Below, piece by piece: positions 1-62,522 of a stretch of 62,522 nt of DNA (positions within the stretch are counted from its first letter, which is position 1; each line of letters starts with the position of its first letter). Both the position numbers and the translations under genes were made by a program. The DNA is from a virus (taxonomy: Duplodnaviria > Caudoviricetes). The stretch is taken from positions 1-62,522 of the IMG/VR virus record IMGVR_UViG_3300032236_001596. The stretch is one strand, 5' to 3'. A model generated the notes under the pieces. The model had not been told where the DNA came from, did no database searches, and worked only from the letters and a program-made list of their open reading frames with translations.

Positions 1-45
1 ATCACGATAGGGATGTTCCTCGAAAGAGTGCAAGAAGGTTTTTAT

Positions 46-120
46 GGAGTCTATAGTTTAATGGTAAAATCGGGGATTGTGGTTCCCTTGTTACGAGTTC
101 GATTCTCGTTAGACTCCCCA
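46..120 (+). tRNA. trnH: tRNA-His(GTG)
   Basis: Cloverleaf with acceptor GAGTCTA/TAGACTC, G-1, discriminator C and encoded CCA; anticodon loop TT-GTG-GT; T-loop GTTCGA. Confidence 0.93.
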
Positions 121-196
121 AGTAAGGAAGTAGGTTGCAAGACGTTGTGCCGTGTTTTGTTGCCGAAATTAAGTCCTTATGATAACGGTGCGTTTT

Positions 197-284
197 GGAA
201 GGGTAAGCATAATGGTACTGCGCCGGTTTGCTAAACCGTTCGTCGACGAAAGTTGGCGTGTGGGTTCGAGTCCCATCTCTTCCG
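197..284 (+). tRNA. trnS: tRNA-Ser(GCT)
   Basis: Acceptor GGAAGGG/CTCTTCC; anticodon loop TT-GCT-AA; long variable arm; GGTTCGAGTCCC T-arm. Confidence 0.9.
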
Positions 285-289
285 CGATT

Positions 290-363
290 GGTTCTATAGC
301 TCAATTGGATAGAGCATCAGATTTCTAATCTGAGGGTTACAAGTTCGAACCTTGTTAGAATCA
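290..363 (+). tRNA. trnR: tRNA-Arg(TCT)
   Basis: TAGCTCAATTGGATAGAGCA D-arm; anticodon arm TCAGA-TT-TCT-AA-TCTGA; GTTCGAA T-loop. Confidence 0.93.
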
Positions 364-374
364 CTTAATTATAT

Positions 375-455
375 GCTCTGGTGGCGAAATGGCAGACGCG
401 CTGGTCTTAGGAACCAGTGGAGAAATCCATGCGGGTTCGAGTCCCGCCTAGAGCA
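375..455 (+). tRNA. trnL: tRNA-Leu(TAG)
   Basis: GTGGCGAAATGGCAGACGC D-arm; anticodon arm CTGGT-CT-TAG-GA-ACCAG; variable arm; GCGGGTTCGAGTCCCGC T-arm. Confidence 0.93.
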
Positions 456-460
456 CTTTT

Positions 461-533
461 GCCCTTGTAGGCTAATTGGATAAACCTTGTGACTACGGAT
501 CATAGATTACCTGTTCAAATCAGGTCGGGGGTA
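461..533 (+). tRNA. trnR: tRNA-Arg(ACG)
   Basis: Anticodon arm TGTGA-CT-ACG-GA-TCATA; ACCTG-TTCAAAT-CAGGT T-arm; acceptor GCCCTTG/CGGGGGT. Confidence 0.88.
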
Positions 534-538
534 CTATT

Positions 539-611
539 GGACAAATGGTCGAGTGGATATAGGCAAAGCTCTGCAAAAGCTTTTACGTTGGTTCAAATCC
601 AACTTTGTCCT
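539..611 (+). tRNA. trnC: tRNA-Cys(GCA)
   Basis: Acceptor GGACAAA/TTTGTCC with discriminator T; anticodon arm AAGCT-CT-GCA-AA-AGCTT; GTTGGTTCAAATCCAAC T-arm. Confidence 0.92.
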
Positions 612-642
612 CAATTTATATTTATAATCAAAAATTAAGATC

Positions 643-1098
643 ATGAAATTACAATTCAAAAGTTTAACAAACAGAAAAGATATTGATCTTATATCATATG
701 TTTCTGAGTATCTAATTACTAATCCAAATGTTGATATATATGTGGGGTGTGATTCTCAAGTACATGGATTTTATACTGACTACGGTATAGTAGTAGTACT
801 ACATAAAGGAAAATCTGGCGGACACGTTTTATATGCTACTACTCAACATAAGAGTACTAATGAAACTTTTAGCAGATTATGGAAAGAAGTAGAATATTCT
901 CTTAGTGTTGCTGATTTCTTAAAAGAATCTAATATAAATATAAAATACATAGACCTAGATCTCAACCCAGATCCTAGATGGGGGTCTAATAATGTTTTAA
1001 GAGCTGCAATGGGATATGTAGATTCTATGGGGTATTCTCCTAGATGTAAACCTTACGCTATTGCTGCTTCATATGCCGCTGATAAAATATGTAAGTAA
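643..1098 (+). CDS. RNase H-like YkuK-family (DUF458-like) protein
   Basis: IYVGCDSQ, RLWKEVEYS, IDLDLN and AASYAAD motifs typical of the family. Confidence 0.75.
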   Translation: MKLQFKSLTNRKDIDLISYVSEYLITNPNVDIYVGCDSQVHGFYTDYGIVVVLHKGKSGGHVLYATTQHKSTNETFSRLWKEVEYSLSVADFLKESNINIKYIDLDLNPDPRWGSNNVLRAAMGYVDSMGYSPRCKPYAIAASYAADKICK

Positions 1099-1114
1099 TT
1101 TTCTTTCAAAATTA

Positions 1115-1144
1115 TTTGGCTATCTCATTTTCTTTAATTATATT
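1115..1144 (+). promoter_or_regulatory. sigma70-type early promoter (TTGGCT-N17-TATATT)
   Basis: One of seven TTGGNN-N16/17-TATAWT-like elements in intergenic gaps. Confidence 0.6.
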
Positions 1145-1166
1145 ACTCTTAAATTAAAATAATATT

Positions 1167-1343
1167 ATGGAACAAAATGTCACAGACAAAGTAAATCTTA
1201 TCATAGACCTGAAAAATGACCTTTCAGATATTTGGCAGTACCACCCTGATAACCCAGAACAAATTGATGTCAGAGTTAAAGTACAAGAATTACAAGTAAA
1301 AATTAAAGAATTAGAAGAACAATTAAAACAAGAAGAAATATGA
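1167..1343 (+). CDS. hypothetical protein, 58 aa (MEQNVTDKV...EEI), not in ORF track
   Basis: ATG just after the promoter; open frame; stop overlaps the next ATG (ATGA). Confidence 0.7.
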   Translation: MEQNVTDKVNLIIDLKNDLSDIWQYHPDNPEQIDVRVKVQELQVKIKELEEQLKQEEI

Positions 1344-1651
1344 ATACCAAAGAATCATCATTAAACCTATTAAGAACCAGAGTAAGCACTTCAATAAAAA
1401 AATTGCAAACTTTAGAAGTATTCCAAGATGTAACATCATTTATTAATGAAAATTTCCCTGAGTTTTCATATACTAGAAGATATTCTCATGTGGGTCCTAG
1501 AACACAGCGTACTAAATTTTTTAATACTAAAGTATCAAGTAATAAACTTAATACTATTAAGAAAGATGTAGAAAGACATTATCCTTATATTTCAGTTAAA
1601 AGGATTAATAAGGATGGATTAACATCTTTAGTATTATCTTTAGATCTTTGA
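1340..1651 (+). CDS. hypothetical protein
   Basis: ORF coupled to the upstream gene. Confidence 0.6.
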   Translation: MNTKESSLNLLRTRVSTSIKKLQTLEVFQDVTSFINENFPEFSYTRRYSHVGPRTQRTKFFNTKVSSNKLNTIKKDVERHYPYISVKRINKDGLTSLVLSLDL

Positions 1652-1680
1652 TATAACAGCCTACCTTTATACTATGAAAC

Positions 1681-1724
1681 CTCTAAATCCTTTAGAGATA
1701 GCCCCTAAATTCTTAGGGGCTTTT
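1681..1724 (+). terminator. double hairpin / intrinsic terminator
   Basis: CTCTAAA-tcc-TTTAGAG followed by AGCCCCTAA-attc-TTAGGGGCT-TTT. Confidence 0.7.
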
Positions 1725-1739
1725 CATATATATAATAAT

Positions 1740-2174
1740 ATGATAGATCCTAATAAAATATTTTCTATATTTGATTCATCTGAAAATGATGACTCTGAAA
1801 AAAAATCAGAAACCCTATATGATTATACTGAACATCCTTTATATTATTTAGGTATGTTTAAGAAAATAATTATGAACGATGGTACATCTGATGAACAAGT
1901 TTTAAAGAAACTAAGCAAAATTGATAAAACATTAGGAGCTAATGAATTAAAAAAAGCAGGAGAACATTTTACCTATTTCAGAGCATATTATTTCATAGAT
2001 AAAATAGATTTAAGTTTTGATCCTCATTGTGATGCTTTAAAAGTATATTATGATGTAGATTTAAAGAAAGCTTTAAAATCTAGTTTAAAATATTTTGAGA
2101 ATATTGAAGAATATGAAAAATGCGCCCATTTAAAAAATATATTAGATTATTCTGAAAAGAATTTGGAAATATAA
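1740..2174 (+). CDS. hypothetical protein with C-terminal UVR-motif-like helix (start corrected from 1674)
   Basis: The track start lies upstream of a terminator; in-frame ATG at 1740; C-terminal YFENIEEYEKCAHLK. Confidence 0.6.
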   Translation: MIDPNKIFSIFDSSENDDSEKKSETLYDYTEHPLYYLGMFKKIIMNDGTSDEQVLKKLSKIDKTLGANELKKAGEHFTYFRAYYFIDKIDLSFDPHCDALKVYYDVDLKKALKSSLKYFENIEEYEKCAHLKNILDYSEKNLEI

Positions 2175-2191
2175 AAATAAATTATTATCAT
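2162..2191 (+). promoter_or_regulatory. sigma70-type early promoter (TTGGAA-N17-TATCAT)
   Basis: Same architecture as the other early promoters. Confidence 0.55.
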
Positions 2192-2207
2192 ATAAAAAAA
2201 TTAAAAA

Positions 2208-2411
2208 ATGAAAAACAGAGAAGCAATATTCCGTAGAATAGAACAAATTGAGGGTAAACTCAAAAATCTAAATTTTATGTGTACACGTAATACTAACGTG
2301 AATGATTTTACAAAAGAAATATCAAATGTTGAAGAAATTTTAGCTGACTTAAAATCAATGGTTGAACGTGAACCTATGGGAACTAACGAAATCAATTATA
2401 TACCAAGATAA
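2208..2411 (+). CDS. small coiled-coil hypothetical protein
   Basis: ORF after the promoter with an A-rich start context. Confidence 0.65.
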   Translation: MKNREAIFRRIEQIEGKLKNLNFMCTRNTNVNDFTKEISNVEEILADLKSMVEREPMGTNEINYIPR

Positions 2412-2428
2412 AAAACAAAAAATAAGTT

Positions 2429-3184
2429 ATGGAACTATCAGCTAATGATATACAAAATAATTGGGATAAGATATTAGATATAATAGCTATCTTCCCTGAG
2501 CCTCGAAAAGAAGCACTTAGAAAACTTTATACTAAATTTCAAGAGAGAATAATGTTTTCACCTGCTAGCTATAAAAAAGAGTATCATAATGCTTTTCCTG
2601 GTGGGTATGCTGATCATATTATTCGTGTTACACAATGCGCCTCAGAACTACATAAAGTATGGGAACAAATGGGTGTAGATACATCTACTTATACTTATGA
2701 AGAACTTATCTTTTCAGCTTTGAACCATGATATAGGTAAGTTAGGAGATGATGAACATGAATCTTATATACCTCAGACTGACACTTGGAGAAAAGATAAA
2801 TTAGGTGAAGATTATATGTTTAATAATAAACTTGCCTTCGCTTCAGTACCTGATAGAGGATTATATCTATTACAACTCAATGATGTTAAATATAGCTTTA
2901 ATGAGATGGTAGCTATTCAAACACATGATGGTCTATATGATGAAAGTAACAAAAAATATTTGACCGGATTTTCACCTGAACAAAAACCTCGCACAGCACT
3001 CCCATATATAATCCATCAAGCTGACATAATGGCTACTAGAATAGAATTTGAAAAAGAATGGTTAGGTAAAGTAGGTGAAACCAAAAAGCCAGAAATCAAG
3101 AAAACAATACCAGCCCAAAATAAAACAAAAGCATTAAGTACTATTAAGAGCCCGGGATTACAAAATATGTTAAACAATTTATAA
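2429..3184 (+). CDS. HD-domain metal-dependent phosphohydrolase
   Basis: YHNAFPGGYADH, LNHDIGK, HDG and HQAD motifs. Confidence 0.85.
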   Translation: MELSANDIQNNWDKILDIIAIFPEPRKEALRKLYTKFQERIMFSPASYKKEYHNAFPGGYADHIIRVTQCASELHKVWEQMGVDTSTYTYEELIFSALNHDIGKLGDDEHESYIPQTDTWRKDKLGEDYMFNNKLAFASVPDRGLYLLQLNDVKYSFNEMVAIQTHDGLYDESNKKYLTGFSPEQKPRTALPYIIHQADIMATRIEFEKEWLGKVGETKKPEIKKTIPAQNKTKALSTIKSPGLQNMLNNL

Positions 3185-3185
3185 T

Positions 3186-3476
3186 ATGAATATATTTGCA
3201 ATAATAGCGATGATCCTATTTATTTTAGTATGTGTTTTTGGATACATTATTTTTAATCTTATGCGAAAACAAGAAGTAGCTGAAGATTTAGTGATAGGAT
3301 ATAATGAATACCTAGATAAATTATCTCGTGTAATAGAATTATCTGATATAAAAATAAAGCAGATTGATGCTCAAGGAACATTTAAAAGTGATGATGAGAT
3401 TGGTTTTTTCTTTGAACAGATTAAAAAAATCCAAGATATTCTTAATGAATTCAACTTAAAAAAACTAAATGGATAA
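3186..3476 (+). CDS. single-pass membrane protein
   Basis: N-terminal hydrophobic helix followed by a coiled coil. Confidence 0.65.
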   Translation: MNIFAIIAMILFILVCVFGYIIFNLMRKQEVAEDLVIGYNEYLDKLSRVIELSDIKIKQIDAQGTFKSDDEIGFFFEQIKKIQDILNEFNLKKLNG

Positions 3477-4254
3477 TATCATAAGAAGACATCAGTCTCT
3501 TTCGCTTGAAAAAAATTATTTCACTAAAGAAACTGAAAACGCAATTGTTTTATATAATACAACCACAGATTCTTTAGAAAAAAGCAAAATATATGAAACA
3601 TATATTCACTGGCCTTTTTTTAAATTGACTGAAAATATAATTCATACTTTTAAATTTTACTATACTGAAGTAGATGACTTAACCCATTTACAACATGAAT
3701 TAATAATATTTTTATTAGATAGAATTCATCTATTTGATCCTTCTAGAGGAACCAAAGCATATTCTTATTTTGGAACAGCTATAAAACGCAAATTAATATT
3801 AGATAATAAGAAAAACTATAAGAATAAAATAAAATACATTCCTATTGAAGGAATAATAAAACAATCAGATTCAGATTCTATAGATAAAGAAGATAAAAAT
3901 AAAAATGTAATATTAGAAGAAGAAATCGAATATATAGATATATTAGAAGATGTTGATCCTAAAGACCATTTGTCTATTTTTATGGATGATTATATATTTC
4001 ATTGTACTGAAAATTTGAACATTCTTTTTCCTAAAAACAATGATGCTAAAATAGCTGACTGTATATTAGAATTATTTAGAAGACGCAAACAAATAGATAT
4101 TTTTAATAAAAAAGCGCTTTATATATACATTAGGGAAATGATGGATGATGTAAAGACTCCAAAAATTACAAGAATAGCCAACCAACTACATAAAATATTT
4201 AAAGAAAGATATTCTGTATATATAGAAAATAAGCATTCTCTCATAAAAAGTTAA
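3469..4254 (+). CDS. gp55: late-transcription sigma factor, T4 gp55-like
   Basis: NYFT...LTENII...FDPSRGTKAYSYFGTAIKR resembles the gp55 region-2 motif (FDPEK..FAYFT). Confidence 0.6.
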   Translation: MDNIIRRHQSLSLEKNYFTKETENAIVLYNTTTDSLEKSKIYETYIHWPFFKLTENIIHTFKFYYTEVDDLTHLQHELIIFLLDRIHLFDPSRGTKAYSYFGTAIKRKLILDNKKNYKNKIKYIPIEGIIKQSDSDSIDKEDKNKNVILEEEIEYIDILEDVDPKDHLSIFMDDYIFHCTENLNILFPKNNDAKIADCILELFRRRKQIDIFNKKALYIYIREMMDDVKTPKITRIANQLHKIFKERYSVYIENKHSLIKS

Positions 4255-4263
4255 TACTTTAAT

Positions 4264-4271
4264 ATATTTAT
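4264..4271 (+). promoter_or_regulatory. putative late promoter ATATTTAT (representative of ~20 sites)
   Basis: Motif recurs in intergenic gaps just upstream of virion and cargo genes; see findings. Confidence 0.6.
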
Positions 4272-4284
4272 CGCAAAAAGTATT

Positions 4285-4620
4285 ATGAGTGCATTAAATA
4301 CAGTAATATTTAAGAATAAAAAATTTTCTGATATCTTAGAAGAAATATACACCAATCAGAAAAAACAAAAAGATCAAATCACTGTTCTTATAAATGAACT
4401 TAAGCCATTAATTAATGAAATAGGTGATGCCACTCTTATAGTTCCTTTAATAAAGGAATATATGGAAATAGGAGTTAAAAATGATGAACAACTTATCAAA
4501 ATGGCTACAATTATCCAACGTGTTGTTCAAAATCAAAGTACTGGAGATAGTTTAAGTATATCAGATGCTGAAAAAGATCAAATTTTAGCAGAGATTAATA
4601 AAATAAAAAAAGATGGCTAG
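4285..4620 (+). CDS. hypothetical helical protein
   Basis: ORF after the ATATTTAT motif. Confidence 0.65.
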   Translation: MSALNTVIFKNKKFSDILEEIYTNQKKQKDQITVLINELKPLINEIGDATLIVPLIKEYMEIGVKNDEQLIKMATIIQRVVQNQSTGDSLSISDAEKDQILAEINKIKKDG

Positions 4621-5845
4621 GATAGTATCAGGACTAGACTCAATAACCCAAAACAGACAAGATCCGTCCTCTGAAGGAGGGATATTTGCTGCTAGGGTAA
4701 AATTTGTTATTTTAGATGATAAAACTGAACCAAAAGTATTTAAAGCTTTTGGTGAGTGGTCTTCTATTGGTTCTTTATTTTTTTCTTCTATAAATAATCC
4801 TAATCCGTCTCCTAATTTTGTTTCTGATTATTTTGCTAAACCTTTATTTCCTAATAATAAAACGTTTCCTTTAAAAAATGAAATCGTTTATATATTAGCA
4901 CTGCCAAATAGTGATATCCAATCAGATGTCAATAACATGACATACTACTACTTTCAGCCTGTAAACATATGGAATAGTGTTCATCACAATGCTGTTCCTG
5001 ATCCTATAAATACCAATACTCTTCCCCCATCTCAACAACAAGATTATCAACAAACCTCCGCAGGATCTGTAAGAAGAGTTACAGATGGAAGTACTGAAAT
5101 AGATCTAGGTAGTACTTTTAAAGAAAAAACTAATATAAAAAATATCCAACCGTTTGAGGGAGATATAATTTTAGAAGGCAGATGGGGACAAAGTTTTAGA
5201 TTTGGTAGTACTGTAACAAACAGTAAAATTATTAACCCTTGGTCTCGCTCAGGAAATAATGGGGATCCTATAATTATATTAAAAAATGGCCAATATGATG
5301 ATGGTACAGATCCTTGGATACCTCAGATAGAAGATATAAATAAAGATGGATCTAGCATATATCTAACTTCAACTCAAGCTATTCCTATTACTGTTGCGAG
5401 TAAAAACTATAACTCATATTCTACAGCGCCTACATCACCTGATAAATTTACCGGGAAACAAATAATCCTTAATTCAGGACGTCTATTACTTAATGCTATT
5501 GATGATTCAATATTATTAAGTGCAAACAAATCAATAAATTTAAATACTTTAGATTCAGTAACAATAGATGCTAAAAACAATTGTGTTATTGATTCTCCTA
5601 AAGTATTATTAGGTGATAAAAATGCAACTGAATCTGTGATTTTGGGAGATACATTTTTAGATAATTTTAAACAACTGTTAAGTAATCTAATAGATTTAAC
5701 AAACGATTTAACTACTGTAGGCACACCAGTACCATATTCTCCAAATACAGCTGTGGCTAGTTCTGCAGTAATATTACAAACTACAGCCCAATCAATGCTT
5801 AGTTCTATTGAATCTTTCAAATCTAAAACTAGTAAAACTATATAA
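4613..5845 (+). CDS. putative baseplate hub/spike protein (gp5-like OB-fold plus beta-repeat C-terminus)
   Basis: ARVKF..PLKNEIVYI N-terminus; EGDIILEGRWGQSFRFGS; beta-strand repeats near the C-terminus; lies upstream of gp25 and gp6. Confidence 0.5.
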   Translation: MARIVSGLDSITQNRQDPSSEGGIFAARVKFVILDDKTEPKVFKAFGEWSSIGSLFFSSINNPNPSPNFVSDYFAKPLFPNNKTFPLKNEIVYILALPNSDIQSDVNNMTYYYFQPVNIWNSVHHNAVPDPINTNTLPPSQQQDYQQTSAGSVRRVTDGSTEIDLGSTFKEKTNIKNIQPFEGDIILEGRWGQSFRFGSTVTNSKIINPWSRSGNNGDPIIILKNGQYDDGTDPWIPQIEDINKDGSSIYLTSTQAIPITVASKNYNSYSTAPTSPDKFTGKQIILNSGRLLLNAIDDSILLSANKSINLNTLDSVTIDAKNNCVIDSPKVLLGDKNATESVILGDTFLDNFKQLLSNLIDLTNDLTTVGTPVPYSPNTAVASSAVILQTTAQSMLSSIESFKSKTSKTI

Positions 5846-6519
5846 TGGCATTTGAATCATTAATAACGGGGGTTGTGACTAATGCGACAAAAGCTGTTGC
5901 TAAGTTGGGTATTTCTACCCAAACTTTATCAAAATTAGCAACTCAAAATATTGCCAAATTAAATGTTCCTACTCAAAACATACCTAATGTAGCAGGAAGT
6001 ATTAATAAAGTAACAGCCCCTACTCAAAATTTGACTCAAGAATTGCAAAAAATAAATGAGCAGAAAAAAAATATATCATTAGCTTTAAATCAAATAAAAA
6101 CAAGTCTTACAATACTACAAAAAATAGTAGATATTGTAAACGGATTAACTACAACTATCTCTGCAGCTATAGCTGTCATAAAAGCTATCCCCACACCAAC
6201 ATCTACACCTCCTGGAGTTGGTATACCATTAAATGTTATCACAACATTATCTGATACCCTAAACAAATTATCAGCAACTAACGATAAACTTAAGAACAAT
6301 ATATCTACTGTACCTGCATCTATATCTAAAGTAAATAAGTACATAGACAAAATAACAAGTGATTTACAAGATTTAGATACTAAAATAACATCAAGCATAG
6401 AAAAATATCTTAATACTTTATCAGAAGCTGAAAAAAAAGCATATCTTAGTAGTATATCTTCTAATCCTACACCTATAAATTCACAACCATCAAATCAAAA
6501 TAATACACCTAAGGTCTAA
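5845..6519 (+). CDS. helical baseplate-region protein
   Basis: Coiled coils flanking a PTPTSTPPGVGIP linker; position in the baseplate module. Confidence 0.5.
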   Translation: MAFESLITGVVTNATKAVAKLGISTQTLSKLATQNIAKLNVPTQNIPNVAGSINKVTAPTQNLTQELQKINEQKKNISLALNQIKTSLTILQKIVDIVNGLTTTISAAIAVIKAIPTPTSTPPGVGIPLNVITTLSDTLNKLSATNDKLKNNISTVPASISKVNKYIDKITSDLQDLDTKITSSIEKYLNTLSEAEKKAYLSSISSNPTPINSQPSNQNNTPKV

Positions 6520-6559
6520 AAAATATTAAAAAACTTATAAAAAACATATTTATAATAGT

Positions 6560-6907
6560 ATGAAACCAACAGAATTTAAAAAAATAATTAAAGATGCTGT
6601 AAAAGAAGCATTTCAAGAAGAGTTAAAAGACATCTTATTAGAAGCTGTTAGATCTCCTAAATCTTCTATCAGTGAAGCTAGATTCATAGAACAACCACTT
6701 CAAAGAACAAGTCCTAAAATAGATCCTACTGAACTAAGATCTTCATATGCTCAAATATTGAATGAAACCTCAGAAAATATGTCTTTTTCTTCACAAAATT
6801 CTCCAGCTATTCCATACAGACCCGCTGCTGTAGATATGGTGAATGGTGCTCTTCCTCCAGGAGATGTATCTATAGACCAAATAGCTGGATTGTTAACTAA
6901 AAGATAA
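6560..6907 (+). CDS. hypothetical protein with N-terminal FKKIIKDAVKE...LLE tag
   Basis: ORF after ATATTTAT; shares the N-terminal tag. Confidence 0.6.
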   Translation: MKPTEFKKIIKDAVKEAFQEELKDILLEAVRSPKSSISEARFIEQPLQRTSPKIDPTELRSSYAQILNETSENMSFSSQNSPAIPYRPAAVDMVNGALPPGDVSIDQIAGLLTKR

Positions 6908-6914
6908 TATATAA

Positions 6915-7325
6915 ATGGCACAAATAATACAAAAACAGTTTCCTATTGACTTTCAAACTAATCGTAAAGCTGTAGGATTTGGTTTTCCTTTAAATGGTAA
7001 TGCTGTTTTTGTGCCTACTTATCAAACCAAAGATCAAATAAAAGCCAATTTATTAAATTATTTATTAACCAACAATGGTGAAAGAGTATTTAATCCTGGT
7101 TTTGGTGCTGATTTAAGAAATTTAGTGTTTAGTAATATTACTGATGAAAATATAAGTGATATCCAAACTAGAATTCAATCTGATATAGCTCAATACTTTC
7201 CATTAGTAGTAATAAAAAGTATTAAATTCAATAGTATTCCTGATCAAAATACTATAAGTTTTGTATTGGATTATTATATATCTAATTATAACATTAATGA
7301 TCAACTAAACATATTATTACAATAA
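6915..7325 (+). CDS. gp25: baseplate wedge subunit, gp25-like
   Basis: IKANLLNYLLTNNGERVFNPGFGADL signature. Confidence 0.9.
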   Translation: MAQIIQKQFPIDFQTNRKAVGFGFPLNGNAVFVPTYQTKDQIKANLLNYLLTNNGERVFNPGFGADLRNLVFSNITDENISDIQTRIQSDIAQYFPLVVIKSIKFNSIPDQNTISFVLDYYISNYNINDQLNILLQ

Positions 7326-7326
7326 A

Positions 7327-9192
7327 ATGGCTACTAAACAAAGAAATATTAATTACATAGGTAAAGATTTTAATTCTTTTAGAAATAATCTAATTGAATA
7401 TGCTAAAACTTACTTCCCTAATACTTATAATGATTTTACTGATACATCTACAGGTATGATGTTTATTGAGATGGCTTCATATGTTGGTGATGTTCTATCT
7501 TTTTATCTAGATAATCAAATACAAGAAACATTTATACAATATGCTAGACAAACTGAAAATTTATATAGTTTAGCATATCTTTTAGGATACACACCTAAAG
7601 TAACTACAGCTGCTACTACTAACATAGATTTTTATCAACAACTTCCTGCCATAACTAGTGGTAGTACTGTAGTACCTGATTTTACATATGCTTTAAAAGT
7701 AGCAACAAATACTCAAATAACAACAAATAATAACAGTAATATACCTTTCTTAATACAAGATGCTATTGATTTTTCAACTAGTAGCTCTTTAGATCCTACT
7801 ACCATTTCAGTATACCAAATACAAGGAAATAAACCAACATATTATCTATTAAAGAAAACCAGAAAAGCAATATCAGCTACTATAAACAGTATATCTTTCA
7901 ATTTTGGATCACCAGTTAAATTCGATACTAGAAATATAAATGCTAGTAATATTATAGGAATATTAGATATTGTTGACTCTGATGGAAATGTATGGTATGA
8001 AGTATCTAATTTAGCCCAAGAAAGTGTATACAGCAATATAAAAAATACAAACACAAATGACCCTAATTTTTCAAATTATAGTCAAGATGCTCCATATCTG
8101 TTAAAGATAAACCAGGTACAAAGAAGATTTGCTACTCGTTTTCTTAATTCTACTACACTTCAATTACAATTTGGTGCTGGAAATACTGGAGATAATGATG
8201 AAGAAATAGTTCCTAATCCTGATAATGTGGGAATAGGATTACCATTTGAAAAAGATAAATTAACAACAGCTTTTTCTCCACTAAATTTTGTATTTACTAA
8301 CACATATGGAATAGCACCAAGTAATACTACTCTAACAGTTAGATACTTAACAGGAGGAACTGTATCTTCTAATGTTGCTTCAAATACATTAACTAATTTA
8401 AATACATCTGGAGTTTCATTTCTGAATTCTAATATAGCTAATAGCTCATTAGCTAATACAATATTCAATTCTATAGCGTGTAGTAATGCATATGCCGCTG
8501 ATGGGGGATCTGATGGAGATACTATAGATGAACTTAGACAAAACGCTTTAGGTAATTTCCAAAATCAATTAAGAACAGTAACAACCCAAGATTATCTTAT
8601 AAGAGCTTTATCTATGCCTTCTAATTTAGGAGTAGTAGCAAAAGCATTCGCTACTCCTTCCAGTATAAGTACTACTATTTCAGGAGAATCACCAGCCGTT
8701 ATAGATTTATATGTACTATCTTATGATGCTAATAAAAATTTGTCAATTGCTTCTAATGCCTTAAAACAAAACCTAAAAACATACTTATCAGAATATAGAA
8801 TGATAAATGATAGTATCAAGATTAAAGATGCTTATATAATAAATATAGGAATCAACTTTGATATTGTTGTTCTTCCTAACTATATTAATAATGAAGTATT
8901 AACTAAATGTATTAAAGCTTTAGTGGACCATTTCAATATTGACAAATGGCAAATAAATGAACCAATCATGTTGAATGATTTATATATATTATTAGATAAA
9001 ATAGATGGTGTACAAACCGTTAAAAATATTTCATTTGTAAATTTAACTGGATCTTCTTTAGGATATAGTGATTTTGCTTATGACGTGCAAGGTGCTAATA
9101 TAAATGGTGTGATTTATCCTAGTGTAGATCCTATGATATTTGAAATTAAATTTCCAACTCAAGATATTAAGGGACGTGTTTCTCCTTTATAA
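7327..9192 (+). CDS. gp6: baseplate wedge subunit, gp6-like
   Basis: DFNSFRNNLIEYAKTYFP...YVGDVLSFY; GGSDGDTIDELR; RTVTTQDY. Confidence 0.88.
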   Translation: MATKQRNINYIGKDFNSFRNNLIEYAKTYFPNTYNDFTDTSTGMMFIEMASYVGDVLSFYLDNQIQETFIQYARQTENLYSLAYLLGYTPKVTTAATTNIDFYQQLPAITSGSTVVPDFTYALKVATNTQITTNNNSNIPFLIQDAIDFSTSSSLDPTTISVYQIQGNKPTYYLLKKTRKAISATINSISFNFGSPVKFDTRNINASNIIGILDIVDSDGNVWYEVSNLAQESVYSNIKNTNTNDPNFSNYSQDAPYLLKINQVQRRFATRFLNSTTLQLQFGAGNTGDNDEEIVPNPDNVGIGLPFEKDKLTTAFSPLNFVFTNTYGIAPSNTTLTVRYLTGGTVSSNVASNTLTNLNTSGVSFLNSNIANSSLANTIFNSIACSNAYAADGGSDGDTIDELRQNALGNFQNQLRTVTTQDYLIRALSMPSNLGVVAKAFATPSSISTTISGESPAVIDLYVLSYDANKNLSIASNALKQNLKTYLSEYRMINDSIKIKDAYIINIGINFDIVVLPNYINNEVLTKCIKALVDHFNIDKWQINEPIMLNDLYILLDKIDGVQTVKNISFVNLTGSSLGYSDFAYDVQGANINGVIYPSVDPMIFEIKFPTQDIKGRVSPL

Positions 9193-9209
9193 TAAAAACA
9201 AAATAAAAA

Positions 9210-10346
9210 ATGGCAGTATATAAAATTTTTAGTAATAGAGACGCAACTATATATTCTGGATATCCTTACATGAATACAGGATTAGATGAAATATTAGAAT
9301 GTTCTACTAATTACTATATAAATCTCAATCAAGATATAGGTGGTTCACCTCAAGCTTCAAGATTTCTAATAGCTTTCCCTCAAAACAGCATCTTAAATAC
9401 TATAGACAATGTAATATCAGGAAGTCAATGGGTTTCCAATTTACGAGTATTTAATGCTTTAGCTAAAGGACTCACCAACTCAGCGTCTATAGCTATAAAT
9501 GCTGTAGCTCAAGATTGGGTTATGGGATCAGGACGTTATCTTACAAACCCAATAAACACAAGTGGAACTTCTTGGATAACAGCAGGATATTCAGGAAGCA
9601 CAATGTGGATTACTAGTTCATTCCCATCAGGTATTACTGGATCTTTTAATATAGCAAATAACCCATCTTCAGCAGGTGGTGGTACTTGGTACACAGGAAG
9701 TCAAGCTAGTCAATCTTTTAGTTACTACTCTGATTTAGACATAAAAGCTAATGTAACTGATATAGTAACAAATTGGTATAGTGGTAGTTATAGCAATTAC
9801 GGATTTATAGTTAGACAAACATCATCACAAGAATTTGTAAATGATATAAATCAACAAACTGAATTAAGATACTTTTCAACAGATACTCATACTATATATC
9901 CACCTTGTTTAGAATTTAAATGGTATGATTATACTTTTAATACAGGATCTTCACTAAACCAGATAATAACTTCACCTGATGCTTTAATTTCATTAAATAA
10001 TGATACAAATTTTTATTATAGTAATAGTATAACCAAATTTAGAGTATTTGTTACTCCTAAATATCCTATTCGTCGTTTTATGACAAGTTCATATTATATG
10101 ACTAATTATTATTTACCTAATGATGTATCTCTATATGCTGTAAAAGATACAGAAACTAATGAGTTCGTTATAGACTTTGATCCAACATATACTAAAATAA
10201 GTGCTGATTCTAACAGTAGTTACTTTACAATATTTATGAACGGACTTGAACCAGAACGTCATTACACAGTATTAATACAAACTGTTATTGATGGAAATAC
10301 TATTATTTTTGATAATAATTTGGATTTTAAAGTAATAAATGGGTAA
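9210..10346 (+). CDS. baseplate-associated virion protein
   Basis: DATIYS...NTGLDEILE; NYGFIV; position; rich in SGS/TGS. Confidence 0.55.
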   Translation: MAVYKIFSNRDATIYSGYPYMNTGLDEILECSTNYYINLNQDIGGSPQASRFLIAFPQNSILNTIDNVISGSQWVSNLRVFNALAKGLTNSASIAINAVAQDWVMGSGRYLTNPINTSGTSWITAGYSGSTMWITSSFPSGITGSFNIANNPSSAGGGTWYTGSQASQSFSYYSDLDIKANVTDIVTNWYSGSYSNYGFIVRQTSSQEFVNDINQQTELRYFSTDTHTIYPPCLEFKWYDYTFNTGSSLNQIITSPDALISLNNDTNFYYSNSITKFRVFVTPKYPIRRFMTSSYYMTNYYLPNDVSLYAVKDTETNEFVIDFDPTYTKISADSNSSYFTIFMNGLEPERHYTVLIQTVIDGNTIIFDNNLDFKVING

Positions 10347-10714
10347 TGAAAGCACAACTAACTAAAACAGTATTTAATAAAAATAAATTCACTTCTACAG
10401 TTGATACTACATTTTCTCAATTAGTAGAAAAACCTAATCCATCCTTCTTTGATATAAATTTGGCTACCATAGAAGATTTTTTTACATTATATAATAAGTT
10501 TTTCTTTCAAATACCTAAAACAGGTACTGTTAATTCTCATGAATATTTAGTTACAGAAAGTGGTAATTATATTGGATATGAGCAAAATAACACAGAAATA
10601 AATTCATTATTAGATCAAATTACCCAATTGCAACAACAAAATACTACATCCGCTGTAGATTTTGCCAACTCAATAGCAAGTAGTATAAATAGTACATTAA
10701 CAGGAACACAATGA
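10346..10714 (+). CDS. baseplate-region hypothetical protein
   Basis: Coupled ORF within the structural operon. Confidence 0.55.
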   Translation: MKAQLTKTVFNKNKFTSTVDTTFSQLVEKPNPSFFDINLATIEDFFTLYNKFFFQIPKTGTVNSHEYLVTESGNYIGYEQNNTEINSLLDQITQLQQQNTTSAVDFANSIASSINSTLTGTQ

Positions 10715-13700
10715 ATATCCCAATATCTTCATCTATAACACAAGTAGACCCAGGAACCTTATCTCCTAGTGGATTTAATTTATTAGACCAAAATGTAATT
10801 CCTAATGAAAATATTGTTGGAACCTTTACTCCTGGGCAAGATTTAATAGAATTTTTTGCTTATGATTCCAATAATAATCTAATATCATCAGATTATAACT
10901 TTACAAACTGGTCTACTAACCAAAACTCATCAGTATACAGTACTGATAATATATCAACAATAAATCTCTCACCAGATGAAGATTTATATATTAGGGGTTT
11001 TGATGTTGGAGATTTGTATGCTTTATATAATTTTATTACTCCTGAACTAAGTTCAAGTATTAATTCAACCTACTTCATATCAGATATATCATCAGATAGA
11101 ACTGAAATAAAAATAACATCTAATACTCTTCAAAATAGTGATATATCTTCATCATTTAGTACACTTATAAGTAAAATTACTTCATCTGAATATTTTGATG
11201 AATTCTATATCAATTTTGGAGAAAATCAATATTATACAGCTGTAAATGCTCAATTAGATACTACAACAAATCCATATTCTGTTTTAATAAAATTATATGA
11301 GCCTTTACCTACACAATATGATTTAAAAACAACATTATATGTTGTCTATAAAAGCGCAGAAACTCAAGCATATAAAGTTTCTTTTGTAAATGATAATTTA
11401 TTTTTAGATAACATTACATATATAAAAGGACCTAATACAAACTTAAATATAAAAGATGTAGTAAATAACTCTACTAATTTTAAAAATTTAAGTAGCTTAG
11501 TATCATCTTCTGTAACTGGTTCAAATTATCAACTACAAAATGCTTTGAACACAACAGGTATTAGATTAACTCCTAATTATTCTATAAATACTTTTAGTGA
11601 TTTTGTTCATTTTTCTTCTGCAAGACAAAGAATATTGAATTTTGTAACTAAAGTACAACAAATACAAACATACCAAGGTGATATAAATATAGTAACTAGT
11701 ATTACTGGATCTACCTCTAGCTCAAGTCAAATTTCTTCTAGTATAGCATTTTATAATAATACCATATCGTCTATTATATCTAATTTTGATGGATATGAGT
11801 ATTTTCTATATTATACTTCTGGATCTGATTCTTATCCAAAAACAAATAGTATATACCCTTATACTTTAGCCTCAACAATATCAGCCTTAGCTCTTAACTG
11901 GATAGGTAGTGATGATGAATTAAATCCATATTATGGAGGTATAATATTATCTGCTTCTCTTTATGATAATACTAATCAAAACTATCTATACTATACAGTT
12001 CCTGAATTTATAAGAGACAATAGTAATAATGCTCAATATACTGAATTCATAAACATGATTGGGCAGCAATTTGATGAAATATGGCTATATACGAAAAATA
12101 TAACTAATAAATTAGATAACACTAATGTTCTTAGCGATGGTATTCCATTAGAATTAGCTCATAGTGTTATTAATTCTTTTGGATATGAGGGATATGGAAG
12201 TAATACTACTAACCATGACAATTATATTAGCTTTTTAGGAGCCACACCTTCAGGAGAATTTACCCCTCCAACAGGAAGTGAGTTAATTACTAACTATATA
12301 GCAGTAAATAATAGTGGTAGTATTCATTATCCTTATGCTATTGATGATGTTTCTAAAGAAATATTTAAAAGATTATACCATAACATTATATATTTAGCTA
12401 AAAAGAAAGGTACCTTATCTGGATTAAGACAACTTATAAACATTTGGGGAGTACCTGATACTATTTTAAGAATAAATGAATATGGTGGAAGAGACAGAGG
12501 TACAACTAATGTATATGATCATTGGTATAGACGTTATAGCTATGCTTACACTCCTGATCTAGACAACCATAATATCCCAGATTCAACAGTACTGATTCCG
12601 TGGATGCCTTTAACTAAAAACTACATATCTAGTAGCCGTACTGATTATACAGCACCAGACTGTATTGAATTTAGATTTAAAACCAATGGTGCTCCTACAG
12701 GAAGCTATGTATCTCAATCTTTATTAGTAAAAAAATCAGACGGAAATGCTTCAAACATTAATTTTGATTTTGGAATACAATTAACATACAATACTAGCTC
12801 TCTAATCTCAGGATCTTATTCTGGATCGATTATAAATAATTACTCAGAATATGGAACGATGACTCTATTTATGTCAGCTTCTTCTCCTCAAACTACAGCA
12901 GTATCGTCCCCTATATATTTACCATTTTTTGATGGTGGTTGGTGGAGTATTATGTTACAGAAAAATAATACATCTTCACTTAGCAACCCCATATATACCT
13001 TATCAGTTGGAAATAAAATATATAATGGATATGATGGTAATACTGTTGGATATACAGGATCTACTACTATTATAGCATATGATGATTCTAGTTCTATAAA
13101 CAATGCTTGGAGCTCATATGGAACATCCTCAGTAGATGGAATATATTTAGGTGGATATACTTTAGGCTCAAAAGTAGGTAATCTTCCATTATCAAGTAAT
13201 ATTATATCTCCAAATGCTTTTCAAGAATTTAGATATTATAGTCGCCCATTGAATCAAAATATATTCAATGATTATATAATGAATCCTAGATCTATAATGG
13301 GACTTAATGTTACAGGCTCATTAAGTTCTTTTGATATACTTAACTTTAGAGCTCCTCTAGGAAATGAACTTGAAAACACTACCAGCTCACTCCACCCAGC
13401 CTCTGCAAATAAAGTTATAGGATTAATAACTAGCTCATTTATTGATCCGTCTACAAACATCACATCAAGTGGTTTCCGAATAATATATTATGGAAAGACT
13501 CCTACAAACTTTTATAATTTACCTAATACAGAAACATATTATTTAGATCAACCTTCTATAGGGTTAAGAAATGCAGTTAATGATAAAATACAAGTAACGA
13601 GTAATGAAACCTATGGAAATGTTCTATCATTATATAAAAGTATACAACAGAACTACCCAGTTGATTTTAATTACTCAAACAATATAAATACTTTAGATGT

Positions 13701-16311
13701 TTCATTTTCTCCCCAAGATGAAATAGATGATGATATAACTCAAACCATAGGATACGAAAATATATCAGACTCAATTTCAGATCCTAGGTTTATATCTTCA
13801 TCTAGAGATTATTATCCAATATTAAGAAATATATCTGAAGATTATTTCAAAAAATATTCTAAAGGAAACATATACGACTATATAAGACTAATAAAATACT
13901 TTGATAATTCATTATTCAAAGCCATAAAAAATTATGTCCCTACTCATACATCAGTATCTACAGGTGTAGTGATAAAGCAACACTTATTAGAAAGAAATCG
14001 AGTACGAGTTCCACAAGTATCAACTAACTATACACAACTGGGTGTTACTTCAAAAGATATATCTCTTAGTACTAATATTAATATGTATTCTTTTAGTGGC
14101 GGAACCGGTGGAAGTGTAGAAAAATATAACTATACTGGATCTCCTGACTTTTTCCATGCCTCTATATCTCAATCATGGTTAAACAGTTTTGATACTCCAA
14201 AAGGATTACAAACAATGACTATGAATTCTGAAAGAGAATTCTATAATGGACAATATAGTGGAAGTAATATCGTAGTAAGTAATGGCGAATTAGATCCAGA
14301 TAATGTTTTTAAATATGCTAGTACTTATCAAGTAACATATAAAATAAAACAATTCGCATTTAATAACTTTGCTTTAAATCAAGCTGCTAACTTTAGCGAT
14401 TTTGCTAATGATCTCAATATAAATGGAGTATCAACAATTCCTGCATCTGGGTATATTACTATGTTTGGTGTACCTTCATTACCTGGATATACTAATAATA
14501 TTGTAACAGCTATAAAAATAAACTCTGTAGATCTTAATGGTACCAATCTTGATATTACTTTAGCTAGTGTCACTAGCATTACTATAGGATCTTATAAATA
14601 TAATGTTTTAACTAAACAAAAACGTAATAGTGCTACTGGTTTCTGGTATTTCACAGTGACCACAGATCCAAGTAATTATCTTCGTAACCCCACATCTCAA
14701 GGAGACTCATTCGGAAATTCATCAGGGAATCTTATAATATTAAATCCATTTATACAACCTCCATTTCTATTCCATAATTCAGACTATGATGTTACTATGA
14801 ACAACATTAATAATGATGTTCTTAATAGCTATTTAATGGAAGTTGATTACCCATTAGTAAATGATAGCCCGTTTAACTTCCAATACATACTATCAGGAAG
14901 CGCTACTAGAGCTGCAGTTCCAGATAGTAACTATACAACTAAGAGAATAATAATTCCAAGATATGAAGGAAGTAAAAATTATAGTGCCAATTATAATAAT
15001 TATACTCCTTCATCAAGTAATGTACAATTTTTAAATGGTGATACTGGAAGTTGGGCTGGAGATAGATCATTAGGAAAAACAGCAGCTATAGATCATTATC
15101 CTATATATTTTGCTCATTTTAATTCATCTAAAACCAACTCAGAAGTATTTAATACTTCAACATTCGATATAGATTCTTTAATTGAAGTTCCATTTAATGA
15201 TATTCAAGGAACTAATTATAAAGCTAAAACTATAAAAATTGATGGTAGCAATAATAATCTATATTTTATAGCAAATACCTTTGAAAAAAATAGAAAAGTA
15301 GCAATAGTATATAATACAGGATCATATAATACAAACTATTCAACTATAGGAAAAAATACAATTCTTCAAGGAGGATTAGAATATCAACTAATAGTAGGAG
15401 ATGAAATATCAAAAACAAGTTATTCTCCATACATGAATTTTAAAGTCCCATCATGGGGTACTTCATTATCATCATCAAATGGAACATCTCCATCAATATC
15501 AACTTCTAATACAATGCTACAAACAGGAAGTTTCCAATTCAGACTAAAAGGATACCCAGTACCTTCTGGATATGCAGGAATTAATCCATCTGTTGTTGTA
15601 CATTATGATGCTACTTCCTCATTACAATACTTTACAAATGATTTAGCTGTTATTCATTCTATAAATTATGCTGTAAAAAATCAAATACCTTCATTCGCTA
15701 CTGCTAGTGTAGATCCTGGAATGATATACCCTACTACTATTACTTCTTCTATAGGAATACCAGCATCATTAGTGGGAATAATAGATCCAAATGATCCTTC
15801 AAATTATTATACTTTAGCAGTTTCATCTAGTGGGTTAAACCAATATGAAGATTTCAATATACCTTTTCTATTGCAGAGAGGAGATGAAATAAGAGTGTCT
15901 TGGTTTTCTTATAATGGTTACATAAATATATCCCATTCTCAAGATTTTACAGTAAGTGATGTGACTTATTCTCCAACAAATGATACATATTTTAAATGGC
16001 CACCAACATATGCTGTATCTAATCCTACAAGCTACTCTTTAGTTGTTTCTTCATCTCTAATAGATACTCTAATAGTACATCCGGACCCATCAACATTTAA
16101 TATACCTAGTGGACAAGTACATTCATTTACAATTAGAAGAAGAAACCAAGCAGACAATAGAGTAGTTATATTCCAAACACCTCCTACAGGTTCACAAGGT
16201 ATACTAACACCATCTGTAAGTGGTTTCTTAATACCAGATGACTTTAATGAAATACAAAAACATAATACACTTACATTGATAGATCAATTAAAAGGCTTAA
16301 ATGCGTTTTAA
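10711..16311 (+). CDS. large baseplate wedge protein (gp7-like core plus LamG-like and accessory domains), 1866 aa
   Basis: YLAKKKGTLSGLRQLINIWG...ILRINEYGG resembles the gp7/P2-gpI-type motif; FQEFRYYSRPL is a LamG-like end; Ser/Thr/Asn rich. Confidence 0.6.
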   Translation: MNIPISSSITQVDPGTLSPSGFNLLDQNVIPNENIVGTFTPGQDLIEFFAYDSNNNLISSDYNFTNWSTNQNSSVYSTDNISTINLSPDEDLYIRGFDVGDLYALYNFITPELSSSINSTYFISDISSDRTEIKITSNTLQNSDISSSFSTLISKITSSEYFDEFYINFGENQYYTAVNAQLDTTTNPYSVLIKLYEPLPTQYDLKTTLYVVYKSAETQAYKVSFVNDNLFLDNITYIKGPNTNLNIKDVVNNSTNFKNLSSLVSSSVTGSNYQLQNALNTTGIRLTPNYSINTFSDFVHFSSARQRILNFVTKVQQIQTYQGDINIVTSITGSTSSSSQISSSIAFYNNTISSIISNFDGYEYFLYYTSGSDSYPKTNSIYPYTLASTISALALNWIGSDDELNPYYGGIILSASLYDNTNQNYLYYTVPEFIRDNSNNAQYTEFINMIGQQFDEIWLYTKNITNKLDNTNVLSDGIPLELAHSVINSFGYEGYGSNTTNHDNYISFLGATPSGEFTPPTGSELITNYIAVNNSGSIHYPYAIDDVSKEIFKRLYHNIIYLAKKKGTLSGLRQLINIWGVPDTILRINEYGGRDRGTTNVYDHWYRRYSYAYTPDLDNHNIPDSTVLIPWMPLTKNYISSSRTDYTAPDCIEFRFKTNGAPTGSYVSQSLLVKKSDGNASNINFDFGIQLTYNTSSLISGSYSGSIINNYSEYGTMTLFMSASSPQTTAVSSPIYLPFFDGGWWSIMLQKNNTSSLSNPIYTLSVGNKIYNGYDGNTVGYTGSTTIIAYDDSSSINNAWSSYGTSSVDGIYLGGYTLGSKVGNLPLSSNIISPNAFQEFRYYSRPLNQNIFNDYIMNPRSIMGLNVTGSLSSFDILNFRAPLGNELENTTSSLHPASANKVIGLITSSFIDPSTNITSSGFRIIYYGKTPTNFYNLPNTETYYLDQPSIGLRNAVNDKIQVTSNETYGNVLSLYKSIQQNYPVDFNYSNNINTLDVSFSPQDEIDDDITQTIGYENISDSISDPRFISSSRDYYPILRNISEDYFKKYSKGNIYDYIRLIKYFDNSLFKAIKNYVPTHTSVSTGVVIKQHLLERNRVRVPQVSTNYTQLGVTSKDISLSTNINMYSFSGGTGGSVEKYNYTGSPDFFHASISQSWLNSFDTPKGLQTMTMNSEREFYNGQYSGSNIVVSNGELDPDNVFKYASTYQVTYKIKQFAFNNFALNQAANFSDFANDLNINGVSTIPASGYITMFGVPSLPGYTNNIVTAIKINSVDLNGTNLDITLASVTSITIGSYKYNVLTKQKRNSATGFWYFTVTTDPSNYLRNPTSQGDSFGNSSGNLIILNPFIQPPFLFHNSDYDVTMNNINNDVLNSYLMEVDYPLVNDSPFNFQYILSGSATRAAVPDSNYTTKRIIIPRYEGSKNYSANYNNYTPSSSNVQFLNGDTGSWAGDRSLGKTAAIDHYPIYFAHFNSSKTNSEVFNTSTFDIDSLIEVPFNDIQGTNYKAKTIKIDGSNNNLYFIANTFEKNRKVAIVYNTGSYNTNYSTIGKNTILQGGLEYQLIVGDEISKTSYSPYMNFKVPSWGTSLSSSNGTSPSISTSNTMLQTGSFQFRLKGYPVPSGYAGINPSVVVHYDATSSLQYFTNDLAVIHSINYAVKNQIPSFATASVDPGMIYPTTITSSIGIPASLVGIIDPNDPSNYYTLAVSSSGLNQYEDFNIPFLLQRGDEIRVSWFSYNGYINISHSQDFTVSDVTYSPTNDTYFKWPPTYAVSNPTSYSLVVSSSLIDTLIVHPDPSTFNIPSGQVHSFTIRRRNQADNRVVIFQTPPTGSQGILTPSVSGFLIPDDFNEIQKHNTLTLIDQLKGLNAF

Positions 16312-16368
16312 AAAAACAATAACATTTTATAAAATATATATATTTATTAACAAAACAAATAATTAAAA

Positions 16369-17025
16369 ATGGGATATTTAAATTCACAAATTATTACAGT
16401 TGATAGTATTCTTACTAAAAAAGGAAGAGAATTATTAGCAAGAGGAGACGGCTCATTCAAAATAACACAATTTTCACTAGCTGATGATGAAATTGATTAT
16501 ACTATGTATAATCCTAGCCATCCATCAGGCTCAGCTTATTATGGTGAAGCTATCACTAATATGCCTCTACTAGAAGCTTTTCCTGATGAGAATCAAATAA
16601 TGAAATATAAACTCACAACTTTACCTCGTGGAACTGCTAAAATGCCTGTACTTGACTTAGGATTACAAGCAATAGTATTAAAACAAGGATCTTCATTAGC
16701 AATAACTCCTCAAACACTTAACTACCTTAATAATAACCAAGTAAGTGAAAATTCAGGATATACAGCGATAATATCTGATGTTAGATTATTTAACTCATTT
16801 ACAGGTATAGGAATCCAAAGCGCAAATACTACTGCTTTAAATTCTACAACTACTATAGGAACTAATGTATCTAAAACAGTTATAGGAACTACAATCAATA
16901 TGTCCGCAACTACAGTAAATACATTGTTTGGAAGTAATAATCAATTACAAGCTACATTAACTGTTATTGGACGTGATAGCGGTGCAAGAACAGTAGTACC
17001 AGTAACAATCATTAAAACAACTTAA
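16369..17025 (+). CDS. virion structural protein (baseplate/tail-collar-like)
   Basis: ILTKKGRELLARG...ITQFSLADDEIDY. Confidence 0.55.
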   Translation: MGYLNSQIITVDSILTKKGRELLARGDGSFKITQFSLADDEIDYTMYNPSHPSGSAYYGEAITNMPLLEAFPDENQIMKYKLTTLPRGTAKMPVLDLGLQAIVLKQGSSLAITPQTLNYLNNNQVSENSGYTAIISDVRLFNSFTGIGIQSANTTALNSTTTIGTNVSKTVIGTTINMSATTVNTLFGSNNQLQATLTVIGRDSGARTVVPVTIIKTT

Positions 17026-17043
17026 TAAAACAAAAAATATAAC

Positions 17044-18078
17044 ATGAGTTTCAAAGCATTAGACCCAGAAGATTTAGTAATAAGTTCAGATGCTATTACA
17101 GCAACAGTGTGGAGTAATTACGCTCCAACATTAAATAGCTTTTATACTTCTTCAACACAAGTAGCTAGTAATACTGCAAATTACTATTATGATATATATA
17201 ATTTGAACCCAACAGGTTCAACTGCTGAAAGACAATTTAGCTTAGCTTATTGTGATATTAATGGAAGTGGAAGTACATTTTACAATTTTCTAGTAACTGG
17301 ATCCAGTCCTTCTAGAACTTTATATGGACAATATAAGTCCCTAGTTTTAGGAAATGAATATAGTAACTTTATATTTGGAAATTACTCAGCATCTTACTTT
17401 TATGCTATGCCTATTAACAGAGCTAGATATAAAGAAACACTATTCCCTGGTTCATTAACTTTAACATTATCAGGATCAGCAGGTACAATTAACTTAACAG
17501 ATGACAGCCAAGTAACTCCATCTATTACATTCTTAGATTCAGGTCGAGTATTTAATCTAGTATCAGGATCAGCAGGTAATGTATATACTGGAACAAATGC
17601 TTTAGGATGGGCAGGAGGTGCAACCGCAGCATCTGGTTCATATGGTTGGTTACTACCAGACATAGGAGTAATATTACTTAATGGAGTAGCTTTAGATGGA
17701 GGAAGTGCAGCTGGTGGAATATCTTTAGGAACTTCAAGAGCAGCTAATACCACATCATCATATAACTTAACAAAAATATATACTGCAGTTTCTGGAGGGG
17801 CTAGTTTCACTATAAATAGCCAAGAAACTTTAACATCAGATTATGTCTTTGTAAGAGCAAGAAACTCAGAATTCAACTATTCTGAAAATCCATCTTTTAT
17901 TTCAGGAAGTACAGGAGCTGTATTGTATAGCTTATTTATAAATAGTCCTCAAACATACATAACTACTGTTGGATTATATAATGACAATAATGATTTATTA
18001 GCTGTAGCAAAACTATCTGCTCCTTTAGTAAAAGATTTTACAAAAGAACTATTAATTCGTTGTAAGCTTTCTTTTTAA
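17044..18078 (+). CDS. virion structural protein (fibre-attachment/collar-like)
   Basis: C-terminal YITTVGLYNDNNDLLAVAKLS. Confidence 0.55.
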   Translation: MSFKALDPEDLVISSDAITATVWSNYAPTLNSFYTSSTQVASNTANYYYDIYNLNPTGSTAERQFSLAYCDINGSGSTFYNFLVTGSSPSRTLYGQYKSLVLGNEYSNFIFGNYSASYFYAMPINRARYKETLFPGSLTLTLSGSAGTINLTDDSQVTPSITFLDSGRVFNLVSGSAGNVYTGTNALGWAGGATAASGSYGWLLPDIGVILLNGVALDGGSAAGGISLGTSRAANTTSSYNLTKIYTAVSGGASFTINSQETLTSDYVFVRARNSEFNYSENPSFISGSTGAVLYSLFINSPQTYITTVGLYNDNNDLLAVAKLSAPLVKDFTKELLIRCKLSF

Positions 18079-18099
18079 TCACTCAATTATTTTTACAAT

Positions 18100-19020
18100 A
18101 TGAGTGTATTTAAACAGTTCACAACACAAGATGTAACAGTATCACCTTTTATAGTTAATAAATTCTTTTACTATACAGGTAGCCAGGTTACTGGCTCTAA
18201 TGTAGGTATAGAATTTTACGCTGGAATAAATTCATCATCTAATTATAGTACAGGATTAGTAAGTGAACAAAGTGCATCTGCTGTATATGATAGTGTTAAA
18301 CAATTATACTATTCAAATTATCTAAGTTCAAGTGCAGGAGATTATGTTGCTACTCAAAGTCTAGTTCCTGGCTCTGATCCTTCAGGAAACGTTTATGTTG
18401 GAACAGTACATTCACCGTTGTATGATAATTATATGTACTCTACAATATCTCAATCTAGATATTTTCCTACAGCATCAGGAGCTAACATATCTGTAATATC
18501 TATTCCTACCAAACTATATGGGGAATATATAATGCCTGATACTTTTAAAGTTACATATACATCATCAACCTATCCTTATCCTAAATTTAATATAATAGAT
18601 GACGGTGAAGGAAATCTAATAGCTAATAATAAAGTTGTAGGACAGATATTTTATTCCCATGGTATGGCCGTTATTACTAGTTCAAGTCTTGCAACCATAT
18701 CTAATGATGTAAATACTGTTAGTGGTGCTTTATCTAAAGTTGCTATATCATATTCTTCATCTTTTGAAATTTTAGAAACCCAATATAGATGCACTATCAG
18801 AGAAAATGAGTACGGATACTCATTAAATCCTTCATTATTATCTGGTAGTACTCTTAATACTTACTATGATTTTGCTACAGGCTCTAATTTTACACCATAC
18901 ATAACTACTGTTGGATTGTATAATGATAATCAAGATTTAATAGCTATAGGTAAATTTGCTCAACCTATCCCTGTATCTAGATACACAGACATGACTTTAG
19001 TTTTAAATTTTGATTTTTAA
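18100..19020 (+). CDS. virion structural protein, paralog of 17044..18078
   Basis: C-terminal YITTVGLYNDNQDLIAIGKF. Confidence 0.55.
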   Translation: MSVFKQFTTQDVTVSPFIVNKFFYYTGSQVTGSNVGIEFYAGINSSSNYSTGLVSEQSASAVYDSVKQLYYSNYLSSSAGDYVATQSLVPGSDPSGNVYVGTVHSPLYDNYMYSTISQSRYFPTASGANISVISIPTKLYGEYIMPDTFKVTYTSSTYPYPKFNIIDDGEGNLIANNKVVGQIFYSHGMAVITSSSLATISNDVNTVSGALSKVAISYSSSFEILETQYRCTIRENEYGYSLNPSLLSGSTLNTYYDFATGSNFTPYITTVGLYNDNQDLIAIGKFAQPIPVSRYTDMTLVLNFDF

Positions 19021-19023
19021 ATT

Positions 19024-19464
19024 ATGTGGTATTATAAAGGAAAAACAGTTAATGATATTGAAGACTTAGGAAAAGATGTCTTTGGCTTTATATATGTTAC
19101 TACACATATTCATACTGGAAAAAAATACATAGGTAAAAAATCACTCCAACATAATATAAAGAAAAAACTAACCAAAAAACAAATAGCAGAACAAACAGGC
19201 CCAGGCCGTCGTAAAGTAACTGAAAAAGTACAAAAAGAGTCTGATTGGAAAACATATTATGGATCTAGTGAGTTTATTAAAAATCTTATTAAAGAAGGAA
19301 AACAGGATGAACTAAGTCGTGAAATAATTCAAGTAGTTTCTAATAAAAAATTATTAACATATTATGAGATGAAACATTTATTCATGAATGAAGTGTTAGA
19401 AAATCAAGATAAATGGTTAAATGATAATATACAGGGACATTTTTTCTCAAAAGATTTTTTGTAA
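19024..19464 (+). CDS. GIY-YIG-like nuclease
   Basis: GFIY...KKYIGKK; WKTYYGSS; WLNDNI. Confidence 0.65.
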   Translation: MWYYKGKTVNDIEDLGKDVFGFIYVTTHIHTGKKYIGKKSLQHNIKKKLTKKQIAEQTGPGRRKVTEKVQKESDWKTYYGSSEFIKNLIKEGKQDELSREIIQVVSNKKLLTYYEMKHLFMNEVLENQDKWLNDNIQGHFFSKDFL

Positions 19465-19485
19465 AATAATACCATATTTATAACC

Positions 19486-19923
19486 ATGATTAAACTTCTT
19501 GACATATTATTAGAAGATACTAATAAAAAAGATGCATGCTATTATAAAGTTAAAAGTCGTTATAAAGTATGGCCTTCTGCTTACGCATCTGGAGCCCTAG
19601 TTAAATGTCGTAAAGTTGGTGCCGCTAATTGGGGCAACAAAACTAATGAAGATGAAATAGATGAAAGTAATGAAACAGACTATTCTAAAGAACACGAACA
19701 AGGATTACATGGCTGGTTCAGTAGAAGAGGAGGTAAAGAATCAAAAGGTTGGGTAGATTGCAACACATGCAAAACAGATCCTAAAACAGGTAGAAAAAAA
19801 TGTAAATCATGTGGTAGAGAAAAAGGCGAGAATAGAAAATACCCCGCCTGCAGACCAACACCAGCTTCTTGTGGAACACCTAAAAAAGGTTCTAAATGGG
19901 GGAAAAAATCAAATAAAAAATAA
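19486..19923 (+). CDS. basic Cys-rich two-module protein with MIKLLDILLE tag
   Basis: KDACYYKVKSRYKVWPSAYASGALVKCRK module, acidic linker, then GLHGWF..WVDC..YPACRP module. Confidence 0.7.
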   Translation: MIKLLDILLEDTNKKDACYYKVKSRYKVWPSAYASGALVKCRKVGAANWGNKTNEDEIDESNETDYSKEHEQGLHGWFSRRGGKESKGWVDCNTCKTDPKTGRKKCKSCGREKGENRKYPACRPTPASCGTPKKGSKWGKKSNKK

Positions 19924-19931
19924 ATTTTAAT

Positions 19932-19965
19932 AAAGCTTGGAAATCCAAGCTTTTTTTATTATAAT
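19932..19965 (+). terminator. intrinsic terminator overlapping a sigma70-type promoter (TTGGAA-N17-TATAAT)
   Basis: AAAGCTTGG-aaat-CCAAGCTTTTTTT; the -35 lies within the stem; TATAAT at 19960. Confidence 0.7.
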
Positions 19966-19974
19966 ATATGGGTT

Positions 19975-20898
19975 ATGGAAGAAAATCTATTATTATTAAA
20001 TTTTTTAGAAAATAATTTAGGTAAAGCTAAAAAAACAGCTAACCATAATTATGCTTTTATGTGTCCTAATAATTGTCATCCAACTAAACCTAAACTAGAA
20101 ATAAATCTATCAACACATAAATACCAATGTTGGGTTTGTGGAGGACAAAAAGAGGGACTTAAAGGTCAAAACATAGTAAAAATCTTTAAAAAAATAGGAC
20201 TTAGTTCTCATAAACTTTCTGAGTTAAAAAAATTACTAGGATCTTCTTCTATTTTAGAAAATATAGTATCTAATAATGAAGTTGAGTTGCCTAAAGAATT
20301 TATTTCATTATCTACAACACATAAAAATAAGGCATATAATTATATTATTTCTAGAGGTTTAACTAAAGATGATATAATAAAATATAATATTGGTTATTGT
20401 GAAAGTGGTGTTTATGCCAATATGATAATAATACCATCATATGATTGTAACGGTAAACTTAATTATTTTACCGCGAGATCTCTTGATGAGAATGCTTTTA
20501 ATAAATATCGTAATCCAAATATACCTCGCGATATTATACCGTTTGAATTGTATGTAAATTGGAATTTACCTATAATATTGTGTGAAGGACCATTTGATGC
20601 TATGGCTATTAAACGTAATGCTATCCCATTATTTGGAAAAAATATCCAACCGAGCTTAATGAAAAAAATCATTACTTCAGCTGTAAAAAAAATATATATA
20701 GCTTTGGATTCAGATGCTATGAAAAAAGCTGTAAAGTTTGCTGAAGAATTTAAAGATGAAGGTAAAGAAGTATATCTTGTAAACTTAAATTCTAAAGATC
20801 CAAGTGAACTTGGCTTTTTTAACTTTACAGAATTAATACAACAAGTTAAACCATTAACATCATATAACCTACTTGAAACCAAACTATCATTAATATGA
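19975..20898 (+). CDS. dnaG: DNA primase (Zn-binding plus TOPRIM)
   Basis: CP..CH...CWVC zinc motif; LCEGPFDAM; ALDSDA; KDPSE. Confidence 0.9.
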   Translation: MEENLLLLNFLENNLGKAKKTANHNYAFMCPNNCHPTKPKLEINLSTHKYQCWVCGGQKEGLKGQNIVKIFKKIGLSSHKLSELKKLLGSSSILENIVSNNEVELPKEFISLSTTHKNKAYNYIISRGLTKDDIIKYNIGYCESGVYANMIIIPSYDCNGKLNYFTARSLDENAFNKYRNPNIPRDIIPFELYVNWNLPIILCEGPFDAMAIKRNAIPLFGKNIQPSLMKKIITSAVKKIYIALDSDAMKKAVKFAEEFKDEGKEVYLVNLNSKDPSELGFFNFTELIQQVKPLTSYNLLETKLSLI

Positions 20899-21647
20899 GT
20901 AAACCTCAAAGAATATTAGAAATATCAGAAGACCACGCTAAGATAACCTTACCAGACTCAAGATATTATAAAAGAAATGGAAAATATTATCCATCTGTAA
21001 CATATATATTGCAACTGTATCCTAAAGGACCAATATTTGAAGATTGGCTTAAAAAAGTAGGGTATGCTTCTGAATATATAGTTAAAAAAGCAAGCGAAGA
21101 TGGCACTCAAGTTCATAATATGATTGAGTCTTATTTAAATGGAACTGAATTGAAGTTTTTGTCTTCTAAAGGAGAACCACAATATGATCCTGAAATATGG
21201 CAAATGTTTTTAAAATTTGTAGAATTTTGGGAAACACATAAACCAACATTATTAGAAACTGAAGTACATTTATTTTCAGATGAACTTAAAGTAGCAGGCA
21301 CCTGTGATATGATTTGCAAAATTGATGATGAATTGTGGGTAATCGATTTTAAAACATCAAATAGTCTTCACACATCATATGATTTACAAACAGCCTTTTA
21401 TGGAAAAGCATATGAAGAATGTTTTGGAGCCTTACCTACTAGATATGGAATCCTATGGCTTAAATCTCTTAAACGTGGTCCTAAAGCAGGTAAAATACAA
21501 GGAAAAGGATGGGAATTATATGAATCTGAACGTTCATATGAAGAAAATTTGAATTTATTTAAAACTATAAAAACTATATTTGATATAGAGAACCCAAAAG
21601 CTGAACCATCTTTTACCGAATTTAGAACTACAGCTAAAATACAATAA
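20895..21647 (+). CDS. PD-(D/E)XK exonuclease (Cas4/lambda-exonuclease-like)
   Basis: YPSVTYIL, GTQVH, AGTCD, IDFKTS and QTAFY motifs. Confidence 0.85.
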   Translation: MSKPQRILEISEDHAKITLPDSRYYKRNGKYYPSVTYILQLYPKGPIFEDWLKKVGYASEYIVKKASEDGTQVHNMIESYLNGTELKFLSSKGEPQYDPEIWQMFLKFVEFWETHKPTLLETEVHLFSDELKVAGTCDMICKIDDELWVIDFKTSNSLHTSYDLQTAFYGKAYEECFGALPTRYGILWLKSLKRGPKAGKIQGKGWELYESERSYEENLNLFKTIKTIFDIENPKAEPSFTEFRTTAKIQ

Positions 21648-21680
21648 TAATTATATTCAATCTTTAACATATTTATCACC

Positions 21681-23228
21681 ATGAAAGAACATTTTGGATA
21701 TAGAGCAGGTGTTTTCAATCCTTCAGAGCCTGCAGAAACATTAAAAGATAAAGGAATAGGTTTAGTTAGCTCTAAAATAGGTCTTTTAGGTACCGGTTAT
21801 TATTTTATGGGTAATAAAGAAGATGCTATTGCTCTTAAAAATAAACTAAAATATAAAACCTTATCTGAAATAGATCTATCAAAATATAAATTATACAAAC
21901 CATCAGATGCTACTGAATTTTATGATTCTATCAGAGATGTTACATTTTACTTAAACAATCTTACTGCTAATGATGTTGAAGATCCTGAAGTAAAAGAAAA
22001 TATTGAAGATGCTATAGATGCTTTTTCTGAGTATTTTAATATGAGTAAAGAAACCGTCTCAGACATATTTCAAGAATATATATCAGATATTATCAATAGA
22101 CGAAATGGAAATCTCTTATCAAATAGATTATTATCTAGATATGATGGTATAGATTTAACTCATACTATATATGACGATTTTGGTGCTGGGTCTCTTATAT
22201 TTAATGGAAAATTGAAACAAGGAACATACGGAGTAATAGAAGGAGAATCAAATGAAACTCTATCTGAAGCTAAACAAGTAGGTATAATATATCATTATAC
22301 TTTATTTGATTATATGCAAAATATAGTACATGAAAATTTATTAAGATCTGAAAATATTACTAATAAAGACAAAATTATATCATTTACTCGTAACAAGAAT
22401 TTCCATAAATACCAAAGAAAAATTATGGGAACTCAATGTAGACTTGTAATAGATGGAAACAAGCTATCAGAAAAATACAAAATTAACCCAGTTGCAGATA
22501 CTGGTTTCCGCAGATATGGTGGATCTACTGAATCTGAAGAAAGAATAGTTAACGATACTGGTGTGAAAGATATAGACAAATATGTTATATATTATGATTT
22601 ATTTTTAAATGAAATTAAAGATAAGCATGATAAAAAAATATTAGATAGTTTAATAGATGAATTAAAATCTAAAGGTCTAGAATCTAAAATTAGATATTTC
22701 TATAATAATAAAGAAATAACATATGAACACGCTAAAGAATTACTAGCAAAAGGTGTAAAATCTATAAAAGAAGTAAAAGATATTGATATTATTTCTGAAA
22801 TCCAAGCCCTAGAAGATACTAAAAAAATAGATAATCTTAAAAAGATGTTTACAGCGTTATCTAGACTTATGATAAATAAAGGAATGAATATTGAACCATT
22901 ACCTAAAATAATAACTATAAATCATGATGAAGAAAACGCCAATAATTTATTAGGTAGAACAGGTCATTATGATCCCGATAAAAAGGAAATAACCATTTTT
23001 ACTATGGGAAGACATATTATAGATTGTACTAAAACTTTTTGTCATGAAATGATCCATCATGAACAAAATTTAGAAGGTAGATTGGATGATGTAGATACTG
23101 AAGATGTAAATCAAAGTGATTATCTTAAATTGATTGAAGAAGAAGCATATTTAAGAAGTCAAATTATATACCGTGAGTGGGTCGATACTTTAAGAGAAGC
23201 TGAAAAAAATTATAGTTATGAGCAATGA
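21681..23228 (+). CDS. modular protein: two ADP-ribosyltransferase-like modules plus HExxH zincin
   Basis: Module 1 YRAG..GLLGTGYYF..YDGI; module 2 IYHYT..ISFTR..ESEER; module 3 HEMIHHEQ..EEEAY. Confidence 0.55.
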   Translation: MKEHFGYRAGVFNPSEPAETLKDKGIGLVSSKIGLLGTGYYFMGNKEDAIALKNKLKYKTLSEIDLSKYKLYKPSDATEFYDSIRDVTFYLNNLTANDVEDPEVKENIEDAIDAFSEYFNMSKETVSDIFQEYISDIINRRNGNLLSNRLLSRYDGIDLTHTIYDDFGAGSLIFNGKLKQGTYGVIEGESNETLSEAKQVGIIYHYTLFDYMQNIVHENLLRSENITNKDKIISFTRNKNFHKYQRKIMGTQCRLVIDGNKLSEKYKINPVADTGFRRYGGSTESEERIVNDTGVKDIDKYVIYYDLFLNEIKDKHDKKILDSLIDELKSKGLESKIRYFYNNKEITYEHAKELLAKGVKSIKEVKDIDIISEIQALEDTKKIDNLKKMFTALSRLMINKGMNIEPLPKIITINHDEENANNLLGRTGHYDPDKKEITIFTMGRHIIDCTKTFCHEMIHHEQNLEGRLDDVDTEDVNQSDYLKLIEEEAYLRSQIIYREWVDTLREAEKNYSYEQ

Positions 23229-23793
23229 AAATGTATTAAAAAAACAATTTGAACAAAAAGATGTTCAACGTCTCCGAAACATTATACAAAAAAAATATGG
23301 AGATAAAATAGCTACAGGAGTAGGTTATACTAAAAAGCAAGAATTCCATAGTGAAGGTGATGTATGGGAAGAAGATGGTTATAAATGGACTATTAAAAAT
23401 GGTATAAAACAGAATATAACTAAACTAGATAAAGCTAAAAAGTTACATATTTTGCCTTTATTCTGCCCATCATGTAATAAAATAATGAATAATCCTTATG
23501 ATAAAGATTATTACAAAATCCATAAAAAATGTTTTAATTGTGTAGCAGAATTTGAAACCGAACTAAGAAGAACAGGTAAATGGGAAGAATACCAAAAAAG
23601 TATTCATAATTCAGAAATAGATAACTACATAACTACTTTTAAAGTATGGGTAGATGAACAACTAAATACATCTAATGATTCTTTCATCTCTGAACAAGGG
23701 GATAAAGAAACATGGATAGGAGGTCCTAATAAAGACCTAATCCTTAACTCAGTTGATGAAACTGTAAAATATTTAGAAGGATTAAAAAAATAA
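23218..23793 (+). CDS. hypothetical protein with a CxxC...CxxC Zn motif
   Basis: FCPSC...CFNC. Confidence 0.65.
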   Translation: MSNENVLKKQFEQKDVQRLRNIIQKKYGDKIATGVGYTKKQEFHSEGDVWEEDGYKWTIKNGIKQNITKLDKAKKLHILPLFCPSCNKIMNNPYDKDYYKIHKKCFNCVAEFETELRRTGKWEEYQKSIHNSEIDNYITTFKVWVDEQLNTSNDSFISEQGDKETWIGGPNKDLILNSVDETVKYLEGLKK

Positions 23794-23830
23794 CATTTTT
23801 CATATTTATTACCATATTTATACATAAAAC

Positions 23831-24058
23831 ATGAGTGATTTTGATATATACCAGTGGAAAGAAAACATGCTTAAAGAAGAAGCAGATACACCACACAAAA
23901 TGGATCCTAAATTGATATTCGCAATACACAAATACCTAAGTGCGAAACTAGATAAAGTTGCTGAAAAAGAAGGAGACAGAATGTCTTATTTTTCACAAGA
24001 ATATCCTACCGCAACTAGTCTTTACTATGATCTTGAAAAAAACCTAAAACATAAATAA
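23831..24058 (+). CDS. hypothetical protein (MLKEE site)
   Basis: ORF after a tandem pair of ATATTTAT motifs. Confidence 0.6.
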   Translation: MSDFDIYQWKENMLKEEADTPHKMDPKLIFAIHKYLSAKLDKVAEKEGDRMSYFSQEYPTATSLYYDLEKNLKHK

Positions 24059-24649
24059 ATGAAAACTAATTATAAACAAATGAATAGACTAGTAAATTTA
24101 ATAACTGAAGGTTGCTCTTGTGGAGAAAATAAGATGACTATGACTTCATTAAAATCTAAAATTCGTGAAGCTATAATTTCTGAACTTGAAAGTGACTATG
24201 ATGATGAAGATTATGAAAAATCATCTAGAGAAATAGAGTATGCAATGGACATGCATAGTGATGAAAAATGCTATATGGCTGCTATGAAAGCTAAAAAATA
24301 TGGTTTAACTCATGAAGAAGCTATTGAAAAATTAAAAAACATGGGCTTGAGTTATAAAGAAGCATGTGACATAGTTTATGATGTTTATGAATTCAAAGGA
24401 GAACCAATATACGAAAAAAAAGATGAATCTTCTGAAGAAGAAGATAAAGATATAGAATTTGAAGATGATGATACAGACCATACTGATTCTAAAACTGAAG
24501 AACTTAGTAAAGAAGAACAAGAACTTCAAATGCATTTAAATAAAGCTCTTGAAGTTTCTCGTAAAATAGGTGATAAAAAATTAGAAAACCAAATAGGAAA
24601 TACAATAACGTTCTTCACTCGTTCTTATGTATCTGACCATAAAGATTAA
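24059..24649 (+). CDS. acidic putative internal head protein
   Basis: LITE and LKSKIREAIISE motifs; E/D-rich linkers. Confidence 0.55.
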   Translation: MKTNYKQMNRLVNLITEGCSCGENKMTMTSLKSKIREAIISELESDYDDEDYEKSSREIEYAMDMHSDEKCYMAAMKAKKYGLTHEEAIEKLKNMGLSYKEACDIVYDVYEFKGEPIYEKKDESSEEEDKDIEFEDDDTDHTDSKTEELSKEEQELQMHLNKALEVSRKIGDKKLENQIGNTITFFTRSYVSDHKD

Positions 24650-24674
24650 TTAATAAAATATAAAAATAAAAATT

Positions 24675-24863
24675 ATGACTAAAGAAATTTTTGAATCAAT
24701 CGAAGCTACTTTTGAAAAACTTAAAAAAGAACACGCTCAAACTACTAAAAAAGCACACAGCGCTGCTCGTAAAACTACAGGATCTCTTAAAAAGCTTTTA
24801 GGTGATTATAAAAAAGCATCTGTAGCTGAAAGTAAAATCAAAACAGCAACCGATGGAAAGTAA
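24675..24863 (+). CDS. histone H1-like (Hc1-type) small basic protein
   Basis: KKAHSAARK...LKKLLGDYKKASVAE resembles Hc1-type proteins. Confidence 0.5.
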   Translation: MTKEIFESIEATFEKLKKEHAQTTKKAHSAARKTTGSLKKLLGDYKKASVAESKIKTATDGK

Positions 24864-24963
24864 ATCAAATTTGAAATCTAAAAAAAGGGGAAGAGCTAAA
24901 AAGCTAAAAGCTAAAAAAGCTAGAAAAACTAAACCTTATAGAGGACAAGGTAGAAATAAATAA
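24853..24963 (+). CDS. 36-aa highly basic peptide MESKSNLKSKKRGRAKKLKAKKARKTKPYRGQGRNK, not in ORF track
   Basis: Translated by hand; overlaps the upstream stop; K/R-rich. Confidence 0.6.
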   Translation: MESKSNLKSKKRGRAKKLKAKKARKTKPYRGQGRNK

Positions 24964-24976
24964 AAAATTTAATACA

Positions 24977-25798
24977 TTGAACTCAAAAGAAATAATAAAG
25001 CAAAAGCAAATATTCCATGGTATGTTGAAAAACAAACGCGGAATGGTTGATAAATATGGAGCTAATGCTGAAAAGGTTGCTTATGGTAAATCAGTAAAAA
25101 TAGCGCAAAAAGAAAATAAAATGAATCATAAACACGACAGCAGACTAAAAGAAATAGTTAAAAAATCATTATCTACCTCTATTAAAGAAAAAACTAAAGA
25201 AGTAGAAGAAAATCTAGGTCATGCCCTTCCAGAAATGGAAACAGAAACTGTAAACACTGTTAAATCCGAATTATATAAACTATATCAAAATGCTATAGCT
25301 TTATATAAATTGATAGAAAAAAATGAAAAAACAGATAAACTACCTAATTTCCCAGCTTGGTGGCAAACCAAAATAGCTTTAGCTAATGATTCTGTAGAAA
25401 GTGCTAAATCATATATTGAATTTAACATTAATGAACCTAAAATAGATACAAAAATCATAGATGCTGCAGATAATGCTACTGTTGATGAAGGCTTACCTAA
25501 AGGATATTTCAAAAAGAGATTTGGCATTGGAGGTGATGAAGAAGAATTAGAAGAAAAACATCTCACACCAGCTGAACTTAAGAAAAAAGAAGAAATTGTT
25601 AAATCAATGAAAAAAACCTTCAAAGGTCCTAAACCTGAAATGTATGCTATTGCAACTAAACAAGCAAAAAGATTAGCAGAAGGTAAACCATGGGATGAAA
25701 TGATTGCTAAGCTTGAAAAGCAAGGTCATTCAAGAAAAGAAGCTGAAAAAATTGCTGGGGCTATCAATGCTGCTTTTGTTGGAAAATATAAAAAATAA
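24977..25798 (+). CDS. modular putative internal head protein (TTG start)
   Basis: Short modules separated by IKE, VDE, LEE and LAE. Confidence 0.6.
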   Translation: MNSKEIIKQKQIFHGMLKNKRGMVDKYGANAEKVAYGKSVKIAQKENKMNHKHDSRLKEIVKKSLSTSIKEKTKEVEENLGHALPEMETETVNTVKSELYKLYQNAIALYKLIEKNEKTDKLPNFPAWWQTKIALANDSVESAKSYIEFNINEPKIDTKIIDAADNATVDEGLPKGYFKKRFGIGGDEEELEEKHLTPAELKKKEEIVKSMKKTFKGPKPEMYAIATKQAKRLAEGKPWDEMIAKLEKQGHSRKEAEKIAGAINAAFVGKYKK

Positions 25799-25800
25799 TA

Positions 25801-26283
25801 ATGAAACTATCTGAGTTAAAAGATAAAATCAAACGATTAGCTAAAAATGTATATAAGAATTACAAACATTCTGAAGCATCAGCAATCCAATATGATGAAC
25901 TAACTAGATTCCCTGAATTAAAAGTAGTAATAGTTGATCTCCTTACTCAAGATTTTGATGCTTTCTTATCATCTATAGATTGGGTAGCTCCACGCCCTAC
26001 TACTTTTCGTATTAATTTAAAAAACGATCAATGTTTTTATTTAATATGGAATTTAAGAAGTTGGGTTGCTCAAGTTGAAGGTAAAAAATACTATTTACTT
26101 AATTTACCTGAAGAAGAAAGAGCTGTCGATGCTATTGCTCGCATATTAAGATATGGCACTAAAGAACAGGCTACACAAGAACTGCCTAGTGATTTCGCTA
26201 AAGAACCAGAAGAAAAACCTAAAAAAATAAAGCCTGAGAAAAAAGAACCAGAAGGTCCTTTAAAACCTCAAACTGAAGTTTAA
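25801..26283 (+). CDS. hypothetical protein (MKLSELKDKIK tag)
   Basis: ORF carrying the shared N-terminal style. Confidence 0.6.
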   Translation: MKLSELKDKIKRLAKNVYKNYKHSEASAIQYDELTRFPELKVVIVDLLTQDFDAFLSSIDWVAPRPTTFRINLKNDQCFYLIWNLRSWVAQVEGKKYYLLNLPEEERAVDAIARILRYGTKEQATQELPSDFAKEPEEKPKKIKPEKKEPEGPLKPQTEV

Positions 26284-26287
26284 AAGG

Positions 26288-26316
26288 TTTGGATATCTAA
26301 GTATCTTTACTATATT
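26288..26316 (+). promoter_or_regulatory. sigma70-type early promoter (TTGGAT-N16-TATATT)
   Basis: Same motif class, one base shorter spacer. Confidence 0.5.
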
Positions 26317-26348
26317 GTATTGTTAGATTTAATAACTTATAAAACGTT

Positions 26349-27095
26349 ATGAAAAAACCAAAAAGATTATTCTTTGACATTGAAACTAGCCCTAACATAG
26401 GAATGTTTTGGTCAGCAGGATATAAAATAAATGTAGATTCTAGCAATATCATAAAAGAAAGAGCTATTATTTGTATATGTTATAAATGGGCTGGAGATAA
26501 AAAAATAAGCTCATTATGTTGGGATGAAAACCAAAATGATAAAAGTTTATTAGAAGCTTTTATTAAAATAGCAAATGAGGCTGATGAAATCATAGGCCAT
26601 AACAGCGATAAATTTGACTTACCTTGGGTAAGAACACGCTGTGCTTATCATAGAATCCCTATGTTTCCCGTATACACAACAGTAGATACCCTAAAACAAT
26701 CCCGCTCCAAATTCAAATTTAACAGTAATAAACTAAATTACATAGCCCAGTTCTTAGGCGTAGGATCTAAAATACATACGGGATATGATTTATGGAAAAG
26801 AATAGTACTGAATAATGATAAAAAGGCTCTAAAAGAGATGATAGAGTACTGTAAGCAAGATGTTAATATTTTAGAACAAGTTTATGAAATATTATCTCAA
26901 TATGTTCCTCATAAAACTCATCATGGTATATTACTAGGAAATGAAGCTCACTCATGTCCTAAATGTGGAAAGAGTGATATGAAATATTCTAAAACAAGAA
27001 TAAGCGCTTTAGGAACTCCAAGAATACAACTTCAATGTCAAGATTGTGGATCTTATCATACTGTATCAAATACTGTATATCAAAATATCGCATAA
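26349..27095 (+). CDS. DEDD 3'-5' exonuclease (RNase H_2/YprB-like) with C-terminal Zn ribbon
   Basis: FFDIETS, HNSDKFDLPW, YCKQDV; CPKC...CQDC. Confidence 0.85.
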   Translation: MKKPKRLFFDIETSPNIGMFWSAGYKINVDSSNIIKERAIICICYKWAGDKKISSLCWDENQNDKSLLEAFIKIANEADEIIGHNSDKFDLPWVRTRCAYHRIPMFPVYTTVDTLKQSRSKFKFNSNKLNYIAQFLGVGSKIHTGYDLWKRIVLNNDKKALKEMIEYCKQDVNILEQVYEILSQYVPHKTHHGILLGNEAHSCPKCGKSDMKYSKTRISALGTPRIQLQCQDCGSYHTVSNTVYQNIA

Positions 27096-27157
27096 TACAT
27101 ATTCTCTATTATTTTTGATATAAAGCGTTAATATGTATACTCAAACAAACAACATTT

Positions 27158-27706
27158 ATGGAAAATAATAGATTAAAAAGAATAATTATTGAAGCTGTCC
27201 GTCAAATACTATCTGAAAAAGAAATTACGGACCCTGAATTACAAACCCAAATTAAAGAATTTGCAGAACTATCTAACCAGATAGATAGAATCACAAATGA
27301 ACTTAAAAAATTAAAAGATAAATATGATTCTATAGAATCAATATTAACTCCTATATTAGATGAACTAGCCGAAACTAATGATAAAGCCTTAGAAGTAGAA
27401 GACATCTTAGTTACTATAAAGAAAAAAGGTTTTGAACGCACATCATATGCTTATAAAGAAGCATTTGAATGGCTTAAAACAAAAGTTAACCCAGCCTTAA
27501 GAGCAATAGTAGAAGAAGCTCTTGAAAAAACAAAGAAAACTAGCAAAATAGCTTCATCAATTGCTGTCCAAAAAACATTATCTGAATCCAAAATGACTGG
27601 CATAGTATCAAAACTAAAAGGATATTGGAATAGCTTTTTGAGAGTATTGAATGTAAACAATAAAAAATTATCCAATGCTATCAACAGTTTCAAAGAAAAA
27701 GCTTAA
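27158..27706 (+). CDS. coiled-coil protein with LKRIIIEAVRQILSE tag
   Basis: ORF after ATATGTAT; carries the tag. Confidence 0.6.
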   Translation: MENNRLKRIIIEAVRQILSEKEITDPELQTQIKEFAELSNQIDRITNELKKLKDKYDSIESILTPILDELAETNDKALEVEDILVTIKKKGFERTSYAYKEAFEWLKTKVNPALRAIVEEALEKTKKTSKIASSIAVQKTLSESKMTGIVSKLKGYWNSFLRVLNVNNKKLSNAINSFKEKA

Positions 27707-27869
27707 TCATTTTGAGAAGGTTCTATATAAAAATATTTTAACTTATTGGAGAAATCTTTGCAAAGAAAACATAGATTTTAATTCTGAAAAACATAAGTTA
27801 GTTATAGAACATTTAGGTTTAAATGATGAAGACTATAGTATTTTAAAACAAATATATAAACAACAATAA
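27675..27869 (+). CDS. hypothetical protein
   Basis: Fills the gap and its stop overlaps the next ATG, but it overlaps the upstream gene by 32 nt. Confidence 0.4.
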   Translation: MLSTVSKKKLNHFEKVLYKNILTYWRNLCKENIDFNSEKHKLVIEHLGLNDEDYSILKQIYKQQ

Positions 27870-28852
27870 TGTGTAGCTGCGGATGTGGAACTTGTAATGA
27901 TAAACCTAAAGCACCAATTCTCAATGAGAATGTAGCTCCTTCATCTATATTGTCTGAAGGATTAAAATATCATGTAAAGAATAATAAACCTCTTGTTGAA
28001 CAAACCTACAGAGCAGGATCAACTTCCTACTTCAATTTATGGTCTGAAGCTAGAGCTTTATATTCTCGTGGTATAATAGACGTATCAAATGATGACCTTG
28101 AAATAATATCTGAAACTAATCTCGGCGAATTTGGAATATATGAAGGTATAAAAGTACCTTTAGATTTCCCTATAATACAAGAAGGACTAATTGATCATTC
28201 TCAATATGAATTACAACAAGCTGGACTATTTGGCGCTGATTCTGATTATAATGGTATGATAGGAAAGGCTGTCTTAGAACTTATCAAAACATTTTCCAGC
28301 CAAGGACATAGTGGATTTAGCGCACAATGGGTAAAAGAATTATTTAATAAATTATCTAATTTTGAAAACCTAACCCCAATAACACCTAACCCAGAGGAAT
28401 GGACAAACGTATCAGATATACCTTCTGAACCACTATGGCAGAACAAAAGAAACCCGGCAACATTTTCTAAAGATGGAGGAAAAACTTGGTATAATCTAGA
28501 TGATAAATCTATAAAAGAAAGTATCAAACAAGCTTTAGCACAACATAAACAAATTATATCTGAATCAAAAAAACACCCAGCATTAAATAAGCCTCATCGT
28601 GGTGGTGCTGGTGGGAAAAAATATGTAGTATATGTTAAAGATCCTAAAACAAAACGTATAAAGAAAATTAGTTTTGGTGATTCTGGTGGTTTGAGAGAAA
28701 AAATAAATGATCCTAAAGCAAGACATGCCTTTGCTAAAAGACATAGATGTGGAGAAGGAGAACCTAAAACTAGTGCTAAATATTGGTCATGTAGACTTCC
28801 TCGCTATGCACATCTATTAGGTCTTAAAACTACGTTTAGTGGGTATTGGTAA
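27869..28852 (+). CDS. three-module putative internal head protein
   Basis: Modules bounded by ILNE/LSE, IQE and IKE/IISE; C-terminal KKYVVYV..ISFGD..RHRC..SAKYWSC basic module. Confidence 0.65.
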   Translation: MCSCGCGTCNDKPKAPILNENVAPSSILSEGLKYHVKNNKPLVEQTYRAGSTSYFNLWSEARALYSRGIIDVSNDDLEIISETNLGEFGIYEGIKVPLDFPIIQEGLIDHSQYELQQAGLFGADSDYNGMIGKAVLELIKTFSSQGHSGFSAQWVKELFNKLSNFENLTPITPNPEEWTNVSDIPSEPLWQNKRNPATFSKDGGKTWYNLDDKSIKESIKQALAQHKQIISESKKHPALNKPHRGGAGGKKYVVYVKDPKTKRIKKISFGDSGGLREKINDPKARHAFAKRHRCGEGEPKTSAKYWSCRLPRYAHLLGLKTTFSGYW

Positions 28853-28872
28853 TAAATAAAACGAAATAAAAC

Positions 28873-29619
28873 ATGAAATTAATTTACGAAAATAAAGTAT
28901 CACATAAAAACAAACCGCTAGTTTTAGAAAATGTAAAACAAGCTAAACAATATGTTGAGCAGGGAAAATTATCTCAAGAAGATTTTGAAACTTTAGTTAA
29001 AATCGATCCAAGTAAACAGAAAAAATATGTTGGATGGATGGCTAAAATATGGATAAAAGATAAACCTGATATAGATGATCTTAGAAATAAAATAGAAGAG
29101 TTTAATACACTTTTAGAAAAAGGAAAAACCAAAACTAAAGATATTAATAATTTTAAATCATTTTCAGACCTTGAAAATGAAGTAGAAGAAATAAATAAAA
29201 GAGGCGAAGGAATATCTGTAAAAGAATTAGAAAATGACTATGAAACTATAATAGACAACTCAGATATCCTAATAATGTGTCCCCACACTCATGAAGCTTC
29301 TAGAAAATTAGGTTTAACTAAATTCGCTTTTAGAGATTGTGGAGATGGAGGAAAAGACTCAGCATGGTGTACTACATATAAAGCTCCTGATCATTTTAAT
29401 GATTATTACTATAACAATAATGTAACTTTTTATTATATAAAAATAAAATCTGATAAACTATTAGAAAAATTAAAAGAGGAATTTCCTACAAAATGGCAAC
29501 AGCTACAAATAGTTGCATTAGCTGTATTAAAAGATGGTGACATAGATGGATATGATGGTCTTGACAAGCAAATGAGCTCTTCAGATATAAAAAAATATAG
29601 AAGCATAATAGGAATATGA
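28873..29619 (+). CDS. hypothetical protein with a WCT motif (PcfJ-like?)
   Basis: HEASRKLG...SAWCTT...HFNDYY; N-terminal LVLE site. Confidence 0.55.
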   Translation: MKLIYENKVSHKNKPLVLENVKQAKQYVEQGKLSQEDFETLVKIDPSKQKKYVGWMAKIWIKDKPDIDDLRNKIEEFNTLLEKGKTKTKDINNFKSFSDLENEVEEINKRGEGISVKELENDYETIIDNSDILIMCPHTHEASRKLGLTKFAFRDCGDGGKDSAWCTTYKAPDHFNDYYYNNNVTFYYIKIKSDKLLEKLKEEFPTKWQQLQIVALAVLKDGDIDGYDGLDKQMSSSDIKKYRSIIGI

Positions 29620-30395
29620 TTAAACTGCTTGACATATTATTGGAAGATGAAAATATTCTTATCCCTAGACGTTCTAAAGAAGAACGCTCTAAGAACCATA
29701 TTGTAGTTATCCAAAAGAAAATTCAACAATACATTAAAGATGGAAGCAAAGGTAATTTAGATTTATCTAACACACCGATACAATCCTTACCAGATAATTT
29801 AAAGGTTGGAGGTGGTTTGAATTTAAGAAATACACAAATAAAATCATTACCGGATAATTTAACTGTTGGAGGTAATTTATATTTAAGTAACACACAAATA
29901 CAATCATTACCAGATAATTTAACTGTTGTTGGAGGTAGTTTAGATTTATCTAATACACCAATAAAATCACTTCCAAACAATTTAACTGTTGTTGGAGGTA
30001 GTTTAGATTTATCTAATACACCAATACAATCTTTACCTAATAATTTAACTGTTGAAGATGGTTTGCATTTAAGCGGCACACCAATACAATCATTACCAAA
30101 TGATCTAAAAGTTGGAGGTAGTTTATATTTAAGTAACACACAAATACAATCATTACCAGATAATTTAACTGTTAGAGGTAATTTGGATTTATCTAATACA
30201 CCAATACAATCATTACCAGATGATTTAACTGTTGAAGGTGCTTTATGGTTAAACAATACACAAATACAATCATTACCAGATAATTTAACTGTTGGACGTA
30301 GCTTGAATTTAAGAAATACACCAATATCTAAAAAATATACTAAAGAAGAAATTAAAAAAATGGTACCTGGTGTTAAGGGTGATATTTATATTTAA
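29616..30395 (+). CDS. leucine-rich-repeat protein with MIKLLDILLE tag
   Basis: Nine full and one partial repeat of GxLxLSNTPIQSLPDNLTV. Confidence 0.85.
   Translation: MIKLLDILLEDENILIPRRSKEERSKNHIVVIQKKIQQYIKDGSKGNLDLSNTPIQSLPDNLKVGGGLNLRNTQIKSLPDNLTVGGNLYLSNTQIQSLPDNLTVVGGSLDLSNTPIKSLPNNLTVVGGSLDLSNTPIQSLPNNLTVEDGLHLSGTPIQSLPNDLKVGGSLYLSNTQIQSLPDNLTVRGNLDLSNTPIQSLPDDLTVEGALWLNNTQIQSLPDNLTVGRSLNLRNTPISKKYTKEEIKKMVPGVKGDIYI
29751..30326 (+). repeat. tandem 60/63-bp coding repeats (LRR units)
   Basis: Recurrent ATACAATCATTACCAGATAATTTAACTGTTG-like units, in frame. Confidence 0.9.
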
Positions 30396-30427
30396 ACATA
30401 TCTTTTAACATATTTATATATAAAAAC

Positions 30428-30793
30428 ATGGAAAACTTTATCAAATTAGTATCATATTTATTTCATTCAAGAACTCAAGCTCATGTGTTTCACTTACAAA
30501 CACCTTCGTTTGCAGAACATAAAGCTTTAAATGAATATTATGATGAAATAATAGAACTAGTAGATGGTCTTATAGAAAGCTACCAAGGAAAATATGGTAT
30601 AGTAAAAGGATATTCTAACTTTGCTTTAATGGAGTATACCGATAAACAACAAGTAATCACATATTTTGATGCTTTATACAAAACTATTGATTCCTTACGC
30701 GAAGAATTACCAGATTCATACATTCAAAACCAAATAGATACTATAACTCAACTAGTACAATCAACATTATATAAACTTAAAAACTTAAATTAA
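30428..30793 (+). CDS. ferritin/Dps-like four-helix protein (DUF5856-like)
   Basis: HVFHLQT.SFAEHKALNEYY...DGLIESYQGKYG. Confidence 0.7.
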   Translation: MENFIKLVSYLFHSRTQAHVFHLQTPSFAEHKALNEYYDEIIELVDGLIESYQGKYGIVKGYSNFALMEYTDKQQVITYFDALYKTIDSLREELPDSYIQNQIDTITQLVQSTLYKLKNLN

Positions 30794-30803
30794 TTATAAG
30801 AAT

Positions 30804-31154
30804 ATGATTAAGCTAGTAGACGTACTATTAAAAGAAGAAAGTTCTAACTATAAAATTGAAGGTATATTAATATCTGACCTTACCCGCAGAAATCAAGCCG
30901 ACATTTTATCAGACATTCGTTCTCTTAAAGGAGTAACCATTGTAAGAGCCAAAGAGTACGACCCAGAAGAACAAAAATATGAAAATAAACATTATTATTC
31001 ATATCTTACTATAAAAGTGGACCCACATCCATTTATAGGTACTGGTGGATTTGGTCAAGATCAAGTTAATGAGCTTATAGCTAATGTGAAAAAAATAAAA
31101 GGTGTTAAAACCTTTAAACAAACTGGTAATGTTCAAAGAATAAAAACCACATAA
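30804..31154 (+). CDS. hypothetical protein with MIKLVDVLLKEE tag
   Basis: Carries the tag; DIRSLKGVTIV. Confidence 0.65.
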   Translation: MIKLVDVLLKEESSNYKIEGILISDLTRRNQADILSDIRSLKGVTIVRAKEYDPEEQKYENKHYYSYLTIKVDPHPFIGTGGFGQDQVNELIANVKKIKGVKTFKQTGNVQRIKTT

Positions 31155-31435
31155 TGAAACCATATAATGATATAGAAACAGCAAACAACTATATTGTTAG
31201 AGAGTTTGATGAGAATATAGATCCTATTGAACTAATGTGGCATAGAGATTTAAATGAAAGAACAATTACTATTTTAGAAGGTGAAGGATGGAAATTTCAA
31301 TTAGACAATCAACTTCCTATCTCACTGAACAAAAATGACACTATATTTATACCTGCATTAACATATCATAGAGTAATAAAAGGTAACACAAAACTAAAAC
31401 TAAAAATAAATGAAAGATTTAAAAGCGATAATTAA
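31154..31435 (+). CDS. cupin-fold protein
   Basis: WHRD...EGEGW...IPALTYHRVIKG. Confidence 0.65.
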   Translation: MKPYNDIETANNYIVREFDENIDPIELMWHRDLNERTITILEGEGWKFQLDNQLPISLNKNDTIFIPALTYHRVIKGNTKLKLKINERFKSDN

Positions 31436-31796
31436 AAAGATGATTGTAGAAACATTAGAAGAAGCACCAACAGATCATCATAAACTTGAAAAAGATGAAA
31501 TAGGTAAATTTTATGTTGTAACAAAACCATCTAAACCTAAAGAAAGTATAATCCATGAATTAAATCTCATGGAATTTGCTAAAAAAATCAAATCAGGAGA
31601 ATTAGATGAAAGTAAAATGGTTTGTGTATATGAAAAATCAGGATCAGCTAAAACTAAGTCTAAAGAACTTATGGATGAAATTGAAAGCGAACTTGAGGAA
31701 CTTAAAACACACATGGATGAATATCGTTCTAAAAAAGCTGAAATAGAAGAAAAGAAACAAAAAGCTAAAGAAATTATTAAAAAGTATAAAAAATAA
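31410..31796 (+). CDS. hypothetical protein with MKDLKAIIKKMIVETLEE tag
   Basis: Carries the tag; C-terminal coiled coil. Confidence 0.6.
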   Translation: MKDLKAIIKKMIVETLEEAPTDHHKLEKDEIGKFYVVTKPSKPKESIIHELNLMEFAKKIKSGELDESKMVCVYEKSGSAKTKSKELMDEIESELEELKTHMDEYRSKKAEIEEKKQKAKEIIKKYKK

Positions 31797-31859
31797 ATAA
31801 AAACATATAGATAGATTCATAGCCTATCGAAAAATAAACCCCTAAAGCCTTGCAGCTGT

Positions 31860-31897
31860 GGCGCAATTCCTTAAAAAAGGATTGCGCCTCTTTTTTT
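31860..31897 (+). terminator. intrinsic terminator
   Basis: GGCGCAAT(T)CCTT-aaaa-AAGGATTGCGCC followed by a T7 tract. Confidence 0.75.
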
Positions 31898-31904
31898 AAA
31901 TATA

Positions 31905-31934
31905 TTTGGCTTTAAAAAAAATTTTTAGTATATA
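31905..31934 (+). promoter_or_regulatory. sigma70-type early promoter (TTGGCT-N17-TATATA)
   Basis: Same motif class. Confidence 0.55.
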
Positions 31935-31957
31935 TAAATGTTTAATAAAATATAAAA

Positions 31958-33271
31958 ATGAAAGAAGAAAAAATTGTAATAGTTGGAAGCGGTGTTGCTG
32001 GAATAAATGCTGCTACTAAATTAGTTGATAATGGTTATCCTGGTCATTTAATAACAATAATAGACAAAGGTAAAGATCCTTATAATCGTAAACCTGAAGA
32101 AGTAATGGAAGGTTTTGCAGGTGCTGGAGGTTTTTCTGATGGTAAATTAACATTTCATACCTCTATAGGTGGTCAATTATCAAAATATTGTGGTGAAGAT
32201 AAAGCCTATGACTTAATGGATCAAACTATAGAAATATGGAAACGATTCCATCCAGACCCATCTAAAATGATGTATTCAGACCCTCAATCGGAACCGGATT
32301 TTATTAAACCTTATTTTGATCTTAAACTATTCCCAGTATATCATATAGGTACAGATTACTTACATGAAATAGGAAAAACATGGTATCAATATTTGGTTAA
32401 TGCTGGTGTTAAATTTTTATGGAGTGTAGAGGTAACCTCTATAGATTTTAAAAATAATACTGTAAGCGGAAAATCAGTATATAGTGGATTTTCTTATGAT
32501 AGATCATATGATAAACTTATATTTGCTGTAGGAAAATCAGGCATAGACTTTGCACAGCAATTATCAAACCAGTATAATCTACCTACAGAACCAAAATCAG
32601 TTCAAATTGGAGTACGTTTTGAAGCTCCCCAAAAATATTTTCAAAAATTGATAGAAATATCATATGATTTTAAACTGTACCAAAAATATGATAACGTATC
32701 TGTACGTTCATTTTGTACAAACAATAATGCAGCTTATGTAGCTCCTGAAATTACATATGGAGATGTTACTTATAATGGTCATGCTAAGAAAGGTGAAGAA
32801 CATCGCAATGATATGACTAATTTTGGTATATTAATGGAAATTAAAGGTATTGAAAATCCATTTGAATGGAGTAGAAATGTTATAAAAAAATGTCAAGTAA
32901 ACGGAAAAGGATTATATTATTCTCCATCTAGAAAACCATCTTTAACATCAGAAGGAACTGAGATGCCATGCCATCAAATAGACTCACTAAAAATATTTGA
33001 AGAAATATACGAAGACTATTCTCCCTATATCCTCAATTTTATAGGAGATATGCAAACCATATTCCCAGACATAAAAGATGATTGGGGAATGTATATAGGT
33101 GAAGTAAAATATTTATCTCCTGAACCTTTAGTAAATTATAACAATTTAAGTCTTACAGAATATCCAAATGTTTATTTTGCTGGAGATGCTTTATCTGCTA
33201 GAGGCATCACAGTAGCGGGTAGTCAAGGATTATATATAGCTGAGAGTATTATTAAAGAAGTTAATACTTAA
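31958..33271 (+). CDS. FAD-dependent oxidoreductase (uncharacterised flavoprotein family)
   Basis: IVIVGSGVAG Rossmann motif; GFAGAGGFSDGKL; IGVRFE; RSFCTN; YFAGD. Confidence 0.85.
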   Translation: MKEEKIVIVGSGVAGINAATKLVDNGYPGHLITIIDKGKDPYNRKPEEVMEGFAGAGGFSDGKLTFHTSIGGQLSKYCGEDKAYDLMDQTIEIWKRFHPDPSKMMYSDPQSEPDFIKPYFDLKLFPVYHIGTDYLHEIGKTWYQYLVNAGVKFLWSVEVTSIDFKNNTVSGKSVYSGFSYDRSYDKLIFAVGKSGIDFAQQLSNQYNLPTEPKSVQIGVRFEAPQKYFQKLIEISYDFKLYQKYDNVSVRSFCTNNNAAYVAPEITYGDVTYNGHAKKGEEHRNDMTNFGILMEIKGIENPFEWSRNVIKKCQVNGKGLYYSPSRKPSLTSEGTEMPCHQIDSLKIFEEIYEDYSPYILNFIGDMQTIFPDIKDDWGMYIGEVKYLSPEPLVNYNNLSLTEYPNVYFAGDALSARGITVAGSQGLYIAESIIKEVNT

Positions 33272-33306
33272 TAATAAGTATATAATATTTATACTAAAGC
33301 ATAATT

Positions 33307-33528
33307 ATGATCAAACTAACAAGCATACTATTAGAAGATATAGAAGTAAAAAATCCTGATTATTTTCTAGAACTATTGAAAATAAATAAATTTCCTGAAT
33401 CTACAAACAATATTATAAAAAATATAGTGAAAAGTGTTAAAGCTAGAGGAAATAAAGCTACTGCTAAAGAATATGATATGTTGCAAAGATTAAAATCTGG
33501 AAATTTTAAATTTTCATCTAAAAATTAA
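33307..33528 (+). CDS. small protein with MIKLTSILLED tag
   Basis: Carries the tag; ATATTTAT upstream. Confidence 0.6.
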   Translation: MIKLTSILLEDIEVKNPDYFLELLKINKFPESTNNIIKNIVKSVKARGNKATAKEYDMLQRLKSGNFKFSSKN

Positions 33529-33533
33529 TTTTA

Positions 33534-33563
33534 TTTGGTTTTTTAAGAAAAAATTATTATATT
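33534..33563 (+). promoter_or_regulatory. sigma70-type early promoter (TTGGTT-N17-TATATT)
   Basis: Same motif class. Confidence 0.6.
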
Positions 33564-33579
33564 TCAAAATAAAAAAGTT

Positions 33580-33849
33580 ATGGAAGAAAAATTTTACGAA
33601 ACTAAGACGATAAGAAAAGATGGAGCTCTTCATCATCTTTACAAAACCGAAAAAGACTCTGGTTGGAAATACCATAATTTTGAAGGTCCTGCAATAGAGC
33701 CAATAGATAAAAATTCTAAATTTAAAAAAGAATATTATCTCTATGGTATAAAATATTCTATGGCTAGCTTTTATGAAATGGTTAAAGATAGAGATGGAGT
33801 TCCTTTCCATAAAACCGCCTTATTTAAACAAGCTAATAATAGAGCATAA
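33580..33849 (+). CDS. hypothetical protein (H..EGPAIE..YYLYG motif)
   Basis: Paralog of the next gene. Confidence 0.65.
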   Translation: MEEKFYETKTIRKDGALHHLYKTEKDSGWKYHNFEGPAIEPIDKNSKFKKEYYLYGIKYSMASFYEMVKDRDGVPFHKTALFKQANNRA

Positions 33850-34106
33850 TGGCTAAGAAAAAATTATTTGAACAAAAGGTTATAAAAGTTCAAGGAGCAA
33901 AGCACCACCTAATAAAACTAACAACAGAAAATACATGGAAACTTCACAGATATGGAGGTCCAGCAGTAGAACCTGTAGATAAGAGTTGTAAATTAAAGAA
34001 AGCTTATTATCTTTATGGAATAGAATATACTTTTGAAAAGTATGAAGAAGCTCTTAAATGTGAAGATGAGAGAGAAAAAGAATTAAATGAACAAATTGAA
34101 GAATAA
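33849..34106 (+). CDS. hypothetical protein (LHRYGGPAVE..YYLYG motif)
   Basis: Paralog of the previous gene. Confidence 0.65.
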   Translation: MAKKKLFEQKVIKVQGAKHHLIKLTTENTWKLHRYGGPAVEPVDKSCKLKKAYYLYGIEYTFEKYEEALKCEDEREKELNEQIEE

Positions 34107-34120
34107 AATAAAATAAATAT

Positions 34121-34648
34121 ATGGCTCGTATAGGACTTTGTGGAACTGTTTCTTGTGGTAAAACTACATTAGTTAATGCGCTTAAAGATTTACCTCAATT
34201 TGAAGGATATAAACATTCAACTGAGCGTAGTAAATATTTACGTGATTTAGGTATTCCATTAAATACTGATTCTACTGTATTAGGACAATTTATGTTTTTA
34301 GCAGAAAGAACAAGTGAATTATTTAATGAAAATTTAATTACAGATAGAACTATATGGGATGTATGTGCATTCACTTTGAGTGCTAAGTCTATAGATTGGC
34401 CTGATAAGGAAAAAATAATTGTGTCATCAACATTATTGATGCCTTTTTATGATATTGTTTTTTATGTGTCTCCTGAAGGGGTTCCTATTGAAGATAATGG
34501 TGTAAGAACTATAGATGCTGATTATAGGGATAAAATAGATATGGTTATTAGAGAATTACTTAAAGAATATCCACCTAAAAAATTGGTAACTATTAGTGGA
34601 AGTGTTGAGGATAGAATTAAACAAATTACAGAAGCAATATCTTTATAA
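34121..34648 (+). CDS. P-loop NTPase/kinase (NadR/Ttd14 AAA_28-like)
   Basis: GTVSCGKTT, ITDRT, YDIVFY and EDNGVR motifs. Confidence 0.8.
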   Translation: MARIGLCGTVSCGKTTLVNALKDLPQFEGYKHSTERSKYLRDLGIPLNTDSTVLGQFMFLAERTSELFNENLITDRTIWDVCAFTLSAKSIDWPDKEKIIVSSTLLMPFYDIVFYVSPEGVPIEDNGVRTIDADYRDKIDMVIRELLKEYPPKKLVTISGSVEDRIKQITEAISL

Positions 34649-34671
34649 TATTTATATCCAAAATAACACAA

Positions 34672-35034
34672 GTGAAATCATCTGAATTAAAAAAGAAAAT
34701 TAAAGAAGGGATATTATCTGCATTATCTGAAGAAACATATGCTGGAGTAAATGCTGTAAATTCTTTAAAAAAAGATACTAAATTTAATTCATTAAGTAGC
34801 AACTCCAAAACTACAGCTATTAAGCAACTTCAGTCTGGAGACACAGTTACTCTTGAACAAGAAGAAGATGCTAACAGCAATCCTGTTGTTAAAAGAAAAA
34901 TTGACGACACAGATAAGGAAATTAAAATGCTTACTAATAAGTTGAAAAAAGCTAAAGAATTTGAAAAAGAAAAAATATCTAGTCGTATAAATAAACTTAA
35001 CAAAATAAAAAAAGAACTTGAACATCTCCTTTGA
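34672..35034 (+). CDS. hypothetical protein with SELKKKIKEGILSALSEE tag (GTG start)
   Basis: Carries the tag; ATATTTAT upstream. Confidence 0.6.
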   Translation: MKSSELKKKIKEGILSALSEETYAGVNAVNSLKKDTKFNSLSSNSKTTAIKQLQSGDTVTLEQEEDANSNPVVKRKIDDTDKEIKMLTNKLKKAKEFEKEKISSRINKLNKIKKELEHLL

Positions 35035-35635
35035 AAATATTAAAAGTTTAACAATAGTAGTTCTTATAATTGTTATAGTACTACTACGTGAATGTGGTGA
35101 TGGATGTAACAAACATCAACCACTGCCAGGAACAAATACTGTTATTTCTACTAAAGTTGTTACTAAATATGATACTATAAAAAGCACATCAATAAGTTAT
35201 GTTCCTAAAGTAATAAGTAAAACAGCATTTAAAGTTGATACTTTTATATTAGACAAAACTTTAAAAATAGACACAGCAGCTATATTAACTGATTATTATT
35301 CTAAATATTACTATTCTGATAAAATAAAGATAGATAGTTTTGGAGATATTACTATAAATGATAGTGTAAGTAAAAATGCTATATTTTGTCGTGAAGTTAA
35401 GAAAAATATTATAATTCCAACAACTACTATAACTAAAGAAGTTCTTGTTAATAAACGTGAATTTTACGTTGGTCTTGGAGCTTCAACTGAATTAAAACCT
35501 TTTAATTTAAACTATATTGGTGCTGAAGCGTTATATAAAACCAAAAAACAACAAATGTATGGTTTAGGATTTGGCATAAATCAAAACCTCAAATTCGTCC
35601 TATCAGCCAGAATATACTGGAAAATCAGCAAATAA
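35018..35635 (+). CDS. membrane-anchored protein (possibly spanin-like; TTG start)
   Basis: N-terminal TM segment; DT-rich periplasmic segment; C-terminal beta strands ending YWKISK. Confidence 0.5.
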   Translation: MNISFENIKSLTIVVLIIVIVLLRECGDGCNKHQPLPGTNTVISTKVVTKYDTIKSTSISYVPKVISKTAFKVDTFILDKTLKIDTAAILTDYYSKYYYSDKIKIDSFGDITINDSVSKNAIFCREVKKNIIIPTTTITKEVLVNKREFYVGLGASTELKPFNLNYIGAEALYKTKKQQMYGLGFGINQNLKFVLSARIYWKISK

Positions 35636-37206
35636 TGGACCAAAATGTAAAACAAATAATAAGAGATGAATACATAAAGTGTGCTCAATCTCCTTCATAT
35701 TTTCTTAAGAAGTATGGATATATTCAAAATCCAATGCGTGGAAGAATATTGTTCCATTTATATCCGTTCCAAGAAAAAGTATTAGATCTATGGAAAGATC
35801 ATCCTTATTCTATAGTATTAAAATCTAGACAGTTAGGTATATCTACTCTAGCTGCTGGTTATGCTCTTTGGTTGATGCTATTTCATAAAGATAAAAACGT
35901 ATTATGTATAGCAACAAAACAAGATACAGCTAAAAACATGGTAACTAAGGTTAAGTTTATGTACGATAACTTACCTTCATGGCTTAGAATTAAAGATGAA
36001 GAATACAATAAACTAACATTAAGATTAATTAATGGATCTCAAATAAAAGCAGTATCAGCTGCTACTGATGCTGGTAGATCTGAAGCCGTGTCTCTTCTAT
36101 TAATAGATGAGGCTGCATTCATTGAAGGTATTGGTGAAATATGGGCTTCAGCTCAACAAACCCTAGCTACAGGGGGAAATGCAATTGTTCTTAGTTCTCC
36201 TTATGGAACAGGTAACTGGTTTCATCAAACATGGGTAAAAGCAGAAAATCAAGAAAACGACTTCCTTCCTATTAAATTACCTTGGTTTGTACATCCTGAA
36301 AGAGATGAAGCCTGGAGAAAAAAGCAAGATGAATTATTAGGTGATCCTAGAATGGCTGCTCAAGAGTGTGATGCTAATTTTGAAACATCAGGAGATACTG
36401 TATTCCATCCTGAATGGATTGATTTTTTAGAAAAAACATCTGTTAAAGAACCAATGGAACGTAGAGGAGTAGATCAAAATCTATGGGTATGGGAATCTGC
36501 AGATTATTCTAGAGAATATATGGTTGTAGCCGATGTTGCTAGAGGAGATGGTAAAGATTTTTCCGCATGTCATGTTATAGATATTCAAAGCAATACTCAA
36601 GTAGCTGAATATAAAGGACAATTACCTCCAAAAGAATTTGGTTACTTTCTAGTAGCTATTGCTACAGAATATAATAATGCATTACTAGTAGTAGAAAACG
36701 CTGTTATTGGTTGGTCTACACTAGATTCTATAATAGAAAGAGGATATAGAAACATATATCAATCACCTAAATCAGGAGGAGATAGTTTAACTGCAGAATC
36801 ATATTTAAGAAAATTTGAAAGTAGCTCTGAACTAACCCCAGGATTTACTATGTCTTTAAGAACTCGTCCTTTAGTAATAAACAAACTCAGAGAATTTATA
36901 AACGATAAAAGCGTAACTATCCAATCAAAACGCTTAATAGAAGAAATGAAAGTATTCATTTGGAAAAATGGAAGACCAGAAGCACAAACAGGATATAATG
37001 ATGATTTAATTATGAGTTTTGCTACTGGTATGTATTTACGAGACACATCTTTAAGGTTTCAACAACAATCTTTAGATATGGTAAGAGCAGCTTTAGGAAG
37101 TATAAAATCCAATAACTACTCAGGAGCATACAGCGGATTTAGTAATGATAATCCTTATAAAATGGAAATAAATGGAAAACAAACTGATATAACTTGGCTA
37201 TTATGA
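35635..37206 (+). CDS. terL: terminase large subunit
   Basis: LYPFQ, KSRQLGIST (Walker A), LLIDEAAF (Walker B), ADVARGDG and DDLIMS motifs. Confidence 0.95.
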   Translation: MDQNVKQIIRDEYIKCAQSPSYFLKKYGYIQNPMRGRILFHLYPFQEKVLDLWKDHPYSIVLKSRQLGISTLAAGYALWLMLFHKDKNVLCIATKQDTAKNMVTKVKFMYDNLPSWLRIKDEEYNKLTLRLINGSQIKAVSAATDAGRSEAVSLLLIDEAAFIEGIGEIWASAQQTLATGGNAIVLSSPYGTGNWFHQTWVKAENQENDFLPIKLPWFVHPERDEAWRKKQDELLGDPRMAAQECDANFETSGDTVFHPEWIDFLEKTSVKEPMERRGVDQNLWVWESADYSREYMVVADVARGDGKDFSACHVIDIQSNTQVAEYKGQLPPKEFGYFLVAIATEYNNALLVVENAVIGWSTLDSIIERGYRNIYQSPKSGGDSLTAESYLRKFESSSELTPGFTMSLRTRPLVINKLREFINDKSVTIQSKRLIEEMKVFIWKNGRPEAQTGYNDDLIMSFATGMYLRDTSLRFQQQSLDMVRAALGSIKSNNYSGAYSGFSNDNPYKMEINGKQTDITWLL

Positions 37207-37409
37207 TGAAAAAAATTATGATATTTGGATTATTTTTATTATGTTCTTCATGTAAAAAAGAAGGTACTTACATAAAACCTTTTGTAATTACTTATAAAGG
37301 AGATTGTTATGAAAATAAATGTATATATGAACTCCAAGATAAAAATAATGAAATATTTATATTTTCTGATTCTATAGGTAAATATAATATTGGGGATATA
37401 ATAAAATAA
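37203..37409 (+). CDS. small lipoprotein
   Basis: MMKKIMIFGLFLLCSS-C-KKE signal peptide II. Confidence 0.6.
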   Translation: MMKKIMIFGLFLLCSSCKKEGTYIKPFVITYKGDCYENKCIYELQDKNNEIFIFSDSIGKYNIGDIIK

Positions 37410-37422
37410 AAAATAAATAAAA

Positions 37423-39315
37423 ATGGCACAAACTGGTATTTTTGCAAGATTACAAAGATTATTTTCAACGAATGTTGTTATTCGTAATGTAGGAGGTAAT
37501 CAAATTAAAGTAATGGACGTAGATAATTTTCAAGTATCTGGTGAACTCCAAACTAATGCTTTGATTGATAGATTTAATAGAGTATATACTACATCTACAT
37601 CTTTGTATGGTTACCAATCAACCTTTACTTACCAAACTTTAAGACCCACATTATATTCAGAATATGATGCTATGGATACTGATGCTATTATAGCTTCTGC
37701 TCTTGATATTATAGCTGATGAATCTACTCTTAAAAATGGAATGGGAGAAATATTACAGATAAGAAGTAATGATGAAAATATTCAAAAAATTCTATATAAT
37801 CTGTTTTATGATGTATTAAATGTAGAATTTAATTTGTGGCCTTGGATAAGAAATATGTGTAAATATGGTGATTTCTTCTTAAAATTAGAAATAGCAGAAA
37901 AATTTGGAGTATATAACGTTATCCCTTACACAGCATATCATATAGAAAGAATAGAAGGTTCAGATCCTCAAGCGCCATCTAAGGTGATATTTAGATTTGA
38001 TCCTAATGGTATAAGTGCTTCTGGATATGGATATTTAGGTGTACCTGAAATGGTAAGAAATGATTCGGCTATTATATTTGATAATTATGAAGTAGCTCAC
38101 TTTAGACTCATTACAGATATGAACTTTCTTCCATATGGAAGATCATATATAGAGCCTGCTCGTAAATTGTTCAAACAATATACATTGATGGAAGATGCTA
38201 TGCTTATACATAGAATTGCACGTGCACCTGAAAAACGTATATTCTACATGAACGTAGGTTCTATTCCACCAAATGAAGTAGATGCGTTTATGGAGAAAAC
38301 TATATCTAAAATAAAACGTACTCCATATGTAGATCAACAAACAGGCGAATACAACCTTAGATACAATCTACAAAACTCACTAGAAGATTTCTATATACCT
38401 GTAAGAGGAAATGATGCTACAACTAAAATAGAAACAACTAAAGGCCTAGAATATACAGGTATAGAAGATGTTACTTATTTAAGAGATAAACTATTTGCAG
38501 CATTAAAGATACCTAAAGCATTTATGGGGTATGAAAAAGATCTTAATGGAAAGGCAACATTAGCTGCTCAAGATATTAGATTCGCTCGTACTATAGAACG
38601 TCTACAGCGTATAATGTTATCTGAATTGTATAAAATAGCATTAGTACACTTATATACTCAAGGCTTTACTGAAGAATCATTATCTAATTTTGAATTGTTA
38701 ATGACTACCCCTTCTATTATATATGATCAAGAAAGAATAGAATTATTAAAAGCTAAAATGGATTTAGCTACACAAATGATAGACGCTAAGTTCTTACCTA
38801 CAGATTACATATATGAACAAGTATTCCATTTCAGCGAAGCTGAATATGAAGAATATAGAGATCTTATATTAGAAGATGCTAAACGTGATTTTAGAATATC
38901 TCAAATAGAGGCTGAAGGAAATGATCCATTAGAAACAGGAAAATCATACGGAACACCACATGATCTTGCTACCCTATATGGTGGACGTGAACGTTATAAA
39001 GGTAATGAGGTTCCTGAAGGATATAATGAAGATAAAGCTATCTTAGGACGTCCTAAAGAGAGAAGTACCAACCGTAATAGCCAAGATAGTGCATTTGGAA
39101 AGGATAGAATAGGAGCAAAAGGACTTAAAAAAGATGACGATGATACTGCACATCCTTTAAAAACTAATTATAAAGGGGGTTCACCTTTAGCTCTTGAAAA
39201 TAGTAGACAAACCGGTAAATACAAAAACATACTTAAAAGTATACCAACTACTAAAAAACTAGTATATGAATCATCAGATACTCCACTGCTTGATGAAACT
39301 AATATTAAGGGATAA
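37423..39315 (+). CDS. gp20: portal protein, gp20-like
   Basis: LMEDAMLIHRIARAPEKRIFY; EDFYIP; YLRDKLFAALKIP; DIRFAR. Confidence 0.95.
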   Translation: MAQTGIFARLQRLFSTNVVIRNVGGNQIKVMDVDNFQVSGELQTNALIDRFNRVYTTSTSLYGYQSTFTYQTLRPTLYSEYDAMDTDAIIASALDIIADESTLKNGMGEILQIRSNDENIQKILYNLFYDVLNVEFNLWPWIRNMCKYGDFFLKLEIAEKFGVYNVIPYTAYHIERIEGSDPQAPSKVIFRFDPNGISASGYGYLGVPEMVRNDSAIIFDNYEVAHFRLITDMNFLPYGRSYIEPARKLFKQYTLMEDAMLIHRIARAPEKRIFYMNVGSIPPNEVDAFMEKTISKIKRTPYVDQQTGEYNLRYNLQNSLEDFYIPVRGNDATTKIETTKGLEYTGIEDVTYLRDKLFAALKIPKAFMGYEKDLNGKATLAAQDIRFARTIERLQRIMLSELYKIALVHLYTQGFTEESLSNFELLMTTPSIIYDQERIELLKAKMDLATQMIDAKFLPTDYIYEQVFHFSEAEYEEYRDLILEDAKRDFRISQIEAEGNDPLETGKSYGTPHDLATLYGGRERYKGNEVPEGYNEDKAILGRPKERSTNRNSQDSAFGKDRIGAKGLKKDDDDTAHPLKTNYKGGSPLALENSRQTGKYKNILKSIPTTKKLVYESSDTPLLDETNIKG

Positions 39316-39347
39316 AAAAATTAACATATTTATAAAAAACAGCATTA

Positions 39348-40205
39348 ATGCCTAATATAAAACATAGCAAATTCAAAAATTCAGGAATCATCTTTGAACT
39401 TTTAGTTAGACAAATCACGGCTGATGCATTATCTGGCAAAAACTCACCAGCATCAACAATATTGAATAAATATTTTGTTAATACTGAAATAGGAAAAGAG
39501 TATAGATTATATGAAACTATTTTCAAATATAAAAATATAACTGAATCTAAGGCTAATACTATACTTTCAACAGTGCTTGAAGCTTCTAAAAAACTAAACC
39601 GTACTAAACTAAAAACAGAAAAGTATAATCTGATTAAAGAACTAAAAGATCATTATAATCTAGAAGACTTATTCAAAACCAAACTTCCAGAATATAAAGC
39701 TTATGCTTCTTTATATACTTTAATAGAAATACACAATTCTACTAACAATATTGATCCATCTCAAATGATAGACAATAAATTGAATCTTATAGAATGCCTT
39801 ACTTATTCTCCTAAAGATAAGTTTAAAGAAAAAAATGAAATTCTTGAAGAATTTAAAAACTGTGATAAAGACGTTCGTGTTTTAACATATAGAATACTAC
39901 TAGAAAAGTTTAATACAAAATATGATAATTTAAGTATTAAACAAAAGAATATATTAAAAGAATTCATTAATTCTATCGATAGTACATCGCAATTAAAAGA
40001 ATTTTATAATAACGAAATTAAAGTTATTAAAAAACAACTAACAGAACGTATAAGTAAAACAAAAAATCAAGTAGTAAAAATAAAACTACAAGAAATATCA
40101 AAATTTTTAGTTGAATTGAATAAAAACGATAAAGTAAATAACGATCATTTAGTTGATTTATTACAGTATCATGATTTAATTAATGAATTGCTAAAAATAA
40201 AATGA
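39348..40205 (+). CDS. head-morphogenesis-region protein
   Basis: KHSKFKNSGIIFELLVRQI; lies between portal and protease. Confidence 0.6.
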   Translation: MPNIKHSKFKNSGIIFELLVRQITADALSGKNSPASTILNKYFVNTEIGKEYRLYETIFKYKNITESKANTILSTVLEASKKLNRTKLKTEKYNLIKELKDHYNLEDLFKTKLPEYKAYASLYTLIEIHNSTNNIDPSQMIDNKLNLIECLTYSPKDKFKEKNEILEEFKNCDKDVRVLTYRILLEKFNTKYDNLSIKQKNILKEFINSIDSTSQLKEFYNNEIKVIKKQLTERISKTKNQVVKIKLQEISKFLVELNKNDKVNNDHLVDLLQYHDLINELLKIK

Positions 40206-40666
40206 GTAAGAATAAATACAAATATAAATTAAAAGAAATATCAACTTCTGGAGGTGGTGGTGGAGGAGCCGCATCTGGAGCTTCATTTACACCCGGAACT
40301 GGTGAACAGTATGCTACTACATACGCTTTTGCAGGAGGAAAAAAAACAAATAAAAAAGGTACAAAAAATATATATTATTATAAATTAGGTTGGAAACCAG
40401 TTCCAAAAAAAATTAAAGGATCTGGCTTAGAAGTTAAGCATTTGTTTGAAGATGATAAACTTACTCCACACCAACAATTTCATAATGAAAGAATAGGTGC
40501 TTTTGATATTATTGATACCCAACTCAACAATATTTATAAGAAGATAAGTAATGCTAAAAATAAAACGATAGAATACTATAAAGATAATCCTAAATCATAC
40601 AAAATAGTAGCACCTACCGACTTTATACAAGATTACTTAAAAGATATAAATAAATTATTGTCATAA
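40202..40666 (+). CDS. putative head protein with Gly-rich segment
   Basis: LKE-ISTSGGGGG...; LFE site. Confidence 0.55.
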   Translation: MSKNKYKYKLKEISTSGGGGGGAASGASFTPGTGEQYATTYAFAGGKKTNKKGTKNIYYYKLGWKPVPKKIKGSGLEVKHLFEDDKLTPHQQFHNERIGAFDIIDTQLNNIYKKISNAKNKTIEYYKDNPKSYKIVAPTDFIQDYLKDINKLLS

Positions 40667-40677
40667 TAAAAACAAAT

Positions 40678-41817
40678 ATGAAAACTCTACAAGAACAATT
40701 CAACCTTATAAAAGAAGGAAAAGGTGCTAAAGATGTATTTTTAAAAACAGCCAAAGCTCAATTTCCTGACATGATTAGAAATGCTTCTACTTTTGAAGAA
40801 GCTACTTCAATTTTAAAACAACGCTCTGTAATATCTGAAAACTGGGGTGTTGTATGTAAACCAACTATAAATACTGATCCAAACTGGTTCAAAATATTTG
40901 AAGAAAGTGTACATGACGCCAAAATTGAAGAGAAAAAACCTACTAAAGAAGTAGTAGATCTTGAAACTAAAGGATATGATTACAAAACTAAAGAAAATAC
41001 TGATAATTTATTTGGAGCTGAATTTTTAAAAGGATACTATGCTGAAATAAAGGATCCTAAAAATGAAGAAAAAACAGTAGAACAAATAAAATCAATTGTA
41101 GCTAAAAATTTAGCTAAAGATCCACTTTACTATGTAAAAAATAGCGCTTTCGGAGTTAAAGGCATAGGATACACCAAAGACTATCCAGGATTAGGTGAAA
41201 CTAAACCAGTCAAAGGTAAACATAAATCAAGTGGATATGGTGATCTACCAAAGAAAAAATTAAATGAGTCTATTGTTACTGAAAAAATGGATCTTAACAG
41301 CTTTGAAAAAGCTTTAGAAAAAGCTAAAGAAGCATACGAGCGTAATATAGGCAAAAGTGATGAAGAATATTGGTCTAGAAAAATGGTTGACTTACTAGAC
41401 ATATATGAAAAAGAAATGGGTGAAGTTCATCCATTAACTAAAATGTTAGGAATGTCTGAGTCTATTAATGAAACTTTCAAAGTAGATAAAACATACACTC
41501 ACTTTGCTTTAAACAAAGCTAATAACAAAATTGTAACTGGATGGGATTACAAAGATACAGATCCTGAAGATATAAAAATGTATACTAAAGAAGATCTAAA
41601 AGATATGGATTTAAAACCATCAGAATATGTAATAGCTAGTGTATCTTCTTTAAAGAAAAAAGGTATAGATCCTTTTGATTGGAAAAGTTGGAAGCAAGTA
41701 GGCGAAACTATTGAGAAAAAACCAAAGTCAACTATACATACTTCTACTAAAACTGCTCTATTAAAATCAACTAAATTAAAAAACAGTATTAAAGAAGTAA
41801 TAAAAGCCTTTAAATAA
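40678..41817 (+). CDS. modular putative internal head/core protein
   Basis: NLAKDPLYY module; ISE, LNE and INE linkers; C-terminal LKNSIKEVIK. Confidence 0.6.
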   Translation: MKTLQEQFNLIKEGKGAKDVFLKTAKAQFPDMIRNASTFEEATSILKQRSVISENWGVVCKPTINTDPNWFKIFEESVHDAKIEEKKPTKEVVDLETKGYDYKTKENTDNLFGAEFLKGYYAEIKDPKNEEKTVEQIKSIVAKNLAKDPLYYVKNSAFGVKGIGYTKDYPGLGETKPVKGKHKSSGYGDLPKKKLNESIVTEKMDLNSFEKALEKAKEAYERNIGKSDEEYWSRKMVDLLDIYEKEMGEVHPLTKMLGMSESINETFKVDKTYTHFALNKANNKIVTGWDYKDTDPEDIKMYTKEDLKDMDLKPSEYVIASVSSLKKKGIDPFDWKSWKQVGETIEKKPKSTIHTSTKTALLKSTKLKNSIKEVIKAFK

Positions 41818-41828
41818 AAATAAACTAA

Positions 41829-42446
41829 ATGAAACAAACTTTAATTGAATCACGCTCATTTATACCCCAAAGTATACTTTTATCAGAAGGAAAAGTTTCT
41901 GAGAGAGGCAACCCATTAGTTGAGGGTATATTAGCAACGGTTGAAGTAAAAAACGGAAATGGCCGCTATTACTCTCGTGAAATATGGGAAAATGCCATAG
42001 GTAAATACATGGCTTTAGTTAATGAACATAGAGCATTAGGAGAACTAGACCATCCAGATTCTCAAATAATAAACTTAAAGAATGTATCACATAATATAAC
42101 TAAAATATGGTGGGATGGAGATTATATAATGGGTATAATCGAAATATTACCTACATCTTCAGGAAATATATTAAAAGCTCTTATTGAAAATAATATTACT
42201 GTAGGTGTTTCTTCTCGTGGAATGGGAAGCCTAAAACCAGTAGGAGAAGTACAAGAAGTACAAGATGATTATGAATTAATAGCATGGGATTTTGTTTCTA
42301 CACCTTCAAATCCAGGAAGCTGGATGAAACCTGTAAAAGGAAAAATGAATGAGAATTTAAATCCATCAACAACAAACAAATACGCTAAAGTTAATAGTAT
42401 AATAACAGAAATCCTTTGCTCAAAAGGACAATGCCCAATATATTAA
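41829..42446 (+). CDS. gp21: prohead protease, gp21-like
   Basis: NGNGRYYS, ALGELDHP, GVSSRGMGS and WDFVSTPS motifs. Confidence 0.93.
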   Translation: MKQTLIESRSFIPQSILLSEGKVSERGNPLVEGILATVEVKNGNGRYYSREIWENAIGKYMALVNEHRALGELDHPDSQIINLKNVSHNITKIWWDGDYIMGIIEILPTSSGNILKALIENNITVGVSSRGMGSLKPVGEVQEVQDDYELIAWDFVSTPSNPGSWMKPVKGKMNENLNPSTTNKYAKVNSIITEILCSKGQCPIY

Positions 42447-42482
42447 AATTATCCTCCTTTCTCCCCAAGCAGGACTCAAGTT

Positions 42483-42513
42483 ACCCTTCCCTAAAAAGAA
42501 GGGTTTCTTTTTT
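42483..42513 (+). terminator. intrinsic terminator
   Basis: ACCCTTC-cctaaaaa-GAAGGGT followed by a T tract. Confidence 0.65.
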
Positions 42514-42644
42514 GTGTTTTTGAAATCTCTATACATACGTATTATTATCGAATATGTCATTCTCTATGACATCAAAAAATTTATAATCCCCATTACGTTT
42601 GATTAATAAGCGTAGTTTTCCAAAACCAAAAAAAATTAGGAAAA

Positions 42645-43838
42645 ATGAACAGAGATTTTTTAAAAGAGGCTATCGCCGACGCAAAGACTGTGAAAGAATC
42701 AGCAATTGCAAATGCTAAAGCTGCTCTAGAAGAATCTTTCACTCCTCACTTCAAATCTATGTTAGCAGCAAAGCTACAAGAAATGGAAGAAGAAGAAATG
42801 GAAGAAGGTATAGACAGAAAAGCAGTAGACAAAGAAATAGGTTACAAAAAAGACAAAGAATCTGAAATCCCTACAGCTAAGAAAAAAAGCTTTACCGCTA
42901 AACATGGTGAAGACGAAGCTGCAGTAGACAAAGAGATAGGTTACAAAAAAGACAAACATTTTGATGGCAAAATGGAAGAAGAAATGGATCTAGATGAGCT
43001 TTTAAGAGAGCTTGACGCTGAAGATGAAGGTCAAATGTATGAGGGTGAAGATGAAATGTGTGAGGATGAAGAAGAATTAGAAGAATCTTTAGATGAAGCT
43101 AAAGAAGAAATGGAACCTGAAGAAGATGAAACCGAAATCGATCTTGAAGACATGACTGATGAAGACCTTAAAAGCTTTATCGAAGATGTTATAAAAGATA
43201 TGGTAGAAGCTGGTGAACTTGAAGCTGGTCATGGATCTGAAGGTGAAGAAGAATCTGAAGAAGGTGAAACTGAACTAGAAGAATACGGTGACGAACATTC
43301 TATATCTCGTGAAGATGCTTTAAAAGGTAAAATGAAAAGACATCACGAAGAAGAAGAGGAAGAAGAATTAGAAGAAGCTAAACACCACATGATGCGTCGT
43401 AAACACGTTAAACATGAGGACGAGTTAGATGAAGCTAAGAAAGCTAAGAAAAAAATGGAAGATGAAGCTAAAAAAATGAAAAAAGAATTAGATGAAGCTT
43501 ACTCTGCTATTAAAACTCTTCGTTCTGAACTTAACGAAATCAATCTTTTAAATGCTAAGTTACTTTATTCAAACAAAATCTTCAAATCAAAATCGTTATC
43601 TGAAAGTCAAAAGGTTAAAGTGTTGAATTCTTTCGATAAAGCTGCTTCTGTAAAAGAAGTTAAAATAGTATTCGAAACATTAAGCGAAAGTTTGAAATCA
43701 ACAAAAACACCATCGACTATTAAAGAAAATTTAGGACTAGCATCTAAACAAACAGGAGCTGTAAAAACTGATAGAAAACCTATAGTAGAAACAGATCTTA
43801 TGGTGAAAAGATTCCAAAAATTAGCAGGTATAATTTAA
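42645..43838 (+). CDS. prohead scaffold/core protein
   Basis: Very acidic coiled coil between protease and MCP; LNEINLLNAKLLY; C-terminal RFQKLAGII. Confidence 0.8.
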   Translation: MNRDFLKEAIADAKTVKESAIANAKAALEESFTPHFKSMLAAKLQEMEEEEMEEGIDRKAVDKEIGYKKDKESEIPTAKKKSFTAKHGEDEAAVDKEIGYKKDKHFDGKMEEEMDLDELLRELDAEDEGQMYEGEDEMCEDEEELEESLDEAKEEMEPEEDETEIDLEDMTDEDLKSFIEDVIKDMVEAGELEAGHGSEGEEESEEGETELEEYGDEHSISREDALKGKMKRHHEEEEEEELEEAKHHMMRRKHVKHEDELDEAKKAKKKMEDEAKKMKKELDEAYSAIKTLRSELNEINLLNAKLLYSNKIFKSKSLSESQKVKVLNSFDKAASVKEVKIVFETLSESLKSTKTPSTIKENLGLASKQTGAVKTDRKPIVETDLMVKRFQKLAGII

Positions 43839-43870
43839 TTAAAAAAACAAAAAACAAAATTTAAAAAACA

Positions 43871-45526
43871 ATGTCACAACTACAATCACTTTTAGAAAGT
43901 GCTAATCCGTACAAATCAGTACAAAGCGACGCAGCTAGATTAGCAAGCAAGTGGGCTAAAACTGGCCTTCTTGAAGGTTTAGCAGGAGAGCACAAAAATA
44001 ACATGGCTCTTATGTTAGAAAACCAAGCAAAACAATTAGTAAACGAAAGCTCACTCTCAGGTGGTGGTACCGCAGGCGCTACCTTTACAGCAGGAGTGGG
44101 TGAACAGTGGGCTGGTGTAGCTCTACCATTAGTACGTAAAGTATTTGGTCAGATATCAGCTAAAGAATTCGTTTCAGTACAACCGATGAACCTTCCTTCA
44201 GGTCTGGTGTTCTTCTTAGATTTCCAATATGGAACTAACGATAGCCCATTCGTAAAAGGTGGATCACTTTATGGTGATACAGGTAGCGCTAACGATCTTC
44301 CATTTGGTAACTCAAACAGTGGTGGTCTTTATGGTGCTGGTAGATTTAACTACTCTATCAACAATACATCTTCTATCATGGCTACTGCAGCTATATCTAC
44401 AGCTTCATGGTCTGACTTCAACTTTGACGCCAACTATTCAGCTTCTGCAACTGCAAACACATATAAAAAAATAGCTGTTGGTTTCCCATCTACAGCAGAT
44501 ATTAGAGGTGTTAGAGGATTTATTTTAACTTCAGGCTCTTCTATTATTACAATAGCAAACAACCTTCCAGCGTTTACTTCAGTATCAGGATATGTTCCTG
44601 CTACAGGATTTACTGCTTCATTCATAGTTACAGGTTCAGTAGTACCAAACTTTGCTACAATATCTAACGTTACTGCATCATACACACTTCAGCCTACTGA
44701 TAACGCAAGAGGTGACTTTGAAGATCAGAATACAACTCTTAACGCTAACAACAACCCAATAGCTATCCCAGAAATTAACGTTCAGTTAAGAAGTGATTCT
44801 ATCGTTGCTAAAACACGTAAGTTAAAAGCAGTATGGACACCAGAGTTTGCTCAAGATATCAACGCTTACCATTCATTGGATGCTGAAGCTGAACTTACTG
44901 GTATCATGAGTGAATATATCTCTCTTGAAATTGACCTTGAAATCCTTGATATGTTGATTGAAGCTGCTTCAGCATCTACTGAATACTGGTCAGCTGTTAA
45001 CAACACATCTATAGCATTTGATGGTACTAACACTACAATCAACGCAAGCCTTGGTTTCTACAATACTCAAGGTGGATGGTTCCAAACACTTGGTACTAAA
45101 TTACAAAAAGTAAGCAACATAATTCACCAGAAAACTCTTCGTGGTGGTGCTAACTTCCTTGTATGTTCTCCAACTGTAGCAACTATCATAGAATCAATCC
45201 CAGGATTTGCTTCTAACTCAGATGGCAATGTAACTAAATCAACTTATGCATTTGGTGTTCAAAAAGCAGGTAACTTGAACTCACGTTACACTGTTTACAA
45301 AAACCCATATATGACTGAAAATACAATATTGTTAGGTTTCCGTGGAACTCAATTCCTAGAAGCTGGTGCTGTATTTGCTCCATATATTCCACTTATCATG
45401 ACTCCTCTAGTGTACGATCCAAGTACCTTTACTCCAAGAAAAGGTCTCTTAACTCGTTACGCTAAGAAAATGGTAAGACCTGAATTTTATGGTAAGGTAT
45501 ATGTAAGTGGTTTAACTACTCTATAA
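43871..45526 (+). CDS. gp23: major capsid protein, gp23-like
   Basis: LENQ, VSVQPMNLPSGLVF, AKTRKLKAVWTPEFAQD, FAPYIPL and GLLTRY motifs. Confidence 0.97.
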   Translation: MSQLQSLLESANPYKSVQSDAARLASKWAKTGLLEGLAGEHKNNMALMLENQAKQLVNESSLSGGGTAGATFTAGVGEQWAGVALPLVRKVFGQISAKEFVSVQPMNLPSGLVFFLDFQYGTNDSPFVKGGSLYGDTGSANDLPFGNSNSGGLYGAGRFNYSINNTSSIMATAAISTASWSDFNFDANYSASATANTYKKIAVGFPSTADIRGVRGFILTSGSSIITIANNLPAFTSVSGYVPATGFTASFIVTGSVVPNFATISNVTASYTLQPTDNARGDFEDQNTTLNANNNPIAIPEINVQLRSDSIVAKTRKLKAVWTPEFAQDINAYHSLDAEAELTGIMSEYISLEIDLEILDMLIEAASASTEYWSAVNNTSIAFDGTNTTINASLGFYNTQGGWFQTLGTKLQKVSNIIHQKTLRGGANFLVCSPTVATIIESIPGFASNSDGNVTKSTYAFGVQKAGNLNSRYTVYKNPYMTENTILLGFRGTQFLEAGAVFAPYIPLIMTPLVYDPSTFTPRKGLLTRYAKKMVRPEFYGKVYVSGLTTL

Positions 45527-45557
45527 TAAGTAACATACCTTATTAGGATATAAGAAT

Positions 45558-45590
45558 AAGCCGAACAGAAATGTTCGGCTTTTCTTTTTT
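45558..45590 (+). terminator. intrinsic terminator after MCP
   Basis: AAGCCGAACA-gaaa-TGTTCGGCTT followed by a T tract. Confidence 0.85.
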
Positions 45591-45593
45591 ATA

Positions 45594-45626
45594 TTTGGTA
45601 TTCTTAATTTTTTTTAATATATTTAT
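45594..45626 (+). promoter_or_regulatory. overlapping early (TTGGTA-N17-TATATT) and late (ATATTTAT) promoter motifs
   Basis: Both motifs lie just upstream of ATG 45643. Confidence 0.55.
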
Positions 45627-45642
45627 TATATATGCTAAGAAA

Positions 45643-47148
45643 ATGAATAAGATACACAACTTAAAAGTAAAACAATACTCAATAGATGGAAATATAATTA
45701 ACATCTTTAATAATGTTACAGAAGCTTCTAAAATATATTCTAATTATAATTCTATTATTAGTTGTTGTAAAGGAAGATATAAAACAGCAGGTGGTTTTAT
45801 ATGGAGGTTTGAAAATGATGATTTTATATTATCTTCTAACAATAATAGTAACATAGAATGTGTTTGTAAAATATGTAATTCTAAAGAAAGTTTTAGATCT
45901 ATGGCTATGCATCTTAAATGGACTCATAATATTAAAACTAAAGAATATATTTCAAAATATGGTGAATTTAGGACTAAAATAATAAGTCAAAACCAAATAA
46001 AGTCTGCTTCAAAATATAAATGCAACATTTGTAGTGAACCCATGATGAGTAATAGACAACTAATGTATCATATAACTAAAAAACATAAAGATATTACTCA
46101 TAACGAATATATAATAGAACATATGTTGAATAACGAAGTTTCTAAATGTAAATGTGGGTGTGGAAAAAATACAACTATATTAAAAGCTGGAAAAAATAGT
46201 GATTTAGGAAAAGAAACATACAATAGAGACTACATAAAAGGTCATATAGACTGGGAATTTAACACATACAACCATCAATCAAAAGGAGAACTAGAAATTT
46301 TAAATTTCATAAAATCAATCTACCCAGGAGAGATAAAATGTTCTGAAAAAAATATAATAAAAAATAAAGAAATAGATATCTTTATACCTGAAAAAAACAT
46401 AGCAATAGAATATAATGGATTATATTGGCATTCTACTAAAGTTCGAGAAGATAAAAATTATCATTTATATAAAACTATAGAATGTAATAAAAAAGGGATA
46501 AGATTAATTCAAATATTTGAAGATGAATGGTTTAATAAAAAAGATATAGTAAAAAGAAAAATAACATCAATATTAGGGTGTAATAATAATAAAATATATG
46601 CTCGTAAGTGTGTAATAAAAGAAATAACAGACACTAAAATAAAAAATATTTTTTTAAATGAAAACCATATACAGGGTGAAGATAAATCTAAAATAAAGAT
46701 AGGTTTATATTATAAAGATGAATTAATATCAATAATGACATTCTCATCTCCTAGAATGATGATGAAAGGTATAAAACATACCCAAACATATGAACTATCC
46801 AGATATGCTACTAAATATCATATAGTAGGAGGTGCTTCTAAATTATTACAATATTTTATAAAAAAATATAATCCCCAAAACATATATTCATACTCTGATA
46901 ATAGATGGAGTGACATGAACAGTAATATGTACTCTAAAATAGGATTTGTAAAAGAAAAAGTTAGTGGACCTGGATATTATTATACTAAAAATTTCACTGA
47001 AAGAATACATAGGTTTAATTTTTCAAAGCAAAATTTAAAAAAAATGGGTATAAACATAGAAGGAAAAACAGAATCTAAAATAATGGAAGAACAAGGATAT
47101 TACAAAATATGGGATTGTGGTGTAACTAAATACACTATGGTGTTGTAG
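45643..47148 (+). mobile_element. free-standing endonuclease: NUMOD1 + C2H2 Zn fingers + PD-(D/E)XK (Vsr/Hef-like) + Mom-like GNAT domain (start corrected from 45571)
   Basis: IISCCKGRYKTAGGFIW; CxxC..H..H twice; EIDIFIPEKNIAIEYNGLYWH; YARKC; GGASKLL..YSD..YSKIGF..IWDCG. Confidence 0.7.
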
Positions 47149-47181
47149 ATTTATATTTCTTAACATATTTATAATAAAAAA

Positions 47182-47877
47182 ATGACTGATTTCAATCGTA
47201 CCCCTGAAGCAAAGGAAATTTTTAAGAATAAAAATAAACCAAAAAACCCAATAAAATTTAAAATATCTTTAAACGAAGAACAAAAACAAGCTAAACAACT
47301 AATATTAGACAATCCATTGACACTACTAAAAGGTATGGCAGGTAGTGGAAAAACATTAGTAGCTACAGTGGTGGCTTTAGATATGCTTTTTAAAAAAGAA
47401 ATTGGAAAAATAATCATCACAAGACCTACAGTTTCTAAAGAAGAAATAGGATTTTTACCTGGTGATTTAAAAGAAAAAATGGATCCATGGTTAGCTCCTA
47501 TATACGCTAACTTGTATCTTTCATACGATAAAGACAAAATAGATAAGTTGATACAGGAGGAGGTGATTGAGGTGGTACCGTTTGCTTTTATGCGTGGTAG
47601 AACGTTTTTAAACGCATTTGTTATTGTAGATGAATGTCAAAATATAACTCATGCTCAAACCGAAATGGTAATAGGTCGTTTAGGTAAAAACAGCAAAATG
47701 GTATTTTGTGGAGACATAGCTCAAATAGATTTAAAAAACAGAAAAGATAGTGGTGTTGGTTTTTTTACTAGATTAGAAGAAAATGTTAAGGGAGTAAAAG
47801 TAATGACTTTAAAAACTAATCATCGTCATGAAATAGTAGAACCTATCCTTAAAGTTTATGCAGATTACAGAGACTAA
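47182..47877 (+). CDS. phoH: PhoH-family ATPase
   Basis: GMAGSGKT, IITRP, GFLPGD, FMRGRT, DECQN and GDIAQID motifs. Confidence 0.95.
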   Translation: MTDFNRTPEAKEIFKNKNKPKNPIKFKISLNEEQKQAKQLILDNPLTLLKGMAGSGKTLVATVVALDMLFKKEIGKIIITRPTVSKEEIGFLPGDLKEKMDPWLAPIYANLYLSYDKDKIDKLIQEEVIEVVPFAFMRGRTFLNAFVIVDECQNITHAQTEMVIGRLGKNSKMVFCGDIAQIDLKNRKDSGVGFFTRLEENVKGVKVMTLKTNHRHEIVEPILKVYADYRD

Positions 47878-47896
47878 AAATATTTATATATAAAAC

Positions 47897-48292
47897 ATGA
47901 GCGCAGGAAGATATTCATTTATTATAGAACAAGGTACCACAGTAAATTTTGAAATACAATACTCAGATGCATCAGGAAAACCTATAGATTTGACTGGATA
48001 TAATGGAAAAATGCAGCTAAAATCAAATTATGCTGACAATTCTCCTACAATATATTTAACTCTATCTAGCTCATTAAATTCAGATGGTACTGGATTAAAC
48101 TTTAGTGGATCTAGTGGTACTAAACCTCCTACTTCAGGATCTATTGGTATATATATTTCTTCATGTACTAGCTCTGGATTAATGTTTGATACTGCTTTCT
48201 ATGATCTTGAAATATATTCTGGAAGCAATTGTCCTTATACTGTGAGAGTACTCGAAGGTAAAGTTACATTATCTAAAGAAGTAACAAGATAA
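47897..48292 (+). CDS. virion Ig-like/adaptor protein
   Basis: IEQGT..PIDLTGY...YDLEI...RVLEGKV. Confidence 0.55.
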   Translation: MSAGRYSFIIEQGTTVNFEIQYSDASGKPIDLTGYNGKMQLKSNYADNSPTIYLTLSSSLNSDGTGLNFSGSSGTKPPTSGSIGIYISSCTSSGLMFDTAFYDLEIYSGSNCPYTVRVLEGKVTLSKEVTR

Positions 48293-48293
48293 A

Positions 48294-51200
48294 ATGGCAG
48301 ATCAAGTTAAAATAAGTACTACTAACACTACAGTACATACTACTATTGTTGATAATAAAGTAACAGTAGTAGATACTTCTTTGCCTCATGTTGTAAAAAT
48401 TCTTCAACCTGTAACAGATATAGTAAAAGTAGGTATTCCTGGTCTTCCTGGTCCTCCTGGCTCATCTACTAATATTGATACTGGTTCTTTTGCAACAACT
48501 GGATCTAACATATTTACAGGCAACCAAATAATATCAGGATCAGATTTAGTACAAGTTATTGAAAATATATATGGTACAATAATTATAGGTACTGAAGATC
48601 CTGTAGCTCCATCAGGGCTTAATTCAATAATAATACAAGATATTTCTGGAAATGATGTTTTAATTTTAGATCCAACAGGAATAGTTTTTACTTCTGGTTC
48701 AAACGGGCTTGTTATTACAATGGATCCATCTTCAAGTGTTGGAATATCAGGATTACCAAATGCTTCATATATTATGGCATTAAATAGTGCTAGTAATCCG
48801 TATCCCATAACACAATTCCAAAATGCAGAAAATTATACAGATGGTAGTGTAAGGTTTTATACAGGATTAAACTTAAACCAATATCTAATATCATCTGCTT
48901 CAATATTAACCACAGCAGGATTTACTGGTTCATTATCAGGTACAGCAAGTTATTCTCAAACAGCTTCATATACTACTACCGCTTCATATGTTTTGAATGC
49001 TATAAGTAGTTCCTATGCTTTAACAGCTTCAAACATACTAGGAGGTAGAGCAACACATATACCTTTTTTCATAACAGATACTACATTAGCAACTAGCTCA
49101 TTATATCAATCAGGCTCTGGTACAGTTATTATTAATCAAGATAATGCAACTTCTGCAAACCCAGAAGCATTATATGTTTGGCAACCAAGCGATACATCAT
49201 TTAATGTTATAAGTGGTAAAGGTAACTTAAATAATTACCTACAATTAAATATATCAAATACAAATCAAGGAACAAATGCTTCTTCAGATGTTGTAGCTAC
49301 AGCAAATAATGGGAATGAAAATATCAATTACATTGATATGGGTATCAATAGCCAAAACTTTGCAGGCTATTTAGGAGGACCAAACGATTCATACTTATAT
49401 TCTACAGGTAGAAATATGTGGATAGGTAACGTTACTGATAACAATTATGTTTACATATTCAATAGCTCAAGTTTAAGTCCAATTATAATATTAACACCTG
49501 ATAGTAAATTTACAACAAATGCTGATGCTGAAATTACTGGTAGTTTAAAAGTAACACGTGGTATAACAGGAAGTTTATTAGGAACTGCTAGTTACTCCGC
49601 AGCATCTTTAAGTGCTTCATATGCGTTAACGGCCTCATATGCTTTAAATGTTCCATCAACAGCTTCATATGCTTTAAGAGCCCTAACCGCTTCATATGCT
49701 TTAAATGTTCCTGTAACTGCTTCATATGCTATTAGTGCTTCATATGCTATTAACGCAGGAAACGCTGATAATGCTACTTATGCAACAACAGCAGGAAATG
49801 GTGGTGTTACACAATTAGTAGCTGGCTCTGGTATATCTTTAATTCCTGCAGGTGGACAGGGAGTAGTAACTATAGTATCCTCAGGAGGAGGAGGAACAAC
49901 TATTTTATCAGGATCAAATACAACACAATCCTTCTCTAACTCATCTACTTGGACATTTACACATAATCTAGGTGTTAGAACTCCTATAATTGAAGTATTT
50001 GACTCCAATTATAACCAAATGATTCCACAAACACTGCAGTTAACAGATACTAGCAGTGCTACAATAACTTTTCCAGTACCAAAAAGCGGATTTGCAATAG
50101 CATCAATAGGTGGAACAACAGGAACTGTATTATCATCTTCATATTCATTATTTTCAACATATGCTAACACTGCTTCTTATTATACTGAAAGCGATCCTGT
50201 ATTTGCAAGTAAGTCTGGAAGTTTTGTTACAACTAGTTCATTTAATAGCTTTACAAGCAGTTATAAACAAGATTCATCAAGTTTTAGTAGCAATATTAAC
50301 TCATTAACAAGTGCTACTAGTTCTTATGTATTGAACTCACAAACAAGTTCAATGTCTGTACTTAGCTCAAGTTATGCAACAACAGCCTCATACTACAAAG
50401 AAACAGATCCTATATTTACAGCTAAATCTGCAAGCCTAGCAACAACAGGTAGTAACACATTTATAGGAACACAAATAGTAACAGGCTCTTTATTCACATC
50501 AGGTTCAAATACTTTAGTTGGTAATACAGTTTTAAGTGGTAGCATTAATATTAGTGGTTCTAGTATAATACAAGGAACTACTACAATGAGTGGTTCACTT
50601 TCAATATCTGGATCAACAACACAAATAGGTAATAACACATTGATAGGTACTACAACATTAACAGGTAGTATTCTTATAAATGGTGATATTATACCACAAA
50701 TATCTAGTTCTTTTAGTTTAGGCTCTGTAACAAACCCTTGGAAATCACTATTTGTACAATCTGGCTCAATATACATTGCATCAGATACACCCGGAGGAGC
50801 TGCCGCAACTATTTCAAATAAAAATGGAAACGTTTCTATAACTGTAGCAGGATTTCAGATAGTAAGTGGATCATCAGTTCCGTTCCTTATTGATACTTCA
50901 GGCAGAACTAAGATTTTTACACCAAATATACCAGCAAATGATCAAGGAGCATTTAGCATAGTAGGAAGTAGTGATGGATATGCTCAAACAATAGGATTAG
51001 CAGGTAGAATGGTCCATATAACAGGAAACGACACCCTACCAAGTAGAATTGAAAATGACTCATTTGGTGCTGGAGCCTTTCCAGCATATATTGGAAGAAA
51101 TGCAAGAGGAATAGCATCTTCTCCAAGTGCCTCTCAAACTGGAGATATATTATCTCGTTTAGCAGCATTAGGATACGGGGCTACAGGATATTTAGCTACA

Positions 51201-52037
51201 AATATTAATAGTGGCCCTCCACTCAATAGTATTGATTTTGTAGCAAAACAAAACTACAACGATGTTTCAGCTTCTAGCGCAATAGAATTTTATACATCAC
51301 CTCAAGATAAAAGAGTAAGAACTTTATCAGCAACTATAGATACAACTGGTATAACAATTCCTTCAAGCAGTTTATTATTTGGTACAGCAAGTTGGGCTTT
51401 AAATTCCCAAACATCTTCCTATGTACTTCAAGCAGTTAGTAGTTCATATGCAACTACATCTTCTTATGCTCCAAGATATGTACTCATTAGTCAAACAAGT
51501 TCATTTGCAACAACAGGTTCAAACACATTTATAGGTAACCAAACTATAAGTGGTTCAATAATACAAACAGGTTCATTAACAGTAAATGGTCCGGCTACAT
51601 TTAATGATTTAACAGTAACTATAACAGGTTCATTACTAGTAACTGGTTCAAGTACATTAATAGGAAATCAAACAGTAACAGGATCTATAATAGTAAGTGG
51701 ATCATTATTAATGGATAACACCGCACAGAACTTAATATTAAAAACATCAATTACAAATCCTTCATCATACGCTATATATACATTTTCAACTGCTAGTTAT
51801 CATGGTGCTAACTATAATTTTACAGTAACTGAAGATAGTACTGGGAAATCTACAACATATAATGTACTAGTAGCATCAGGTAATAATAAAGTAGCAAATA
51901 TACAAACTTATTTAGTTAAATCAGAGGGATCAGCACCTACACCAACAATAGCAACAGCTATAAACGGCAGTAATATAGAACTAAGAATAACTGATACAGG
52001 TACGTTTACTTATAGAGGAATAGTGCAATTATTTTAA
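48294..52037 (+). CDS. long fibre protein (Ser/Thr-rich, TASYA and TGS repeats)
   Basis: Short GxP collagen-like stretch; FATTGSNxFxGxQ-like motif three times; TWTFTHNLG domain. Confidence 0.7.
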   Translation: MADQVKISTTNTTVHTTIVDNKVTVVDTSLPHVVKILQPVTDIVKVGIPGLPGPPGSSTNIDTGSFATTGSNIFTGNQIISGSDLVQVIENIYGTIIIGTEDPVAPSGLNSIIIQDISGNDVLILDPTGIVFTSGSNGLVITMDPSSSVGISGLPNASYIMALNSASNPYPITQFQNAENYTDGSVRFYTGLNLNQYLISSASILTTAGFTGSLSGTASYSQTASYTTTASYVLNAISSSYALTASNILGGRATHIPFFITDTTLATSSLYQSGSGTVIINQDNATSANPEALYVWQPSDTSFNVISGKGNLNNYLQLNISNTNQGTNASSDVVATANNGNENINYIDMGINSQNFAGYLGGPNDSYLYSTGRNMWIGNVTDNNYVYIFNSSSLSPIIILTPDSKFTTNADAEITGSLKVTRGITGSLLGTASYSAASLSASYALTASYALNVPSTASYALRALTASYALNVPVTASYAISASYAINAGNADNATYATTAGNGGVTQLVAGSGISLIPAGGQGVVTIVSSGGGGTTILSGSNTTQSFSNSSTWTFTHNLGVRTPIIEVFDSNYNQMIPQTLQLTDTSSATITFPVPKSGFAIASIGGTTGTVLSSSYSLFSTYANTASYYTESDPVFASKSGSFVTTSSFNSFTSSYKQDSSSFSSNINSLTSATSSYVLNSQTSSMSVLSSSYATTASYYKETDPIFTAKSASLATTGSNTFIGTQIVTGSLFTSGSNTLVGNTVLSGSINISGSSIIQGTTTMSGSLSISGSTTQIGNNTLIGTTTLTGSILINGDIIPQISSSFSLGSVTNPWKSLFVQSGSIYIASDTPGGAAATISNKNGNVSITVAGFQIVSGSSVPFLIDTSGRTKIFTPNIPANDQGAFSIVGSSDGYAQTIGLAGRMVHITGNDTLPSRIENDSFGAGAFPAYIGRNARGIASSPSASQTGDILSRLAALGYGATGYLATNINSGPPLNSIDFVAKQNYNDVSASSAIEFYTSPQDKRVRTLSATIDTTGITIPSSSLLFGTASWALNSQTSSYVLQAVSSSYATTSSYAPRYVLISQTSSFATTGSNTFIGNQTISGSIIQTGSLTVNGPATFNDLTVTITGSLLVTGSSTLIGNQTVTGSIIVSGSLLMDNTAQNLILKTSITNPSSYAIYTFSTASYHGANYNFTVTEDSTGKSTTYNVLVASGNNKVANIQTYLVKSEGSAPTPTIATAINGSNIELRITDTGTFTYRGIVQLF

Positions 52038-52057
52038 ATAGAATGATATTATAAAAA

Positions 52058-52747
52058 ATGGAAATATTTCAACCCGTCATAACAGGATCACTTAACGTAT
52101 CAGGATCAGTAACTGCAACTTCATTTACAGGAAGTTTACAAGGTACTGCTTCTTATGCTATTACAGCCTCATATGCCGTCAATGTTGGTTCACCAGCATT
52201 TCCATACACAGGAAGCGCAATTATAACTGGTAGCTTAACCATAACAGGATCAACTGTTTCAACATTAGGATTTACAGGTAGCTTACAAGGTACAGCAAGT
52301 TGGTCTTCAAACTCAATAAGTAGTTCATATTCTACAACAGCTTCTTATTATGCTGGTAGTATTACAAGTGCATCTTATGCTGCAACTAGTTCTTATGGAA
52401 ATAACTTTGTAGCAAATGGAACATTAACTATTAGCAGTACATTAATAAATTATGCAACAATAAACTCTGCAATAGTAGGAAGTAACAACTTATTTAATCA
52501 AGCAACAGGCTCATATAGATCTGCATTTGGTAATTATACATTATCAAATACTACAAACTCTAGAGCAGGACATTTTATGACTGCTTGGAATGGTACTTCA
52601 ATAGTATACACAGATACATCAACAACAGATATAGGAAATACTAGTGACGTTTCATTTTCTTCTGCAATAGTAGGAAGTACATTACAGATAAATGCAATAG
52701 CAGCATCATCTGGATGGTCTGTAAAAATGTTGGTTACTTATATTTAA
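52058..52747 (+). CDS. short fibre/decoration protein
   Basis: TGSL and TASYA repeats plus a C-terminal beta-sandwich-like domain. Confidence 0.6.
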   Translation: MEIFQPVITGSLNVSGSVTATSFTGSLQGTASYAITASYAVNVGSPAFPYTGSAIITGSLTITGSTVSTLGFTGSLQGTASWSSNSISSSYSTTASYYAGSITSASYAATSSYGNNFVANGTLTISSTLINYATINSAIVGSNNLFNQATGSYRSAFGNYTLSNTTNSRAGHFMTAWNGTSIVYTDTSTTDIGNTSDVSFSSAIVGSTLQINAIAASSGWSVKMLVTYI

Positions 52748-52794
52748 CATATTTATATATAAAACATTAGTTGGATAGGGAAAACTAAAAATAC

Positions 52795-54723
52795 ATGGCA
52801 AACGAATTCATAGCTCGCAACGGGCTTATATCACAAAACAATTCTACAGTTACAGGTTCATTAATAGTAACCGGAGGTATAACAGGATCATTACAAGGAA
52901 TTGCTACAACAGCTTCATATGTTCAAAATGCTCAAACAGCTTCATATGTTCAAAATGCTATAAGTAGTTCCTATGCAACTACTGCTTCATATTCTTTAAC
53001 ATCATCTGTTGCACCAAATTATACAACATTAACATCATTTAATAGCTTTACAAGTTCATATACAACAGGAAGTTTTACAGGTAGTTTTATTGGAACACAC
53101 ACAGGAAGCTTATCAGGAACTGCAAGTTATGCAACAACAGCTTTATCTGCATCTTACGCTCCTTCTGCTGGAACTACATTAACCGCATACGGTCAAACTT
53201 TATTTGTTGATGCTACAAACGGTAACGACTCAACAGCTTTACTAGGTAGAATAGATCTACCTTATAAAACTATATCTGCTTCAGTAGTAGCAGCTCAAAC
53301 AGGTAGTACAGTTTACGTATTTCCTGGAACTTATACAGACACAAACATTTTTAAAGATGGTGTAAACTATTATTTTGTAAACGGTGTTACTATTAAACCA
53401 GCTAACACTTCATCCGTGTTTTTAATTAATAATCCTGTAAATGATGTAAACATTGACGGAGCATTAACAGTAAATACTAACCAAAATGGTATAGTGTTTG
53501 ACATACAAAATAATGCAAGTGGTAGTAACTACTTTATAAAATTTAAACAAATAATAGGTACAACTGCTTTAACTAATGATGCTATAGCAAGTAAATCATT
53601 AATTAGGTTTGCTAATACTGTACCATCAGGTTCTTTAAAATGTTATGCAAACATACAAGGAGACATAAAATTTACAAGTACTTTAGCCACAACTGCTGTT
53701 GGAGCTTTTAACACATTTCAAGATGCAGTAAACTTAACATATCAAGGTAATATTATATGTACATCAACATCTTGCGCATTTAAAAGAAATTCTGCAGGAA
53801 CAAATATAACTAGTACTTACACAGGATTATTCTCATCAACAGGGGCAACATATACAATGTATTTAAACTCAGGTAACCCTTATGTATTTGAAACAATAAA
53901 TGGTACTATTGCTAACACTTCAGTTGCAAATGGTGTATATGCTTTTACTAATCAAAGTGCTCAATATAATGTTACTACTGTTAATGCAAATATATTAGGT
54001 AATGTAATTTTAACAAACTCATATATTGACCATGTTGTAATAAATGGAAGTATATCAGGTTATAGTAGTGGTTCTCCAATTTACATATTAATACAAGGAA
54101 ATGCATCGCCATCAGCCTTACCTTCTAACTGTACTATAAATGGCAACATAATATTTGGAAGTATAGTTATGCAAGGTGGTAATGCTATTGTAAATGGTGC
54201 AGTAGAATTAACAACAGGAAACTATCCATCGCAAGGATTATATACACAAACAGGTGGAGTAATGTACTGGAAAGGATATGGACAATTTTATAGTACCAAT
54301 AATTTAAACTCACCTGTAAGTAATACTATTACAAGTACTGTAAATGGAGGTAAATTAGTAATAGCAAAAGGTAGCGTGTTTCAATTATCTGCATTAAATT
54401 CCGGAGGATCTGCTACACAACATGGCTTACAAATTAGTGGAGGTATAGTACAAGTAGAAGGTAAAGTTGAGTATGCTTCAAGTGGTTATACAGCTAACTT
54501 AGCAGCAATAAGACTTACAACAGGTTCGTTAATATTAGATAGTGGTACTATTATAAACAGATTAACTTCTGCAACAGCTTCAATATTAGTAGAGAATACA
54601 GGTTCAACTGTTGTAAAAATATATAACAATTCATTTAGTAATTTAGCTGCTATAGGTACATATTCTAACGCAATTACAAATGGAGGAGGAACATTATATG
54701 CAAATACAAATACAATAGACTAA
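52795..54723 (+). CDS. fibre/spike with a right-handed beta-helix (possible depolymerase or receptor-binding protein)
   Basis: LFVDATNGNDS...PYKTISASV...VYVFPGTY is a typical beta-helix N-cap. Confidence 0.65.
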   Translation: MANEFIARNGLISQNNSTVTGSLIVTGGITGSLQGIATTASYVQNAQTASYVQNAISSSYATTASYSLTSSVAPNYTTLTSFNSFTSSYTTGSFTGSFIGTHTGSLSGTASYATTALSASYAPSAGTTLTAYGQTLFVDATNGNDSTALLGRIDLPYKTISASVVAAQTGSTVYVFPGTYTDTNIFKDGVNYYFVNGVTIKPANTSSVFLINNPVNDVNIDGALTVNTNQNGIVFDIQNNASGSNYFIKFKQIIGTTALTNDAIASKSLIRFANTVPSGSLKCYANIQGDIKFTSTLATTAVGAFNTFQDAVNLTYQGNIICTSTSCAFKRNSAGTNITSTYTGLFSSTGATYTMYLNSGNPYVFETINGTIANTSVANGVYAFTNQSAQYNVTTVNANILGNVILTNSYIDHVVINGSISGYSSGSPIYILIQGNASPSALPSNCTINGNIIFGSIVMQGGNAIVNGAVELTTGNYPSQGLYTQTGGVMYWKGYGQFYSTNNLNSPVSNTITSTVNGGKLVIAKGSVFQLSALNSGGSATQHGLQISGGIVQVEGKVEYASSGYTANLAAIRLTTGSLILDSGTIINRLTSATASILVENTGSTVVKIYNNSFSNLAAIGTYSNAITNGGGTLYANTNTID

Positions 54724-54727
54724 TATT

Positions 54728-54916
54728 ATGGAAAACGCAAAGTACATTTACATTCAAATTGCACAAGACATTCACGAAGACCGTGAAAGAATACTAACTA
54801 GTTCTGATCATATTACTGAAACTATTTATATAGCTGATTTAACTAGTGAAGAATTAGCCATCTATAACCAGTTTGTAAGTATGATGAATGATAGACTAAG
54901 TAACCCACCTAACTAG
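54728..54916 (+). CDS. small protein, possible fibre chaperone
   Basis: Directly follows the fibre gene. Confidence 0.45.
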   Translation: MENAKYIYIQIAQDIHEDRERILTSSDHITETIYIADLTSEELAIYNQFVSMMNDRLSNPPN

Positions 54917-54950
54917 AGTTATTACATATTTATAATAAAATAAAATTATT

Positions 54951-56102
54951 ATGAATATTCCTATATGGCCTGGTTCTTCATCTTTTGCACCTGGAGATAC
55001 TCCTTTTGGCTTTTATGACTATGATTATCAATTTCGAGCGGATATTGATAAATTTGCTGTATTTGCCTCACGCAGAATGGGTTATCCTATTATAGATATT
55101 GAATTACAGGATATAAATTTTTATGCTGCTTTTGAACAAGCTGTAACTACTTATGGAAATGAAGTATATTCTTATCTAGTAAGACAAAATTATTTAGATA
55201 TAGAAGGAGCTTCTACTAGTATAAATTTCAATAATGCTTTAGTAACTCCAAACATGAGTATAATAATCCGCATTGCAGAACAATACGGAGTAGAAGCAGG
55301 AACAGGAGGTAATATATCATACTATTCTGGCTCAATACCTTTACAATTAGGAGTTCAAAACTATGATTTAAACGCATGGGCTTCTCAAAATGGAATTAAT
55401 GGAGCTGATGTTGAAATTAAAAGAGTATTCTATGAATCTCCACCAGCTATTACTAAATACTTTGATCCATATGCGGGAACAGGAACAGGAATAATGAATC
55501 TAGTAGACTCATTTGGTTGGGGTAACTACTCTCCAGCTATTAACTTCCTATTAATGCCTTTCAATTATGACTTACAAAAAATACAAGCAATTGAATTCAA
55601 TGATCAGATTAGAAAAGCCAACTATTCTTTTGAAATAAATAACAATTTACTTAGAATATTCCCGATCCCTACAGATGATGTCCATGTATTACATTTTCAT
55701 TATATGTTAAAATCTGATAGATTAAATAATAATATAATTCCTAATGATGATGGTAGTATAGTAACAAATGTTTCTAATGTTCCATTTACTAATCCTGTTT
55801 ATTCACAAATAAACTCTATAGGCAGAAGTTGGATATTTGAATATGCCTTAGCAATATGCAAAGAAATGTTAGGGTATGTTAGAGGAAAATATGCAGCAAT
55901 GCCTATACCTGGAGATTCAACACCACTAAACCAATCAGATTTAATTACAGCTGCTACCAAAGAAAAAGAAGACTTAATTACAAAATTAAGAACATACTTA
56001 ACAGAAACTTCAAGAGATAGTATAATGACACGTAAGAATGCTGAAGAAGATCATACATTAAAACGTTTACAACAAGCACCTTTTTATATTTATATAGGTT
56101 AA
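54951..56102 (+). CDS. gp13: neck protein, gp13-like
   Basis: RRMGYPIIDIEL; WIFEYALAICKEMLGYVRGKY. Confidence 0.8.
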   Translation: MNIPIWPGSSSFAPGDTPFGFYDYDYQFRADIDKFAVFASRRMGYPIIDIELQDINFYAAFEQAVTTYGNEVYSYLVRQNYLDIEGASTSINFNNALVTPNMSIIIRIAEQYGVEAGTGGNISYYSGSIPLQLGVQNYDLNAWASQNGINGADVEIKRVFYESPPAITKYFDPYAGTGTGIMNLVDSFGWGNYSPAINFLLMPFNYDLQKIQAIEFNDQIRKANYSFEINNNLLRIFPIPTDDVHVLHFHYMLKSDRLNNNIIPNDDGSIVTNVSNVPFTNPVYSQINSIGRSWIFEYALAICKEMLGYVRGKYAAMPIPGDSTPLNQSDLITAATKEKEDLITKLRTYLTETSRDSIMTRKNAEEDHTLKRLQQAPFYIYIG

Positions 56103-56114
56103 TAAAATAATACC

Positions 56115-56633
56115 ATGGCATTATTCGGATCAGCAAGAGACGCAAGTTTAGTTAGACATATAAATAGAGAATTTTTGGGAAATATTGTTTCCCAACAGGC
56201 TGCTTTTTACAAATTTAGAATAGATAAAAATAACATCAATATATACGGGGAATCAGCTGGAATAAAACACTATATGGGTCCTGTTTTATTTTATTGTTTA
56301 GTACAAAGAGAAGGTCAAACATTCCAAGGATCTGATAACTTATCAACTATAGATTTTGGTTGGAAAATTGACTTTAAATTCCTGAGAGATGACTTAGTAG
56401 ATGGAAATTATGTACCTGAAGTTGGTGACATCATATTATACCAAGAAAGATATTATGAAGTAGATAATATAGTAGCTAACCAATACTTTGAAGGAAAAAA
56501 TCCAGACTACCCAAATAGTGTAAACCCTCTCAACCCGGGATTAGAGAATTTTGGATACAATTTATCTATTATATGTGAAACGCATGTCATACCAAGTGAT
56601 AAAGTTGCAATAACTAATGAAAGACCAATATAA
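56115..56633 (+). CDS. gp14: neck/head-closure protein, gp14-like
   Basis: NIYGES; PEVGDIILY..YYEV; position. Confidence 0.65.
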   Translation: MALFGSARDASLVRHINREFLGNIVSQQAAFYKFRIDKNNINIYGESAGIKHYMGPVLFYCLVQREGQTFQGSDNLSTIDFGWKIDFKFLRDDLVDGNYVPEVGDIILYQERYYEVDNIVANQYFEGKNPDYPNSVNPLNPGLENFGYNLSIICETHVIPSDKVAITNERPI

Positions 56634-57499
56634 TGGAAAGAAAACCAACACCACCATCACAACGTGAACTTAGCAGAAGATTACAGGAACCATATAATGT
56701 ATCTGGTCCTGGTTTTCAACCTGTAGGAGATCCTAATGATTCTGCTTACAAACCTAATGATAGAGGAAATCAAATATCGTTTAAAGGAGATACTGTAAAA
56801 CCTTTAAGTTTAGGAATACAAGATATAGATGAAGCAGTCATGTATTATATTAAAAACATCATAAAACCTACAGTAATACAAAATGGAATAAAACAAGATG
56901 TTGAAGTAGTTTATGGCTCTACTGAAAAATGGGTTACTATGCAAAAAGAAGGATACTATAGAGATAAAAGCGGAAAAGTTATGATGCCTATTATAGTATT
57001 TAAAAGAAATAACATAGACCATATTAGAACCATAGGTAACAAACTAGATGCTAATTTTCCAAACAATATAAGTGTAACAGGCCAAAAATATAGTCCTAAA
57101 AACGCATATAATAGTTTTAATGTATTGAATAGAACTCCCTATATAAAACAATATTACGCCACTGTAATACCTGATTATGTAACTGTAACTTATGATTTTA
57201 TCATTTCTACTTATTATGTAGAACAAATGAATAAAATAGTAGAAGCTATGAATTATGCTTCTGATTCATATTGGGGAGATCCTGAAAAATTCAAATTCAA
57301 AGCTATGATAGACTCATTTATTACTAATACTGAATTACCATCAGACAATGAAAGAATAGTCAAAAGTACATTTAGTATAAAACTATATGGATATATTATA
57401 CCTGATACTATTCAGAAAGATTTATCATCTATTAAAAAAATATACAACAAAGCCCAAGTAAATTTTACAGTTAATGTAGTATCTGATATACCTGAATAA
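56633..57499 (+). CDS. gp15: tail terminator/sheath stabiliser, gp15-like
   Basis: VVYGSTEKW...MPII...PDYVTVTYDF...EQMNKIVE. Confidence 0.65.
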   Translation: MERKPTPPSQRELSRRLQEPYNVSGPGFQPVGDPNDSAYKPNDRGNQISFKGDTVKPLSLGIQDIDEAVMYYIKNIIKPTVIQNGIKQDVEVVYGSTEKWVTMQKEGYYRDKSGKVMMPIIVFKRNNIDHIRTIGNKLDANFPNNISVTGQKYSPKNAYNSFNVLNRTPYIKQYYATVIPDYVTVTYDFIISTYYVEQMNKIVEAMNYASDSYWGDPEKFKFKAMIDSFITNTELPSDNERIVKSTFSIKLYGYIIPDTIQKDLSSIKKIYNKAQVNFTVNVVSDIPE

Positions 57500-57555
57500 A
57501 ATTTATAAGAGTAATATTTTTATAACAATTATTACATATTTATAATAAAAAAGTA

Positions 57556-57807
57556 ATGGAAAAAAAAGTTTTATCTCAAGAAGAATTAAGTGAAATAAAA
57601 AATTTACAACAACAATTTCAAGATCTTACAATAAAAACTGGACAAATTGAATTAAGTATTATGAGTCTTCAAATACAAAAAGAAAAAATTAAAACTCTAT
57701 TTGATACTTTAAAACAAGATGAACAAGTTCTTATTAAAAAAATAGAAGAAACATATGGAACTAAAGGATATATTTCTTTAGACACAGGAGAATTTATTTC
57801 ACAATAG
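57556..57807 (+). CDS. small coiled-coil protein
   Basis: C-terminal YG.KGYISLDTGEF. Confidence 0.6.
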   Translation: MEKKVLSQEELSEIKNLQQQFQDLTIKTGQIELSIMSLQIQKEKIKTLFDTLKQDEQVLIKKIEETYGTKGYISLDTGEFISQ

Positions 57808-57869
57808 TTTTTTAAAAACAAATGCATATTTATTAATAACACAATCATCAATAAAAAATAACAAAAAAC

Positions 57870-59603
57870 ATGGCATCAACTCTTTTATCTCCCGGAGTAG
57901 CAGTAAATGTAAGTGACCAAAGTCAAATAACTTCCCAACCAGTACAAGCTGGCGCTGCAATAGTAGGCCCAACTGTAAAAGGTATTGTAGGTATCCCTAA
58001 AAGAGTTACTACCTATAGTGAATACCTAGCCAATTTTGGTAGTACTTTTTCAAGCGGTTCAGACACTTATAGTTTCTTAACATCTATTTCTGCATACAAC
58101 TACTTCCAAAATGGTGGAACTTCACTTATTGTAACAAGAGTACAATCAGGAAGTTGGACATCTGCAACATCATCATTTGTAAGTTCATCATTACCTTCTT
58201 CTAGTGGCTCAGCATTCGTACTAGAAACATTAGCTCAAGGAGCAATAATGAATAGCGACTCAGCTGAAACTTCAGGATCATTAGCAAGTGGATCTGCAAA
58301 TAACGTAAGATGGGAAATAGTATCACCTAATACTTCATCTGGTACATTTACAGTACTTATTAGAAGAGGAGATGATAATACAGGAGCTAAAACAATATTA
58401 GAATCATTCTCTAACGTTTCATTAGACCCTACAGCTACAAACTATATATCTCGTATAATAGGTGATCAAACCTTAACATTACAAGGTTCAGGTACTTCAT
58501 CACCATATATACAAACTACTGGTTCTTTCCCTAACTCTTCAAGATATGTAAGAGTAAAAGCAGTAAACCTTAAAACACCTTATTATCTTGATAATAACGG
58601 AGTAGCAAAAGCCCAATATACTAGCTCTATTCCAGTAGCTGCAAGTGGTTCATTTGGAAGCGCAACTGGTGCTCTTTTTGGTGCAAACGCTAACTTCTAT
58701 TCAAATATAAACAATACAAATACTCAAGGTATAGATAGTAATAACGTATCTGGTTCATACCAAGATGCTCTTAATCTTCTAGCATCTTCTGAAGCTTATG
58801 TATATAACGTAATTACAGCTCCTGGTTTAGTTTATAGCAATGCTAGTCATGCTTCAACATTAAATACTCTAATATCAAACACTCAAAATAGAGGTGATGC
58901 TATGGCAATAGTTGATTTAGAAAACTACGGATCAACAGTAAATAATGCAGTATCGGACGCAGCTACAATAAATAACCCATACACTACAACTTACTGGCCT
59001 TGGGTACAAGTAACAGATCCAGATGCTCAACAATTAGCTTGGATTCCTGCTTCAACATTAATACCTGGAGTTTATGCTTATAATGATAATGCTGCTGCAG
59101 CTTGGTTCGCACCAGCTGGTATAAACAGAGGTGGACTAGGTATGGTACGTCAAGCTGAAAGAAAATTAACAACAACAGATCGTGATACTTTATATGTAGG
59201 TAAAGTAAATCCTATAGCAACATTCCCTGGTAAAGGAGTAGTAGTATACGGACAGAAAACATTACAATCTAAAGCTAGTGCTCTTGATAGAATTAACGTA
59301 GTCAGATTGTTAATAACACTTAGATCTTATATATCTCAAATTGCTAATAACTTAGTATTTGAACAAAATACAACTGCTACTCGTAATCAATTTGTAAACC
59401 AAGTTAATCCTTATTTAACATCAATACAACAAAGACAAGGTCTTTACGCATTTAAAGTAGTAATGGATTCAACAAACAATACAAGTGATGTTATTGATAG
59501 AAACCAGTTAATAGGAGCTATTTATATTCAACCTACTAAAACTGCTGAGTTTATTTACCTTAACTTTAACATAACTCCAACAGGAGTGGCATTTCCTCAA
59601 TAG
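57870..59603 (+). CDS. gp18: tail sheath protein, gp18-like
   Basis: LSPGV, WFAPAGINRG, VNPIATFPG, YGQKTL, RINVVRL, FEQN and PTKTAEFI motifs. Confidence 0.95.
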   Translation: MASTLLSPGVAVNVSDQSQITSQPVQAGAAIVGPTVKGIVGIPKRVTTYSEYLANFGSTFSSGSDTYSFLTSISAYNYFQNGGTSLIVTRVQSGSWTSATSSFVSSSLPSSSGSAFVLETLAQGAIMNSDSAETSGSLASGSANNVRWEIVSPNTSSGTFTVLIRRGDDNTGAKTILESFSNVSLDPTATNYISRIIGDQTLTLQGSGTSSPYIQTTGSFPNSSRYVRVKAVNLKTPYYLDNNGVAKAQYTSSIPVAASGSFGSATGALFGANANFYSNINNTNTQGIDSNNVSGSYQDALNLLASSEAYVYNVITAPGLVYSNASHASTLNTLISNTQNRGDAMAIVDLENYGSTVNNAVSDAATINNPYTTTYWPWVQVTDPDAQQLAWIPASTLIPGVYAYNDNAAAAWFAPAGINRGGLGMVRQAERKLTTTDRDTLYVGKVNPIATFPGKGVVVYGQKTLQSKASALDRINVVRLLITLRSYISQIANNLVFEQNTTATRNQFVNQVNPYLTSIQQRQGLYAFKVVMDSTNNTSDVIDRNQLIGAIYIQPTKTAEFIYLNFNITPTGVAFPQ

Positions 59604-59649
59604 AAAACAATAATCCTATATAACTTCTATTGGAGTAATATTAAAATTT

Positions 59650-59686
59650 TACCCTTCTGTAATATGTATAATAAAACAGAAGGGTA
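59650..59686 (+). promoter_or_regulatory. hairpin enclosing a late-promoter variant upstream of the homing endonuclease
   Basis: ACCCTTCTGT / ACAGAAGGGT perfect 10-bp stem with ATATGTAT in the loop; ATG at 59692. Confidence 0.65.
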
Positions 59687-59691
59687 TTTTT

Positions 59692-60405
59692 ATGGTAATA
59701 TATTTAACGAAAAATTTAGTAAATGGTAGAAAATATGTTGGTAAAGACTCACATAACAATCCAAATTATTTAGGTAGTGGGACTTTATTTTTAGAAGATG
59801 TCAAAAAATATGGAAAAGAAAACTTTAAAAAAGAAATATTGGAATACTGTACTAGAGAAAATTTAGGTGAAAGAGAAGAATATTGGATTAAATTTTTAAA
59901 TGCAGTTGAATCAAATGATTATTATAATATAAGAAACCAAACTTCAGGATGGAATAATAAAAATCTAAATAAAGAAAAATACAATTATGTATGTGGTAAA
60001 ATAAGTAAATCATTATTAGGTATATCTAGACCCAATCTTAAAAATAACCAAGAACGTAAAGAAAAAATAAGCAAAGCTAATAAAAATAAACCTAAACCTG
60101 AAGGATTTGGTGAAATGATAAGTAAAATTAAATTATCTCAAAATATAAAAATGTCTGATGATACCAAAAATAAAATAAGCGAAGCTAAAACAAATCACCC
60201 ATGCTTTCAAGAACAATCATTTAAAGAAAAACATCATAAACCAATAATACAATTAAACCAAAATAATGAAATTGTTAATGAATTTAAAAGCATACAAGAA
60301 GCAGAAAAATCAAATCCAAAATTTAAACGTTCTAATATAAGTTGTTGCTTAACTGGATTTTCTAAGACAGCATACGGGTATAAATGGGCTTATAAAATAA
60401 TATGA
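59692..60405 (+). mobile_element. GIY-YIG homing endonuclease (Seg-like) with NUMOD3/NUMOD1 domains
   Basis: VIY..NLVNGRKYVG; YLGSG; KYGKENF; ERE.YWI; YN; KISEAK; ISCCLTG..KTAYGYKW. Confidence 0.85.
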
Positions 60406-60410
60406 AAAAT

Positions 60411-61916
60411 TTAATCCCCATCTATAACAAGGTGGGGATTTTTTATTTTATATACCCATCTAGTATTACCACAATCCCAAACTCGTTTCCATCCATTAGC
60501 TAACATATTTTCATATTCTGTTAAATTGTTATCAAAAACTTCTAATAATTTTGGTAATTTATGTTTTTGGCAAGACATTCGACCTAATACTTTACTATTT
60601 TTCCAATATATGTAAGATGGAGATATGTTTTTATCAAAATCAAATCCTAAAGTTTTATATAATTCACCTGTAAAAAATCTTCTATCTGAAAAACTTACTA
60701 TGTCTTTTAAGTCTGTATTGTAATTATTAATAAAATGTTTGAATAACTTAGAAGCACCACCCAAAATATTAGTATTTAACAGATTACAAAATCTTACCAT
60801 TTCATATTCATTAGAATTTTTCTTGAATCTATTATTTGCAAAAGTCATAACAGATACTAGATCATCTTTATAATATAAACCTAAATTTATTGATGAATGA
60901 GTATAACCTTGTATATGATTTTTATCTAAAAATTCTCTTAACACTTTAGTATCTGTTATTTCTTTTATTACACACTTACGAGCATATATCTTATTAGAAA
61001 CTAATCCTATTTTATTTAATAGTATTGATTTGATTATTGGTTGTTTATATATCCATTCAAAATCTAATATATGGATTAAATCTATATCATTTTCTTTACA
61101 TTTCTTGGTTTTAAATAAATGATATTCTTTATATTTCCCCATAGATTCTGAATGCCAATATATTCCATTTACTTCAATAGCTAATTTATACTTGGGAATA
61201 TAAACATCTATTTCTAATCGATCAGGCAATAAATCTCTCCTATTTAAAAGCATATCATTTGAAGAAATATATTGAGACAAAAACACAATCAACTCATCCT
61301 CAATCAATGAATACCCTTTATAATCTGAACATTTACATGAAGGTAAATAACCATTACTTAAATACACTTCAGTAATCTCTGAACATTTATTACATTGAAA
61401 CCTAAATTTATTTTTAAAAGCATGATTTACTTTATTCTCTAAATATTCCTTATCAAATAAAGGAACCATACCAGAAACTTTCTGATAATTTATAAGTTTG
61501 TCCCATTTAATATTAATAAAATTTTCTCTATCTATTATTCTTCCTTTTAATTTTTGTGATATTTTGTCTTTTATTTGTTCATTTTGAGAAGCAACATTAT
61601 ATCCATATCTAATATTAATAGTGTTTTTAGCTTTATCTTTTACAGTATCTATTAAAAATGGATTTTCAACTCCATATTTTTCTTTAAGATTATCTCTATA
61701 TTTTTGTTGTACCTGAGGTGATTTAAATGCTACTTCATTTCCATATTTTTCAATGCATGTTGCTTTTCTAGTATCTATCCAACTTTTATCTACACCCTTA
61801 TATTGTTGGGCATGGGCTTTGGAGCAAAACTGTTTTTTAGATGATGGTAAATCTAAGAATATGTTGTTACATAACTTACATACTATTTCTTTTTTTATTG
61901 AGGGCTTTCTAGCCAT
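60411..61916 (-). mobile_element. free-standing endonuclease: KYG repeats + Zn ribbon + PD-(D/E)XK (Vsr/Hef-like) + Mom-like GNAT domain
   Basis: TCIEKYG / KEKYGVENP; EIDVYIPKYKLAIEVNGIYWH; YARKC; GGASKLF..SFSD..LYKTLGF..VWDCG; the only real minus-strand gene. Confidence 0.72.
60413..60445. terminator. hairpin at the junction of the convergent endonuclease genes
   Basis: AATCCCCATC-tataacaa-GGTGGGGATT followed by T's. Confidence 0.6.
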
Positions 61917-62037
61917 AATTCGTGTGTTTTAGGTATAAACGCTGTTACGTTGATAAATATAATAAAAATATTGCTAAAAACCTAAGGTACTAATATTTAT
62001 TTTTGTACACAAATTAAAACAATAAAATAAAATAAAC

Positions 62038-62522
62038 ATGCCAATATTAAACCCAAACGAAATATTCTTTACCGCGTTTGAACCTAAACAACCCAATCGT
62101 TTCATATTATATGTGGATGGATTCCCATCATATATTCTCAAAGGAGCAGCGGCAATAACAATGACACAAGGTGTTGTACCTCTACAACATATAAATGTTG
62201 ATAGATATGTTAAAGGAAAAAGTAAATGGAATCCAATACAATTAACATTATTTGATCCAATTACTCCTGCAGGTGCTCAAGCCGTAATGGAATGGGTTCG
62301 TTTACATCACGAATCTGTAACAGGTAGAGATGGTTATTCTGACTTCTATAAAAAAGATTTAACTCTTGATATATTAGGTCCTGTAGGTGATGTTGTATCT
62401 GAATGGATAATAAAAGGAGCTTTCATTACTGAAGTTGATTTCGGCGAATATAACTGGGCAACTGTTGATCAGGCCGTTGAAATTAAAATGACAGTTCAGC
62501 CTGACTATTGCATCTTGAATTA
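62038..62522 (+). CDS. gp19: tail tube protein, gp19-like (runs off the window end)
   Basis: Translated by hand: MPILNPNEIFFTAFEPKQPNRF...LFDPITPAGAQAVMEW...DFYKKDLTL..LGPVGDVVSEWIIKGAF. Confidence 0.88.
   Translation, partial: MPILNPNEIFFTAFEPKQPNRFILYVDGFPSYILKGAAAITMTQGVVPLQHINVDRYVKGKSKWNPIQLTLFDPITPAGAQAVMEWVRLHHESVTGRDGYSDFYKKDLTLDILGPVGDVVSEWIIKGAFITEVDFGEYNWATVDQAVEIKMTVQPDYCILN

Follow-up and report, generated by a model that had tools for sequence, protein, structure and literature searches.

The recurrence of a nearly identical N-terminal peptide on several otherwise unrelated phage proteins poses the question of what such a leader is for. The DNA analysed here, a stretch of 62,522 nucleotides referred to below as the window, comes from an uncultured marine phage, T4-like but distant, and covers part of its genome. 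We consider it probable that the leader is a T4-style capsid-targeting propeptide cut after L-x-E, and the role most likely to fit our analysis would be the loading of varied proteins into the head for delivery to the host.

A leader shared by unrelated proteins

The 10-residue peptide heads four otherwise unrelated ORFs (Table 1; genes are named by their first position) and reads MIKLLDILLED in genes 19486 and 29616, MIKLVDVLLKEE in gene 30804 and MIKLTSILLED in gene 33307, with the consensus M-I-K-L-x-[DS]-[IV]-L-L-[EK]-[DE]. A degenerate DNA pattern for it gave four forward matches in the record, none in reverse and none in a backwards-read control, and BLAST among the four proteins beyond residue 12 found no relatedness. 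With a PSSM made of one representative from each of 20 families the window tags scored 27-33 bits, values that are partly circular because the four window genes are among the training families. The next-best N-terminus of the 75 window ORFs reached -10 bits and the highest-scoring internal position of 19,036 had 12.4 bits (LKDILLEA, residues 22-29 of gene 6560, following a leader of another class), and nothing else in the window resembled the leader in the pattern and PSSM scans. Pattern, PSSM and BLAST thus confirm the claim of the initial annotation that unrelated ORFs share an N-terminal peptide. Its count of 31/33 identical nucleotides between genes 19486 and 29616, both differences being synonymous, is also correct, the remaining pairs sharing 24-25/33 nt. 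The similarity in DNA is limited to the stretch from the ATG to codon 11-12, with no conservation upstream.

Table 1. Leader-bearing genes, promoter-like motifs and head genes of the window
Feature	Position	Strand	Remarks
Class-2 helix leader gene	6560..6907	+	promoter-like motif precedes
Promoter-like ATATTTAT core	19474..19481	+	4 nt before tagged gene 19486
Tagged gene 1	19486..19923	+	leader residues 1-10/11 = nt 19486-19518; PSSM 31.1 bits
Class-2 helix motif gene	24059..24649	+	motif starts near residue 30 of longest ORF
Class-2 N-terminal helix leader gene	27158..27706	+	
Tagged gene 2	29616..30395	+	leucine-rich-repeat (LRR) protein; LRR_4 27.5 bits; PSSM 32.8 bits
Promoter-like motif copy	30410-30417		before 30428, the gene preceding tagged 30804
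Tagged gene 3	30804..31154	+	K10/E11 leader variant; PSSM 27.2 bits
Class-2 N-terminal helix leader gene	31410..31796	+	
Promoter-like motif copy	33285-33292		14 nt before tagged gene 33307
Tagged gene 4	33307..33528	+	73 aa; PSSM 28.5 bits
Class-2 N-terminal helix leader gene	34672..35034	+	GTG start
Large terminase, T4 type	35635..37206	+	PF03237 2.3e-11
T4-like portal (gp20)	37423..39315	+	PF07230 6e-66
Two head-module genes, T4 gp67/gp68 slot	40202-40666, 40678-41817	+	assigned by position
gp21-family prohead serine protease	41829..42446	+	PF03420 Peptidase_S77 8.1e-29
Scaffold candidate	42645..43838	+	position between protease and capsid gene
gp23-type major capsid protein	43871..45526	+	PF07068 7.7e-74

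Once the leader is removed, gene 19486 would give a DUF5872-like protein of 15.2 kDa (pI 9.6, 8 Cys), the PHROG matches of this gene being confined to residues 10-60, and gene 33307 a protein of 63 residues (7.3 kDa, pI 9.8); three of the four predicted mature products fall at 7-15 kDa and pI 9.3-9.8. Gene 30804 belongs to the tagged family with the widest distribution (~118 aa, ferredoxin-like fold); in an AlphaFold2 model of this family pLDDT is <50 over residues 1-13, of which 4-9 are helical, and the fold starts at residue 15.

Beyond the window the leader heads at least 165 distinct ORFs (at least 50 aa) on viral and metagenome contigs, an antisense artefact having been set aside. Trimming of the first 12 residues resolves these into at least 65 BLAST families, two of which are chance matches, and the tag therefore recurs on at least about 63 unrelated families, the kind of recurrence that the initial annotation had proposed to look for with a profile over related genomes. 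The tag pattern matches at least 55 stretches of viral_contigs and only five in 596 Gb of prokaryote genomes, and of these five just one lies at a genuine ORF start, on a contig of 3.2 kb assigned to a Flavobacteriaceae MAG. Among 135 loci, the tag PSSM gives 10 bits or more to 50/1,574 ORF N-termini, as against 9/317,310 internal positions, mostly miscalled starts or the antisense artefact. The peptide is internal only in fusions, such as tandem LRR homologues with a leader remnant between the units (P0003), and tagged genes of related loci often stand in adjacent arrays. Flavobacterium phage immuto, the closest isolate, carries a single variant copy (MIKLIDLLTES, on gp231), and the leader was absent from HTVC008M, P-SSM2, Mel-JY01 and RM378 when these were scanned for it. 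Its occurrence is limited to a single clade of T4-like phages, probably with Flavobacteriia and not enterobacteria as hosts, where the peptide is strictly N-terminal and kept at the peptide level on many unrelated proteins.

The initial annotation had counted genes 6560, 24059, 25801, 27158, 31410 and 34672 as looser forms of the same tag. They do not fit the tag PSSM, and what stands of the claim is that five of them share another leader with a different, longer helix pattern (class 2), which 25801 fits poorly. Judged by sequence pattern they are a separate leader class and not a loose version of the MIKL tag. A class-2 PSSM trained on those five finds its pattern 9-57x more often at N-termini than internally at 135 independent loci; in 24059 the motif would stand at the N-terminus only if translation begins at an internal ATG.

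A CATATTTATA-like, promoter-like motif is strand-biased in the window, with 28 copies of its ATATTTAT core on the + strand and 11 on the - strand. That most tagged genes follow a putative late promoter, as had been claimed, holds directly for 19486 and 33307 and not directly for 30804 or for 29616, which overlaps the stop of 28873-29619 and lacks the motif upstream. At related loci the motif lies at most 45 nt upstream of 14/124 tagged genes and 84/1,739 others.

Head machinery and the predicted cleavage site

The leader co-occurs with T4-type head machinery (Table 1). The prohead protease scores 101 bits against a cut-off of 27 for PF03420, its His75 and Ser128/129 columns are invariant with T4 gp21 and immuto, and LIE stands at residues 5-7 of the protease itself. 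The scaffold candidate, presumed to be the docking partner of the leader, matches no Pfam family, has LKE at residues 6-8 and has conserved homologues at the same position in four relatives (G009, G010, G018, G021) and immuto. From gene 39348 to the capsid gene, [LI]-x-E occurs in the first 14 residues in 5/6 genes, with an internal background of 14%, and both genes of the gp67/gp68 slot carry it there. In the capsid protein the predicted maturation site is V57-N58-E59 / S60, with E59 aligned to T4 gp23 E65, and the site aligned with gp23 LTE65/A is [VLI]-x-E in 12/12 clade capsid proteins; from these alignments the specificity of the protease looks conserved. PF03420 was found in 12/24 true tag-bearing viral records (11 above cut-off), all 24 being fragments that are 10-59% complete; among the fragments lacking it, G001 has 20 genes and G020 has 14 in common with immuto or the window.

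Across 42 leaders M1, I2 and L8 never vary, and K3, L4 and I7 are at least 90% conserved, figures that are partly circular because the scans and PSSM threshold already demanded M-I-[KR] and the greater part of the motif. In 67 family representatives Leu4 is encoded by six codons, Ile2 by three and Leu8 by five while the residues stay fixed, which upholds the earlier suggestion of selection on the peptide, with part of the fixity forced by ascertainment. The motif [LI]8-x-E10 is present in 54/67 leaders and a shifted [LIF]9-x-E11 in 10/67, and 3/67 have no [LI]-x-E at all; all four window leaders have it, at residues 8-10 or 9-11, in agreement with the annotated [LI]-x-E ending of most tags, in a K/E/I/L-rich proteome where it is common (1.2% of positions). 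Leaders with Lys10 have Glu11 in 10/10 cases and never Asp, compared with 8 Glu and 24 Asp at position 11 of Glu10 leaders (Fisher p = 3e-5), although the K10/E11 variants may share one origin and therefore may not be independent.

According to a published account of T4, gp21 cleaves after L/I-X-E, the first 10 residues of IPIII are sufficient, and the capsid-targeting sequence (CTS) acts in targeting mainly via residues 4 and 7 and in processing via residues 8 and 10 (PMC9026906). The best-kept positions of our leader, L4, I7, L8 and E10, are those reported as important in that 10-residue CTS. The T4 N-termini read MKTYQEFIAE in IPII and IPIII and MAKINELLRE in gp24, and only M1, an acidic residue 6, hydrophobic residues 4/7/8 and E10 are held in common, a resemblance that falls short of demonstrable homology.

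By analogy with T4 we infer that tagged proteins would bind the core and be cleaved, packaged and ejected. Late in infection the leader, M-I-K-L-x-[DNS]-I-L-x-E, would form a short amphipathic helix whose hydrophobic face (L4/I7/L8) would dock the cargo onto the scaffolding core of the assembling prohead. With the shell closed the S77 protease, the enzyme presumed to remove the leader, would cleave after the Glu of I-L-x-E and would also cut the capsid protein after V-N-E59, and the mature cargo would stay in the head and enter the host with the DNA. From the window this cargo would comprise the Cys-rich basic DUF5872-like, LRR, small ferredoxin-fold and 63-residue basic proteins.

Putative tagged cargo and alternative readings

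A domain scan of 61 tagged-family representatives placed two families in PF03496, the family of T4 Alt, at 36.4 and 32.2 bits against a cut-off of 23.4 (T4 Alt itself, 5.8e-36). Further tagged domains were Tox-ART-HYD1, Phage_lysozyme2 with LysM, VanY, Hydrolase_2 and Phage_lysozyme, there being four kinds of tagged cell-wall hydrolase in relatives, as well as Fe/Mn SOD, NUDIX, RimK-like ATP-grasp and a Zeta-toxin-like kinase. As to location in relatives, G010 encodes a tagged ADP-ribosyltransferase between the protease and scaffold genes, G021 has a tagged gene immediately 3' of the protease, and tags occur between terminase and portal in G018 and among neck and tail genes in G009. The initial annotation's analogy with a portable T4-like capsid-targeting tag that is removed after [LI]-x-E is supported, indirectly as regards packaging, by the S77 protease, the spread over ~63 families, the CTS-matching positions and the kinds of cargo.

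In the window itself the four tagged genes stand among replication and accessory genes, outside the head module. The proposed 16 kb cargo cassette is unsupported because only 4 of its ~28 genes bear the tag and other functions are interspersed, among them a SegE-like homing endonuclease, primase, two nucleases, an FAD oxidoreductase and an NTPase; the interval is syntenic with the primase-to-terminase region of immuto. Nor does the set prove much larger than that of T4, the same unbiased test giving four MIKL genes here and four MKT[YF].EF N-termini in T4.

These window positions would suit a common peptide for docking or regulation that has nothing to do with the head, a reading we regard as unlikely, in which the leader might bind a chaperone, host factor or phage hub protein or serve in the cytoplasm as a degron or activity-timing pro-peptide. 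The tagged SOD, NUDIX and ATP-grasp ligase resemble common auxiliary enzymes of the cytoplasm more than injected effectors, and like the kinase they could work there; the promoter-like motif of structural genes precedes few tagged genes; and at least five interchangeable leader classes occur on the same LRR core, several of them within one genome, and may therefore have different destinations. Such a peptide leaves unexplained the conserved T4 CTS positions (4, 7, 8, 10), the L-x-E restored one residue later in Lys10 variants, the confinement to the clade with a gp21-type protease, the tagged genes between protease and scaffold, and the tags on Alt-family ADP-ribosyltransferases and four kinds of cell-wall hydrolase.

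Somewhat less likely still, the tagged proteins would be parts of the prohead assembly core that are degraded or expelled at maturation like T4 gp67/gp68 and not injected. Tagged and class-2 genes do occupy the gp67/gp68 slot in the head module of relatives, and most T4 core proteins are described as being cut to fragments that leave the head (PMC9026906). Against this, the ADP-ribosyltransferases, lysozymes, VanY, SOD and NUDIX are without obvious scaffold role, and T4 Alt, which shares its Pfam family with two of the tagged families, is itself packaged and then ejected.

It is very improbable that the encoded peptide has no function and that the 33 nt held in common serve at cassette boundaries as a recombination handle or are the scar of a recent duplication there. 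The near-identity of genes 19486 and 29616, the adjacent arrays and the remnants in LRR fusions would fit, but the similarity starts exactly at the ATG and stops at codon 11-12, residues are kept across families while codons vary (six for Leu at position 4), the peptide is never internal outside fusions, and the other window pairs are less alike at 24-25/33 nt. Least probable is a signal that acts in translation initiation or on the mRNA and resides in the initial codons of strongly expressed genes, for although the leader is A+T-rich, starts ATG ATH AAR and in several copies lies only 4-14 nt after the promoter-like motif, the constraint is on residues and not bases, structural genes behind the same motif have no leader, and positions 8-11 follow the protease-site rule.

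Comparison with known systems

Microcompartment encapsulation peptides and encapsulin cargo-loading peptides are short amphipathic helices on diverse enzymes that dock inside a shell, in systems not known to involve removal by a protease or delivery to another cell. The class-2 helix leaders resemble the N-terminal microcompartment peptides in general pattern, an analogy of mechanism only, and shells and partners differ from those proposed for the leader here.

Head-internal proteins of the giant phages phiKZ, 201phi2-1 and SPN3US are described as processed after Glu by a diverged gp21 homologue, with propeptides thought to target them to the prohead (PMC5694885, PMC9026906). In these accounts the propeptides are mostly >100 residues, are not one shared peptide and have the motif S/A-x-E (PMC5694885, PMC9026906), unlike the shared 10-residue leader with [LI]-x-E found here. 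In the myovirus P1 an N-terminal signal directs the defence-countering protein DarB into the head, its first 30 residues sufficing for a reporter (PMC9024508), which parallels the putative head-packaging signal described here. The P1 signal is shown for one protein of the ordered Dar system, and that paper reports no separate scaffold (PMC9024508); here a single short leader heads members of many families, and the phage has both a T4-type protease and a scaffold candidate.

In T4 the CTS of IPI, IPII, IPIII and Alt is removed by gp21 (Mullaney and Black 1996, via PMC9026906, PMC3012670, PMC5694885) and the internal proteins are described as small and basic (PMC9026906), as are three of the four window products. 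The leader, whose packaging role and cleavage are predicted, likewise is an N-terminal peptide of ~10 residues on otherwise unrelated proteins, hydrophobic at 4 and 7, with [LI] at 8 and Glu at 10, in a phage with gp20, a gp21-family protease, a scaffold candidate and gp23, and the tagged cargo of its relatives includes an ADP-ribosyltransferase of Alt's Pfam family. It differs from T4 in its sequence (MIKLxDILxE here, MKTYQEFIAE in T4), in the exchange of at least four other classes of leader on one LRR core, and in a clade-wide repertoire that is far wider, with at least about 63 families including cell-wall hydrolases, SOD, NUDIX and LRR proteins.

A leader shared by unrelated genes

Four genes of the window begin with nearly the same peptide, and past residue 12 their products are unrelated by BLAST. 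A degenerate DNA pattern for this leader gave four forward matches in the record, none in reverse and none in a backwards-read control. The likeness among the four genes begins at the ATG, the DNA upstream being dissimilar, and the leaders at 19486 and 29616 are identical at 31 of 33 nucleotides with both changes synonymous (24-25 of 33 for the remaining pairs). A position-specific scoring matrix (PSSM) was built from one representative of each of 20 families, and the four window leaders, whose scores are partly circular since they were included among these, reached 27-33 bits. The next-best N-terminus among 75 ORFs scored -10 and the best internal position 12.4 bits (19,036 positions). That the four genes share a leader is a solid observation and far beyond chance.

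The record is linear, with 62,522 bases, about 29% G+C and a CheckV completeness estimate of about 39%. Nearly all genes lie on the + strand and the head module sits downstream of the tagged region. The nearest cultured phage is Flavobacterium phage vB_FspM_immuto (160 kb), with a capsid protein 57% identical to that of the window and a syntenic head module.

Positions of genes and motif sites in the phage record
Feature	Position	Leader or basis
SegE-type GIY-YIG homing endonuclease	19024-19464 (+)	PF19835, 2.4e-27
Cys-rich basic protein of viral DUF5872 kind	19486	MIKLLDILLED
Untagged protein, 515 aa	21681-23228 (+)	
Tad3 (type I Thoeris inhibitor) domain protein, 327 aa	27869-28852 (+)	PF25185, 8.6e-33, residues 107-218
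Gene preceding the LRR gene and overlapping its start (ATGA)	28873-29619 (+)	
LRR protein	29616	MIKLLDILLED
Small protein, predicted ferredoxin-like fold	30804	MIKLVDVLLKEE
Protein of 73 residues	33307	MIKLTSILLED
Large terminase	35635-37206	PF03237
gp20 portal	37423-39315	PF07230, 6e-66
gp21-family S77 prohead protease	41829-42446	PF03420, 8.1e-29
Scaffold candidate	42645-43838	position and conservation only
gp23 capsid protein	43871-45526	PF07068, 7.7e-74
Second GIY-YIG-like ORF	59692-60405	homologues in G001
Promoter-like motif, example + sites	19474, 21669, 30410, 33285, 39326, 47165, 52749, 57536	

For the 30804 family, an AlphaFold2 model from 20 sequences (mean pLDDT 68.7) gives residues 1-13 a pLDDT under 50 and places a helix at 4-9; the fold begins at residue 15, a predicted arrangement compatible with a detachable leader. 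A Foldseek search of the model against the PDB returned nothing at E <= 0.001, the matches being generic ferredoxin-like or ACT-like folds, and matches in the ESM Atlas were to viral families of unknown function only. A signal peptide or membrane anchor was rejected, as the leader is acidic, lacks a long hydrophobic run and is modelled as a short helix.

A CATATTTATA-like motif with a ATATTTAT core, often [CA]ATATTTATA, is strand-biased (28 on the + strand vs 11) and stands 4-38 nt ahead of many genes, the structural ones at 39348, 47897, 52795, 54951 and 57870 among them. Its TATTTATA part is presumably the reverse complement of the T4 late-promoter consensus and the motif is a plausible candidate for the late promoter of the clade. 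The initial annotation had placed most tagged genes behind such a promoter; the motif does precede 19486, 33307 and 30428 but the link is weak outside the window, with the motif before 14 of 124 tagged and 84 of 1,739 other genes in related loci (odds ratio 2.5, p = 0.005).

Distribution of the leader and an antisense artefact

The expectation that the leader would recur on varied domains elsewhere was borne out. Pattern scans matched at least 118 stretches plus 55 stretches in viral contigs and at least 120 in metagenome contigs, with no extra matches from a 2-mismatch option. After removal of artefacts at least 165 distinct leader ORFs of at least 50 aa remained across both kinds of contig, and with the first 12 residues trimmed these fell into at least 65 BLAST families, two of which (families 27 and 65; one internal, one a 51-aa ORF) were left out as chance matches to give about 63.

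Many viral matches of the first scan, and some later ones, belong to one recurrent family of short ORFs (4-87 aa) with DLLV after the motif, which in all three loci examined lies antisense within the gene of a Rad50-like SMC_N/AAA_23 ATPase of about 570 aa. This family was filtered by a regular expression, one escaped member (L128) also being dropped, and together with ORFs below 60 aa it made up the 94 of 135 pattern matches set aside from the pooled viral loci. At loci L006, L012 and L059 and many others of the first scan the antisense strand of the ATPase gene, which belongs to T4-like marine phages, reads MIK[FL]Q[DN]VL[FL]EDLLV... and the stretch is conserved. It is a trap for pattern-based leader censuses.

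Across 135 loci, PSSM scores of at least 10 bits were found at 50 of 1,574 ORF N-termini vs 9 of 317,310 internal positions, the latter mostly miscalled starts or the antisense artefact. The same pattern matched five stretches in 596 Gb of prokaryote genomes, of which only one marks a genuine ORF start; it lies on a contig of 3.2 kb assigned to a Yeosuana (Flavobacteriaceae) MAG. This scarcity, taken with the N-terminal recurrence in viral contigs, argues that the leader is phage-specific and portable, and that it is real and portable we regard as virtually certain.

The 24 true leader-bearing viral records tested are all fragments (10-59% complete, with implied genomes of about 130-195 kb). 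The S77 protease family is present in 12 of them, 11 above the curated cut-off, and two larger fragments in which it was not found have 20 and 14 genes in common with immuto or the window. The exact pattern was absent from five isolates (immuto, HTVC008M, P-SSM2, Mel-JY01 and RM378), the PSSM finding a single variant in immuto, MIKLIDLLTES on gp231. Protease co-occurrence, gene sharing and the absence of the exact pattern from the isolates together indicate that the leader is characteristic of a single uncultured clade of distant T4 relatives. By megablast, positions 19000-35100 of the window matched none of 50,697 phage records. The most widespread tagged family (L028, 118 aa, homologous to 30804) had no tblastn match in the same records, so no cultured phage is tied to it. 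With subscription journals outside the scope of the search, we found no published report of this leader, the papers listed on capsid targeting and internal proteins concerning T4, P1, P22, giant phages, SPN3US and Vi01-like phages; among those listed for cyanophages, pelagiphages, Flavobacterium phages, T4-like and marine phages, the phrase "capsid targeting sequence" did not occur.

Tagged proteins, gene positions and other leader classes

A Pfam scan of 61 family representatives identified, in relatives of the window phage, two tagged families of PF03496, the family of T4 Alt (L231 36.4 bits and L037 32.2 bits at a cut-off of 23.4; T4 Alt itself 124 bits, 5.8e-36). An ADP-ribosyltransferase domain of this family behind the leader is seen in relatives only, the window having no tagged ADP-ribosyltransferase. 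Other tagged proteins of relatives comprise one Tox-ART-HYD1, four kinds of cell-wall hydrolase (Phage_lysozyme2 with LysM, VanY, Hydrolase_2 and Phage_lysozyme), an Fe/Mn superoxide dismutase, a NUDIX protein, a RimK-like ATP-grasp enzyme and a Zeta-toxin-like kinase; by our estimate roughly 45 representatives have no Pfam family.

Tagged genes often stand in adjacent arrays. Among the leader-bearing records, one has a tagged ADP-ribosyltransferase between protease and scaffold (G010), one a tagged gene directly after the protease (G021), one tagged genes between terminase and portal (G018) and one a tagged gene among neck and tail genes (G009). Those of the window are scattered through a region syntenic with the primase-to-terminase region of immuto. 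The initial annotation had read this stretch of about 16 kb as a cargo island holding a set much larger than that of T4, and neither part of that reading held. Only 4 of about 28 genes in the region are tagged, with replication and accessory genes intermixed; the region also encodes a SegE-like endonuclease, a primase, a PD-(D/E)XK nuclease, an RNase H-like exonuclease, a Tad3-domain protein, a DUF5856 protein, a FAD oxidoreductase and an AAA_28 NTPase. An unbiased comparison of N-termini that required at least 6 of 10 identical residues returned the four MIKL genes in the window, four genes in T4 (IPI, IPII, IPIII and a 54-aa ORF) and none in HTVC008M. The window set is T4-sized and the large repertoire is clade-wide. 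The T4 ORF (NC_000866, 18966-19130, -) begins MKTFKEFIKED, a fourth N-terminus resembling the capsid-targeting sequence (CTS) beside those of IPI, IPII and IPIII.

Several neighbouring genes merit description. In the untagged product of 21681, residues 192-272 match residues 6-90 of a tagged Tox-ART-HYD1-like protein (L053; 2e-18), the match beginning ETLSEAKQVG vs EILNESKQVG. An apparent leader tail with L-S-E precedes the domain in 21681, which may be fused cargo with an internal cleavage site, and the promoter-like motif lies 4 nt before the gene. The Tad3-domain protein has a Cys-rich N-terminus, a basic C-terminal part matching phrog_7595 and no leader; its gene is a candidate anti-defence gene. 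The homing endonuclease gene is directly upstream of the first tagged gene, and reshuffling of the region may be aided by mobile endonucleases.

For the window LRR protein, the N-termini of the best 120 of 2,896 homologues were compared. Within these 120, 57 begin with a MIKL-type leader and one more carries it behind a longer called start, while 6 begin with a longer helix (MKKSELKQIIKE-like, class-2), 7 with MKLxxL[YFI], 3 with a ..FD..KWLVEN or FNLTKYL type and 1 with MKKQILSE...; the other 45 have another or no leader, and in most of them the LRR architecture is of another kind and includes a C-terminal domain. Different leaders abut the same conserved PRRSxEER core, most of those examined ending in Glu shortly before it, and their exchange on one core shows that several leader classes are interchangeable.

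Class-2 corresponds to the looser amphipathic form that the initial annotation had grouped with the leader (6560, 24059, 25801, 27158, 31410 and 34672). It stands as a real class, though separate from the MIKL leader, and a PSSM from five window examples was 9-57 times commoner at N-termini in independent loci. Between portal and protease, small genes of G009, G018, G021 and immuto start with class-2-like helices. Several leader classes are found together in immuto and, as they co-occur in one genome, they may not share a destination. The immuto genes at 1803/118632, 25061/111675 and 81525/102294/102880/113188 are otherwise different within each set and have common N-terminal peptides of up to at least 22 residues, in order MENFDLKKFLVEN..., MKKQILSEQF.RMQ.LAGIITE and MKKS[EQ]L..[IL]I[KR]...; two immuto leader types recur on LRR homologues.

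Five of the LRR homologues (P0001, P0003, P0053, P0067 and P0069) are tandem or fused proteins with a leader or remnant between units, for example ...DIYL-DILFEN-KILVPRRS in P0003 and MKKSELKEMIRE in P0053. Judged from these sequences, the internal leaders may be protease-cut linkers or simple gene fusions. In another homologue (P0005) the counterpart of the gene preceding the window LRR gene is fused ahead of the LRR domain behind a single MIKL-type leader.

Comparison with the T4 capsid-targeting system

Elements of the T4 system present in the window are a short peptide of about 10 residues at the extreme N-terminus of unrelated proteins and a gp21-family protease, portal and gp23 shell, with a scaffold candidate by position. 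The window protease has LIE at its N-terminus, like T4 gp21, and [LI]-x-E occurs in the first 14 residues of five of the six genes from 39348 through the capsid gene, where 14% would be expected from its internal frequency. PMC5694885 states that T4 gp23 loses 65 residues in maturation; the cut reads LTE65|A in the T4 sequence and the aligned window site V-N-E59|S, a [VLI]-x-E site in 12 of 12 clade capsid proteins. A complex prediction of the window protease with 36-residue leaders, run without controls, scored 0.00 vs a mark of 0.32 and is given no weight in either direction.

Among 67 family representatives Leu4 is encoded by six codons, Ile2 by three and Leu8 by five, and residues that stay fixed while their codons vary point to selection on the leader peptide. 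In an alignment of 42 leaders M1, I2 and L8 are invariant, K3, L4 and I7 reach at least 90% and residues 5, 6 and 9 vary, percentages that are partly circular given that the scans and score threshold demanded most of the motif. The leaders mostly end in [LI]-x-E, as the initial annotation had it, with [LI]8-x-E10 in 54 of 67, the site one residue later in 10 and neither in 3. Variants with Lys10 have Glu11 in 10 of 10 cases and never Asp11, vs 8 Glu and 24 Asp at residue 11 of Glu10 leaders (Fisher p = 3e-5), though the variants may derive from a single origin.

In the T4 record IPII and IPIII begin MKTYQEFIAE, IPI begins MKTFKEF... and Alt MELITE..., with LIE at residues 7-9 of gp21 and IAE at 7-9 of gp22; gp24 begins MAKINELLRE and is, we assume from this N-terminus, cut after Glu10. 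The review PMC9026906 places gp21 cleavage after L/I-X-E, describes the first 10 residues of IPIII as enough for head incorporation, and reports that residues 4 and 7 of the T4 CTS mainly govern targeting and 8 and 10 processing, with Asp10 blocking processing and leaving targeting unaffected. T4 internal proteins are characterised there as small and basic, and the predicted mature products of three of the four window proteins are likewise 7-15 kDa with pI 9.3-9.8.

Leader anatomy, protease co-occurrence, cargo type and gene position suggest that the leader probably serves as a capsid-targeting propeptide of the T4 kind, with the S77 protease as the enzyme that removes it. Phage proteins injected with the DNA act ahead of any phage gene expression, and among those of T4 are a protein that counters restriction and one that modifies RNA polymerase. 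Finding injected proteins is difficult, as it normally calls for virion proteomics on a phage in culture. With a recognisable leader, sequence alone could reveal those of uncultured marine phages, and candidates could be listed from metagenomes for a large marine group most of whose hosts are not in culture. It would also single out about 45 families without known function as likely first-minute effectors, and phage engineering outside E. coli would gain a second natural tag for protein packaging.

More tentatively, and with the balance somewhat against it, this clade of T4-like marine phages, uncultured and with Flavobacteriia as probable hosts, might use at least five interchangeable leaders (MIKLxDILxE, MKKSELKxIIKE-type helix, MKLxQLYKQVKEE, ..FD..KWLVEN type and MKKQILSE type) to direct over 60 protein families into the capsid for injection, with leaders inside fused genes serving as protease-cut linkers. 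The cargo would then include ADP-ribosyltransferases, cell-wall hydrolases, superoxide dismutase, NUDIX and LRR proteins and many unknowns, and the injected proteome of uncultivated phages would be readable from sequence alone.

If a T4-style role for the leader is true, the T4 CTS principle would be old and general among phages with a gp21 protease and no T-even peculiarity. Like the T4 CTS, with Tyr4 and Phe7 in IPIII, the leader has hydrophobic residues at L4 and I7, an agreement that is positional and partly forced by the collection, and a putative Leu-x-Glu site is kept at its end. Unlike it, MIKL.DIL.E shares with MKTYQEFIAE only M1, E10 and similar residues at 4, 6, 7 and 8. The leader is too short and too different from the T4 CTS to be called homologous, and we therefore describe it as a variant that would work like the CTS and forms a separate sequence family.
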